Part shown: piece after piece, positions 1 to 64,000 of the stretch
Layout of the letters: every line of letters begins with the position of its first letter
Position numbering within the stretch: position 1 is the first letter of the stretch
Origin: Amphiscolops sp. MND2022
Taxonomy: Eukaryota
DNA length: 64,000 nucleotides
Direction of reading: 5' to 3'
Assembly (NCBI GenBank): GCA_964187785.1
Contig: OZ076409.1
Location: 39,186,001-39,250,000 of the forward strand
Program-made: the position numbers and the translations under genes
The notes under the pieces: model-generated
What the model saw: only the letters and a program-made list of their open reading frames with translations
The model's database searches: none
What the model was told of the DNA's origin: nothing

Positions 1-1458
1 GTCTCGGAGTGTGGCGTACCAAGTTGGTAGATTGATTGATCGTTCAGGATCATAGATGGGTATATGAATTTGGGAAGTTCCGTGTTGATTGAGTTGGTGT
101 CGGAGGTGGTTGAGGCATGTATGTAAGGTTTCGTGCAGGAGTGGGTGCTTGTTGGAGGCTCTGGTGCATAAGAGGAAGATTTGATTGTTCCAGGGTGCCG
201 TGTGGGAATATTACAAGCAAATGGCCATGCCAATCGAGAGTTTTAAACGGAAGATCGCTTCTTGTCCATATTCGCGAATGATATATCGAATAGTCCCCGA
301 TTGGGATTGGAGGTCCGCGGGACAACACAACACTAGTGTGCCAGAGGCTTGTAGAATATCCGTGTCAGAGTAAGTAATCCATGGCACGTGACTTGGACGA
401 ATTTTTGGTTGTGATATGAGCCATTTCCCAGTTTCCTCTGCATGATTCTTTAAGGGGTTCCACATCAAGTGTCCGAAAATTGCTTTGCGATCTTTCCATA
501 GTGTACGATGCAGGGGGTGGTTACCCATTGGTACGCACGACCAGCTGTGCATTACGGAAAGTGCTTCTAGGGGAGAGATAGGATTTTCAGGTGTGTATAT
601 CAATCGGTCGAAAATGCAAATTTTCTTTTGTCTGCAGAAGACAATGGCTATCAGATGCAACCAGTGTTGGCGCAAGAATTTGCCTCGGTAGATGTCGACA
701 AGGTGAAAACATAGGGTGTCGCTTGTCTCTACAAGGGTGCGTAGATTCTCTAGGCATAGTAATACTGTAGTTGGTGAGACCAATGAGGAGTCGTCGAGGG
801 AAGTGACTAGGAGCCACCATCCTGTGGATGGTTGATATACGTCACCCGGAGGGGAAGTGATGTGATATTTCTTCCATAGTTGGTTGGCGGTGATGCAGCG
901 AATCGTCTGAGGGTTGTTGCAGGTGTCGTCTAGCTCACCGAATAAGAATGAGGGTGGTAAAGGGGGAATGGTTGCGGCCAATGTGAATTCAAGTCCACCC
1001 TTTTCATAAGTTGTCCACTCTTTGAAGCGATACGTTGGACAATTAGAAGGGGAGAATTTATGCATTTCTCTCAGAGTGGATTCCAGAGGTGGGATTGATT
1101 CAGATTCGGTGCTTGTAAAAGCTTTCTCGATTGTTAAGATGATGTGTTGGATGGTAGGCGGGGTTTTGGGTTTTTGTATGTTTGCTCGTATATTCAAGAT
1201 TGCGTGTTGTGGATGGTTTGCTGTTTGTGCTAAGATGATTTCGCAAGTTGGAATCGCCGCTCCCCGGGCCAGTCGCTGATTCGGGGGTTCCGTTGTGACT
1301 AGCTGGATGCAACTACAGTTACGGGAACCACAGGTTCCGCATCTATATTTTGGCGTTCTATTGGCTCGGAGTTGATAGCGTGGTGCTTGTCTGGAAGTAT
1401 CATCTAGTTGGTTTGATTGAGTAGAGGTTGAACACTCAGGAATTTGGGGGAGAGTCAT
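1..1458 (-). pseudogene. Post-integrase extension with a Cys cluster and two TARG1/OARD1-like macrodomains; premature stop at 211-213
   Basis: ORF 211-1458 plus its in-frame continuation to base 1 (...NQIFLLCTRASNKHPLLHETLHICLNHLRHQLNQHGTSQIHIPIYDPERSINLPTWYATLRD) follows the TARG1 macrodomain pattern. An upstream copy reads WWLLVTS...LLCLENLR...IAIVFCRQKKICIF. Confidence 0.7.
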
Positions 1459-1971
1459 GGCTCTGTCAAGCGTTCTGGGTGCGGTCCTGGAGGAAAATCG
1501 GGTTCTTGGGCCTCTTTTGGGCCGTGTGGTTGGTCTCCGGGAGGACGTAGTAGTTCCGCTTGAGGACTTGGATAGTTGGTTTCGGCGACCGGGAGGTCTG
1601 CCTCGAGGTCAAGCTCTCCTGTTGGTAGTTGTGGGTGGTGGGTTTTGACTCGTGATCTGGTTGTCGGGTCCGACACTGTGTTCTTGTGGTTCACTGGTTT
1701 GGATTGGATCAGTCGGTTCGTTGGAATCCTTTGTGTGTTGGTTAAAGAGGGGGAAGTTGCTTAAGGTGCCCGTGAGCGAGGGGTTAGATAGTAATGGAGC
1801 TGAAGTTCCAGAGGGCGATGGTATCAAGCTTTCGATAAGCGTTGGTGGTAGTATTTCCTCCTGATCAAAAAATAGTGGTTCTAGATCGTCGACTTCGGGG
1901 AATGCTACCTGGGGGGGAGAAGTCATGGAAGGAGGTTCGGGCGCTTCGGTCTCAGAGTCTGATTCGGATGG

Positions 1972-4900
1972 CTATTCGAATTGGCTGAATCTCCTGCGGG
2001 GGACCCCTTGTTCGAGGGCAGTTTGAGTACGTGTCTGGATGGTACGAGGAGGGACCGGTCTTGTGGGTTCCAATTCGAACGATGCTTCAGAGAGTTGTTC
2101 AGGTAGGAAGGAGTTTCTAGAGATATCAGAGGTAATTTCTTCGTTAGTATCTTCCACGTATGGATCAGCGATGATAGCTATATTTTGATCCGGTCCAAAA
2201 GGTTGGTAAGTAGTCCAGTCCCAGGGGGCTGGTACGTGTTTCTTTAGTCTCTCGTAGTGGACTTTTTGACCTGTGTCGAGTACGTAGAGACGTCCATCTT
2301 GTAGTACATCGGTGACTTTGTGGGGTCCGCGCCAAGCGCGTATAAGCTTGCGAGTACCACCTTTGGGGATTATGAGACAAAATACCCAGACTGCGTCGCC
2401 GACGGCATGCGCTCTTGCTTTTAGGTGGCGGTCAAACTTTAGCTTTTGTCGAAGCTGAGCTTGATGAGTGTTTCTTCGAACCAATTCATGGATTTCTCGT
2501 TGTCTGGCCAATAGGTGTTCCACGAACTCTTCTTTGGAATCAAAATCTCACGCTGCGAATTCTGGGTATATAAATGAGAGTGGGATGGATTTTTCTGCGC
2601 CATGATGGAGCATATAGGGTGAAAACCCTGTAGTGGCGTGTCGGGTGGAATTATATGCGCCTAGGACTCCATCGATGTATTCATCCCAGTCTTGCATTCT
2701 GCGCGACGTGTAGACTCGGAGCAAAGTGAGTAAAGTTCGATTCTGTCGCTCTACGAGACCATTTCCTCTGGGGTGTGCTGGGGTAGATGTAACTTTGGTG
2801 ACTTGAGAGGCTTTCATAAGTTCCTGGGCGACCTCAGCGGTGAAGTTAGTCGCCTTGTAAGATTGCATCCTAGCAGGGGTGCCATGCCTGGCAAACCATT
2901 TATTTAGGATAATCTTTGCCGTGGTTTGCGCGTCATATTCGTCGTGAGCGCATGGGACTGCCTCTGCAAATTTGGTAAAATGATCTATTACTACCAAAAA
3001 GCCGGTGTCACCTGAGTCGGTTTTGCAGAGTTTCAAATGATCGAATTGAACCAGGTCATTGAAATTGCTACCATTGATGCTCTGCAGGGGGTAGCGAGGA
3101 TTTCCCGCCGGGTGCTTTGCTTGTTGGCAGGTTAAGCATTGCTTGATGTGGTTTACTACGTCCCTTTTGATTCCCGGCCAAGTGTGTCGTTCTTGTATCC
3201 TGGCTAGCACTTTTCCCACGCCTTGGTGTCCCGATTCATCATGCGCTCGGTACAAGATTTCGTGTTGGAAAAGTTGCGGCATGATTATCATGCAAGGGCG
3301 TACGTGGAGAGCACGTTGTCGAGGAACGTAATTGACGCAGAGTATGTCGTCAGGGTTTAAGGGAAAGTAGATCCTTTTTTTGATGGTATTACCTCTTGGC
3401 GAAGTCTTGTATTTCATCTGGGAACATTGGATCTTCTAAGGGTTCGTGCTTCATGAGTTTCTTCAGTGCCAAGAGATGTACGTCTCTGTTCTGAGCCATG
3501 TGTAGGTCTCGGAGGCCATATTTGGTTAGGTGGTGTTCGTGCAATTCTGCTTCTATGGTTCTCAAAACGTCTGCTTGTTTTTGACATTCGACAGGGAATG
3601 CCTCTAGTGTTGGATCGGGTTTAGTGGTGTCTATTCGTGCCGGAGGCACTCTTGTGGTTATGCTCAAAATTCGGTTAGGTCGATCGTTTTCGTCAAGAGT
3701 TGGCGTGGTTTCCCATTGAATTTCAGGATACCAGGGAGTGTCCCTGGTTGGCTCTTCTGGCTGTTTGTTCTTCCGTTTCTTCTGAAGAATGTATAACAGG
3801 GGTAGTTGAGCTCGAGCTTCCTGAGGGAGTGTTGGGTGGTCTGGGATTAGATGACCACGTTTGTCGAAGTATGGAACTGTGGGGAGTTCGTCGTAGTCTT
3901 TTTGTGACATGAAATTGAATCCTTCGCTTACCTCTGGTAGCTTTTCAAGGATTTGTTCGCGATTAATATAGTCGTTGGTGCGCTTGCTGAGTCCATCGAC
4001 ATTTCGGTGTTGCGCACGCGGTCTGTGGATTGTTTTGAAATGATATTGGTCTAGACGTGCGATCCAACGGCTAATCATGGCTTGGTCCATGGAGTAGGTT
4101 TTGAGCCACGACAGGGCTTGGTTGTCTACGCGAAGCGTAAACTCTCTACCTGCTAGGTATGAGTGGAATTTCTCCACGAAGTAAAACACTGCATACATTT
4201 CCAGCTTGGGGGCACCATAGTTCAGTTGGGTCTTGGTCAGTGATTTACTGCCGTATATTATTGGTCTCAGGATGGTTTTGCCATTGTATTCTTTTTCTTG
4301 ATGTAGAATACCTGCGATCGCTACCGTGCTGGCGTCTGTATCTAGCACGAACCGTCCTTGTTCATTCGGTGCAGCTACAGTTGTAGCGTCGGATAAGGCT
4401 TGTTTCACCGAGTCGAAGGCTTCTTGGTGTTTTTCTTCTCAACAGAAGTGTTGATTCTTCTTTAGCAATTCCTGCATGGGTTGTACCTTGGCAGCGTGGA
4501 ATGGGACGAAATCGCGATAGTAGTTGGCGAATCCTGGGAAGCTTTGGAGTTCTTCTTTGTTTCTTGGTGGCATCCATTCTCGGATTTTAGCTACTGCTTC
4601 TGGGTCAGGTTTGATTCCATCGGCTGATACTATCGTCCCAGATATTTGGTTTCCTTGCGCATGAAATCGCACTTTTTTGCCCGCATTTTGAAGCCTGCTT
4701 CTTTGATTCTCATTATGTGGTCTTCGATTGTTTCGGTTGCGATTACTATGTCGTCGATGTAGGCCATGACGACACTCCCGTGTTTCTGTTCGATTTTTTG
4801 TAGCGCTCTAGTGATAGATCGTTGGAAGGTGGCGGATGCATTGCATAGCCCAAAGGGCATACGTCGCCATTCAAACAAACCCAATTCCCAGGCAAGTGCT

Positions 4901-7060
4901 GTTTTCCTTCTATCGCGTTTCTTCAGTGGCATTTGCCAAAAGGCCCACGCTAAGTCGATGCTTGTGAAGATTTTAGCGTTACCTATTCTGGACAGACTTT
5001 CGTCTATTCTGGGAAGGGGGAATGCATCTTTTACTGTCACGTCGTTTAGCGGATGGAAGTCACAACAGAAACGAAGTTCGCCTGTCTTTTTCTTTACCAT
5101 TACTATTCCACTAGCCCAAGGCGAGTAGGAGGGTTGGATTAAGCCTAAGGCTAAGAGGTTCCTTACTTCTTGATTGGCTTTGGCAGCCTTGTCTGGAGAC
5201 ATTCGCCTTGCGCCCTCCCATTGGGGGACAGCTTGTGGTTCTAATTCAATACGATGTTTTGCTATTGTACATTTCCCTATGTCGGCCTTATATTTCATAA
5301 AGAGGTCGTCGTACTCGTTTAAAACTTCTGCTAATTGATCTCTCGCTCCCTCCCCCCAAGACGAAAGGACAGAGGACAGGTCAGGGCCTGGTTTTGGTTT
5401 TAATAGGTTGGGGTCGGTTTGCGCGCCTTTTTCACTTTCCGACATTTCCTCTTCCGACAACTCGGTAGACGATAAAAAGTTTTGTGCGAAAGAACTGAAT
5501 TCACTGCTTGTGTCGTCGAGATCAACAATATTGATATTTTTAACTTGTTCTATCAGAGGCATGGAGGTTCCATCGGCTTGGTCGACCGAAACCGGTCTAA
5601 ACATAAAAACGGTAGGCTCCGCCTTGCCAAGGACAGTTTTGCTTGGTATTTGTAAGATTTCGGTAGCGGTTTTGTTTCTTATGGCTAGGTACACCGTGCC
5701 GTCGTCTCCCACTGAAGTTAGGGTGTCTTCTGGAATAAAGGAACTTCGATTGTACATCCCGCTTGGGCGTATCATTACATTACGGAAACGGTATTGGTTG
5801 GGGTCCTGTGTGATGACCTCTGCTCTAACCAACTTACGTTCGAAAGGTCCTAGTACAACTTTGTCGATGGACACTACCAAAGAAGGTTCGTGGTCACTAA
5901 CCTCATGGACAGGTTTGAAATGGCGTGGAGTTTTTGGGTCTCGAATTGTGACTCTCATTGCAGTCAAGTCCACGAGGACGTTATAGGTGCGTAAGAAGTT
6001 GCGTCCTAACAGGAAGTCTTCAGCTCCTAGATGGTCAGCTATGACAATGAAGTTGGTCTTCAGCGTGTGGCCACCCAATTGGAAGCTCACATTCTCTGCC
6101 ATGCCGACAGTCGTTATGGTTTTGCCGTTTGCTGCGTATAGCTGGACGTCATACGGCATGAGGCTCAATGAGTGGGCGGAAGCAATCTTTTGGTATGCGA
6201 CAAGAGAGAGGATGGAGACACCTGAACCCGTGTCGATCATATAAGGGAATGGGTTCCTGGAGGTTGTTGCCAAAGGCAACTACCAGTGATGCTCGTTCGT
6301 CAATGCGAGCTTCTCCCTGAGTGTCTTGCACTCCAATATTATAACACCTCAACTCCTGGCGACCCAGGTATAATCCCTGTGGGAAATAACCTTCTACTAC
6401 TACGATGGCGTCAAATTTCATGTCGACCCCGTCTACGTTAATGGCCACTGGTAGTGGAGAAATTGTCTTCACCTTTTGGATTGGTGCTAATTTGGTCTCG
6501 TCCTCCCGGGTGAAGTGCGGTAACGGTCGAGCGGTGATCGTATACTTGGTGTTTCTACACAGCTCTTCCTTTAATTGCGATAGTGTCAGTTCGGGACGTG
6601 ATTTTTGTTCAGCCGAGAGGAGTAGGTGTATAGATATAAGTGTCTCGGTGCAGTCCGGGGCTGGTGCTTCCAGCGTGGTAAGCACTTGTTTTTCGCCACA
6701 AGTAATGACGACAGGACGAGAAGGGCCTCCGGCCTCTGCTACCGAGATTACTCTAACTTGATCATCCTGTGGTGCGCCATCAAACTGGTTGGTATGCGGA
6801 GCATACCATGCTGCTCTAATTTGTTCTTCTTGTCTAGGGTATTCTGGGGCTATACGTTCTGATGCGGAATGCTCAGTGCATCCACAATTAATACAGAAGG
6901 CTACAGTCCCTTGGATATGTAGTGATGCTGGGTGTACTTCGTTATTCACCCCGTGTGGTTGTGAAGGGCAAGTCCATCCACCAGATGGGTTGGTGTGGCA
7001 AGAATTTACTTGTTGTTGTACTAGTTTTCGTGCACGGTCTTTGAGTGGGCAATCGATCAC
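1972..7060 (-). pseudogene. pol: Gypsy pol: protease, degenerate dUTPase-like segment, RT, RNase H, integrase with GPY/F motif
   Basis: IDTGSG protease; SPWASG, MPFGLCNA and YIDD RT motifs; DTDAS...YGSKSL RNase H; HDESGH/CLTC zinc finger; DHL...GLVERQNR integrase core with the second Asp changed (QSYKATNF); WRGPHKV. Split across ORFs 6149-7060, 4630-6279, 4439-4672, 3389-4408, 2548-3417 and 1972-2523. Confidence 0.96.
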
Positions 7061-9521
7061 GAAGTGTGATGGGTCGCCACAGTTAAAGCATGCTCTTTGG
7101 GGTTGTTGTCGGTAGGGTGCCGGTTGTGGTGGAGGTGGAACTTGTTGGGGTTGTTGTAAGGGTGGTGGAATTGCCTGGGGGTAATTTCGGTTGTTGATTC
7201 GGTTGCGGAGGCTAAGGTTGTTGAGGGGGAGCCATTTGATAATTCTCTGGACGGTTAGAACCGCGCATGCGCAGGTATTGTTGAACTGTGAAGCGAAGCG
7301 CTTCTACTGTTGGAGGTGCTTCAACGTACTGTTCTTGCGCATACATCAGTGCGAGATTTCTTTTTAGTTCGAAGTTGCGTACACCTTCGATGAATTTTTG
7401 CATTATTTCGTATCTGCGAACGGTCACCTCTTCGTTAGGGTAGCCTTGGCTGCGTAGACCCTCGAGGGCATCGAGATATTGCATGTAGTCTTCTTCATTG
7501 TTCTGGTTGCGTGTTCGGAATTGTTGCTGTATATGGATCTTGCTTGACCCAGTTCCGAATCGTCGTGCCAGTAATGTAAAGACTTTTTCGTCGGTGTCTC
7601 TTTCCGCCTCGGATTTATTGGTGATGTAGTCTCGGGCCTCGTGTTCTAGATACTCTATTATAGTCCAGGCCTTGTCGAGGGGAGTCGCTCTGGCGTGTGC
7701 CTTCTCTAAGTGACGTTTCATCAACATCATCCATCCGTAGGCGTTTCCGTCCTTGGTCCCTCGATATTTCGTGGGTTTGTTTTTCGATTCTTTCACCGCG
7801 AGCAGCGGTTCCAAGCCTTTGGACATTGCGGTTGAAATCGCTTCCGCCAATGCTTGTCTTTGGCTAGTTCTTGGGGTGTCGGGTGTTACGCTTGGCGTTT
7901 CTGGAAGTTGTTCCATCTCGTCATTGTCTTGTTCTAAGTTTCTTTTTGTTGTGGATTTTCGCTGCGTGCTAGTTGCCACTGGCCGCGGAATCAAATCTAA
8001 ATATGCATGCTTGGGGTTTTTTTCGCTGATGTTGGTCTTGGCGGTATAATAGTTTGATTCTCTTGTAGACATGCCGCTTGCGGGTGAACAATAATCTCCC
8101 GTTGTTGATGCACCACGAGCAAAAGGGTCAAATGAGACACTGGATAGTGGGTCCGTGCCCACATCGCAGGATTCTGTTCTGATTACTCTCATCATCTTGT
8201 TGGTTCGTGGTTGATCTCTTTTGTATGTTGCAGGTGGTACCAATTTCAGAGGTTTATTTTGTTCGGCGTTGGACTGGGCTATCTTGCGGTAGGTGGCTTG
8301 TGTTGGGTTTGGGGCAGTGCTGGTGGAAGGCTGTTCATCTGAGTGAGAGGTCATTGGCGCCGCTGGCGTTATTTTTGCATGAGCCGCTGCAGTTTGGGCT
8401 GCCATTGCTTTCACTCCTAATGTCAGGTCCTTCATCGTGGTCATCAGATCTATCATTCTGGTGTTTGCGTCAGTCTCCCTGCGTTGTATGAGATCTGACA
8501 TCATTTTCATCCGTTCGTGTGCTTGACGATCTCTTTCTTTCATCACGGCGGACATTTCGGCCATGCGTGTGTCTGCTATGTTTTCTCTTTGTTTTATCAA
8601 GTCATTGAGAGAGGCCATGGATGCTTCTAATCTTCCTTGGCTCTGACGTCCTTCAGCCTGTATTTCTAACAGGCCTTTCCTCATTTCATCCATGTCCCTC
8701 CTAATGACATCAGCTCTCATCACATGTTCAGTATTTTCTCGTGACAATCGTGAATGTACTTGTGACAATTGAGCCAGGCTATTTCGAAAATCTTCTCTCG
8801 CGGCTTGTGATTCTCTTGTGATTTTGGTTACGGTCGAGTCTGGGGCCGTGCCTGCACTGGCTCTGGAGTTAGGTGTGTGGTTTGGTGTGTCTATTTGCCT
8901 TGGGACAAGATCCAGGTTTCTTGATGGAGGTGTCCTAAAGACGTACCGCAATGGGTTGTCTTCCACTTGTGTTGGTTGGTTGTCATTTGGTTTGGTAGGT
9001 GCCGTGGATGGCCCTACTTTTTGTGCGTATCCGCTTAGAAAGGGGTTTTGATCGTTTCGATTCGCGTTAATGTCTAATGCGTGGGAACCCAGCGGGTTCT
9101 TATTTATCGAAGTAGTGCGGGGGGCCGATACAGGAGTTGAGTGATTGCTGTTTTGTGATGCCGTTTCTTCGGCTGCACTTGTTTCATACGGGGGTTTTTT
9201 ATTTGAGTTTGGCCACTCCTCTAGGCTATAGTCAGTGACTTCTAGAGGGGGCCACGCGTTGTTTCGCGTTGTGCTTCCGATACTATCCACTGGATCAGTA
9301 CTATCAGGGGAAGCTTGCGACGAACCGAGTTGTTCGGCTGCGGTTGTCATCTCCATGTTTTGTTCCGTGTTGGAAATATAGTCAGACATGAGTTCTGAAA
9401 ACATATCTGCAATAGTTGGTTCCTGTTGGTTGTCAGTAGGGATCTCCCAACGGGTTGCGTCCTCTATTACGTTACTAAAAGGATTAGTAGCATGTAAGCT
9501 TTTGGGAGGCTTCCAGTTCAT
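7040..9521 (-). pseudogene. gag: Gypsy gag (coiled coil, capsid-like domain, CCHC zinc knuckle), disrupted near 7212
   Basis: 769-aa ORF 7212-9521 with capsid-type motifs (RTRNQNNEEDYMQYLDALEGL, KFIEGV). CFNCGDPSHFVIDC knuckle at ~7045-7090 lies past the break. Confidence 0.9.
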
Positions 9522-12401
9522 TCTGGTTTGCTTTTGGCGTTTGGATTCTGATCGTGAACTAAAGGGGAATTTTCGAACAATGGTATTATTGATCTATTTG
9601 TTTTGTTCGTCCCCCTGAACTGAAAAAATGGGTGAAAGGTAATAACAGGTGCTCGTTGCAGTTTTTCGAAATTAAAATCAACTGGATTACATAGGTATGG
9701 TTGCGTTGTAGTTAGGGTGCGATCATAGGATCGCGATTAACAAAAAGTTTGTTCTACCTTTGGTAATTAGGCTAGTGTAATTCCATGTACTATTACTAAC
9801 TAAAGTTTCATTCCTTGTCTCCACTTAGTGGCGGGAAATAGATTTTTGATTTATCAAACAGAAATTTTTTTTTGACTATTTACGTTCTATTTGCTAATCT
9901 ACTTTGGAATAAGCTATGGAAGAGCCTATTGATTTGTGGCTAGTGGTGTGGGCAGTAAATTGGGTTGAATGGTAATGGTTGAGATGAATGGTTTAAGCGC
10001 AGTGCGCTCTTTCGACTGGCTAAGCTTGTCACTCACCTAGTCCTTCCAACTTTCGGGTTCGGGTATGGTGGGATGGATGGGAATTGGAACGGGACTCGGT
10101 AATTAGTATGGAAGAAGGGGTTTAGTTTGGAAGGCAACCTTGATTGAGGCTGTTGCGTTGATGGTGCTATAATTTCACTTTTTTAGCAGATTCGGTACTA
10201 AGGTGCGCAATTTCTTTGGTCAATTGGGCATCTTTTTGGAGGCTCTTGGTTTTGGAAGCACTGCTATGGCGGTTAATGCGACTCTATTGGGAGAGTAGGG
10301 GGTGCTCTTTATGTTTAAGAGTTATGTTCAAGTCCTTATGTGGGTTGTTTGGGACTGAAAGAGTGCCGTGGTCTGTTCAATTTTCGCAAAACTAGCGGAT
10401 TTGTCGTCGATCGACAAGTCTGGGAAGGGTGAAAATCATTTCTCGGGCTCGTAGCGACTTGAAAACTTCACACCGTATACTACACTAACTGAATCGTGGG
10501 GAATGAACCTCCGATTGCGTCAAAATTGAGTCTGTGGGTGTCACGGCCACTTTACAATGTTCACTGAAAATTTCGACTATGTCGTGTAATTCACAAAAAG
10601 TGGTCAAACTCGCCTTCTAGGCGTTCCAGCTACCTGAAATTTTGCAGGCGAGCGTAACTTTTGTTCACGTAACAGAAAAACACAGCGGCGAGGTGCCTGA
10701 ATCAATATCTGGCGATATGAAGTGACAAAACCTTGATGTACCAGAGGTACCACTTTTTTGGGTCAAGAATCACAAAAATGTCAATTTCTCAGCTTTGGCT
10801 AGTAGCCGGCTGCTCAAATTGCACAAATCGTTGTTATCTAGTGCCGTGCGCACGAAAATGTAAGAATTTTAGTGCTGGGATACCTGCGAGGTTTTTCACT
10901 ATGCTCAACTAAAATTCAAATTTTTTGACATTTTCACACGATTTTTGAGCAAAACTGCGGCTAAGATTTCTCAATCACTAGTAATGCTAGCGCTACGAAA
11001 ATTACACCACTAACGTAACTTTTTATGGTCTACACGCTGGTGCAATCCGTTTGAGACTGGTCCTACTAGGAGAGATTTCGACTTGTGCTGGAAGCACTAC
11101 TACTTGGTTCCCAAAAAGTCGCAAAAATAACGCGTTTTCGGCTATTTCTCAACAACCACTGGTTGGAATCACTCGCGTTTTTCTGCGTTTGTAACGTTAT
11201 TTTCTATAATAACAGAAAATGGGCAAGCAAAACCTGGTAGGTTCCAAATAAGGTCTCTCAAAAAATTTTCAAATAACGCTTTTTACATTCTCGGAACAAC
11301 ACTGAAATAGCGTGTTTTCGCCAAGAAATTTCTATCTGTCGGTTCTTGGACGTTCGGGATTGTTCCAATAGTACCGTGAAGATGTGTTGCAATTTATTTT
11401 GAAGGGCTGGGGTTCGTTCAATTAATATTTTTGATGTTATATCTCTCAGGTCTATGGGTCCTCTGCTCAGGTCTATGTATATCAAGAGAAACAAGTTGTT
11501 AAAGTTTCAATTTCTATTGGGGAGTCTTAAAAAAAGCTACTTGGCAATAGTGTTTCGTACTACCAAGTTAGGGAAAAAGGTTTTTGGGCTGATTCAGAAG
11601 CTTGGAAGCTAATGTTCAACGCTTTGCCCTTGTCAAATTGGGTCAAATTGGCCAAATTTGACGATTTTTTAACGAAAATCGCTGAATTTTTCACTGTTTT
11701 TGGAAAATTGGCACCGCGGAATTTTTTATTCCTGACCCAGGGGGTCTATTGGAACGTTTTTTTTGTATTCCCACTGGCCTCACTCTATTTGATAAAATAT
11801 TGGCTTTCAAAATTGAAAATTTCGGTATTTGAGCTATAAATAACGTTATTTTCAAGGTTTCCGAGCTCAAATTTTTAAATAACTGATCGGAATACCCTTT
11901 GGGTATTTTTCTCAGTTAGTTGTAATGGGAATAGGCCTGGGAATATTCTTTTTGGGCCGTTAAATTTAGAAAATGGACGATTTCACCCGTTTGACCTGGC
12001 GTACTGCAATCACAGGGGCATGGGAGGAGTAGTCGTGTAGGAGGTCGTCACGTTAGCACAGCTGGTGGAAACATTCGGCATTCGTCCTCTCTGTCCCCAT
12101 ACATTGCAAATTAGCTGAAATCAAGCTAGAAATCCCTTTAAAATACGTTCCGGATAGGCAGGAACAGCTTTTTTATTAGGTTTTAGTAAGGTAGAAGGGG
12201 GTACACCGTCAGAAACTGTTAATTTCTCTAAATAGACCTCAGAAACATGCGGAAAACGCAGGAACAACATTAGTACAAAGCCCAAAGGGCTAGAAAAAGG
12301 CGATAAAAATAATCTAGGACTCTCCCATAAGTTTTCCTAGATCTGGACCCTTCGGGGCCGGAAAGCAGAAGTTGCTCCTACTAGTACGCAAAATGAAAAA
12401 T

Positions 12402-12419
12402 ATCCCTCTGTGGTCGCCA
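12402..12419 (-). promoter_or_regulatory. Primer binding site, tRNA-Arg(TCG)-like
   Basis: Plus strand atccctctgtggtcgcca resembles the 3' end of eukaryotic tRNA-Arg(TCG) (recalled as ...gtcccttcgtggtcgCCA). Minus strand reads TGGCGACCACAGAGGGAT. Confidence 0.65.
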
Positions 12420-12434
12420 TAAAAACTATTCCAG

Positions 12435-13154
12435 ATGTAACGACCGGCTAGCGACGTACATCTAGGAAGAGGGACAATGCCTAGGATGCTTAAACAGGAG
12501 ACCGTTGTCTTACTACATACCTAGACATTAGTTTTTGATCCCAAAACGGTCTCCTAGGGGGACTTTTCTATCGTCTAAGGAGGCTTCTCTAGTTAGAGCT
12601 CCGAAGCGACGCGCCGGCACTCTCAAAGTCCGGACACGCCCCACAAGCCTGTAAAAACGTATCCTAGATTCCCAATACGTTCCTGCTATCTCCTACAAGC
12701 TTCCGAGGTCAAAAACGGTGATCAGCTGGAAAACTTAGTATTTGGCAAATGGGACATAAAAAGACCTAGAAGGTTAAACATCTTTCAAATATTAAAGGAA
12801 AAATATGAAAATAATAAGGGAAAACGGGGATAGGCCCCAGTTACTTTACAGTTTTCAGTCCATCATCCATATTTCGCTCCTGGCAGGATTCCGCAGATGT
12901 TGTTGGTTTCCCAAGGAGATGTCACAGCATTCCGATAATCCTTCTGCTGATCTTTCTTCATCTTCTGGCAATTCTTCATCTTTTTCTGCTACTTTTCCAC
13001 ACGTGCTCTGTTTCTTGCTCGCTCTCCGCGTGTGTTCTTTTTTCTTTCATGCTTTTTGTACCTGCTAGGTCGGCCATCTTTTTTCTTCTGTTTTGACATC
13101 GCACATTTCGAATTTTTCATCGAAATTTTGGTCATGCCGGTGGCAGACGTTACA
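12435..13154 (-). repeat. 5' LTR (720 bp) of the Gypsy element
   Basis: TGTAACG...CGTTACA inverted termini; lies upstream of the PBS and gag; host intron resumes at 13155. The second LTR and TSD are outside the window. Confidence 0.85.
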
Positions 13155-13186
13155 TTGTTTCAGTTCCTCATTCCAAAGGCACTAAC

Positions 13187-13316
13187 CAGTTAAATGATAG
13201 GCCATCATCAATAAGGCACTAGAAACAAAAATGCACGGTGTTAAGACATAATTGAGTCGATCTACCCAGTCGCCAAAGTGAGAATTGTAAGAAGTAGTGA
13301 GAAAAGTGGGGATCAT
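13187..13316 (-). CDS. inx: Innexin (gene B), first coding exon; the rest of the gene lies left of the window
   Basis: Reads MIPTFLTTSYNSHFGDWVDRLNYVLTPCIFVSSALLMMAYHLT-G, then the phase-1 donor G|gttagt. DxxDRLNY-TM1-G is the canonical innexin N-terminus. Confidence 0.88.
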
Positions 13317-13479
13317 GACTCCTATTTGGCTATCCGCTGGCTTAATTCACTCAAGCAAATCTGCTGCAAATATCAAAAAGATTAACTATGAACTATTCTG
13401 AAAAAACAGATCTATTACTGTAGCGTTTGGACAACTTTTGGGTATATTTGTTGATAGTGACAAAATTTGTAAGTATAAG

Positions 13480-14290
13480 AGAAGTTATAGTGCCAGGTAG
13501 AAGAGTAGAGCGAAAGTGAAGCAGAATATAAACATGATGAGCGAGACCCACCAGCACTGGTCAGACACCATTTCTGGTTTTCTGCTACCAGTCCGATTCG
13601 TGGGTTAATTTCAATTCTGACAATTTACATCAACAGTTGGGCAATATCAACTGCAAATGTGGAAGCAAATCTAACGACTCAAGGGAATCAGAACATAAAT
13701 GCAATCAAACGAACGTTGTTTAGCTTTGCAGCAGACCGAATTTTGACGCCACAAACTATAATCAGTAAAAGAACAAACACTTTCCAAGTAATGACAAAAT
13801 TGCCGTATATTTCTGCACTTACGCTCGTAGTTAGAGTACAACTGCTGAAATGGGGACTTCTTATATGAATAGAACGAACAAAAATAGAAGCTTTTTCGAC
13901 AACATATATATAACTTTTATTGTAGCATTGAATGAAGGGGCAACAAAAATCGTCCAAAAAATCTGATGCCTCTATATTCTGTATTTGTGACGTCATGAGA
14001 GTGCCTAGCTGTCTCCAACTTTTTAGCTCTCTTGATCAGAATGCAATAAAAAGTCTGGGAATTTCATGCCCACGAGAAGTAAAAGTGACATATTTGAAGA
14101 GCTCTTTGTTATAGAGACATTCCATTGTAGATCTACTTATGTATGCAAAGAAAATGCTATTCATGTCATTCCAAAGTGGTTCATCTCATGCGCGAAATCG
14201 GATGCAGTCCAACGCACTGAATGTAAATTTCAAGGGCAAGTAATGGACAGAAAGTATCACAGGACTTGATATTCGTAAAAAACTCATTCA
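13480..14290 (-). pseudogene. Possible decayed class C GPCR (GABA-B/GPR158-like) 7TM fragment
   Basis: Fragments in plausible TM order: LRISSPVILSVHYLPLKFTFSALDCIRFR; SCTLTTSVSAEIYGNFVITWKVFVLLLIIVCGVKIRSAAKLNNVRLIAF; WWVSLIMFIFCFTFALLFYL. Several stops and frameshifts. Confidence 0.35.
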
Positions 14291-14575
14291 ACCGATAAGA
14301 TTTTAAGAATTTTTAATAATGATTACCACTTCAGAGTTGAATTGATGCATTCATGATACCAAATGAAAAATCACCCACTAAAAACGCTGACATAAATTTA
14401 ACAGTTGTAGAGATTTTCTGAATTTTTTTATTTGACACCAGAATGATCCCAAAATCAACGAAAAATTCCAAAACTTTCCCATTTTCTAGATTTTAATTCA
14501 TTTTTTGTTTGCAATCTTCTACGAGGGTTAGATTATCCAAAAAATCGAAGGAAGAAGACCAGCTATCTAGAATGC

Positions 14576-14690
14576 CTTTTTAGTCGGCGCGTTTTCCCTT
14601 TAAGGAAAAATGCCCAACTATAACAGTGACCTTTTTTAGTCGGCGCGTTTTCCTTTTAAGGAAAAATCCCCGACTATAGCAGTGACTTTT
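14576..14690. repeat. Two tandem ~56-bp copies of a short interspersed repeat (tttagtcggcgcgttttcc...actata..agtgac)
   Basis: agtcggcgcg at 14582 and 14638; related single copies near 25574 and 61390. Confidence 0.7.
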
Positions 14691-14817
14691 TTCTTCAGAC
14701 CACATATCTCACACGATCGGTCCACTTTTTAGAAACATTTCTGAAACCACCTAAGGCCAAGTCCGGCCAAGGCAAACCAAAGGTCCCCCTTTCATATTTC
14801 ATTTTTTAACGTAATCT

Positions 14818-15102
14818 ACAAAACCGGACGAGACTAAAGGGTCCCCTCTTTCAATTTTTTTGGCACTGTGCGACTTTTTTTCGAAAATTTTTCAATGTCC
14901 CCAAAGGGCCCCCCTCCGAGTTTTTTGTTATTTTGAAGCAGAATGTATGTTAATAAACTCAAAAGGGTCCCCTTTTCACATTTTCCGGCACTATGCGATA
15001 TTTTTCGAAAAAAAAATTCAAAAATTTCATTTTTTTTCAAAAAAGGTTTTGCGCTTTTTGAGCCTTAGATATAGCGCCGACTTTAGACGTACTCGTCTTG
15101 TT
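14818..15102 (+). mobile_element. Non-autonomous DNA-type interspersed repeat (MITE-like)
   Basis: Imperfect inverted ends (acaaaaccggacgagactaaag ... ctttagacgtactcgtcttgtt) and internal aagggtcccc subrepeats. Related copies at ~25780-26090, ~61555-61680 and ~62050-62088. Confidence 0.65.
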
Positions 15103-17085
15103 GAAGAGAAATCCGAAAGGTTTGGTTGATCAGTGTACACTGATCAACCAAACAATTTGGATTTCTCTTTTTAAGCCGTTTTTGGAATTTTTAGGTTTGA
15201 GTGGTTTGAACACTACGGAGACTTCCAAGATAAAGCAATTAATCATCAGCGGCGCTTCTGCGATGAGCAAATTGGATTTCACTAATGAAAGAGGCCCAAA
15301 AACGACACCATAGATGACAACGGTTCCCAATTTTCCATCAGTATATCCAAAATTTGATCAGTCTTTGACCGTTTTCAAGCGTAGGCGTGTAATCACTCCG
15401 AGAGGTTTAGATTGAAACGAGCGTTTCAACGTATTTCTCAGTAAAATGATATTGTTGTTTCGTTAAAAAAATGCAATGATCCCTAGTCGAGATTGCTTGA
15501 ACTTTTTCCATGATGCATGGAAACATGCAGGCTAATTTTTTACAAAACATGGAAAATGCAGGGAGCATGCATGGAAAATTTTTGTAAAACTTCCAAGCAG
15601 TTTTTAAAATGCTTAAAGCACTTCCATGCACTTTGAAAAAACTTCCAAGGAGTTTACAGAATTTCCTAAAAAATTAGGAAGCAGAAAACGAAGGCTCCGA
15701 TCGATCTTAAATCTGCAACAACTTTAGAAAACTTTTCAAACGCTTTCTGTTCATCTTGAAACCTAGTGTAGTTCATCAAAAAATCAATCCAATGGGAAAA
15801 AATTAATTAATTCAATCATCACAAAAGGAGACAAATAAACACGAAAAAACAATTCATCACCAATCAAACTTAATTATTGTCAAATCATACCAAGTTGCTT
15901 AGGCCAAAAAGAGGTCGTATATTCAGAAATCTGCAAAACCAGGCTAGTTTCCACATCTCGAAAGTCAGTTAGAACTGCGGCCACGTCTGAAGCACTCCAA
16001 CTGCAAGGATGACGAGACCAGAAAACTTCCACTGTTGGAGAGTCTGAAACAAGAGTTTTTAAAACATTCGATACTTTGATACAAAGCAAGACAAAAAGCA
16101 AGGTTACAAAATTAGACGCTTTGCCCACAAAAACCTACAAAATTTCGCGGGTTATTTTTCTTCAATTTCCTTGATGCTGCTCTGAAAACCCGCCAAATTG
16201 TGGAGATATCCTAATAAATACCTGAACAATTAGTGACGCAGCATGAAAATTTTCAGCATGTAAACTTCACTAAGCAGCTCCCAAAAACCTAATAAATTTG
16301 CCTTGCAACCTATAAAAGCATCTAAAACTTTCGAGCACTTTCAACTAGGGATGCTTTTCAATTGTCGACAGTTTCCAGCACTTTCTGTACAACATTCGAT
16401 TGGTTCTGGATACAACATACTTCTGGATAATTGGGTGGCTTATACTACAGAGTTCAAAAATAAAATACCCATTAATGCACCATACTCTATGTGGAGTACT
16501 CCAAGGAGTACAAAGGTGATTTAAGAAAGCCTCCGAAAGACTCAAAGAATGCACGCCTTTAAAGTATTTTCTTAGTGTACAATATCCAACGAATTAAACG
16601 AGGAACAAACCAACTATCAAAGTTGTTTTCAGAAAAGAACATTCTTCCGTGTTAAACAGCTTTTAAGGTCACTCAGCCTAGAATTGACTCAAAAACGCAA
16701 AAATGCAAAGTGCCCCTCTGAGAAAAACGAAACAGAATTCCCAATCAAGTTGAAAAAATGTTTATTTTCGAAGGTTTTGTGTATTTTCTGTAGTATGAAT
16801 GATTTTGGAGCACAATAACTAAAATTTAGGTTAATTAACGTACTTTGTTTGGTAAAACGTTTTTCAGTTTTTTCAAAGCAGATCAGGTGTAGAAATTCTC
16901 ACCCTCGAGCTTTAAAAAGAATGTGGTAGCTAATTTGTTTGGAGCGGAAATAATTCCGCTGCTCACTGGGCGTCTTGTAGCTCTTTTATCATACGCATGC
17001 ACTCTTGTCAATAAATCAAAAGGTATACCACGAGCACAATCTATCGATAACTACTTCTAAACACACTTTGATGCGAATAGATTTT

Positions 17086-19103
17086 TGTAAGAAAATCTAA
17101 TTCGGGGGTCGGAGAGAGTTTTACCTCGGATTGGAAGCTTAACAGACAAAAAGGTTGTTTTAGTGAGTTAGCCAATTCTCTTGAAGTTACTGTCAATTTC
17201 TCTCTCCGAATAATGCTCTTTCGGCTCACGGTTTCCAAAAGCTTCGAGTAACGAAACAATAAAATTACTTCTTTAACGAAAACAATAACACTAAGTAATT
17301 CCAATCAGTCCAACTAACTAATATTCATCAAGTACTATCTACAATTCTCAGTAGAAGGGTACAACAACAATCGAATCCACGATTCAGCCAGGTGCGTTAG
17401 GCGCAATTCAATCTTGTTGAAGCTCCAACTTCAACCAAAATCACAAGTCCCGGACTTGTCAGTTAATCTCTTCTGCTGGCGACAACGTAATCTAGAAGTG
17501 TCTCTTGTCTCCGCGAGACTCAACCTTCTTCTAGTTCTCTTACTCGCTTGTCGAGAAACGCGAGTGTTAATTCGACAAAGTATCTTGCCTCCGCGAGACT
17601 CAACTTAATCCCAGCTTTCTAACTCGGTTCTGTCTATTCAAGTATTTTCCAAATCCGCCTCAATTATATTTGTTCAACACACGCATTTTTGTTGTTCCGA
17701 TGTCGCTCTTTTATTTGCATGCTTATTAACTTCATGTAGTGTCATTCCTTTTATTGCATGGCAGCTCCCTAGTTACATTTCGGCCGGTCATACTTCGCCG
17801 CCAACGACAAATAGGTCAACACTGGTTGTACAAGGTTCACATTTCAATAATAATTCAAGTCGCCTGAGATATTTCTAATATCGAGACAATCGTTCAATGA
17901 CCTTGGGTTACATGGTTTACATGTTCTCTACGCGTGAGGGGTACTTTTACGTCTTATTGGGTACGATGCATCGCGAATTCTCTCGCCTGACTGAATTGCA
18001 TAAATTATCACACAAACGGCGCTGATTTACATGTTTTAATGTAAGTTCTTCCATACGTTCCGGGGTTACATCTAAAATGACCTTGAGGTCCATCGATGAC
18101 CTTGAAGTTATTTGTCCTCTTCCAAAGTTGCTACATGCCAAGTTATATCATTGTAGGGTCAATAGTCTTCGAGTTACATGATATGCGTATCATTTGTTTA
18201 CTTAAGGCGGCTTGCGTGGGTTACAAATACGATTCCGTTCTTAATGGTAATCAACTACATTCGTTATTCCAGTTCGTTTGAGATATTACAAGCCAAGGTC
18301 AAATGTCTTTTATCGGTCGGACCCGCGCGTCCGGCCCCGCGTGCCTTGAACGAACATTACTCCGCGCGTGGTGGGTCGATCAATGTATCTTTCATGTATG
18401 TTACTCAGGGTCGCTAGGTGAACATCTTGGGCAAGTTTCATGATCTTCGGGTCATCCGTTGGCTATTTACATAACATTCGGAGTTTATTTACATAGGGTC
18501 TGTGCTCCTCCTACACGCGTCGTGGGTTTCCGAAAATATGCGCAAGCGGCTTAATATCCTATGAGCTATCAATTCCATACATTATCTGACTTATTCCGTG
18601 TTTGGCAGATGAGTTCGTAGGGGGGTCGACCTAGGTCTCTTCCAGTGCTAATAGCCCTGGGCTGGGGGGTCTCGGCTCGGTTCCGTTTTTTAGGCGAGTA
18701 GCATAACATCTCAGGTATTTGTTTGCCAAATTTTAGCGGGTTCGGTTCAGTAGTTCGCCGGGACGCGGGTGGTGTTTTTTTGGGATGCCACTCCTGTTCG
18801 CATAAGATAAAAACTTAGTAAAATTCGCTCGAAGCGGTCGATTCTAACTTAGCTAATTCGAACAATTTCATTGTTGACGTCACTCACTAACTTGTTAATT
18901 CTACTTAAGTACTTTCGTTTACTAAGTCATTACCTAGTTTGCCAAATAAGCCATATCGAAGCATGCTATTGTCAGCCTAGCCTGTTCAGCTGTTTTCACT
19001 ATTACGACGGTCTAAAAACATGATTAACATAGTTCTGATTAGCGTATGTACTTTGCGCAAATGCAATGGGTTTTCGTAGACGCCAAAAACTAAAATTTCC
19101 ACA
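17086..19103 (-). repeat. 3' LTR (2018 bp)
   Basis: Matches 23865-25164 apart from scattered substitutions and an extra ~0.72 kb internal segment. Confidence 0.92.
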
Positions 19104-19115
19104 CTCCTCCCTTCT
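19104..19115 (-). promoter_or_regulatory. Polypurine tract
   Basis: Minus strand AGAAGGGAGGAG directly abuts the 3' LTR TGTGG... Confidence 0.8.
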
Positions 19116-19459
19116 GGACTTTTATTCTCCCGAAGAAACTTAGCGGTACTGTCGTTGGCTGAATCGTGGGGTCTAGTTTAAACATGAACATTATGATAGG
19201 GGTTCGGGCATCGCATGATAGCACCAATCGTTAAATGTATATACACTAATGAGAAACAAGTAAAAAAAATTTCCAAACAAAGATAAATAAGAGATCAAAT
19301 CATTGAAGTATTAGCGCCTTAGCTCGGTATGGGACAATAGGACGCTTGTCTATAGACCAAAAATTGCCGATGAAAAATGAAAGTCAATATCTAAAAATCC
19401 AATTCTTTCTCATTCCAGTGTATTCAAAACTTTCCTAATTGTCCTGATCCTATTTATCT

Positions 19460-19762
19460 TCAGCCGCCCCTCAGAAGAGGTCGCAGGAATCCCTCCATGT
19501 AAAGAACCAAATTTAATACGCTCTCGTACTCCTCGCCTTCTCGCTGAGTTTGGTTCCTCACCCACGTTCCCAGAAATTCATACAGCTCCTTCCAGAGCCA
19601 TGTCCAGGGGGTTATTATAATTTCTTCCAACCGGTAAACGTCCCGGCGATAAACGGTTGCACTGATGGGTTCACCATCATAGAAACATCTAATATAGTCC
19701 AGTCTAACTGGTGTGGCATATATCGGGAGGGGCCAAACGAAACTTAGTTTTCTAAACGCCAT
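19460..19762 (-). CDS. Small hypothetical protein (100 aa) inside the LTR element
   Basis: Intact ATG-to-stop ORF with globular-protein-like composition in AT-rich surroundings. Confidence 0.5.
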   Translation of the reverse strand: MAFRKLSFVWPLPIYATPVRLDYIRCFYDGEPISATVYRRDVYRLEEIIITPWTWLWKELYEFLGTWVRNQTQREGEEYESVLNLVLYMEGFLRPLLRGG

Positions 19763-20112
19763 CTATGCAATCTGATAATGAGTATCGAATGACGGATAAT
19801 GATTCTTTATGATCAAGGCTTCATTACCCACAAGTTGATTTAGAGAGCTATTTACTGAGCAAATAATTGTTTCCGCTTTGCCAAGATCTCTTGACAAGGT
19901 TCCAAGGCTTGCGCTTATTGCCAATAACGACTTTGTTTGCTGAACAATCTAATTTTGAGTTTTCATCAAAGCTTGCGAATCAAATAATCACTTGGCCGAG
20001 TTGTCAACTAGCACTAGCCGAATCCTGAGCGTGATAAAAGTTCTCCTTTTCTATTCTTTCACTACGTGACTAGTTTCACGGGAGGCGCTGCAAGAAAATA
20101 AATCCTGGAGAC

Positions 20113-20409
20113 ATGTCTTGGGAAAACATCGATATTAGACTGTCATGGTCCTCCACCTACTATCGCAGGTTGTTTACCACCCTGTGTATGTCTATCGACG
20201 GCGGGCATGACATACATCTTAAACGGGAGAATGACGAGCAGCTCTTATTGGAATATTTATCACCGGGCTGGGTGGAGTTCACTCTGTTTCTATTAAGCCT
20301 GTCTATTCCGGGTGAGAGGGTCGAGGGCCAGACCTTCCGGATGCGGCTGGCCCGACGCGAGCTACAACGAGTATTTAAAAAGACGACGCCGCCAGACTTT
20401 TTATCTTAA
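20113..20409 (+). CDS. Small hypothetical protein (98 aa), antisense to the LTR element
   Basis: Intact ATG-to-stop ORF, divergent from 19460-19762 and with weak pattern similarity to it. Confidence 0.5.
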   Translation: MSWENIDIRLSWSSTYYRRLFTTLCMSIDGGHDIHLKRENDEQLLLEYLSPGWVEFTLFLLSLSIPGERVEGQTFRMRLARRELQRVFKKTTPPDFLS

Positions 20410-21099
20410 AACATAAATACCATCACTTTCATCCTAAGTTCATCTTTCATCCCTTCATCCCTACAACCTACTAGAAATAAGTTTTAGCAATTTTCTTTTT
20501 GGCATTGCGCAGTGGAATAGTTCGACCGAGTCTACTTTAAATGTTCGAGAAAAGGTTTAGATTGCTTAGGCCGGTCTATCTGTGGTGTGATAAATAACAA
20601 AGAGAGTAGCACTAGGGTAGGGGCTATGAGATAGAGGGTGTGGGTATGTTCGTGGGCACAGCAAAAGAGAAATGGTTGGGGTCGGCGGTTTGGGATAAAC
20701 AAAGTTTAAAAACATAATTTCAACATGTATTAAATGAAGTCAATATGTTGGGTTGGGTCCTCAAAAAAAGAATAGAAAAAGGCCATTCCCGAATTTCTGC
20801 GTGTAAAGTCCACTTCTTTCTAGGCAGCGAACAAAACAAAAAAACGTTGTAGCTTCAATACTGTAACATCGTTGCTCCAAAAACACAAATGCTACGCCAT
20901 GCAGAAATTCAGCTAGTTTGGTCACATATTTTGGATCACATTGCTAGTTTGATGCAAGAAAAAAAGTAGTTCAAAATTCAAAAAAAGTAAGAAGTTGATG
21001 TTTGTAATTAATGACTAATCTTTTGTCACCAGTTTGCATTTGACGTCTCACAGTCTTATGGGAAGGCATCTTGTGAACACATTGTCGTCACCCGATGGG

Positions 21100-23760
21100 T
21101 TATCTTTTCATCGAGTTTTGCGCTGCATATCCTTTCGTTTTCCACCTTCCGTGCTTCATGTGACTGATCCAGCTGCAAGAATTAGCGCTCGGCACAGCCA
21201 CATTTTGTTTTTGTTCCGCACCAGCCTCGCAATGTCCACTGTCACTGACACGTCTTGAAGCTGGCCTCTTCTGGGGTTCGTATGCGGCTGGCGTGTGGCA
21301 GAACCAATTCCCTTCTGGAGTTAACATCGCCTTGCGCATCGCTTGGCCTGTATCGCCACCGTCAAGTTTCATTCGTCGTCTGTCGTAGACTTCCCTCGCA
21401 GTCCTGTGCTCGTCTCCCATGGTAGGGACACTCTTCGATAAGTTCCATGCCTTGAGTTGACTCTCTCTCGCTTGGTCATCCAGTGATCTACAACTCAATT
21501 CTCGGAGCTCACCCACCGATGTCATCTTAGTCTCGTGGCAAGGATGCTTCGAACAAATCCTCGAGAGTTTAATGAACATCATTCGTGAGGGCGTGCTGAG
21601 AGGTTTCCCTTCTAGAATTTGTCCACGTGGATTGACTCGAGAGACTTCAGCCAGCTTCTCATTCACTTCTGTGTGGTTGTTTTTCATACCAACGTTCAGG
21701 ACACTCGTGTTCGCGTTTGAACTATCAGTATCCGAGAGCATCAGCTCATCTCCAGGACATCCTTGTTGTCGAATCCAACTTCGATCTCTCTGTTCGAAGG
21801 TGTAGGGTGCTTTGCCTTGTCTCCAATTCGTGGCTCGGTAGCGGCTTCCGGAGGAAAGGCAATGCATGTGTTGCACCCAGTCTTCCTCACGCATCCGTGA
21901 CCCACCTCGTTCCCAATGAACAAACGGAGGACAAAGCACATGGTACCATCCGTTTGAACTTCTGAGCAAAGCAAGCGTTCGAGGGCCAAGTCGTTTCCCT
22001 GGCATAAAGTACGTTCACTTGCACCCACCAGGCAACCATGAGCCACAGAAATGAAGTCCAAACTCGTATCTTGAGTCTAGCGCCGCTTGCCTTTGTCAGT
22101 TTTGTATCAACGTTGTGGTCTGGCACACACTGCGACGCTGCCCTTGCAACTCGAGCACTGTATCTCGGACCCCATTGCGGTTAATCTTCAACAGCCAAAG
22201 TCTGAACCCCGTGCGACGGCTTTTCTGCTTCTGCCTTTTGCACATATATCCAGTGCTGATGGTCATGCTTCACGCATTCTAGTTTCAAATCAGCTAGCTC
22301 TTCTCTGGCTTTGAAGTAACATTCCACTGCTTGGGTGGTGCAGTGCCCACTTTCGACTTCCCACGTTTCATCAGTTCTTTGCGAGAGCTCCATTCGTACC
22401 TACAAAGTGGAAGCACATCTTTCAATGGACAGCGTCGTTCTCTCGGCACTTATTTGTTCCAAATCGGCAGCTGCTGCTTCATGGTTCAGTCGAACCACTG
22501 CGCTTTCAATCAAGCCGCGCTCTGGACGATCAACGTAATCCATTTGAACGTTTATCTTCACATCATACTCAACCCAAAGGCGTTGAACAACAACTTCTCC
22601 AGATCTCACGTGGAAAACTGATGAACGCTCAGCAACTTCATTGTTCCACATCAAAGTTTCTGGGGTTGGCACCAACTTGTAATCTTTTTCTGGCGCTGTG
22701 AGGCTCGCATGGTTTCCGCTGACAAGTCCTGCTTTCCTGCTTTTGTCAAATTGTCTAAGAGCCTCTGCCAGTGTCACCAGCTCGTACGGACAATCATAGT
22801 CATCGTCACTATACAACTCGCTCCAGAGCTCATCGTTCTCTTCATCCGAGCTATCTTCGTTACTGGAATAACTCCACAATTTGCTCCGTCGATTCTGCTT
22901 GCGCACAGTTCCTTCTTGTTCCCTAACAAGATGATCGAACTCATCATCACTGTCTTCACATCCAAAACATGAGGCTCTCCATGATGTTGTTGACGGCGCT
23001 GCACGTCCAGCTTGCGTAATGTCCGTGGCAGTTTTCGCCCGATTTACTTCCATTTCGGTTTGATCAGCTCTGGGAGGGAAACTCGAGTTGTCGACAAATA
23101 ATGTTTTGGAAACCTTCGTCACTCTAGACCACTCTATTGTGTCCTTGGTCAGTCGGCGACTACTCTTCGTGAGCTTGCGCCTCAGCGTCGAAAAGTCGAA
23201 CTTGATGCAATTTAGCACACAACACATCCAATTGACTCACCAAACTGTCTTTGTGTACCAACACGCGAACAATCATGGTAATTTTCACAGGTTCCTTCAC
23301 AACATCTCGGAGGCACTCGTCGCTCAAGCCCGAGAAACAATTGGAAGCCCAATGCTCATCGCTGAATGTTGTCAGAGCAAGCGTCATGAATGCGCCTACT
23401 CTTCGTGCATAGTCTGAGATAATTTCTTCTTTCCTCTGTCGAAGCTCAAGAAGCAAACGTTCTTCAATAAGTTCAATATGGGAAACTCCAATCACTTGAA
23501 CAGTTCGGCTGAGAAGGTCCGAAACACTAGGTCTCTCCAATTCTACTTCAACAAACAGCTTGGCTTCCAAAAATGTATTAAACAAAGCTCCCCTAAGAGA
23601 TTTCGATGTTTCTTGGCAACACTTCTGGTAGTTCCATATCAACTGTTCGGCCGTGCTCAAGAACTTCAGCATCCACCCTCTCCAGCTGGGGGCATTGCTA
23701 CTTGGGAACTCTCCGACGAACACTTGGTCTCCTCCAAGACCTCTTTCCTAAGTATCCATC
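21100..23760 (-). pseudogene. gag: Fragmented gag-like polyprotein with an unidentified downstream part
   Basis: ORF 23160-23723 has retrotransposon capsid-like motifs (WRGWMLKF..AEQLIW..LRGA; RQRKEEIISDYARRV; FSGLSDECLR). It is followed by broken ORFs 22400-23227, 22181-22393 and 21100-22005 with no RT or IN motif. Confidence 0.6.
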
Positions 23761-23846
23761 TCTCAAGTTGATAACTCAGCAAAATCTACTTGTTCCTTCA
23801 AAAAGAGTCCACAAACGTTGTCAGTAACATCAAAAAGAATGCGTAG

Positions 23847-23863
23847 CCCACCCAGGAGCACCA
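23847..23863 (-). promoter_or_regulatory. Primer binding site, tRNA-Ile(TAT)-like
   Basis: Minus strand TGGTGCTCCTGGGTGGG begins 1 nt after the LTR end; similar to the complement of the tRNA-Ile(TAT) 3' end (...cctggagcaCCA, from recall). Confidence 0.6.
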
Positions 23864-23864
23864 C

Positions 23865-25164
23865 TGTAAGAAAATCCAATTCGGGGTCGGAGAGAGTTTT
23901 ACCTCGGATTGGAAGCTTAACAGACAAAAAGGTTGTTTTAGTGAGTTAGCCAATTCTCTTGAAGTTACTGTCAATTTCTCTCCGAATGTTGCTCTCCACG
24001 TGTGAGGGGTACTTTTCCGTCCTTTTGGGGCGCAATGCATCGCGAATTCTCTCGCCTGACTGAATTGCATAAATTATCACACAAACGGCGCTGATTTACA
24101 TGTTTTAATGTAAGTTCTTCCATACGTTCCGAGGTTACATCTAAAATGACCTTGAGGTCCATCGATGACATTGAAGTTATTTGTCCTCTTCCAAAGTTGC
24201 TACATGCCAAGTTATATCATTTTAGGGTCAATAGTCTTCGAGTTACATGATGACATCATTTGTTTACTTAAGGCGGGTTGCGTGGGTTACAAATACGATT
24301 CCGTTCTTAGTGGTAATCGACTACATTCGTTATTCCAGTTCGTTTGAGATATTACAAGCCAAGGTCAAATGTCTTTTATCGGTCGGGCCCGCGCGTCCGG
24401 CCCCGCGTGCCTTGAACAAACATTACTCCGCGCGTGGTGGATCGATCAATGTATCTTTCATGTATGTTACTCAGGGTCGCTAGGTGAACATCTTGGGCAA
24501 GTTTCATGATCTTCGGGTCATCCGTTGGCTATTTACATAACATTCGGGGTTTATTTACATAGGGTCTGTGCTCCTCCTACACGCGTCGTGGGTTTCCGAA
24601 AATATGCGCAAGCGGCTTAATATCCTATGAGCTATCAATTCCATACATTATCTGACTTATTCCGTGTTTGGTCGATGAGTTCGTAGAAGGGTCGACCTAG
24701 GTCTCTTCCGGTGCTAATAGCCCGGGGCTGGGGGTCTCGGCTCGGTTCCGTTTTTTAGGCGAGTAGCACAACATCTCAGGTATTTGTTTGCCAAATTTCA
24801 GCGGGATCGGTTCAGTAGTTCGCCGGGACGGGGGGTGGTGTTTTTTTGTGATGCCCCTCCTGTTCGCATAAGATAACAACTAAGTAAAATTCGCTCGAAG
24901 CGGTCGATTCTAACTTAGCTAATTCGAACAATTTCAATGCTGACGTCACTCACTAACTTCTTAATTCTACTTAAGAACTTTCGTTTACTAAGTAAATACC
25001 TAGTTTGCCAAATAAGCCATATCGAAGCATGCTATTGTCAGCCTGTTCAGCTGTTTTCACTATTACGACGGTCTAAAAACATGATTAACATAGTTCTGCC
25101 TAGCGTATGTACTTCGCGCAAATGCAATGGGTTTTCGTAGACGCCAAAAACTAAAATTTCCACA
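23865..25164 (-). repeat. 5' LTR (1300 bp; lacks ~0.72 kb present in the other LTR)
   Basis: At ~23995 it jumps from the sequence seen at ~17218 to the sequence seen at ~17928. Confidence 0.92.
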
Positions 25165-25779
25165 ATTTTCTTGCACCTTTTTGTAAAAATCACGATATGT
25201 TCTTAATGCTCGCGCGTGAGAACTTCTGAGCATTTTTTGTGATGGAACACTTTGATAAAATGTTTTTCCAAGTGAAGTATGTTCAATTTCTACTAAGATT
25301 TTGTTATTGAAATCCATGATTATTTACACTACGAAAACAATACCGAGAAAAATTTTCGTCGATCTTAAAGGAAAGCATGAAACGTTCGAAAATGGACATT
25401 TCATTGGGTCTTGTTAATTTGAAAAATATCGCCAGAGTTTTAATTTTGAGGAAATGGTAAACAGGCAATCATTGTGTGTCCGAACGCTCTCAATATTAAT
25501 TTCCACCTAAATGAACTGTTTAACACAGATGAAAATTGAATAAAAGTTGCATCGAAATGCATATAAAGGTCTATTTAGTCGGCACTTTTCGTAGAAATAA
25601 CGCAGACTAAAGTAGTGACTTTTTTCCTTTTTTTCAAGACCAACGAAGTGAAAGATTTTAAAAGCTTTATAAGCTGGCTTCCACTAACAGCCACACTAAT
25701 TTAGCTTCTTCTGCTTCTGATTTTGAGGCTTTTTTGAGGTCTGCCAAGCATAAGGACCTGTCTCGAAGGAGTCTCGTCC

Positions 25780-26090
25780 TTGACCAAAATTTTTTTGCGC
25801 AGGTTATTTCGGCCTTGTGAGACTTTTTTCGCATTTTTTTTTAATGTCTCCAAGGGGTCCCCCCTTTTTGCAAAAAAATGGATGTTCAAAAACTCGCAAA
25901 GGGCCCCCTTTTTCATTTTTTGGCACAATGCGACTTACCGGAGACCGAAAAAAATTCGAAAAAAATTGTACTTTTTTTTCAATTTTTCTCTCATGCGGGT
26001 ACTGTAGAAGAGAATACTTGACACTTTGAAGTCCTTTTGCTATTTTTGAGCCTTAGATATGGCGCCGACTTGGGCCGTTCCCGGCTTGTT
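25780..26090 (+). mobile_element. Copy of the same MITE-like family
   Basis: aaggggtcccc subrepeats and the terminus gagccttagatatggcgccgacttgggccgttcccggcttgtt. Left boundary approximate. Confidence 0.6.
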
Positions 26091-28453
26091 ATAACAATAA
26101 CTTGATTGGTCAGGATAGTCATGAAACCAACCGAATGTTGTACAGAAAGTTCTGAAAACGGTTGACAAATGGCAACATGTCGAACGTATTTTGAAAAGCG
26201 TCATTACATTTTTGAACAAACAAATTCCTTTTTTCATATAGTTCAAAAAGTGATCAAATGTAGGATATAATGATGAAAGTGGGGAACCCTCGTCGTTCAT
26301 GGTGTCCTTTTTGGGCCTTTCTCATTAGTGAAATCTAATTTCGCTCATCCGAAGCAGAAGTGCACCAGATGATTAGTTGCTTTGGCGATGATTCGCCGCG
26401 GGGTGTTCAAATCTCTCGAAAACATAGAATTTTATGCCAAATTTTCCAAAGTTGTCCGAAAATAGATTTCTAATGCTTTTTGGTGGTAATTTTGAGGCTT
26501 TTGAAAAATGTTAATATCTACTTATTCTTCGAAGAAGCTTACGCAAAAACTAGGTGGTAGCTTGGTGAATCGTCTTGATGATCTATAATTCGATAGGTAC
26601 AATAACTGTACTATAAGTGCCTGAAAATGTCAGAAAACGCTTTGCCTGTAAATGTCACAAAAGTATTTTCTGTTTCTTGCGAGATATTCTTCAGAGAAAC
26701 TTTTCAAAAAATTCCTCTCAAAAGCGTCCTCGATAGCACGTTTTGTCGTCTTCGAACGTTCCAAATGCCTTAGCACACAAAACATTTGCGACCAAAAATG
26801 GCCTAATGAACTCAAAAATTGGATTTTTTGAAAATTTCAATTGTTGCTGTCACCTTGAGGCAGTTTTTCAATAAAACTACTCAGATTCCTCCTCCACAAA
26901 GACCCTTGGATAGCTGATTGTTCCGTATTGAAACGTTTTTGGTATTGCTACTTAGGAAAAAATGGAAAACTGTACAAAAATTCAGAACATTTTAAAAAAA
27001 TGGAATGTTTTCGGTATGTTTTTTCTTGGTGTCATTTTGAGACACTGCTCAACCACCTGTTTCGAATTGCTCTTCAAAAACGCATTCTTGATAGCTGCTT
27101 TTTTGTATTTAATTTTTTTGGATAATCTAACCCTCATAGACGTTTGCAAACTACACAAAAATTGAATAAACGTCATAAAAATGTGAGTTTCGGGAATTTT
27201 ACTTTTGTTTTGATTTTAAGTTCATTCTAGGGTCAACCAAAAAAATCAGAAAATTCTCTACCAAAACGTATCGCACGAAACAATTACTAAGGCTTAGGGA
27301 GACCTTATTTTCCAGTAAGTTCTGTTTCGTTTTCCGCCACTGTCAATTTTCGTGGCGAAAAGCATTAAACACAAACCATAAACTTTGTATTTCGAAGTCG
27401 TTTTATTGTGACAACTTAGGGCCCAGTTATGAATTCGATTCACGCCATTTCTCCTGAAGTGAACAATAGTTATGTTGGCCGGAAAAATGTGAAAGAAGAA
27501 CGTTGCTTTATTTTAGAGAAAGCATTTGTTACCACCTAAAGAATATTAGGCTAATCATTTTAAATTATCATATCATTTCACGACGCAAATGTAATGAGGT
27601 TTTAAAACACCAGTCTTGAAATGTTCAATCGTACGAGCCATCACTTTCGAAGTAGGCTTTCATTTCGCTCCCCAATGTAATCTGCATACCCATCGACTCC
27701 TTGTTGATTCGGAACAACTGGGTCACTGGAATGTTCAAAACAAAGCTAAACATGGATACTACATATGTCATTGGAGGATGAACGTTACAAATTATGTCAT
27801 GATTGAACTTTTTCAAAGGTTATCACACAACTTCACTTGCCTCTTGGCCTATTGGTTAGCGCAGGTGCCTTTCCCTGGTGACAGTGGCTGGAAAGCAGAA
27901 TTAGGGGTATTGGAATTCCGTGCTGTTCTGGTGGTTTTTAACGTTTGCAAAACTAGACTAGGTTACAGGGTCACCTTTAGGGTTTTTTCGGCACTGTGCA
28001 ATTTTTCTGAAGAACGGATTTCATTTCAACAAAGAGTCCTCTCTTTAGGTTTCATAACATTTTCAGCAAGAAAATCAATTTTACGGGCCTAAAGAGTTTC
28101 ATCAGTCATTTTAATAAATCGTAGCTGGCACATTTAATCAACTGAACTCTTGTTCTTGGTATTTAATCCATGATTATGGTTTATTTATAACATTACTTGC
28201 GTTGGTGTGGATAATCATGGATGTTTTCTCATTACATTCGAATCATGGACAATCATCCAAGATGACGGCTGTGACGAGAACGCTCGATTATGCCTCGAAG
28301 ATCCATGACGAAAAGTTACATGTTTTGTTAACCTTGGAAGCTTCAGTAAGCATCTGATGAAGAGCACGCTCATAAAGTTATACACAATCTCGAACAAAGT
28401 TTTGTACACACTACTATATAGTTTTTTGACGTTGAATTACAAGCTTCAGGTAG

Positions 28454-28503
28454 TCAATTTAAGGAAGCTTCCCTGTTCAATAGGTGTTTACCGACATCAC
28501 GAA
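28454..28503 (-). CDS. inx: Innexin A terminal coding exon, beyond the satellite array
   Basis: ttatttaaag|TTCGTGAT... completes V-RDVGKHLLNREASLN* in phase 1. A minus-strand AATAAA lies downstream at 28180-28185. Confidence 0.7.
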
Positions 28504-31500
28504 CTTTAAATAAATGAAAGGTTAAAATTTTTCCCTTACAAAACCAATAACAAATCAATAATTCATACATACCGACTTCCGTTACCTTTTCCTTTGAAAT
28601 TGAAATAATTTCATAAAATAATGCACTTCAATTTTTTCCACAAAGTATAATGGAAAGATTTTCAAATTTTTCCCTTACAAAACCAATAACAAATCAAAAA
28701 TTCTTACATACCGACTTCCGTTACCTTTTCCTTTGAAATTGAAATAATTTCTTAAAATAATGCACTTCAATTTTTTCCACAAAGTATAATGAAAAGATTT
28801 TCAAAATTTTCCCTTACAAAACCAATAACAAATCAGTAATTCATACATACCGACTTCCGTTACCTTTTTCTTTGAAATTGAAATAATTTCTTAAAATAAT
28901 GCACTTCAATTTTTCCCACAAAGTATAATGAAAAGATTTTCAAAATTTTCCCTTACAAAACCAATAACAAATCAGTAATTCATACATACCGACTTCCGTT
29001 ACCTTTTCCTTTGAAATTGAAATAATTTCAAAAAATATTGCACTTCAATTTCTTCCACAAAGTATAATGAAAAGATTTTCAAAGTTTTCCCTTACAAAAC
29101 CAATAACAAATCAATAATTCATACATACCGACTTCCGTTACCTTTTCCTTTGAAATTGAAATAATTTCTTAAAATATTGCACTTCAATTTTTTCCACAAA
29201 GTATAATGAAAAGATTTTCAAAATTTTCCCTTACAAAACCAATAAGAAATCAGTAATTCATACATACCGACTTCCGTTACCTTTTTCTTTGAAATTGAAA
29301 TAATTTCTTAAAATAATGCACTTCAATTTTTTCCACAAAGTATAATGAAAAGATTTTCAAAATTTTCCCTTACAAAACCAATAACAAATCAGTAATTCAT
29401 ACATACCGACTTCCGTTACCTTTTCCTTTGAAATTGAACTAATTTCATAAAATAATGCACTTCAATTTTTCCACAAAGTATAATGAAAAGATTTTCAATT
29501 TTTTCCCTTACAGAACCAATAACAAATCAAAAATTCTTACATACCGACTACCGTTACCTTTTCCTTTGAAATTGAAATAATTTCATAAAATAATGCACTT
29601 CACTTTTTTCCACAAAGTATAATGAAAAGATTTTCAAATTTTTTCCTTACAAAACCAATACCAAATCAATAATTCATACATCCCGACTTCCGTTACCTTT
29701 TTCTTTGAAATTGAAATAATTTCTTAAAATAATGCACTTCACTTTTTTCCACAAAGTATAATGAAAAGATTTTCAAAATTTTCCCTTACAAAACCAATAA
29801 CAAATCAGTAATTCATACATACCGACTTCCGTTACCTTTTCCTTTGAAATTGAAATAATTTCATAAAATAATGGACTTCACTTTTTTCCACAAAGTATAA
29901 TGAAAAGATTTTCAAATTTTTCCCTTACAAAACCAATAACAAATCAATAATTCATACATACCGACTTCCGTTACCTTTTCCTTTGAAATTGAAATAATTT
30001 CTTAAAATAATGCACTTCAATTTTTTCCACAAAGTATAATGAAAAGATTTTCAAAATTTTCCCTTACAAAACCAATAACAAATCAAAAATTCTTACATAC
30101 CGACTAACGTTACCTTTTCCTTTGAAATTGAAATAATTTCATAAAATAATGCACTTCACTTTTTTCCACAGAGTATAATGAAAAGATTTTCAAATTTTTC
30201 CCTTACAAAACCAATACCAAATCAATAATTCATACATACCGACTTCCGTTACCTTTTTCTTTGAAATTGAAATAATTTCTTAAAATAATGCACTTCAATT
30301 TTTTCCACAAAGTATAATGAAAAGATTTTCAAAATTTTCCCTTACAAAACCAATAACAAATCAAAAATTCTTACATACCGACTACCGTTACCTTTTCCTT
30401 TGAAATTGAAATAATTTCATAAAATAATGCACTTCACTTTTTTCCACAAAGTATAATGAAAAGATTTTCAAATTTTTCCCTTACAAAACCAATACCAAAT
30501 CAATAATTCATACATACCGACTTCCGTTACCTTTTTCTTTGAAATTGAAATAATTTCTTAAAATAATGCACTTCAATTTTTTCCACAAAGTATAATGAAA
30601 AGATTTTCAAAATTTTCCCTTACAAAACCAATAACAAATCAGTAATTCATACATACCGACTTCCGTTACCTTTTTCTTTGAAATTGAAATAATTTCTTAA
30701 AATAATGCACTTCAATTTTTTCCACAAAGTATAATGAAAAGATTTTCAAAATTTTCCCTTACAAAACCAATAACAAATCAAAAATTCTTACATACCGACT
30801 ACCGTTACCTTTTCCTTTGAAATTGAAATAATTTCATAAAATAATGCACTTCACTTTTTTCCACAAAGTATAATGAAAAGATTTTCAAATTTTTCCCTTA
30901 CAAAACCAATACCAAATCAATAATTCATACATACCGACTTCCGTTACCTTTTTCTTTGAAATTGAAATAATTTCTTAAAATAATGCACTTCAATTTTTTC
31001 CACAAAGTATAATGAAAAGATTTTCAAAATTTTCCCTTACAAAACCAATAACAAATCAGTAATTCATACATACCGACTTCCGTTACCTTTTCCTTTGAAA
31101 TTGAAATAATTTCAAAAAATAATGCACTTCAATTTCTTCCACAAAGTATAATGAAAAGATTTTCAAATTTTTCCCTTACAAAACCAATAACAAATCAATA
31201 ATTCATACATACCGACTTCCGTTACCTTTTCCTTTGAAATTGAAATAATTTCTTAAAATAATGCACTTCAATTTTTTCCACAAAGTATAATGAAAAGATT
31301 TTCAAAATTTTCCCTTACAAAACCAATAAGAAATCAGTAATTCATACATACCGACTTCCGTTACCTTTTTCTTTGAAATTGAAATAATTTCTTAAAATAA
31401 TGCACTTCAATTTTTTCCACAAAGTATAATGAAAAGATTTTCAAAATTTTCCCTTACAAAACCAATAAGAAATCAGTAATTCATACATACCGACTTCCGT

Positions 31501-34500
31501 TACCTTTTTCTTTGAGATTGAAATAATTTCTTAAAATAATGCACTTCAATTTTTTCCACAAAGTATAATGAAAAGATTTTCAAAATTTTCCCTTTTCAAA
31601 ACCAATAACAAATCAGTAATTCATACATACCGACTTCCGTTACCTTTTCCTTTGAAATTGAAATAATTTCATAAAATAATGCACTTCAATTTTTTCCACA
31701 AAGTATAATGAAAAGATTTTCAAATTTTTCCCTTACAGAACCAATAACAAATCAAAAATTCTTACATACCGACTACCGTTACCTTTTCCTTTGAAATTGG
31801 AATAAATTCATAAAATAATGCACTTCAATTTTTTCCACAAAGTATAATGAAAAGATTTTCAAATTTTTCCCTTACAAAACCAATAACAAATCAATAATTC
31901 ATACATACCGACTTCCGTTACCTTTTTCTTTCAAATTGAAGCAATTTCATAAAATAAAACCAATAACAAATCAATAATTCATACATACCGACTACCGTTA
32001 CCTTTTCCTTTGAAATTGGAATAAATTCATAAAATAATGCACTTCAATTTTTTCCACAAAGTATAATGAAAAGATTTTCAAATTTTTCCCTTACAAAACC
32101 AATAACAAATCAATAATTCATACATACCGACTTCCGTTATCTTTTCCTTTGAAATTGAAATAATTTCATAAAACAAAACCAAAAACAAATCAATAATTCA
32201 TACATACCGACTTCCGCGACCTTTTCCTTTGAAATTGGAATAATTTCAAAAAACAATGCACTTCAAGTTTTTCCAAAAAGTATAATAAAAAGATTTTCAA
32301 ATTTTCACCTCACAAAACCAATTACAAATCAATATTTCATACATACCGACTTCCGTTACCTTTTCCTTTGAAATTGAAATAATTTCATAAAATATTGCAC
32401 TTAAATTTTTTGCACAAAGTGTAATGAAAAGATTTTCAAATTTTTCCCTTACAAAACCAATAAGAAATCAATAATTCATACATACCGACTTCCGTTACCT
32501 TTTCCTTCGAAACTGAAATAATTTCATAAAATAATGCACTTCAGTTTTTTCCACAAAGTATAATGAAAAGATTTTCAAATTTTTTCCTTAGAAAACCAAT
32601 AACAAATCAATAATTCATACATACCGACTTCCGTTACCTTTTCCTTTGAAATTGAAATAATTTCATAAAATAAAACCAATGACAAATCAATAATTCATAC
32701 ATACCGACTTTCGTTACCTTTTCCTTCGAAATTGAAATAATTTCATAAAATATTGCACTTCAATTTTTCCACAAAGTATATTGAAAAGGTTTTCAAATTT
32801 TTCCCATACAAAGCCAATAACAAATCAATAATTCATACAAACCGACTTCCGTTACCTTTTCCTTTGAAATTGAAATAATTTCATAAAATAAAACCAATAA
32901 CAAATCAATAATTCATACATACCGACTTCCGTTACCTTTTCCTTCGAAATTGAAATAATTTCATAAAATAATGCACTTCAGTTTTTTCCACAAAGTATAA
33001 TGAAAAGATTTTCAAATTTTTCCCTTAGAAAACCAATATCAAATCAATAATTCATACATACCGACTTCCGTTACCTTTTCCTTTGAACTTGAAATAATTT
33101 CATAGAATAAAACCAATAACAAATCAATAAATCATACATACCGTCTTCCGTTACCTTTTCCTTTGAAATTGAAATAGTTTCATAAAGTATTGCACTTCAA
33201 TTTTTTACACAAAGTATAATGAAAAGATTTTCAAATTTTTTCCTTACAAAACCAATAACAAATCAATAATTCATACAAACCGACTTCCGTTACCTTTTCC
33301 TTTGAAATTGAAATAATTTCATAAAATTAAACCAATAACAAATCAATAATTCATAAATACATACATACCGACTTCCGTTACCTTTTCTTTCAAAATTGAA
33401 ATAATTTCATAAAATAATGCACTTCAATTTTTTCCACAAAGTATAATGAAAAGATTTTCAAATTTTTCCTTTACAAAACCAATAACAAATCAAAAATTCT
33501 TACATACCGACTACCGTTACCTTTTCCTTTGAAATTGAAATAATTTCATAAAATAATGCACTTCAATTTTTTCCACAAAGTATAATGAAAAGATTTTCAA
33601 ATTTTTCCCTTACAAAACCAATACCAAATCAATAATTCATACATACCGACTTCCATTACCTTTTCCTTTGGAATTGAAATAATTCCATAAAATAAAACCA
33701 ATAACAAATCAATAATTCATACATACCGACTTCCGTTACCTTTTCCTTTGAAATTGAAGCAATTTCATAAAATAAAACCAATAACAAATCATTAATTCAT
33801 ACATACCGACTACCGTTACCTTTTCCTTTGAAATTTAAATAAATTCATAAAATAATGCACTTCAATTTTTTCCACAAAGTATAATGAAAAGAATTTCAAA
33901 TTTTTCCCTTACAAAACCAATAACAAATCATTAATTCATACATACCGACTTCCGTTACCTTTTCCTTTGAAATTGAAATAATTTCATAAAACAAAACCAA
34001 TAACAAATCAATAATTCATACATACCGACTTCCGCGACCTTTTTCTTTGAAATTGGAATAATTTCTTAAAACAATGCACTTCAAGTTTTTCCACAAAGTA
34101 TAATAAAAAGATTTTCAAATTTTCACCTCACAAAACCAATAACAAATCAATCTTTCATACATACCGACTTCCGTTACCTTTTCCTTTGAAATTGAAATAA
34201 TTTCATAAAATAATGCACCTAAATTTTTTGCACAAAGTATAATAAAAAGATTTTCAAATTTTTCCCTTAGAAAACCAATAACAAATCAATAATTCATACA
34301 TACCGACTTCCGTTACCTTTTCCTTTGAAATTGAAATACTTTCATAAAATAAAACCAATAACAAATCAATAATTCATACATACCGACTTCCGTTACCTTT
34401 TCCTTCGAAATTGAAATAATTTCGTAAAATAATGCACTTCGATTTTTTCCACAAAGTATAATGAAAAGATTTTCAAATTTTTCCCATACAAAGCCAATAA

Positions 34501-37500
34501 CAAATCAATATTTCATACAAACCGACTTCCGTTACCTTTTCCTTTGAAATTGAAATAATTTCATAAAACAAAACCAATAACAAATCAATAATTCATACAT
34601 ACCGACTTCCGTTACCTTTTCCTTTGAAATTGAAATAAATTCATAAAATAAAACCAATAACAAATCAATATTTCATACATACCGACTTCCGTTACCTTTT
34701 CCTTTGGAATTGAAATAATTTCATATAATAAAACCAATAACAAATCAATAATTCATACATACCGACTTCCGTTACCTTTTCCTTTGAAATTGAAATAATT
34801 TCATGAAATAAAACCAATAACAAATCAATATTTCATACATACCGACTTCCGTTACCTTTTCCTTTGAAATTGAAATAATTTCATGAAATAAAACCAATAA
34901 CAAATCAATAATTCATACATACCGACTTCCGTTACCTTTTCCTTTGAAATTGAAATAATTTCATGAAATAAAACCAATAACAAATCAATAATTCATACAT
35001 ACCGACTTCCGCGACCTTTTTCTTTGAAATTGGAATAATTTCATAAAACAATGCACTTCAATTTTTTCCACAAAGTATAATGAAAAGATTTTCAAATTTT
35101 TCCCATACAAAGCCAATAACAAATCAATATTTCATACAAACCGACTTCCGTTACCTTTTCCTTTGAAATTGAAATATTTTCATAAAATAAAACCAATAAC
35201 AAATCAATAATTCATACATACCGACTTCCGTTACCTTTTCCTTTGAAATTGAAATAAATTCATAAAATAAAACCAATAACAAATCAATAATTCATACATA
35301 CCGACTTCCGTTACCTTTTCCTTTGGAATTGAAATAATTTCATATAATAAAACCAATAACAAATCAATAATTCATACATACCGACTACCGTTACCTTTTC
35401 CTTTGAAATTTAAATAAATTCATAAAATAATGCACATCAATTTTTTCCACAAAGTATAATGAAAAGAATTTCAAATTTTTCCCTTACAAAACCAATAACA
35501 AATCAATAATTCATACATACCGACTTCCGTTACCTTTTCCTTTGAAATTGAAATAATTTCATAAAACAAAACCAATAACAAATCAATAATTCATACATAC
35601 CGACTTCCGCGACCTTTTTCTTTGAAATTGGAATAATTTCATAAAACAATGCACTTCAAGTTTTTCCACAAAGTATAATAAAAAGATTTTCAAATTTTCA
35701 CCTCACAAAACCAATAACAAATCAATCTTTCATACATACCGACTTCCGTTACCTTTTCCTTTGAAATTGAAATAATTTCATGAAATAAAACCAATAACAA
35801 ATCAATAATTCATTCATACCGACTTCCGCGACCTTTTTCCTTGAAATTGGAATAATTTCATAAAACAATGCACTTCAATTTTTTCCACAAAGTATAATGA
35901 AAAGATTTTCAAATTTTTCCCATACAAAGCTAATAACAAATCAATATTTCATACAAACCGACTTCCGTTACCTTTTCCTTTGAAATTGAAATATTTTCAT
36001 AAAATAAAACCAATACCAAATCAATAATTCATACATACCGACTTCCATTACCTTTTCCTTTGGAATTGAAGTAATTCCATAAAATAAAACCAATAACAAA
36101 TCAATAATTCGTACATACCGACTTCCGTTACCTTTTCCTTTGAAATTGAAGCAATTTCATAAAATAAAACCAATAACAAATCATTAATTCATACATACCG
36201 ACTACCGTTACCTTTTCCTTTGAAATTTAAATAAATTCATAAAATAATGCACTTCAATTTTTTCCACAAAGTATAATGAAAAGATTTTCAAATTTTCACC
36301 TCACAAAACCAAGAACAAATCAATCTTTCATACATACCGACTTCCGTTACCTTTTCCTTTGAAATTGAAATAATTTCATGAAATAAAACCAATAACAAAT
36401 CAATAATTCATTCATACCGACTTCCGCGACCTTTTTCTTTGAAATTGGAATAATTTCATAAAACAATGCACTTCAATTTTTTCCACAAAGTATAATGAAA
36501 AGATTTTCAAATTTTTCCCATACAAAGCTAATAACAAATCAATATTTCATACAAACCGACTTCCGTTACCTTTTCCTTTGAAATTGAAATATTTTCATAA
36601 AATAAAACCAATACCAAATCAATAATTCATACATACCGACTTCCATTACCTTTTCCTTTGGAATTGAAATAATTCCATAAAATAAAACCAATAACAAATC
36701 AATAATTCGTACATACCGACTTCCGTTACCTTTTCCTTTGAAATTGAAGCAATTTCATAAAATAAAACCAATAACAAATCATTAATTCATACATACCGAC
36801 TACCGTTACCTTTTCCTTTGAAATTTAAATAAATTCATAAAATAATGCACTTCAATTTTTTCCACAAAGTATAATGAAAAGAATTTCAAATTTTTCCCTT
36901 ACAAAACCAATAACAAATCAATAATTCATACATACCGACTTCCGTTACCTTTTCCTTTGAAATTGAAATAATTTCATAAAACAAAACCAATAACAAATCA
37001 ATAATTCATACATACCGACTTCCGCGACCTTTTTCTTTGAAATTGGAATAATTTCATAAAACAATGCACTTCAAGTTTTTCCACAAAGTATAATAAAAAG
37101 ATTTTCAAATTTTCACCTCACAAAACCAATAACAAATCAATCTTTCATACATACCGACTTCCGTTACCTTTTCCTTTGAAATTGAAATAGTTTCACAAAA
37201 TAATGCACTTAAATTTTTTGCACAAAGTATAATAAAAAGATTTTCAAATTTTTCCCTTAGAAAACCAATAACAAATCAATAATTCATACATACCGACTTC
37301 CGTTACCTTTTCCTTTGAAATTGAAATACTTTCATAAAATAAAACCAATAACAAATCAATAATTCATACATACCGACTTCCGTTACCTTTTCCTTCGAAA
37401 TTGAAATAATTTCATAAAATAATGCACTTCAATTTTTTCCACAAAGTATAATGAAAAGTTTTTCAAATTTTTCCCGTACAAAGCCAATAACAAATCAATA

Positions 37501-40500
37501 TTTCATACAAACCGACTTCCGTTACCTTTTCCTTTGAAATTGAAATAATTTCATAAAACAAAACCAATAACAAATCAATATTTCATACATACCGACTTCC
37601 GTTACCTTTTCCTTTGAAATTGAAATAAATTCATAAAATAAAACCAATAACAAATCAATAATTCATACGTACCGACTTCTGTTACCTTTTCCTTTGGAAT
37701 TGAAATAATTTCATATAATAAAACCAATAACAAATCAATAATTCATACATACCGACTTCCGTTACCTTTTCCTTTGAAATGAAATAATTTCATGAAATAA
37801 AACCAATAACAAATCAATAATTCATACATACCGACTTCCGTTACTTTTTCCTTTGAAATTGAAATAATTTCATGAAATAAAACCAATAACAAATCAATAA
37901 TTCATACATACCGACTTCCGTTACCTTTTCCTTTGAAATTGAAATAATTATATGAAATAAAACCAATAACAAATCAATAATTCATACATACCGACTTCCG
38001 CGACCTTTTTCTTTGAAATTGGAATAATTTCATAAAACAATGCACTTCAATTTTTTCCACAAAGTATTATGAAAAGATTTTCAAATTTTTCCCATACAAA
38101 GCCAATAACAAATCAATATTTCATACAAACCGACTTCCGTTACCTTTTCCTTTGAAATTGGAATAATTTCATAAAACAATGCACTTCAATTTTTTCCACA
38201 AAGTATTATGAAAAGATTTTCAAATTTTTCCCATACAAAGCCAATAACAAATCAATATTTCATACAAACCGACTTCCGTTACCTTTTCCTTTGAAATTGA
38301 AATATTTTCATAAAATAAAACCAATAACAAATCAATAATTCATACATACCGACTTCCGTTACCTTTTCCTTTGAAATTGAAATAAATTCATAAAATAAAA
38401 CCAATAACAAATCAATAATTCATACATACCGACTTCCGTTACCTTTTCCTTTGGAATTGAAATAATTTCATATAATAAAACCAATAACAAATCAATAATT
38501 CATACATACCGACTTCCGTTACCTTTTCCTTTGAAATTGAAATAGTTTCATGAAATAAAACCAATAACAAATCAATAATTCATACATACCGACTTCCGCG
38601 ACCTTTTTCTTTGAAATTGGAATAATTTCATAAAACAATGCACTTCAAATTTTTCCACAAAGTATAATGAAAAGATTTTCAAATTTTTCCCATACAAAGC
38701 CAATAACAAATCAATATTTCATACAAACCGACTTCCGTTACCTTTTCCTTTGAAATTGAAATAATTTCATAAAATAAAACCAATAACAAATCAATAATTC
38801 ATACATACCGACTTCCGTTACCTTTTCCTTTGAAATTGAAATAAATTCATAAAATAAAACCAATAACAAATCAATAATTCATACATACCGACTTCCGTTA
38901 CCTTTTCCTTTGGAATTGAAATAATTTCATATAATAAAACCAATAACAAATCAATAATTCATACATACCGACTTCCGTTACCTTTTCCTTTGAAATTGAA
39001 ATAGTTTCATGAAATAAAACCAATAACAAATCAATAATTCATACATACCGACTTCCGCGACCTTTTTCTTTGAAATTGGAATAATTTCATAAAACAATGC
39101 ACTTCAAATTTTTCCACAAAGTATAATGAAAAGATTTTCAAATTTTTCCCATACAAAGCCAATAACAAATCAATATTTCATACAAACCGACTTCCGTTAC
39201 CTTTTCCTTTGAAATTGAAATAATTTCATAAAATAAAACCAATAACAAATCAATAATTCATACATACCGACTTCCGTTACCTTTTCCTTTGAAATTGAAA
39301 TAATTTCATAAATTAATGCACTTAAATTTTTTGCACAAAGTATAATAAAAAGATTTTCAAATTTTTCCCTTAGAAAACCAATAACAAATCAATAATTCAT
39401 ACATACCGACTTCCGTTACCTTTTCCTTTGAAATTGAAATACTTTCATAAAATAAAACCAATAACAAATCAATAATTCATACATACCGACTTCCGTTACC
39501 TTTTCCTTCGAAATTGAAATAATTTCATAAAATAATGCACTTCAATTTTTTCCACAAAGTATAATGAAAAGATTTTCAAATTTTTCCCATACAAAGCCAA
39601 TAACAAATCAATATTTCATACAAACCGACTTCCGTTACCTTTTCCTTTGAAATTGAAATAATTTCATAAAATAAAACCAATAACAAATCAATAATTCATA
39701 CATACCGACTTCCGTTACCTTTTCCTTTGAAATTGAAATAAATTCATAAATTAAAACCAATAACAAATCAATAATTCATACATACCGACTTCCGTTACCT
39801 TTTCCTTTGGAATTGAAATAATTTCATATAATAAAACCAATAACAAATCAATAATTCATACATACCGACTTCCGTTACCTTTTCCTTTGAAATTGAAATA
39901 ATTTCATGAAATAAAACCAATAACAAATCAATATTTCATACATACCGACTTCCGTTACCTTTTCCTTTGAAATTGAAATAATTTCATGAAATAAAACCAA
40001 TAAAAAATCAAAAATTCATACATACCGACTTCCGCTACTTTTTCCTTTGAAATTGAAATAGTTTCATAGAATATTGCACTTCAATTTTTTACACAAAGTA
40101 TAATGAAAAGATTTTCAAATTTTTCCCTTACAAAACCAATAACAAATCAATAATTCATACATACCGACTTGCGTTACCCTTTCCTTTGAAATTGAAATAA
40201 TTTCTTATAATAATGCACTTCAATTTTTTCCACAAAGTATAATGAAAAGATTTTCAAGTTTTTCCCTTACAACCAATAACAAATCAGTAATTCATACATA
40301 CCGACTTCCGTTACCTTTTCCTTTGAAATTGAAATAATTTCATAAAATAATGCTTTTCAATTTTTTCCACAAAGTATAATGAAAAGATTTTCAAATTTTT
40401 CCCTTACAACCAATAACAAATCAGTAATTCATACATACCGACTTCCGTTACCTTTTCCTTTGAAATTGAAATAATTTCATAAAATAATGCACATCAATTT

Positions 40501-43500
40501 TTTCCACAAAGTATAATGAAAAGATTTTCAAATTTTTCCCTTACAAAACCAATACCAAATCAATATTTCATACATACCGACTTCCGTTACCTTTTCCTTT
40601 GAAATTGAAATAATTCCATAAAATAAAACCAATACCAAATCAATAATTCATACATACCGACTTTCGTTAACTTTTCCTTTGAAATTTAAATAATTTCATA
40701 AAATAAAACCAATAACAAATCAATAATTCATACATACCGACTTCCGTTACTTTTTCCTTTGAAATTGAAATAGTTTCATAAAATGAATCCAATAACAAAT
40801 CAATAATTCATACATACCGACTTCCGTTATCTTTTCCTTTGAAATTGAAGCAATTTCATAAAATAAAACCAATAACAAATCAATAATTCATACATACCGA
40901 CTACCGTTACCTTTTCCTTTGAAATTGAAATAAATTCATAAAACAAAACCAATAACAAATCAATAATTCATACATACCGACTTCCGCGACCTTTTCCTTT
41001 GAGATTGGAATAATTTCATAAAACAATGCACTTCAAGTTTTTCCACCAAGTATAATAAAAAGATTTTCAAATTTTCACCTCACAAAACCAATAACAAGTC
41101 AATATTTCATACATACCGACTTGCGTTACTTTTTCCTATGAAATTGAAATAATTTCATAAAATAATGCACTCAAATTGTTTGCACAAAGTATAATGAAAA
41201 GATTTTCAAATTTTTCCCTTACAAAACCAATAAGAAATCAATAATTCATACATACCGACTTCCGTTACCTTTTCCTTCGAAATTGAAATAATTTCATAAA
41301 ATAATGCACTTCAGTTTTTTCCACAAAGTATATTGAAAAGATTTTCAAATTTTTCCCTTACAAAACCAATAACAAATCAATAATTCATACAAACCGACTT
41401 CCGTTACCTTTTCCTTTGAAATTGAAATAATTTCATAAATTAAAACCAATAACAAATCAATAATTCATACATACCGACTTCCGTTACCTTTTCCTTCGAA
41501 ATTGAAATAATTTCATAAAATAATGCACTTCAATTTTTTCCACAAAGTATAATGAAAAGATTTTCAAATTTTTCCCATACAAAGCCAATAAACAAATCAA
41601 TAATTCATACAAACGGACTTCCGTTACCTTTTCCTTTGAAATTGAAATAATTTCATATAATAAAACCAATAACAAATCAATAATTCATACATACCGACTT
41701 CCGTTACCTTTTCCTTTGAAATTGAAATAAATTCATAAAATAAAACCAATAACAAATCAATATTTCATACATACCGACTTCCGTTACCTTTTCCTTTGGA
41801 ATTGAAATAATTTCATATAATAAAACCAATAGCAAATCAATAATTCATACATACCACTTCCGTTACCTTTTCCTTTGAAATTGAAATAATTTCATAAATT
41901 AAAACCAATAACAAATCAATAATTCATACATACCGACTTCTGCTACTTTTTCCTTTGAAATTGAAATAGTTTCATAAAATATTGCACTTCAATTTTTTAC
42001 ACAAAGTATAATGAAAAGATTTTCAAATTTTTCCCTTACAAAACCAATAACAAATCAATAATTCATACATACCGACTTCCGTTTCCTTTCCTTTGGAAAT
42101 TGAAATAATTTCTTAAAATAATGCACTTCAATTTTTTCCACAAAGTATAATGAAAAGATTTTCAAATTTTTCCCTTACAAAATTAATAACAAATCAGTAA
42201 TTCATACATACCGACTTCCGTTACCTTTTCCTTTGAAATTGGAATAATTTCATAAAACAATGCACTTCAAGTTTTTCCACCAAGTATAATAAAAAGATTT
42301 TCAAATTTTCACCTCACAAAACCAATAACAAATCAATATTTCATACATACCGACTTGCGTTACTTTTTCCTTTGAAAATGAAATAATTTCATAAAATAAT
42401 GCACTCAAATTGTTTGCACAAAGTATAACGAAAAGATTTTCAAATTTTTCCCTTACAAAACCAATAAGAAATCAATAATTCATACATACCGACTTCCGTT
42501 ACCTTTTCCTTCGAAATTGAAATAATTTCATAAAATAATGCACTTCAGTTTTTTCCACAAAGTATATTGAAAAGATTTTCAAATTTTTCCCTTACAAAAC
42601 CAATAACAAATCAATAATTCATACATACCGACTTCTGTTACCTTTTCCTTTGAAATTGAAATAATTTCATAAAATAAAACCAATAACAAATCAATAATTC
42701 ATACATACCGACTTCCGTTACCTTTTCCTTCGAAATTGAAATAATTTCATAAAGTAATGCACTTCAATTTTTTCCACAAAGTATAATGAAAAGATTTTCA
42801 AATTTTTCCCATACAAAGCCAATAAACAAATCAATAATTCATACAAACGGACTTCCGTTACCTTTTCCTTTGAAATTGAAATAATTTCATATAATAAAAC
42901 CAATAACAAATCAATAATTCATACATACCGACTTCCGTTACCTTTTCCTTTGAAATTGAAACAAATTCATAAAATAAAACCAATAACAAATCAATATTTC
43001 ATACATACCGACTTCGGTTACCTTTTCCTTTGGAATTGAAATAATTTCATATACTAAAACCAATAACAAATCAATAATTCATACATACCGACTTCCGTTA
43101 CCTTTTCCTTTGAAATTGAAATAATTTCAAGATATAAACCAATAACAAATCAATAATTCATACATACCGACTTCTGCTACTTTTTCCTTTGAAATTGAAA
43201 TAGTTTCATAAAATATTGCACTTCAATTTTTTACACAAAGTATAATGAAAAGATTTTCAAATTTTTCCCTTACAAAACCAATAACAAATCAATAATTCAT
43301 ACATACCGACTTCCGTTTCCTTTCCTTTGGAAATTGAAATAATTTCTTAAAAGAATGCACTTCAATTTTTTCCACAAAGTATAATGAAAAGATTTTCAAA
43401 TTTTTCCCTTACAAAATTAATAACAAATCAGTAATTCATACATACCGAATTCCGTTACCTTTTCCTTTGAAATTCAAATAATTTCATAAAATAATGCACT

Positions 43501-46500
43501 TCAATTTTTTCCACAAAGTATGATGAAAAAATTTTCAAATTTTTCCCTTACAACCAATAACAAATCAGTAATTCATACATACCGACTTCCGTTACCTTTT
43601 CCTTTGAAATTGAAATAATTTCATAACAAAATGCACTTCAATTTTTTCCACAAAGTATAATGAAAAGATTTTCAAATTTTTCCCTTACAAAACCAATAAC
43701 AAATCAGTAATTCATACATACCGACTTCCGTTACCTTTTCCTTTGAAATTGAAATAATTTCATAAAATAATGCACTTCAATTTTTTCCACAAAGTATAAT
43801 GAAAAGATTTTCAAATTTTTCCCTTACAAAACCAATAACAAATCGAAAATTCTTACATACCGACTTCCGTTACCTTTTCCTTTGAAATTGAAATAATTTC
43901 ATAAAATAATGCACTTCAATTTTTTCCACAAAATATAATGAAAAGATTTTCAAATTTTTCCCCTTCAAAACCAATACCAAATCAATATTTCATACATACC
44001 GACTTCCGTTACCTTTTCCTTTGAAATTGAAATAATTCCATCAAATAAAACCAATAACAAATCAAAAATTCATACATACCGACTTCCGTTACATTTTCCT
44101 TTGAAATTTATTTAATTTCATAAAATAAAACCAATAACAAATCAATAATTCATACATACCGACTTCCATTACCTTTTCCTTTGAAATTGAAATAGTTTCA
44201 TAAAGTATTGCACTTCAATTTTTTACACAAAGTATAATGAAAAGATTTTCAAATTTTTCCCTTACAAAACCAATAACAAATCAATAATTCATACATACCG
44301 ACTTCCGTTAGCTTTTCCTTTGAAATTGAAATAATTTCATAAAATAAAACCAATAACAAATCAATAATTCATAAATACATACATACCGACTTCCGTTACC
44401 TTTTCTTTCGAAATTGAAATAATTCCATAAAATAATGCACTTCATTTTTTTCCACAAAACATAATGAAAAGATTTTCAAATTTTTCCCTTACAAAACCAA
44501 TAACAAATCAATAATTCATACATACCGACTTCCGTTACCGTTTCCTTTGAAATTGAAATAATTTCATAAAATAATGCACTTCAATTTTTTCCACAAAGTA
44601 TTATGAAAAGATTTTCAATTTTTTCCCTTACAAAACCAATAACAAATCAATAATTCATACATACCGACTTCCGTTACCTTTTCCTTTGAAATTGAAATAG
44701 TTTCATAAAATATTGCGCTTCAATTTTTTCCACAAAGTATAATGAAAAGATTTTCAAATTTTTCCCTTACAAAACCAATAACAAATCAATAATTCATACA
44801 TACCGACTTCCGTTACCTTTTCCTTTGAAATTGAAATAATTTCATAAAATAAAACCAATAACAAATCAATAATTCATAAATACATACATACCGACTTCCG
44901 TTACCTTTTCTTTCGAAATTGAAATAATTCCATAAAATAATGCACTTCATTTTTTTCCACAAAGTATAATGAAAAGATTTTCAATTTTTTCCCTTACAAA
45001 ACCAATAACAAATCAATAATTCATACATACCGACTTCCGTTACCTTTTCCTTTGAAATTGAAATAATTTCATAAAATAATGCACTTCAATTTTTTCCACA
45101 AAGTATAATGAAAAGATTTTCAATTTTTTCCCTTACAAAACCAATAACAAATCAATAATTCATACATACCGACTTCCGTTACCTTTTTCTTTGAAATTGA
45201 AATAAGTTCATAAAATAATGCACTTCAATTTTTTCCACAAAGTAAAATGAAAAAAATTTTTAATTTTTCCCCTTACAACCAATAACAAATCAGTATTTCA
45301 TACATACCGACTTCCGTTACCTTTTCCTTTGAAATTGAAATAATTTCATAAAATAAAACCAATAACAAATCAATAATTCATACATACCGATTTCCGTTAC
45401 CTTTTCCTTTGAAATTGAAACAATTTCATGAAATAAAACCAATAACAAATCAATAATTCATACATACCGACTTCCGCTACTTTTTCCTTTGAAATTGAAA
45501 TAGTTTCATAAAATATTGCACTTCAATTTTTTACACAAAGTATAATGAAAAGATTTTCAAATTTTTCCCTTACAAAACCAATAACAAAACAATAATTCAT
45601 ACATACCGACTTCCGTTTCCTTTTCCTTTGAAATTGAAATAATTTCTTAAAATAATGCACTTCAATTTTTTCTACGAAGTATTATGAAAAGATTTTCAAA
45701 TTTTTCCCTTACAAAACCAATAACAAATCAGTAATTCATACATACCGACTTCCGTTACCTTTTCCTTTGAAATTGAAATAATTTCATAAAATAATGCACT
45801 TCAATTTTTTCCACAAAGTATAATGAAAAGATTTTCAATTTTTTCCCTTACAAAACCAATAACAAATCAATAATTCATACATACCGACTTCCGTTACCTT
45901 TTTCTTTGAAATTGAAATAAGTTCATAAAATAATGCACTTCAATTTTTTCCACAAAGTAAAATGAAAAAAATTTTTAATTTTTCCCCTTACAACCAATAA
46001 CAAATCAGTATTTCATACATACCGACTTCCGTTACCTTTTCCTTTGAAATTGAAATAATTTCATAAAATAAAACCAATAACAAATCAATAATTCATACAT
46101 ACCGATTTCCGTTACCTTTTCCTTTGAAATTGAAACAATTTCATGAAATAAAACCAATAACAAATCAATAATTCATACATACCGACTTCCGCTACTTTTT
46201 CCTTTGAAATTGAAATAGTTTCATAAAATATTGCACTTCAATTTTTTACACAAAGTATAATGAAAAGATTTTCAAATTTTTCCCTTACAAAACCAATAAC
46301 AAAACAATAATTCATACATACCGACTTCCGTTTCCTTTTCCTTTGAAATTGAAATAATTTCTTAAAATAATGCACTTCAATTTTTTCTACGAAGTATTAT
46401 GAAAAGATTTTCAAATTTTTCCCTTACAAAACCAATAACAAATCAGTAATTCATACATACCGACTTCCGTTACCTTTTCCTTTGAAATTGAAATAATTTC

Positions 46501-49500
46501 ATAAAATAATGCACTTCAATTTTTTCCACAAAGTATAATGAAAAAATTTTCAAATTTTTCCCTTACAACCAATAACAAATCAGTATTTCATACATACCGA
46601 CTTCCGTTACCTTTTCCTTTGAAATTGAAATAATTTCATAAAATATTGCACTTCAATTTTTTCCACAAAGTATAATGAAAAGATTTTCAAATTTTTCCCT
46701 TACAAAACCAATACCAAATCAATATTTCATACATACCGACTTCCGTTACCTTTTCCTTCGAAATTGAAATAATTCCATAAAATAAAACCAATAACAAATC
46801 AATACTTCATACATACCGACTTTCGTTACCTTTTCCTTTGACATTTAAATAATTTCATAAATTAAAAACCAATAACAAATCAATAATTCATACATACCGA
46901 CTTCCGTTACCTTTTCCTTTGAAATTGAAATAGTTTCATAAAATATTGCGCTTCAATTTTTTCCACAAAGTATAATGAAAAGATTTTCAAATTTTTCCCT
47001 TACAAAACCAATAACAAATCAGTAATTCATACATACCGACTTCCGTTACCTTTTCCTTTGAAATTGAAATAATTTCATAAAATAATGCATTTCAATTTTT
47101 TCCACAAAGTTTAATGAAAAAATTTTCAAATTTTTCCTTTACATCCAATAACAAATCAGTAATTCATACATACCGACTTCCGTTACCTTTTCTTTTGAAA
47201 TTGAAATAGTTTCATAAAATAATGCACTTCACTTTTTTCCCACAAAGTATAATGAAAAGATTTTCAAATTTTTCCCTTACAAAACCAATAACAAATCGAA
47301 AAGTCTTACATACCGACTTCCGTTACCTTTTCCTTTGAAATTGAAATAATTTCATAAAATAATGCACTTCAATTTTTTCCACAAAGTATAATAAAAAGAT
47401 TTTCAAATTTTTCCCTTACAAAACCAATACCAAATCAATATTTCATACATACCGACTTCCGTTACCTTTTCCTTTGAAATTGAAATAATTCCATAAAGTA
47501 AAACCAATAACAAATCAATAATTCATACATCTGACTTCCGTTACCTTTTCCTTTGAAATTTAATTAATTTCATAAAATAAAACCAATAACAAATCAATAA
47601 TTCATACATACCGACTTCCATTACCTTTTTCTTTGAAATTGAAATAGTTTCATAAAATATTGCACTTCAATTTTTTACACAAAGTATAATCAAACGATTT
47701 TCAAATTTTTCCCTCACAAAACCAATAACAAATCAATAATTCATACATACCGACTTCCGTTACCTTTTCCTTTGAAATTGAAATAATTTAATAAAATAAA
47801 ACCAATAACATATCAATAATTCATAAATACATACATACCGACTTCCGTTACCTTTTCTTTCGAAATTGAAATAATTCCATAAAATAATGCACTTCAATTT
47901 TTTCCACAAAGTATAATGAAAAGATTTTCAAATTTTTCCCTTACAAAACCAATAACAAATCAATAATTCATACATACCGACTTCCGTTACCTTTTCCTTT
48001 GAAATTGAAATAATTTCATAAAATAATGCACTTCAATTTTTCCCACGAAGTATAATGAAAAGATTTTCAAATTTTTCCCTTACAGAACCAATAGCAAATC
48101 AATAATTCATACATACCGACTTCCGTTACCTTTTCCTTTGAAATTGAAATAATTTCATAAAATAATGCACTTCAATTTTTTCCACAAAGTATAATGAAAA
48201 GATTTTCAATTTTTTCCCTTACAAAACCAATAACAAATCAATAATTCATACATACCGACTTCCGTTACCTTTTCCTTTGAAAATGAAATAATTTCATAAA
48301 ATAATGCACTTCATTTTTTCCCACAAAGTATAATGAAAAGATTTTCAAATTTTTCCCTTACAGAACCAATAACAAATCGAAAATTCTTACATACCGACTT
48401 CCGTTACTTTTTCCTTTGAAATTGAAATAATGTCATACAACAAAACTAATAACAAATCATTAATTCAAACATACCGACTTCCGTTACCTTTTCCTTTGAA
48501 ATTGAAATAATTTCATAAAATAATGCACTTCATTATTTTCCACAAAATATAATGAAAAGATTTTCAAATTTTTCCCTTACAAAACCAATACCAAATCAAT
48601 AATTCATACATACCGACTTCCGTTACCTTTTCCGTTGAAATTGAAAGAATTCCATGAAATAAAACCAATAACAAATCAATAATTCATACATACCGACTTC
48701 CGTTACCTTCTCCTTTGAAATTGAAATAATTTCATAAAATTATGCACTTCAATTTTTTCCACAAAGTATAATGAAAAGATTTTCAAATATTTCCCTTACA
48801 AAACCAATACCAAATCAATAATTCATACATACCGACTTCCGTTACCTTTTCCTTTGAAATTGAAAGAATTTCATAAAAGAAAACCAATAACGAATCAATA
48901 ATTCATACATACCGACTGCCGTTACCTTTTCCTTTGAAATTGAAATAATTTCATAAAATAAAACCAATAACAAATCAATATATCATACATACCGACTTCC
49001 GTTACCTTTTCCTTTGAAATTGAAATAATTTCATGAAATGAATCCAATAACAAATCAATAATTCATACATACCGACTTCCGTTACCTTTTCCTCTGAAAT
49101 TGAAATAATTTCATAAAATAAAACCAATAACAAATCAATAATTCATACATACCGACTTCTGATAATTTTTCCTTTGAAATTGAAATAGTTTCATAAAAAT
49201 AATGCACTTCCGTTTTTTACACAAAGTATAATGAAAAGATTTTCAAATATTTCCCTTACAAAACCAATAACAAACCGATTATTCATACATACCGACTTCC
49301 GTTACCTTTTCTTTTGAAATTGAAATAATTTAATAAAAGAAAACCAATAACGAATCAATAAATCATACATACCGACTTCCGTTACCTTTTCCTTTGAAAT
49401 TGAAATAATTTCATAAAATAAAACCAATACCAAATCAATATATCATACATACCGACTTCCGTTACCTTTTCCTTTGAAATTGAAATAATTTCATAAAATG

Positions 49501-52500
49501 AATCCAATAACAAATCAATAATTCATACATACCGACTTCCGTTACCTTTTCCTCTGAAATTGAAATAATTTCATAAAATAAAACCAAAAACAAATCAATA
49601 ATTCATACATACCGACTTCCGATACTTTTTCCTTTGAAATTGAAAAAATTTCATAAAATGAAACCAATAACGAATCAATAATTCATACATACCGACTCTT
49701 CCGTTACCTTTTCCTTTGAAATTGAAATAATTTCATAAAATAATGCACTTCAATTTTCTCCACAAAGTATAATGAAAAGATTTTCAAATTTTTCCCTTAT
49801 AAAAACCAATAACAAAACAATAATCCATACATACCAACTTCCGTTACCTTTTCCTTTGAAATTGAAATAATGTCATAAAACAAAACCAATAACAAATCAT
49901 TAATTCAAACATACCGACTTCCGTTACCTTTTCCTTTGAAATTGAAATAATTTCATAAAATAATGCACTTCATTTTTTTCCACAAAATATAATGAAAAGA
50001 TTTTCAAATTTTTCCCTTACAAAACCAATACCAAATCAATAATTCATACATACCGACTTCCGTTACCTTTTCCGTTGAAATTGAAAGAATTCCATGAAAT
50101 AAAACCAATAACAAATCAATAATTCATACATACCGACTTCCGTTACCTTCTCCTTTGAAATTGAAATAATTTCATAAAATAATGCACTTCATTTTTTTCC
50201 ACAAAGTATAATGAAAAGATTTTCAAATATTTCCCTTACAAAACCAATAACAAATCGATAATTCATTCATACCGACTTCCGTTACCTTTTCCTTTGAAAT
50301 TGAAATAATTTCATAAAAGAAAACCAATAACGAATCAATAATTCATACATACCGACTGCCGTTACCTTTTCCTTTGAAATTGAAATAATTTCATAAAATA
50401 AAACCAATAACAAATCAATATATCATACATACCGACTTCCGTTACCTTTTCCTTTGAAATTGAAATAATTTCATGAAATGAATCCAATAACAAATCAATA
50501 ATTCATACATACCGACTTCCGTTACCTTTTCCTCTGAAATTGAAATAATTTCATAAAATAAAACCAATAACAAATCAATAATTCATACATACCGACTTCC
50601 GATACTTTTTCCTTTGAAATTGAAATAGTTTCATAAAAATAATGCACTTCCGTTTTTTACACAAAGTATAATGAAAAGATTTTCAAATATTTCCCTTACA
50701 AAACCAATAACAAATCGATAATTCATACATACCGACTTCCGTTACCTTTTCTTTTGAAATTGAATTAATTTAATAAAAGAAAACCAATAACGAATCAATA
50801 AATCATACATACCGACTTCCGTTACCTTTTCCTTTGAAATTGAAATAATTTCATAAAATAAAACCAATACCAAATCAATATATCATACATACCGACTTCC
50901 GTTACCTTTTCCTTTGAAATTGAAATAATTTCATAAAATGAATCCAATAACAAATCAATAATTCATACATACCGACTTCCGTTACCTTTTCCTCTGAAAT
51001 TGAAATAATTTCATAAAATAAAACCAAAAACAAATCAATAATTCATACATACCGACTTCCGATACTTTTTCCTTTGAAATTGAAAAAATTTCATAAAATG
51101 AAACCAATAACGAATCAATAATTCATACATACCGACTCTTCGGTTACCTTTTCCTTTGAAATTGAAATAATTTCATAAAATAATGCACTTCAATTTTCTC
51201 CACAAAGTATAATGAAAAAATTTTCAAATTTTTCCCTTATAAAAACCAATAACAAAACAATAATCCATACATACCAACTTCCGTTACCTTTTCCTTTGAA
51301 ATTGAAATAATGTCATAAAACAAAACCAATAACAAATCATTAATTCAAACATACCGACTTCCGTTACCTTTTCCTTTGAAATTGAAATAATTTCATGAAA
51401 CAATGCATTTCAATTTTTTCCACAAAGTATAATGAAAAGATTTTCCAATTTTTCCCTCACAAAACCAATAACAAAATAATAATTCATACATACCGACTTC
51501 CGTTACCTTTTCCTTTGAAATTGAAATAATTTCATAAAATAATGCACTTCAATTTTTTCTACAAAGTATAATGAAAAGATTTTCAAATTTTTCTCTTACA
51601 AAACCAATAATAAATCAATAATTCATACATACCGACTTCCGTTACCGTTTCCTTTGAAATTGAAAGAATTTCATAAAATAAAACCAATAACAAATCAATA
51701 ATTCATACATACCGACTTCCGTTACCTTTTCCTTTGAAATTGAAATAATTTCATAAAATAATGCACTTCAATTTTTTCCACAAAGTATAATGAAAAAATT
51801 TTCAAATATTTCCCTTACAAAACCAAAAAACAAATCGATAATCATACACACCGACTTCCGTTACTTTTTCCTTTGAAATTGAAATAATTTCATAAAATAA
51901 AACCAATAACAAATCAGTATATCATACATACCGACTTCCGTTACCTTTTCCTTTGAAATTGAAATAATTTCATGAAAGAAAACCAATAACGAATCAATAA
52001 TTCATACATACCGACTGCCGTTACCTTTTCCTTTGAAATTGAAATAATTTCATAAAATAAAACCAATAACAAATCAATATATCATACATACCGACTTCCG
52101 TTACCTTTTCCTTTGAAATTGAAATAATTTCATGAAATGAATCCAATAACAAATCAATAATTCATACATACCGACTTCCGTTACCTTTTCCTCTGAAATT
52201 GAAATAATTTCGTAAAATAAAACCAATAACAAATCAATAATTCATACATACCGACTTCCGATACTTTTTCCTTTGAAATTGAAATAGTTTCATAAAAATA
52301 ATGCACTTCTGTTTTTTACACAAAGTATAATGAAAAGATTTTCAAATATTTCCCTTACAAAACCAATAACAAATCGATAATTCATACATACCGACTTCCG
52401 TTACCTTTTTTTTGAAATTGAAATAATTTCATAAAAGAAAACCAATAACGAATCAATAAATCATACATACCGACTTCCGTTACCTTTTCCTTTGAAATTG

Positions 52501-55500
52501 AAATAATTTCATAAAATAAAACCAATACCAAATCAATATATCATACATACCGACTTCCGTTACCTTTTCCTTTGAAATTGAAATAATTTCATAAAATGAA
52601 TCCAATAACAAATCAATAATTCATACATACCGACTTCCGTTACCTTTTCCTCTGAAATTGAAATAATTTCATAAAATAAAACCAAAAACAAATCAATATT
52701 TCATACATACCGACTTCCGATACTTTTTCCTTTGAAATTGAAAAAATTTCATAAAATGAAACCAATAACGAATCAATAATTCATACATACCGACTCTTCC
52801 GTTACCTTTTCCTTTGAAATTGAAATAATTTCATAAAATAATGCACTTCAATTTTCTCCACAAAGTATAATGAAGAGATTTTCAAATTTTTCCCTTATAA
52901 AAACCAATAACAAAACAATAATCCATACATGCCAACTTCCGTTACCTTTTCCTTTGAAATTGAAATAATGTCATAAAACAAAACCAATAACAAATCATTA
53001 ATTCAAACATACCGACTTCCGTTACCTTTTCCTTTGAAATTGAAATAATTTCATGAAACAATGCACTTCAATTTTTTCCACAAAGTATAATGAAAAGATT
53101 TTCAAATTTTTCCCTCACAAAACCAATAACAAAATAATAATTCATACATACCGACTTCCGTTACCTTTTCCTTTGAAATTGAAATAATTTCATAAAATAA
53201 TGCACATCAATTTTTTCTACAAAGTATAATGAAAAGATTTTCAAATTTTTCTCTTACAAAACCAATAATAAATCAATAATTCATACATACCGACTTCCGT
53301 TACCGTTTCCTTTGAAATTGAAATAATTTCATAAAATAAAACCAATAACAAATCAATAATTCATACATACCGACTTTCGATACTTTTTCCTTTGAAATTG
53401 AAATAGTTTCATAAAAATAATGCACTTCAGTTTTTTACACAAAGTATAATGAAAAATTTTTCAAATTTTTCCCTTACAAAACCAATAACAAATCAATAAT
53501 TCATACATACCGACTTCCGTTAACTGTTCCTTTGAAATTGAAATAGTTTCATAAAATAAAACCAATAACAAATCAATAATTCATACATACCGACTTCCGT
53601 TACCTTTTCCTTTGAAATTGAAATAATTTCATAAAACATTGCACTTCAAGTTTTTCCACAAAGTATAATGAAAAGAATTTCAAATTTTTCCCTTACAAAA
53701 CCAATAACAAATCAATAATTCATACATGCCGACTTCCGTTACCTTTTCCTTTGAAATTGTAATAATTTCATAAAATAAAGCACTTCAATTTTTCCACAAA
53801 GTATAATGAAAAGATTTTCAATATTTTCCCTTACAAAACCATTAACAAATCATTAATTCATACATACCGACTTCCGTTACTTTTTCCTTTGAAATTGAAA
53901 TAATTTCATAAAATATTGCACTTCAATTTTTTCCACAAAGTATAATGAAAAGATTTTCAAATTTTTCCCTTACAAAACCAATAACAAATCAAAAATTCAT
54001 ACATACCGACTTCCGTTACCTTTTCCTTTGAAATTGAAATAATTTCATAAATTAAAACCAATAACAAATAATAATTCATACATACCAATTTCCGTTACCT
54101 TTTCCTTTGAAATTGAACTAATTTCATAAAATGATGCACTTCAATTTTTTCCACAAAGTATAATGAAAAGATTTTCAATTTTTCCCTTACAAAACCAATA
54201 ACAAATCAATAATTCATACATACCGACTTCCGTTACCTTTTCCTTTGAAATTGAAATATTTTCATAAAATAATGCACATCAATTTTTTCCACAAAGTAGA
54301 ATGAAAAAATTTTCAAATTTTTCCCTTACAACCAATAACAAATCAGTAATTCATACATACCGACTTCCGTTACCTTTTCCTTTGAAATTGAAATAATTTC
54401 ATAAAATAATGCACTTCAATTTTTTCCACAAACTATAATGAAAAGATTTTCAAGTTTGTCCCTTACAAAACCAATAACAAATCATTAATTCATACATACC
54501 GACTTCCGTTACCACAAGCGTGTTATGCGATTCGAGGAGAAGGGCTACAAGGAACCTTCCATCGCACTTCAAGTAGTTGCTCACAAATGACGTCACTTCT
54601 TGGCGACTTGCGTTAGTTAGAAATTTACCAGCTTCAACGTTTTTGTTCTCTTCGGCTGCCTCTACCAATTGACCAATAAGAGTGAGGCCGCGTGACCAGA
54701 AAATACAACGCATGATCCAAACACAGAAGCTCAGAGCATTCAAACTTGCTAGAAGGAACAACCAAACCCAGCTGAACAAGAAGAATTTTTCGTAGATGTC
54801 TAGTACTGTGACGTCACATTGAAACGTGTATTGGATGATGTTTCCTGAAATTCATAAACATTTTCTTTTCGCTGAGTACCTTCGTTTTCGTAATGAACTG
54901 TATGTAAACAGAACACATGAATGCATTCAGTTGACAAGGGGGAGCGGCTCAAAAGGCGAGAGACTTATTAACTCATATATGTTATCTTTCATATGACAAT
55001 ACCAAAAAAAAGTAAATTTGTGTCAGTTTGGTGAAAAAATATATTGGAACTACGTTGAGTTTACTCAGAGCGACTTCTTCAACCGAACTTCGAAAAAATT
55101 GAAGGGAATCCTTTGGACGCGGTTTTGATGAGTTGAATCACGATCAGAGAGCAACAAGAAAATGCAAAAACGCTGAAAGAGTCTTTCATGTTCTTGAATA
55201 AACAAGGTAGTTTAAAAAATTGATTGAGTAAAAGAATCATAATATTTGCACGTACCAACTTGTTCCACAGGCATGTCGCACAGCACATTTCTTTGAAACA
55301 ATTGTGGTTGGTTTGGCTGTCCGAAAAACTTGCGCAATGTTTGTGAGTTTTGAAGAACAAGTTCAAGACCAAATGTTAAAGGGTTGGACGTTATGATTCC
55401 TCCTAGGGAAAACAGCGCAACAGTAGATACTCCAATGTAGAGCCACTTCATTTCCAAGTATGTTATCACCAGAAACACACGGCAGCTCCATCGGCAACAG

Positions 55501-58500
55501 AAGAATGGCTAAAATAGACAACTATCAAAAACTACGTTTAAATACAGATATGTTGACACGCCGATCTGCTAATTTAGTCATTTCTATGTTAGTCTCAAAA
55601 TACCCCTGGTCTCATCTTTGAGTTTTTTTTGAATCGCTGAAGTTCGTAAAACAGTTGTAATTGTTCAGCTCGAAACACTTTGACCGTTTAAATACGCTTT
55701 AGATAAAGTATATTACAATGAGAAAGCACTTATGAAACATTAGTACATACATCATTTGAAGATTTCAGTAGTATACAGTAGTTTTTACTGTCCAATATTT
55801 CTATTTATGCAGTCCTCGAAAAATTGCCAATTCCAATAGAATAACTTCAGCAAGATGATAAATTCTTGCCATGGCGATACGATACGTTGACGTCTTCGAT
55901 TGAATGAATCCCTATTTAAAAATGGCAGTTCCTTTCACTCAAACATAATTCGCAAGCAATCAATGCTGTCTTACCACTTTTCTTCTTTCGTTCAAATAAA
56001 AATCAATCTTCTCAGCTGACAATGTTGCTTCATTTTTGACATCTTTTTCATTCGAACTGTTCGACATGTAGTTAAGAGCCCTTGCCAGAGAATCCACATC
56101 CAGGCCTCTGGATTTGTTGCTGGTTTTCCATCTCCACATTGGCAGGATAAAAAGCATCCCTAATTTCCAAATAAAACGAGAGGTACTTGAATTAGGTTTA
56201 AACAGTTTATAAGTAACACATTCCGATGACAAAACGCCAATTCTAACATTGCTAGACGTGTATTCAATAATTTTCCGCTCAAGTTAACGTGTTTGAAAAA
56301 CCCCAACTATATTAGTATACTTGAAATAAAAATGTCCCCAACCGGATCCAAACTCATGAGGCTTCTATACGAATCCATGCTTGGAACCATATGAGTGTGA
56401 TTTTATGCGAACCCATATAGAAATCCTACTGTTACGACTTACGTTCGTGTCAGGGTCGTTATTTTGAGTAGAGTTGATTCGTACTATGTTCGCCGGAGTA
56501 TGGATGCTCCTTGTTTCATTTTCCGTTTCGTCCACTGTGCTATTGCTTACATTTTCTCCTATTTCAGGTCTTAGAAGCTTCAACATTTCTCTTTGGGATT
56601 CTAGAAGAAGATTTTTAATCTCAGACGTAATCTCCTCTTTTAAAGAAGCTCTCAAACTCTCCAAGGACCTATTTTCTAGCCTAGGAGATTTTGGTCTTGA
56701 TGGACCTGCCACGTCGATATCCTGGTTTGAAGAACGAGAGTTCTCTATATTTATTGGTGAAATGAAACCTTCACTTACGTTGTCTTCAGCCTCTCGCTGA
56801 GTGTTCTTTCTCTTTTGGCTTCTTGTTGTTGACATATTGATGGAGAAAGTGTACTTTCTCTTTTGGCTTCTTGTTGTTGACATATTGACGGAGAAAGTTT
56901 GTTTCTCAAAGAATTCAATTTTATCTTTTCTGGTTTTGGCAGAGTTAAGATTGAGATGATGTTTATATAAAACAAGTTGAAACAACTGAATTATAGCGCT
57001 TGAAAAGGACTGAGTCCCTTGAACAAAGTTACACATCATATATATACCCTCCTAGCATCATTTGATCACGTACATATTCCCGAAATCCTTCGAACAATTA
57101 GTCATTTCCTGTTTTTTCGGTAAAAAAGTCATCAAGATCCCAAATTTGCGTCAACAGTTCGTCAAAAATTTTGAGACACGGCAATAGTTTTCCCTATTAG
57201 TCATATATCACGAGCATATTATTTCATCCCGGCGTCCTTTTGCTTCCTCCGAAGCAGGAAGTAGATATTACTTCAGTCTGTCAAACCGGAAAGGATTCCC
57301 TGTTTTACTGCTTTGGTTCGCGGGAAATTGACGCTGAGATGACGCTGACGTGAACAACTAATACTTGATTTTGAAATTCAGCTTGATCAAACGCGATGAC
57401 TAATTTCCAAATTACGATTATTTGGGCGATGCTAGGAAGATATTTTGAAGAGATTAATGAGCGAAATACTAGATTGAAACAAATTTAACGTTTATGATTA
57501 TCAACAAAACATATTAGTACACACATGATAACTTTGGATTGACGCAACAATTGCGACAAGTTGACTATCTTAATAAACTGTGACGTGTACATTACCACTT
57601 ATTTAACAGCAACAGTAATACATCAAATTTAATAAACAGCAACGATGAACCGGCACAAGAATATGATCACAAATACGATTATGAAACATTGTCTGGAAAT
57701 GCCAAGTACATAAATGTAAATATGCAAAAATACATTTTCAGTATAAAATACGCTTCAGTTATGAATATAAACTGTGACTTTCCGTCTCTGCAGTTATAAA
57801 ATCCCATTCGAAATGGCTTTTGCGGAGGTTTCCACTTATTGTTAAAATTGCAAGACAACTAGCTGACGCGAATTTGGGTTACTCTGCATATATTAACTAC
57901 ATTTTAGATTTGTTCTGTGAGTCGTAAAAAATACTGGTAATGTATTCGTTTTACAATCTATGATAACCCGTAATTATCTTTTCTTATGAGATAGCAGCCT
58001 AAATGCGATGAAACTCTTGACTAATCTGGCGAATTCGTTCATTTTGCCTGTTTTCACAAAATTGTCAACGTCATGTTGACGAGTTTTCTTGGCAGAATTA
58101 AATTTCATAAACTTGTCAACGTCATGTTGACGAGATTTCTTGGCAGAAATGAGATTTTGACTAGTTTGACGTAATGCTGACGAGTGTTTTAGGAATGAAT
58201 TCCTAGCTAGCTGCCAGCGTAGTGACGTCACACTGGCGGTAAATTGAAATGATTTCTAGCAATGCTATTAAAATAGGCGGATGATTGGAATGAATTTCTT
58301 GTACGCATGGGCGAGGCAGTGACGTCAATTGGTATACCTTCAAACTTTTCTGCGTTTTACTGACGACAAATATACATGTATTCTTATTTCTTCTGCCGCA
58401 TTGTTTGCTCAGCGCAATATTGACGTCATAAACCACACTAATTGCTGTTCAAAGAGTAATTAAGCTGCTTTTCTTGGAAAAGGCTTAGTTTCTCTGACGT

Positions 58501-59606
58501 GCCATCTCAGTATATTTTCTATTTTAGATCTGATTGATGTTCCTTTCGGAGATGATTTTGGATATGTTTTCATTTAGATTAGTTTATGTTCTGTTTGTTA
58601 TAAAACGTGTCTTAATCTAGTTTTCAGGTGGTGAATGTTACTATTTTGACGTGGCAAAAACGTCTTGCTGGAAATGAGTGAAAACATTTCGGATCATTTT
58701 ATTTCTTATTTTCATTTCTTATTCAGGATTTGCGCAAGGCAGACGGACATTTTGTATTTCCAGTCACAGTTTATTTAATCTTATGAGAGTTTAGAATCCA
58801 AAATACCTTTTCGTGAGTTTTGCGGTGCAATCATGGCCTCTTCCGTGGCCGACTCGTCTTCAACCGCAATCCAGTCCGGGAGCGGACTGTGACACCTACC
58901 ACGCATGCTTTCCATACGATTACATGTATGGAACCATATGGTTCCATGTATAGTATTGTTTGGAATCATGTAATTCCATGTTTGGAATCGTATGGAGCTA
59001 AATAGTATAAATTCTAAAAAGATTACTTCTCAAATTTTTATTATGTACCGTGTCTTGTTTAAAGATCGCCTCTTGAAAAGGATCTACTTCCTACGCAAAA
59101 CCTGCGTTTGAGATCCATAAATGTTGTAGAAAATTCTGCTTTCCTTTCCATATAGTGATTTGCTGATTGCAAAACGAAATAAGATCTAAAGAATGGGATC
59201 TAAATGAATGTTATCTAAAACTTGACATGCTTAACATGGGCAAAACAGGAATTTTAGATCTAAAATTGAATATGACCTACTGGAAAAAGATCATTAATTT
59301 TTGATCTACAAATGCAAATACATGTGAGCTTTCGAAATATTATAATTCCATCAATCTTTTCGAGGAAGCTTGAAGAACTTTCAAGACTATAATTGACAAC
59401 ATTTTCATTCAAGCTACTTTTCTAACCGCAGATAAACAGTACTACTGGTGCCGATGCATACTGAACAGTAGTTGTCACGGTAGTATTGCGGCTGGTAACG
59501 GGGTCCACCGATACCTCGTAGAGCTGGGATAACCAACAGTATCTATGGGAGTAATCCACCCATTGTTTGCTGAATTGAGCAGGAGTCCAACACGTTATCG
59601 GTTGTC
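28454..59606 (-). CDS. inx: Innexin (gene A), divergent; exons 59427-59606, 55975-56159, 55256-55508, 54500-54844, 28454-28503; N-terminal/TM1 exon not confidently located
   Basis: All junctions are GT-AG with matching phases (1,0,1,1), giving ~337 uninterrupted residues. Motifs: QPITCWTPAQFSKQWVDYSHRYCW, LFILPMWRWK, FQRNVLCD, TFQCDVTVLDIYEKFFLFSWVW, FVSNYLKCDGRFLV, LVVTEVVRDVGKHLLNREASLN*. All four extracellular Cys are present. Confidence 0.9.
28525..54513. repeat. ~26 kb intronic tandem array of 139-bp and 80-bp monomers derived from the innexin A exon/intron junction, with higher-order repeats
   Basis: Core recurs at 28572, 28711, 28850 (period 139) and at 34601, 34681 (period 80). The 80-mer is the 139-mer minus 59 bp. 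The core catacataccgacttccgttacc is identical to the gene junction at 54491-54513. Roughly 220-250 monomers (estimate, not counted). Confidence 0.98.
54500..54844 (-). CDS. inx: Innexin A exon: TM4 and C-terminal helices
   Basis: tttcag|GAAACA...GAAGTCG|gtatgt; 345 nt, phase 1-1. Confidence 0.9.
55256..55508 (-). CDS. inx: Innexin A exon: TM3 and extracellular loop 2
   Basis: ttttag|CCATTC...AGTTG|gtacgt; 253 nt, phase 0-1. Confidence 0.88.
55975..56159 (-). CDS. inx: Innexin A exon: TM2 end and cytoplasmic loop
   Basis: attag|GGATGC...AAAGTG|gtaaga; 185 nt, phase 1-0. Confidence 0.85.
56430..57356 (-). mobile_element. Probable solo LTR containing the start of a gag-like ORF (MSTTRSQKR...)
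   Basis: Termini TGTTACG...CGTGAACA; ORF with a MxTRS start and coiled-coil segment runs to the LTR edge; 48-bp tandem duplication of the start region. TSD imperfect (cctac vs actaa). Confidence 0.55.
58062..58150. repeat. Two ~37-bp direct repeats (period 51), each with a GTCAAC-N5-GTTGAC hairpin
   Basis: ttgtcaacgtcatgttgacgag..ttcttggcagaa at 58062 and 58113. Confidence 0.75.
58909..58997. mobile_element. Palindromic MITE-like element (atggaaccatatggttccat family)
   Basis: Inverted ends tccatacgatt...aatcgtatgga. Related copies at ~59783-59860 and ~56366-56395. Confidence 0.6.
59427..59606 (-). CDS. inx: Innexin A exon: extracellular loop 1 and start of TM2
   Basis: ttccag|GACAACCG...TGCG|gttaga; 180 nt, phase 1-1. 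Absent from the ORF track. Confidence 0.9.
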
Positions 59607-60771
59607 CTGGAAGCAGTCAAAAGTTATTGAATTTCGACCAAAATGTGGTTTGGAATATCTTACTTACGAGTACTGTAAGATTCTCATAATGAAAAAAATG
59701 TACCATGCGATAGTCTTCTCTCGAAAAACCTATATTGCAAAATTACCAATAATTGAATGACGGGATCCAAAGCTACACTTGATTCCATGCAATTCCATGC
59801 ATGGAACCATATGGTTCCATACAATGGTTTTATGCCCTTTCCATGCATGGAATCGTATGAATGAAACCTTGACATCATTTAAGCAAAATAAGCTAATTAT
59901 GAGTACATATAAATTGACTATTTAAAATGGTAATCATATACAGAAACGCTTGCATTCGACAGTTTCCTTGTCAAAATAGCAGGGTGTAAGTGGCACGAGG
60001 AGCAACATTGAACCACAACTAATGTTGGTAAAAAAAATCAGTTGTGCTGGATTGTTGAAAAATGAAAGAAAACCCATCTGAAACTGAGACTTTCATCCTG
60101 AGATTTCAACCTGAAACAAAACAACAAAATGTTCCGAAATGCTGGTCGTTTTTGGATAAAACTAATTGCTTCACACAGAGTTATCGATAACACCTTGAGC
60201 ATAGTTGACATGCCACCACTCACAACAGTGTAAGAGTTTTCTCCCGGGTTTCCTTCCCATACAAAAACAGGTTGATCATACTCTGGACCATAAAGTTTCA
60301 TGATCCAGAGTATGGTCAGCCTGGAAACATAAATATAAAATTAGGATATCGTAGTCAATTAACGCATATACTGATGAAATTACTGATATTCCTCAACAAA
60401 GTGCCAATACAATCACTAAACTGAAAACAATTCGCAATCATCAATTTTTGGCAGCTTTCGCTGAAAGAATCAGAAATCACACTGAAAAATGGGTACTGCT
60501 GTAACAAAAGAGTTAGTTATCAACTAGGGCGTGGCTGAGAACAAATTGAGTGAATATAGTTTGTTTTTAACTCCGCTAGCAGTTTAACGGAGTTCTGCCC
60601 TGTAATGTATCGTTCGCAGATACAAATGGTCGAATATGGCAATCTTGTCTTCAACGGTTCTCAATGTTTGGAAAGTTTTGTTTAAATTGCAATTCACATC
60701 AACCCAATTCACAATCAATTGGAACAAACATTTATGATTTCAGTTTGATCATAATCTGGTTCATTTATGCC

Positions 60772-60942
60772 TCCAGACTGGACCATTTATGGTTTCAGAC
60801 CATTTATGGACCATAGAAGTTTATGGTTCCAGGTTGACCATACTCTGAATCATGTATGATGGTATGATCATCTATGGTAAGATCATAGAAAAAATGTATG
60901 ATTGGTATGGTACCATATATGATCAGAGTATGATCAACCTGG
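60772..60942. mobile_element. Fold-back MITE-like element (ccaggttga.catactctg family)
   Basis: ccaggttgaccatactctgaatcat ... atgatcagagtatgatcaacctgg; a short copy lies at ~60268-60324. Confidence 0.6.
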
Positions 60943-63342
60943 TCGGGAAACACGGGTTCTTGGGACCGTTATTGTAATTGGAAGGTGACTCTGCAGCTTG
61001 CAGCGTACCTGCTGCTTACATTGCTTTTCGGCAAAAACTCCAGCTACAAAAACGTGGGACGGTTTCGGTACATACATTCCCCATTTCCAACAAAGATTGA
61101 AAGTTTTTTCTCAGACGACACCAAATTGCTGCAATAACTGAAAACTACTTGCAACTGAATGGAGATAGGATTGCCGATCGATGAATTTTGAAAGACTCTT
61201 GCGAATCGAAGGCAGTTCTTGCAAAAATCTTGTAAAATCGAGCCATGTATTTCAAGGTTACTGCACGGTGGCAGGCACAAATATCTCATTGTCTTGCAAA
61301 ACTTTTGAATGCAATGTAATTCCATGTATTCAGGGTTGGGATGTTTGTTGGGAAATCAAAAAACACACTGATTATTAGTCAGTGCTTTTCTTAAGAAAAG
61401 AGTTGACTATAGTCATGGCTTTTTGTCAGTGTTTTTTTCGATACACCTGAAGTGACCAAAATAGTTCTATCAAAAGTTTTACAAAATTTTAAATTGTACC
61501 TGTTGGCCCAGGGAACTGAACAAAAAAGGTTTTCGCTTTTTTTCTCGTAACATTCAATACTGGGCGAGGCTAAAGGGTCCCCCTTTCAGGTTTTTTGGCA
61601 TTGTGGGACTTTTTAAAAAAATTCGGGTGCTGAAGAAGAGAATACTTTGACACTTTGAAGTCCTTTTGCTATTTTTAGCCTGACCCAGGTTGACCTCCAC
61701 GGATGTCTTAGTAAGATCTTGGCAAGAGAGCCATGTTCCCAAGAAAAATTTTATTGTAAAATCCTATTTGGCGAGAAAAAATCGGAAAGGAAGTCAACAA
61801 AAATCAACTTCTATGCAGAGTTACATTGTTAGACATGACAATTTTCTGTGGGCAAGGTATAAAATTTGATTGAAGAGTCTTGATAATCTTTATTGCACTG
61901 TTTAATTGTTCTGTCAATTGCAAAAATGTCGCCAACAACGGCATCAGAGGCCTCCAGCTGAATCATAACCCAAACTTATTCAATGTCCGCCGTTTCTATC
62001 AGTAATAGGGCTTTCTATCAGTAATAGAGTCTCAAAGAAAGCTGATATCTCGAGATATGGCACCGACTTGGGCCGGTCCTGGCTTGTTTGTAGTTGATTT
62101 CGAAATTGACCCGTATCAACTAAAGCAACTAAAGCTGACTTTTACTATTGTTTTGTATTCGAAACTAGCACGATTAATACCGGAAAAAAATATCATTTTG
62201 GACAATTGGTGTAGCTATTGATTACGTTATCGTAAATATTTAATACTGATTTCATGAGGCTGACTCGATGCCATACGGAAGAGCATTTGATTTCATGTAT
62301 TGAATTGCCCGGAAGCCCTATTTATTCGGATGCGAATAGCTATATAGACCCTTTAAAACAACTCTCATAACTCTATGAAGTGTGTAACACTGCAAACTTT
62401 TTTACATTGTACAGCGGTATTAAAAGTGAAAACTTGGTCAACATTACATGAATTATTATTTTTTATTTTTTCCATGAGGAGCAAAATGCTCGGCAAAACA
62501 TTACCTCTTTCCTCGAGCAGCAAACCATTGGAAAACAGGCTGACAATTATCACAACGTAGTCAAAATTACGAGACACATCCCGATAAAGTGGATTTCGGT
62601 CACGCAGCGTAATCTGTTAATTCAGTAAAAAGGTCAATCAGCGTAAGTTAGTCAAGACGGTCTATGCCTGGACAGTGTAGCTAGGTCAACGCGCGTAATG
62701 AAAAATAGTGTAAAATATTCAAGGCGCGGAGTTAGTGAAAAGTGGAAGTTAGTCCAAAAATACACTTTTCCGTAATTCAGTCAAACTTTGACTAACTTCC
62801 ACTTAATGCAAAAATAGCGATTTGCAATTCACAAAAAAGTGGAATGTGGTCAAGTTTGACTAACTTACACCATGTCTATATGCATTCAATATTCAGTGTT
62901 CATTTTAAATCCTATTCATACCACTACATCGTAAAACAGTCAAATTAAACAATGATTCATTAAATAAATAGTTATTATTACCAAGCAGTACAGTACATAG
63001 TACGTATAAACCGCATTGCGCGTGTATTTTATCCATACATTTTACGTGCAAATAATCATATAAATATACATAGGATATACCTTGGAGCTACTAACTAGTA
63101 TCACTACCTTGTAGTACCAATTTTATCAAAGCAGCCCTCATCAATAGTTGCATTAACACTATCTTCAATTTTGGTCCCTGTCGTGAGCAAAGCTTGTGTC
63201 AGCGGAATGATTGATCAACGAGATGATGAACTGGGTTAATCTGGTCAAGGAATTTTGTGAAAGTACTATTGTAATGACTTATCAATGCGTGTAATGTACA
63301 CCTTATCACAAGTGTAAATCTTCCAAAAAAAAATATGCGCTC

Positions 63343-64000
63343 TGTGACAGAACGGGCGGACGTCTCTGGGTTAGGCACGTCACGATTGTTCTCTTCCCTA
63401 CTATTTGATAATCTGTCAGTAAGGGCTTTCACAATATTAGTAAGTTCTCCAATTTGGCGATTCATTTCCAAGAAACGTTGTTCAAATCTATGATTTTCGT
63501 GGTCCCTCTCTATCTCTCTCATGTCATTTTCGAATTCATTTCCCAAGACATTTTCACCGAAATGGTCAGCAACACTCATGTTGTCTTCGTTATCGGAATA
63601 ACTACTAGTTCCAGATTGCTCGATTCTACTTTCTCTGTTAAATCTCGATCGAGTATTTACCATGATTGAAAAGTTATATTTTTAAGCAGTTTGAATTATG
63701 AAATGTAAGTTTAAGAATCAGAACATTGTATAATGCTTGTTAAGGTAACGACTGGATTCTACCGTGGTAAAGTTCTAATTGTTGGATTTTTGAATTGTAC
63801 TAGCACCTTCAAACTCGTAATTACTCGTTAATCGCACTTGATTATTTGAGTCTCTTCTCAACTGGTCATTTGGTTAACCTGCTGTTAGCACCTCATGGTA
63901 CATTTCGTACGACTGGTCACTTCAGTCGTTGTTAATTACCACTTCGGTACTTCCACTCTATTATCACAGCAGTATGCATCATTTGCCTTGTAACTTCACA
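63343..64000 (-). mobile_element. LTR (solo or 3' LTR) containing the start of a gag-like ORF (MVNTRSRFNR...)
   Basis: ORF 63199-63663 has a MxxTRS start and coiled coil up to the TGTGAC boundary at 63343, then unrelated flank. The window ends in ...TTCACA, possibly the other terminus. Confidence 0.55.

Follow-up and report, generated by a model that had tools for sequence, protein, structure and literature searches.

The last intron of an innexin gene of Amphiscolops sp. contains a tandem array of 237 units, in which the end of the preceding exon and its 5′ splice site are reiterated. This array is probably a single-locus satellite of the boundary between exon 5 and the last intron, which would have started from a local duplication, grown by unequal exchange without selection, and be spliced out whole between the donor at 54499 and the acceptor predicted at 27726. 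Positions are those of the window, the whole stretch of 64,000 nt that was analysed, and all the features described here lie on the minus strand.

Structure of the innexin gene and of the array

The host gene was recognized as an innexin from the Pfam domain PF00876 (E = 1e-12 for exon 5) and from its multi-exon open frame. Exon 1 (contig positions 39265122-39264993, outside the window) is separated by an intron of 19,386 nt from exon 2 (59427..59606), which is followed by exon 3 (55975..56159), exon 4 (55256..55508) and the 345-nt exon 5 (54500..54844). The authentic donor of the last intron, GTATGT at 54494..54499, is in phase 1. Its codon and phase were identical in all six paralogues examined for this donor, and the cluster contains at least six innexin paralogues.

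The array spans 28525..54513, with its units placed head to tail. It starts at 54513 inside exon 5, where the 14 terminal nt of the exon (54500-54513) and the adjoining donor at 54499 open unit 1. The initial annotation had described a monomer carrying these exonic nucleotides, the donor and the beginning of the intron, as well as a right array edge running into the exon; we found the same anatomy, 14 exonic nt and then the 5′ splice site, across the 237 units, and the edge lies where it had been placed. The 237 unit starts comprise 119 long units (137–140 nt, typically ∼139 nt), 117 short units (79–88 nt, typically ∼80 nt) and one final partial unit of 62 nt (28525..28586), which matches the start of the typical monomer and beyond which the homology ends. 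The array can thus be written as (A+B)x236+A, where A is 62 nt and B is 77 nt. Part B of the long monomer, overlooked in the initial annotation, matches neither flank. A search for its source, covering 228 kb of flanking and neighbouring sequence, yielded a best local score of 32, which lies inside the range of 15 shuffles (27–41). We also considered the flank as an older, decayed unit, and discarded this possibility as too weakly supported (P = 0.018 under a lenient, self-chosen gap setting).

The GT was retained in 233 of 237 units and the full GTATGT in 213 of 237, counting the authentic donor. Units departed from the column majority by 3.5%, 185 of the 237 were distinct, and the two unit types were arranged in higher-order blocks. 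As the longest exact repeat within the array is only 813 nt and so many units are distinct, an assembly artefact is unlikely.

The array is confined to a single locus

We assessed the locus-specificity of the monomer by three genome-wide pattern searches, comparing the match counts with those of the window. All the matches in 1.07 Gb (99/99, 99/99 and 226/226) were inside the array, as would be expected of the locus-specific monomer that the initial annotation had proposed to verify, and none of the three probes had a copy at an unrelated locus of the kind that a dispersed satellite or a transposon-borne repeat leaves. Reversed control patterns gave no match genome-wide and no copy of the junction motif was present outside the array within the window; the match between the array and the exon is not due to chance. 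Metagenome scans for a second copy of the locus gave no exact match, and none of 156 stretches was confirmed. Comparable arrays were also absent from 19 neighbouring 10-kb stretches close to the paralogues. Because the donor position is common to six paralogues, the repeat appears to have grown from a real junction. This, together with the single locus, supports the earlier proposal that the array arose in place from the gene's own splice junction.

The terminal exon and the size of the intron

The initial annotation had let the left edge of the array pass into a normal intron end and a terminal exon at 28454..28503, preceded by AAG. We ranked all the 2462 AG-candidates with a leave-one-out profile of the paralogues, and the best one was a different exon, which starts at 27725 after a CAG. 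It also ranked 1 of 2462 under a profile of outside innexins, built from 99 of 122 proteins after 23 with unaligned ends were dropped; four read-through gene calls and the self match had been removed beforehand. Independence of the leave-one-out ranks is incomplete, because the paralogous terminal exons had been chosen partly with mutual help, and the outside profile served as the independent check; it ranked the paralogues' own terminal exons 1–5. The lead under the paralogue profile was narrow (9.5 bits vs 9.2 bits for the runner-up, a candidate whose GAG acceptor is purine-rich and whose frame has 10 codons), and the paralogues have longer tails (56–104 aa) than the 33 aa predicted here. 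The earlier candidate ranked 337 and 44 of 2462 under the paralogue and outside profiles, respectively. Its peptide lacks innexin-tail likeness and has a Gly in a column that is occupied by W, Y or F in 97–98 of the 99 outside innexins (80 + 10 + 8). Judged from these alignments, the last exon of the initial annotation is probably wrong; the segment is probably intronic, or a minor alternative end at most.

The predicted exon 6 (27625..27725; coding part with stop) has a T-rich CAG acceptor in front and occurs once in the genome. The first AATAAA 3′ of it, at 27507..27512, is a candidate poly(A) signal. With this exon, each of the six exons has an open frame and canonical splice sites, and the predicted frame is 397 aa long, with no internal stop, so the claim of an intact reading frame on either side of the array was borne out. 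Among longer database entries, none of 631 candidates passed as a full-length annotated protein, which is a weak negative. The part of the predicted intron outside the array includes a diverged dispersed-repeat fragment (28207..28361), similar at 74–88% identity to at least 41 other places in the genome, with 40 of 166 candidates scored.

The predicted last intron thus spans 27726..54499 (26,774 nt). The distances given previously, 69 nt from 28572 to 28504 and 25,996 nt from 54499 to 28504, are arithmetically correct, but position 28504 was not confirmed as an acceptor. As exon 6 starts 778 nt beyond the exon annotated earlier, collapsing the intron to the last donor copy leaves 847 nt, and we estimate an intron of ∼847–986 nt before amplification and a growth of ∼27–32-fold, i.e. 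from ∼0.85–1 kb to ∼26.8 kb, instead of the several hundred-fold growth from a 69-nt intron. The expectation of ∼70 nt for related introns was likewise not supported, the paralogous last introns measuring 723–5346 nt. Within this gene no intron is shorter than 411 nt and intron 1 is 19.4 kb, and an intron of ∼27 kb is not unusual for this gene family in this genome.

Splice signals and variation inside the array

If the gene is transcribed, its pre-mRNA would carry hundreds of copies of the donor. The monomer does not contain any CAG or TAG acceptor (0 YAG), whereas YAG was absent from only 3 of 250 control intron windows; the decoy donors are therefore likely to be silent. The AG ahead of the inner GT of the monomer is an AAG following purines, and the exact cassette of AAG, 19 nt and donor was present in 90 units. 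As the best terminal-exon acceptor of one paralogue is an AAG, that of the monomer may be a weak acceptor. In 6 of 236 units, a CAG variant creates a predicted pseudo-exon of 21 nt that is in frame and stop-free (52631..52651, 52172..52192, 50973..50993, 50513..50533, 49533..49553 and 49073..49093), and one more unit has a 45-nt cassette. With 2 parsimony steps at the column, the six go back to roughly a single mutation that was copied in blocks. If translation runs on past the first donor, it ends at a stop 16 codons later, which would probably expose mis-spliced RNA to degradation. The sense strand of the array has one AATAAA in 26 kb.

The mutation patterns of the array look mostly neutral. 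YAG-creating changes were seen in 17 of 37 cases against 17.3 expected, and poly(A)-signal-creating changes in 2 of 4 against 2.2 expected; the variation gave no sign that new acceptors or poly(A) signals had been selected against. A tree-free count of core-donor changes (4 of 12 seen, 6.1 expected) showed no significant deficit. The nine donor columns were about half as variable as the others (15 parsimony steps), with P = 0.025–0.034 for all units, 0.03 for short units and 0.08 for long units, values that are uncorrected for other tests and come from a tree of recombining repeats. The zone of low variation is wider than the U1-pairing bases and reaches about +10. The lower variation of the donor columns, which would not be expected if the array were purely neutral, weakly hints at constraint.

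Comparison with known systems

Reiteration of a 5′ splice site is known from several human minisatellites. Those described in the parts of Borensztajn et al. (2006, PMC1557585) used here include F7 IVS7 (37 bp, 5–9 copies), IFI6/6-16 (25 pseudo-sites), CBS IVS13 (15–20 repeats), LMNB2 (100 bp, 10–15 copies) and PDGF intron 4 (81 bp, 16–18 copies). According to the same account, splicing is normal despite the repeats in F7, LMNB2 and PDGF, the most upstream donor being used in F7, whereas IFI6 (6-16) and CBS use two pseudo-sites beside the authentic one. The innexin array resembles these examples in that its first unit spans the exon–intron boundary and identical donors follow the authentic one in the intron; its unit size overlaps those of LMNB2 and PDGF. 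It differs, as far as the examples set out there go, in having 237 units over 26 kb against ∼25 units at most, two unit types in higher-order blocks, and an invertebrate host. The lancelet ‘mirages’ of Adh3, troponin C, the globins BflGb6 and BflGb9, and PGBD5 likewise duplicate exon–intron boundaries in tandem in an invertebrate; in the portions of PMC3087553 and PMC3902484 consulted here, their units are 10–160 bp, their origin is ascribed to unequal crossing-over and splicing is reportedly undisturbed. The same portions give 3–6 units in the globin example (237 here), describe many mirages as copying acceptors and report length polymorphism for them. The innexin array shares with these two groups a first unit that spans a real boundary, head-to-tail donor copies in the intron, and a single local origin. 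Arrays of this kind are already known as boundary-reiterating minisatellites and mirages, and it is the scale that is new: we found no larger donor-repeat array in the literature searched, which was mostly that outside subscription journals, without supplements.

A recursive-splicing ratchet point consists of a pyrimidine tract and a YAG directly before a GT, and in a tandem array of micro-exons, such as SmPoMuc of Schistosoma, each unit has an acceptor, an in-frame exon and a donor. Both have a likeness to the innexin array, in each unit of which an AG precedes the donor by a few bases. Unlike in ratchet points, this AG is an AAG after purines, with no pyrimidine tract and YAG; unlike in micro-exon arrays, the common cassette of 19 nt would shift the frame, and only 6 of 236 units offer an in-frame 21-nt cassette behind a YAG. 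The gigantic introns of the Drosophila Y-linked fertility genes contain simple satellites, and we know of no case there in which the repeats are copies of a splice junction. In the extracts of PMC11207136 used here, these introns are similarly enlarged by repeats and possibly burden co-transcriptional splicing, but they reach the megabase scale, whereas the 26.8 kb predicted here is near the size of the gene's own intron 1.

Origin of the array and alternative explanations

We infer that a piece of 62–139 nt spanning the boundary was duplicated, either as 139 nt that later lost the last B or as 62 nt flanking a 77-nt spacer. The unit would then have been multiplied by unequal crossing-over or slippage, and an internal deletion of 59 nt would have created the short unit, which subsequently spread in mixed blocks. 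The downstream donors would stay silent, the first donor alone pairing across the exon with a CAG acceptor; human F7, with its use of the most upstream donor, offers a precedent by analogy. As splicing would use the first donor copy only, the array is likely to be harmless. Complete silence of the other donors is not assured, because IFI6 and CBS use two pseudo-sites.

Alternatively, the earlier gene model, with an intron ending in AAG at 28504, the terminal exon at 28454-28503 and an ancestral intron of 69 nt, could be correct. This exon is in frame, has a T-rich stretch before its AG, directly adjoins the last partial unit and is followed by AATAAA/ATTAAA from 28185 on; one paralogue also has an AAG acceptor, and rank 44 of 2462 is within the top 2% of the outside profile. 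We regard this model as quite improbable, since the exon scores negative in both profiles and lacks the L-aromatic pair seen in the terminal exons of all six paralogues and in nearly all 99 outside tails, while a 69-nt intron is far below those of the paralogues and of this gene. Still less credible is an assembly expansion of a far shorter repeat, or the insertion of a foreign satellite or transposon with a chance match to the exon. The array length is that of the assembly and the 77 nt of part B match neither flank; however, the distinct units, the 813-nt limit of exact repeats, the ordered blocks and the absence of the three probes elsewhere in 1.07 Gb all argue against it. The 14 nt also code for conserved residues of innexins and end at a donor that the paralogues share, and a gene call from ENA contigs, which may not be independent of the assembly, has the same exon and the first 16 read-through codons.

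The remaining alternatives concern function. It is unlikely, in our judgement, that the decoy donors are functional and selected, either through U1 binding along the AT-rich 26-kb intron or as in-frame micro-exons of 7 residues, whether as a guard against premature cleavage, an aid to stepwise removal or a source of a longer cytoplasmic tail. Variation within the monomer is lowest in the donor columns (P = 0.025–0.08), the donor is kept in both unit types, poly(A) signals are scarce and six CAG variants yield stop-free cassettes. Yet these P values are marginal and uncorrected, their tree is one of recombining repeats, the quiet zone runs to about +10 and counting without a tree gives no significant deficit; nor are new acceptors or poly(A) signals purged, and the six cassettes represent about one mutation. 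In the sequence scanned, no array of this kind is present in five cluster paralogues or in the 19.4-kb intron 1 either. A co-opted satellite, in which ∼200 U1 sites were selected to shield or stage the removal of the intron and CAG micro-exons let turnover tune the innexin tail, is slightly less plausible again. The opposite possibility, that competing donors divert splicing and harm the gene, leaving a paralogue that is poorly expressed or heading for loss while its neighbours buffer it, seems to us just as unlikely as functional donors. The six or more paralogues, the 212 extra GTATGT donors and the early read-through stop would fit it, but the six exons have open frames and canonical splice sites, and the known precedents splice normally. 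We therefore retain an unselected satellite of local origin as the preferred explanation.

Implications

The array does not show a new mechanism. Its copy number is ∼10-fold above the published donor-repeat examples compared, and a kb-scale satellite with higher-order structure can, on this evidence, arise from single-copy genic DNA. The array also suggests a survival filter, by which the growth of a boundary repeat to a large size may require a unit without any usable acceptor. With 212 identical donors downstream of the authentic site, the array constitutes a natural stress test, outside mammals, of the rule that the most upstream donor wins.

Array anatomy and its single locus

The tandem array occupies window positions 28525–54513 on the minus strand, starting at 54513 inside exon 5 of the innexin gene and ending at 28525. 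Cutting at the junction motif gave 237 unit starts: 119 long units (137–140 nt), 117 short units (79–88 nt), each a long unit without about 59 internal nt, and one final partial unit of 62 nt. Every unit is headed by the last 14 nt of the exon and the donor; GT was kept in 233 of the 237 units and GTATGT in 213. The mean divergence of units from the column majority was 3.5%, roughly even across the array length, and 185 of 237 units were distinct. The longest exact repeat was 813 nt, with block spacings of, for example, 417, 715, 1440 and 1658 nt. Judged from the assembled sequence, such diversity and block spacing are what a genuine array in turnover should show, and a mis-assembly should not. 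GC skew was about −0.5 all along the array, and AATAAA occurred 118 times in 28525–54513 on the plus (antisense) strand, about once per short unit, versus once on the sense strand.

In the 1.07-Gb assembly, the window is G000:C1:39186001–39250000. We searched this assembly with three probes, one of 27 nt across the junction (exact), one of 31 nt from mid-monomer (2 mismatches) and one of 33 nt from the monomer tail (3 mismatches), obtaining 99, 99 and 226 matches, respectively, and none with the reversed control patterns. As the window alone yielded the same counts (99/99, 99/99 and 226/226), no copy of any monomer part covered by these three patterns lies elsewhere in the assembly. The monomer is thus locus-specific, a point for which the initial annotation had proposed a genome-wide comparison.

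Origin from the innexin exon–intron junction

Exon 5 (54844–54500, minus strand) matched Pfam Innexin with an E-value of 1e-12, and two exons upstream of it gave weak matches. The host gene is part of a tandem cluster on the minus strand, in which we count at least six innexins. The full gene model comprises six exons, the first of them beyond the window, and encodes 397 aa without an internal stop; introns 1–5 are 19,386, 3267, 466, 411 and 26,774 nt, the last being predicted. The cluster (G000:C1:39.13–39.45 Mb) consists of diverged genes, with exon-5 identities of 42–48% to the host gene; across the whole genome, Pfam yielded 82 innexin matches. Among ENA gene calls, P0001 (2 contigs, the longest 182,941 nt) is the host exon read through into unit 1, whereas P0002 and P0003 each represent part of exon 5 from related innexins of the cluster type.

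Six paralogues, five of them in the cluster and one at C1:32 Mb, share a phase-1 donor at this codon. On this comparison, the donor at 54499 is therefore ancestral, and the 14 nt belong to genuine coding sequence. Two further innexins have no intron at that codon. One cluster paralogue has its exon-5 equivalent in two pieces about 8 kb apart (stretches L017 and L020, G000:C1:39378085–39378273 and 39369767–39369952), while it is continuous in the others; the split is either an insertion or a new intron.

The array reads (A+B)×236+A, where A (62 nt) comprises the exon end and intron start and B is 77 nt. Part B had no match above shuffles in either flank or in 228 kb of neighbours. The array would have begun either with a 139-nt duplication, the last B being lost later, or with a 62-nt duplication enclosing a spacer; an outgroup would be needed to choose between them. 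The unit would then have been multiplied by unequal exchange, also proposed in a report on lancelet mirages (PMC3087553). The proposal that the array grew from the gene's own exon–intron junction is supported by the single locus, the donor at the paralogues' codon and the true coding nature of the 14 nt.

Terminal exon and intron size

Scanning all AGs downstream of each paralogous donor, we obtained last introns of 723, 768, 1576, 2495, 5346 and 1211 nt; all paralogous terminal exons start V/A-x-E/D/Q-L-F/Y, with tails of 56–104 aa. For the paralogue at G000:C1:39134502 (last intron in stretch L029), the top-scoring terminal exon is preceded by a long T tract and AAG, not CAG or TAG, a possible non-canonical acceptor.

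For the host gene, we took every AG with 9 or more codons after it across about 64 kb, and scored these 2462 candidates with a paralogue-based profile and an independent one from 99 outside innexins. An exon at 27725–27625 (exon 6), after a T-rich CAG, ranked first under both. It is single-copy in the genome, and AATAAA follows at 27512. Against it, the paralogue profile placed it only slightly ahead of the runner-up, and the tail has a mere 33 aa. The 54500→27725 junction is a predicted one. The terminal exon of the initial annotation (28454–28503, after AAG) ranked 337 and 44, respectively, has Gly at a column where 98 of the 99 outside proteins carry W, Y or F, and is probably wrong. It contains a short stretch that resembles a donor and matches the monomer junction, 12 nt past the AAG (28492–28503); the flank may represent a decayed unit of greater age (P 0.018 under a lenient alignment).

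With the array collapsed, the last intron would be 847 nt, or 986 nt with one full unit, within the paralogue range. Amplification would have enlarged it about 27–32-fold, and the several hundred-fold growth first claimed is probably wrong.

Other elements in the window

A Ty3/gypsy-like LTR retrotransposon lies within 1–10000 (minus strand), in several frames broken by stops or shifts, with what we take to be gag-like (9593–7215), protease/RT-like (6279–4633), RNase H-like (4438–3392) and integrase-like (3435–2551) parts; a close relative lies in stretches L023–L024. Two long similar stretches (17044–18414 and 23801–24480), about 6 kb apart around broken ORFs at 21100–23750, look like a decayed LTR element. 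Two minus-strand orphan ORFs, of 228 aa in innexin intron 2 (56368–57051, with a 48-bp duplication) and 160 aa in intron 1 (63202–63681), had no Pfam match over the cut-off and are probably transposon remnants.

Splicing and selection

CAG and TAG (YAG) are both absent from the monomer. YAG density was 1.85 per kb in the array versus 27.6 per kb in 11 control introns, where 3 of 250 windows were YAG-free. In exon definition, a donor is paired across the exon with the upstream acceptor. Since the monomer has no YAG, the downstream donors would have no canonical acceptor ahead of them with which to define an exon, and the first donor would be paired with exon 5's CAG. Splicing thus likely survives despite the array. 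For human F7, selection of the functional donor lying furthest upstream is reported (PMC1557585). Read-through beyond the first donor meets a stop after 16 codons, about 90 nt ahead of the next donor, so that NMD would probably act on RNA of this kind.

Silence of the array donors carries caveats: AAG is the best acceptor in one paralogue, an exact AAG–19 nt–donor cassette occurs in 90 units, and a CAG variant creates a stop-free 21-nt cassette in six units, which probably descend from one mutation. A TAG variant at 43009–43053 (minus strand) gives another stop-free cassette, of 45 nt, ending at a donor copy.

Newly arisen YAGs and poly(A) signals were not purged: of 37 possible YAGs, 17 were seen (17.3 expected), and of 4 possible poly(A) signals, 2 were seen (2.2 expected). 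Core-donor changes numbered 4 of 12 versus 6.1 expected, and by tree-based counts the nine donor columns were about half as variable as the others, with marginal, uncorrected P values from recombining repeats (0.025 and 0.034 for all units, 0.031 for short and 0.078 for long ones). We take the array to be largely neutral, leaving a small chance that its donors are constrained.

Relation to known boundary repeats

Donor-reiterating minisatellites of 4–25 repeats are described in F7, 6-16, CBS, LMNB2 and PDGF, where the first donor only, or the first three, are used (PMC1557585), and the lancelet mirages (PMC3087553, PMC3902484) are their counterpart in an invertebrate. Our literature search, mostly of titles, showed no larger donor array. 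All defining features of such a minisatellite or mirage that can be read from sequence are present here. At most, this one founding sequence, examined post hoc, suggests a survival filter, large growth being open only to boundary repeats whose unit has no usable acceptor. By its sequence, the array is a real, clean and unusually large case of a known kind.
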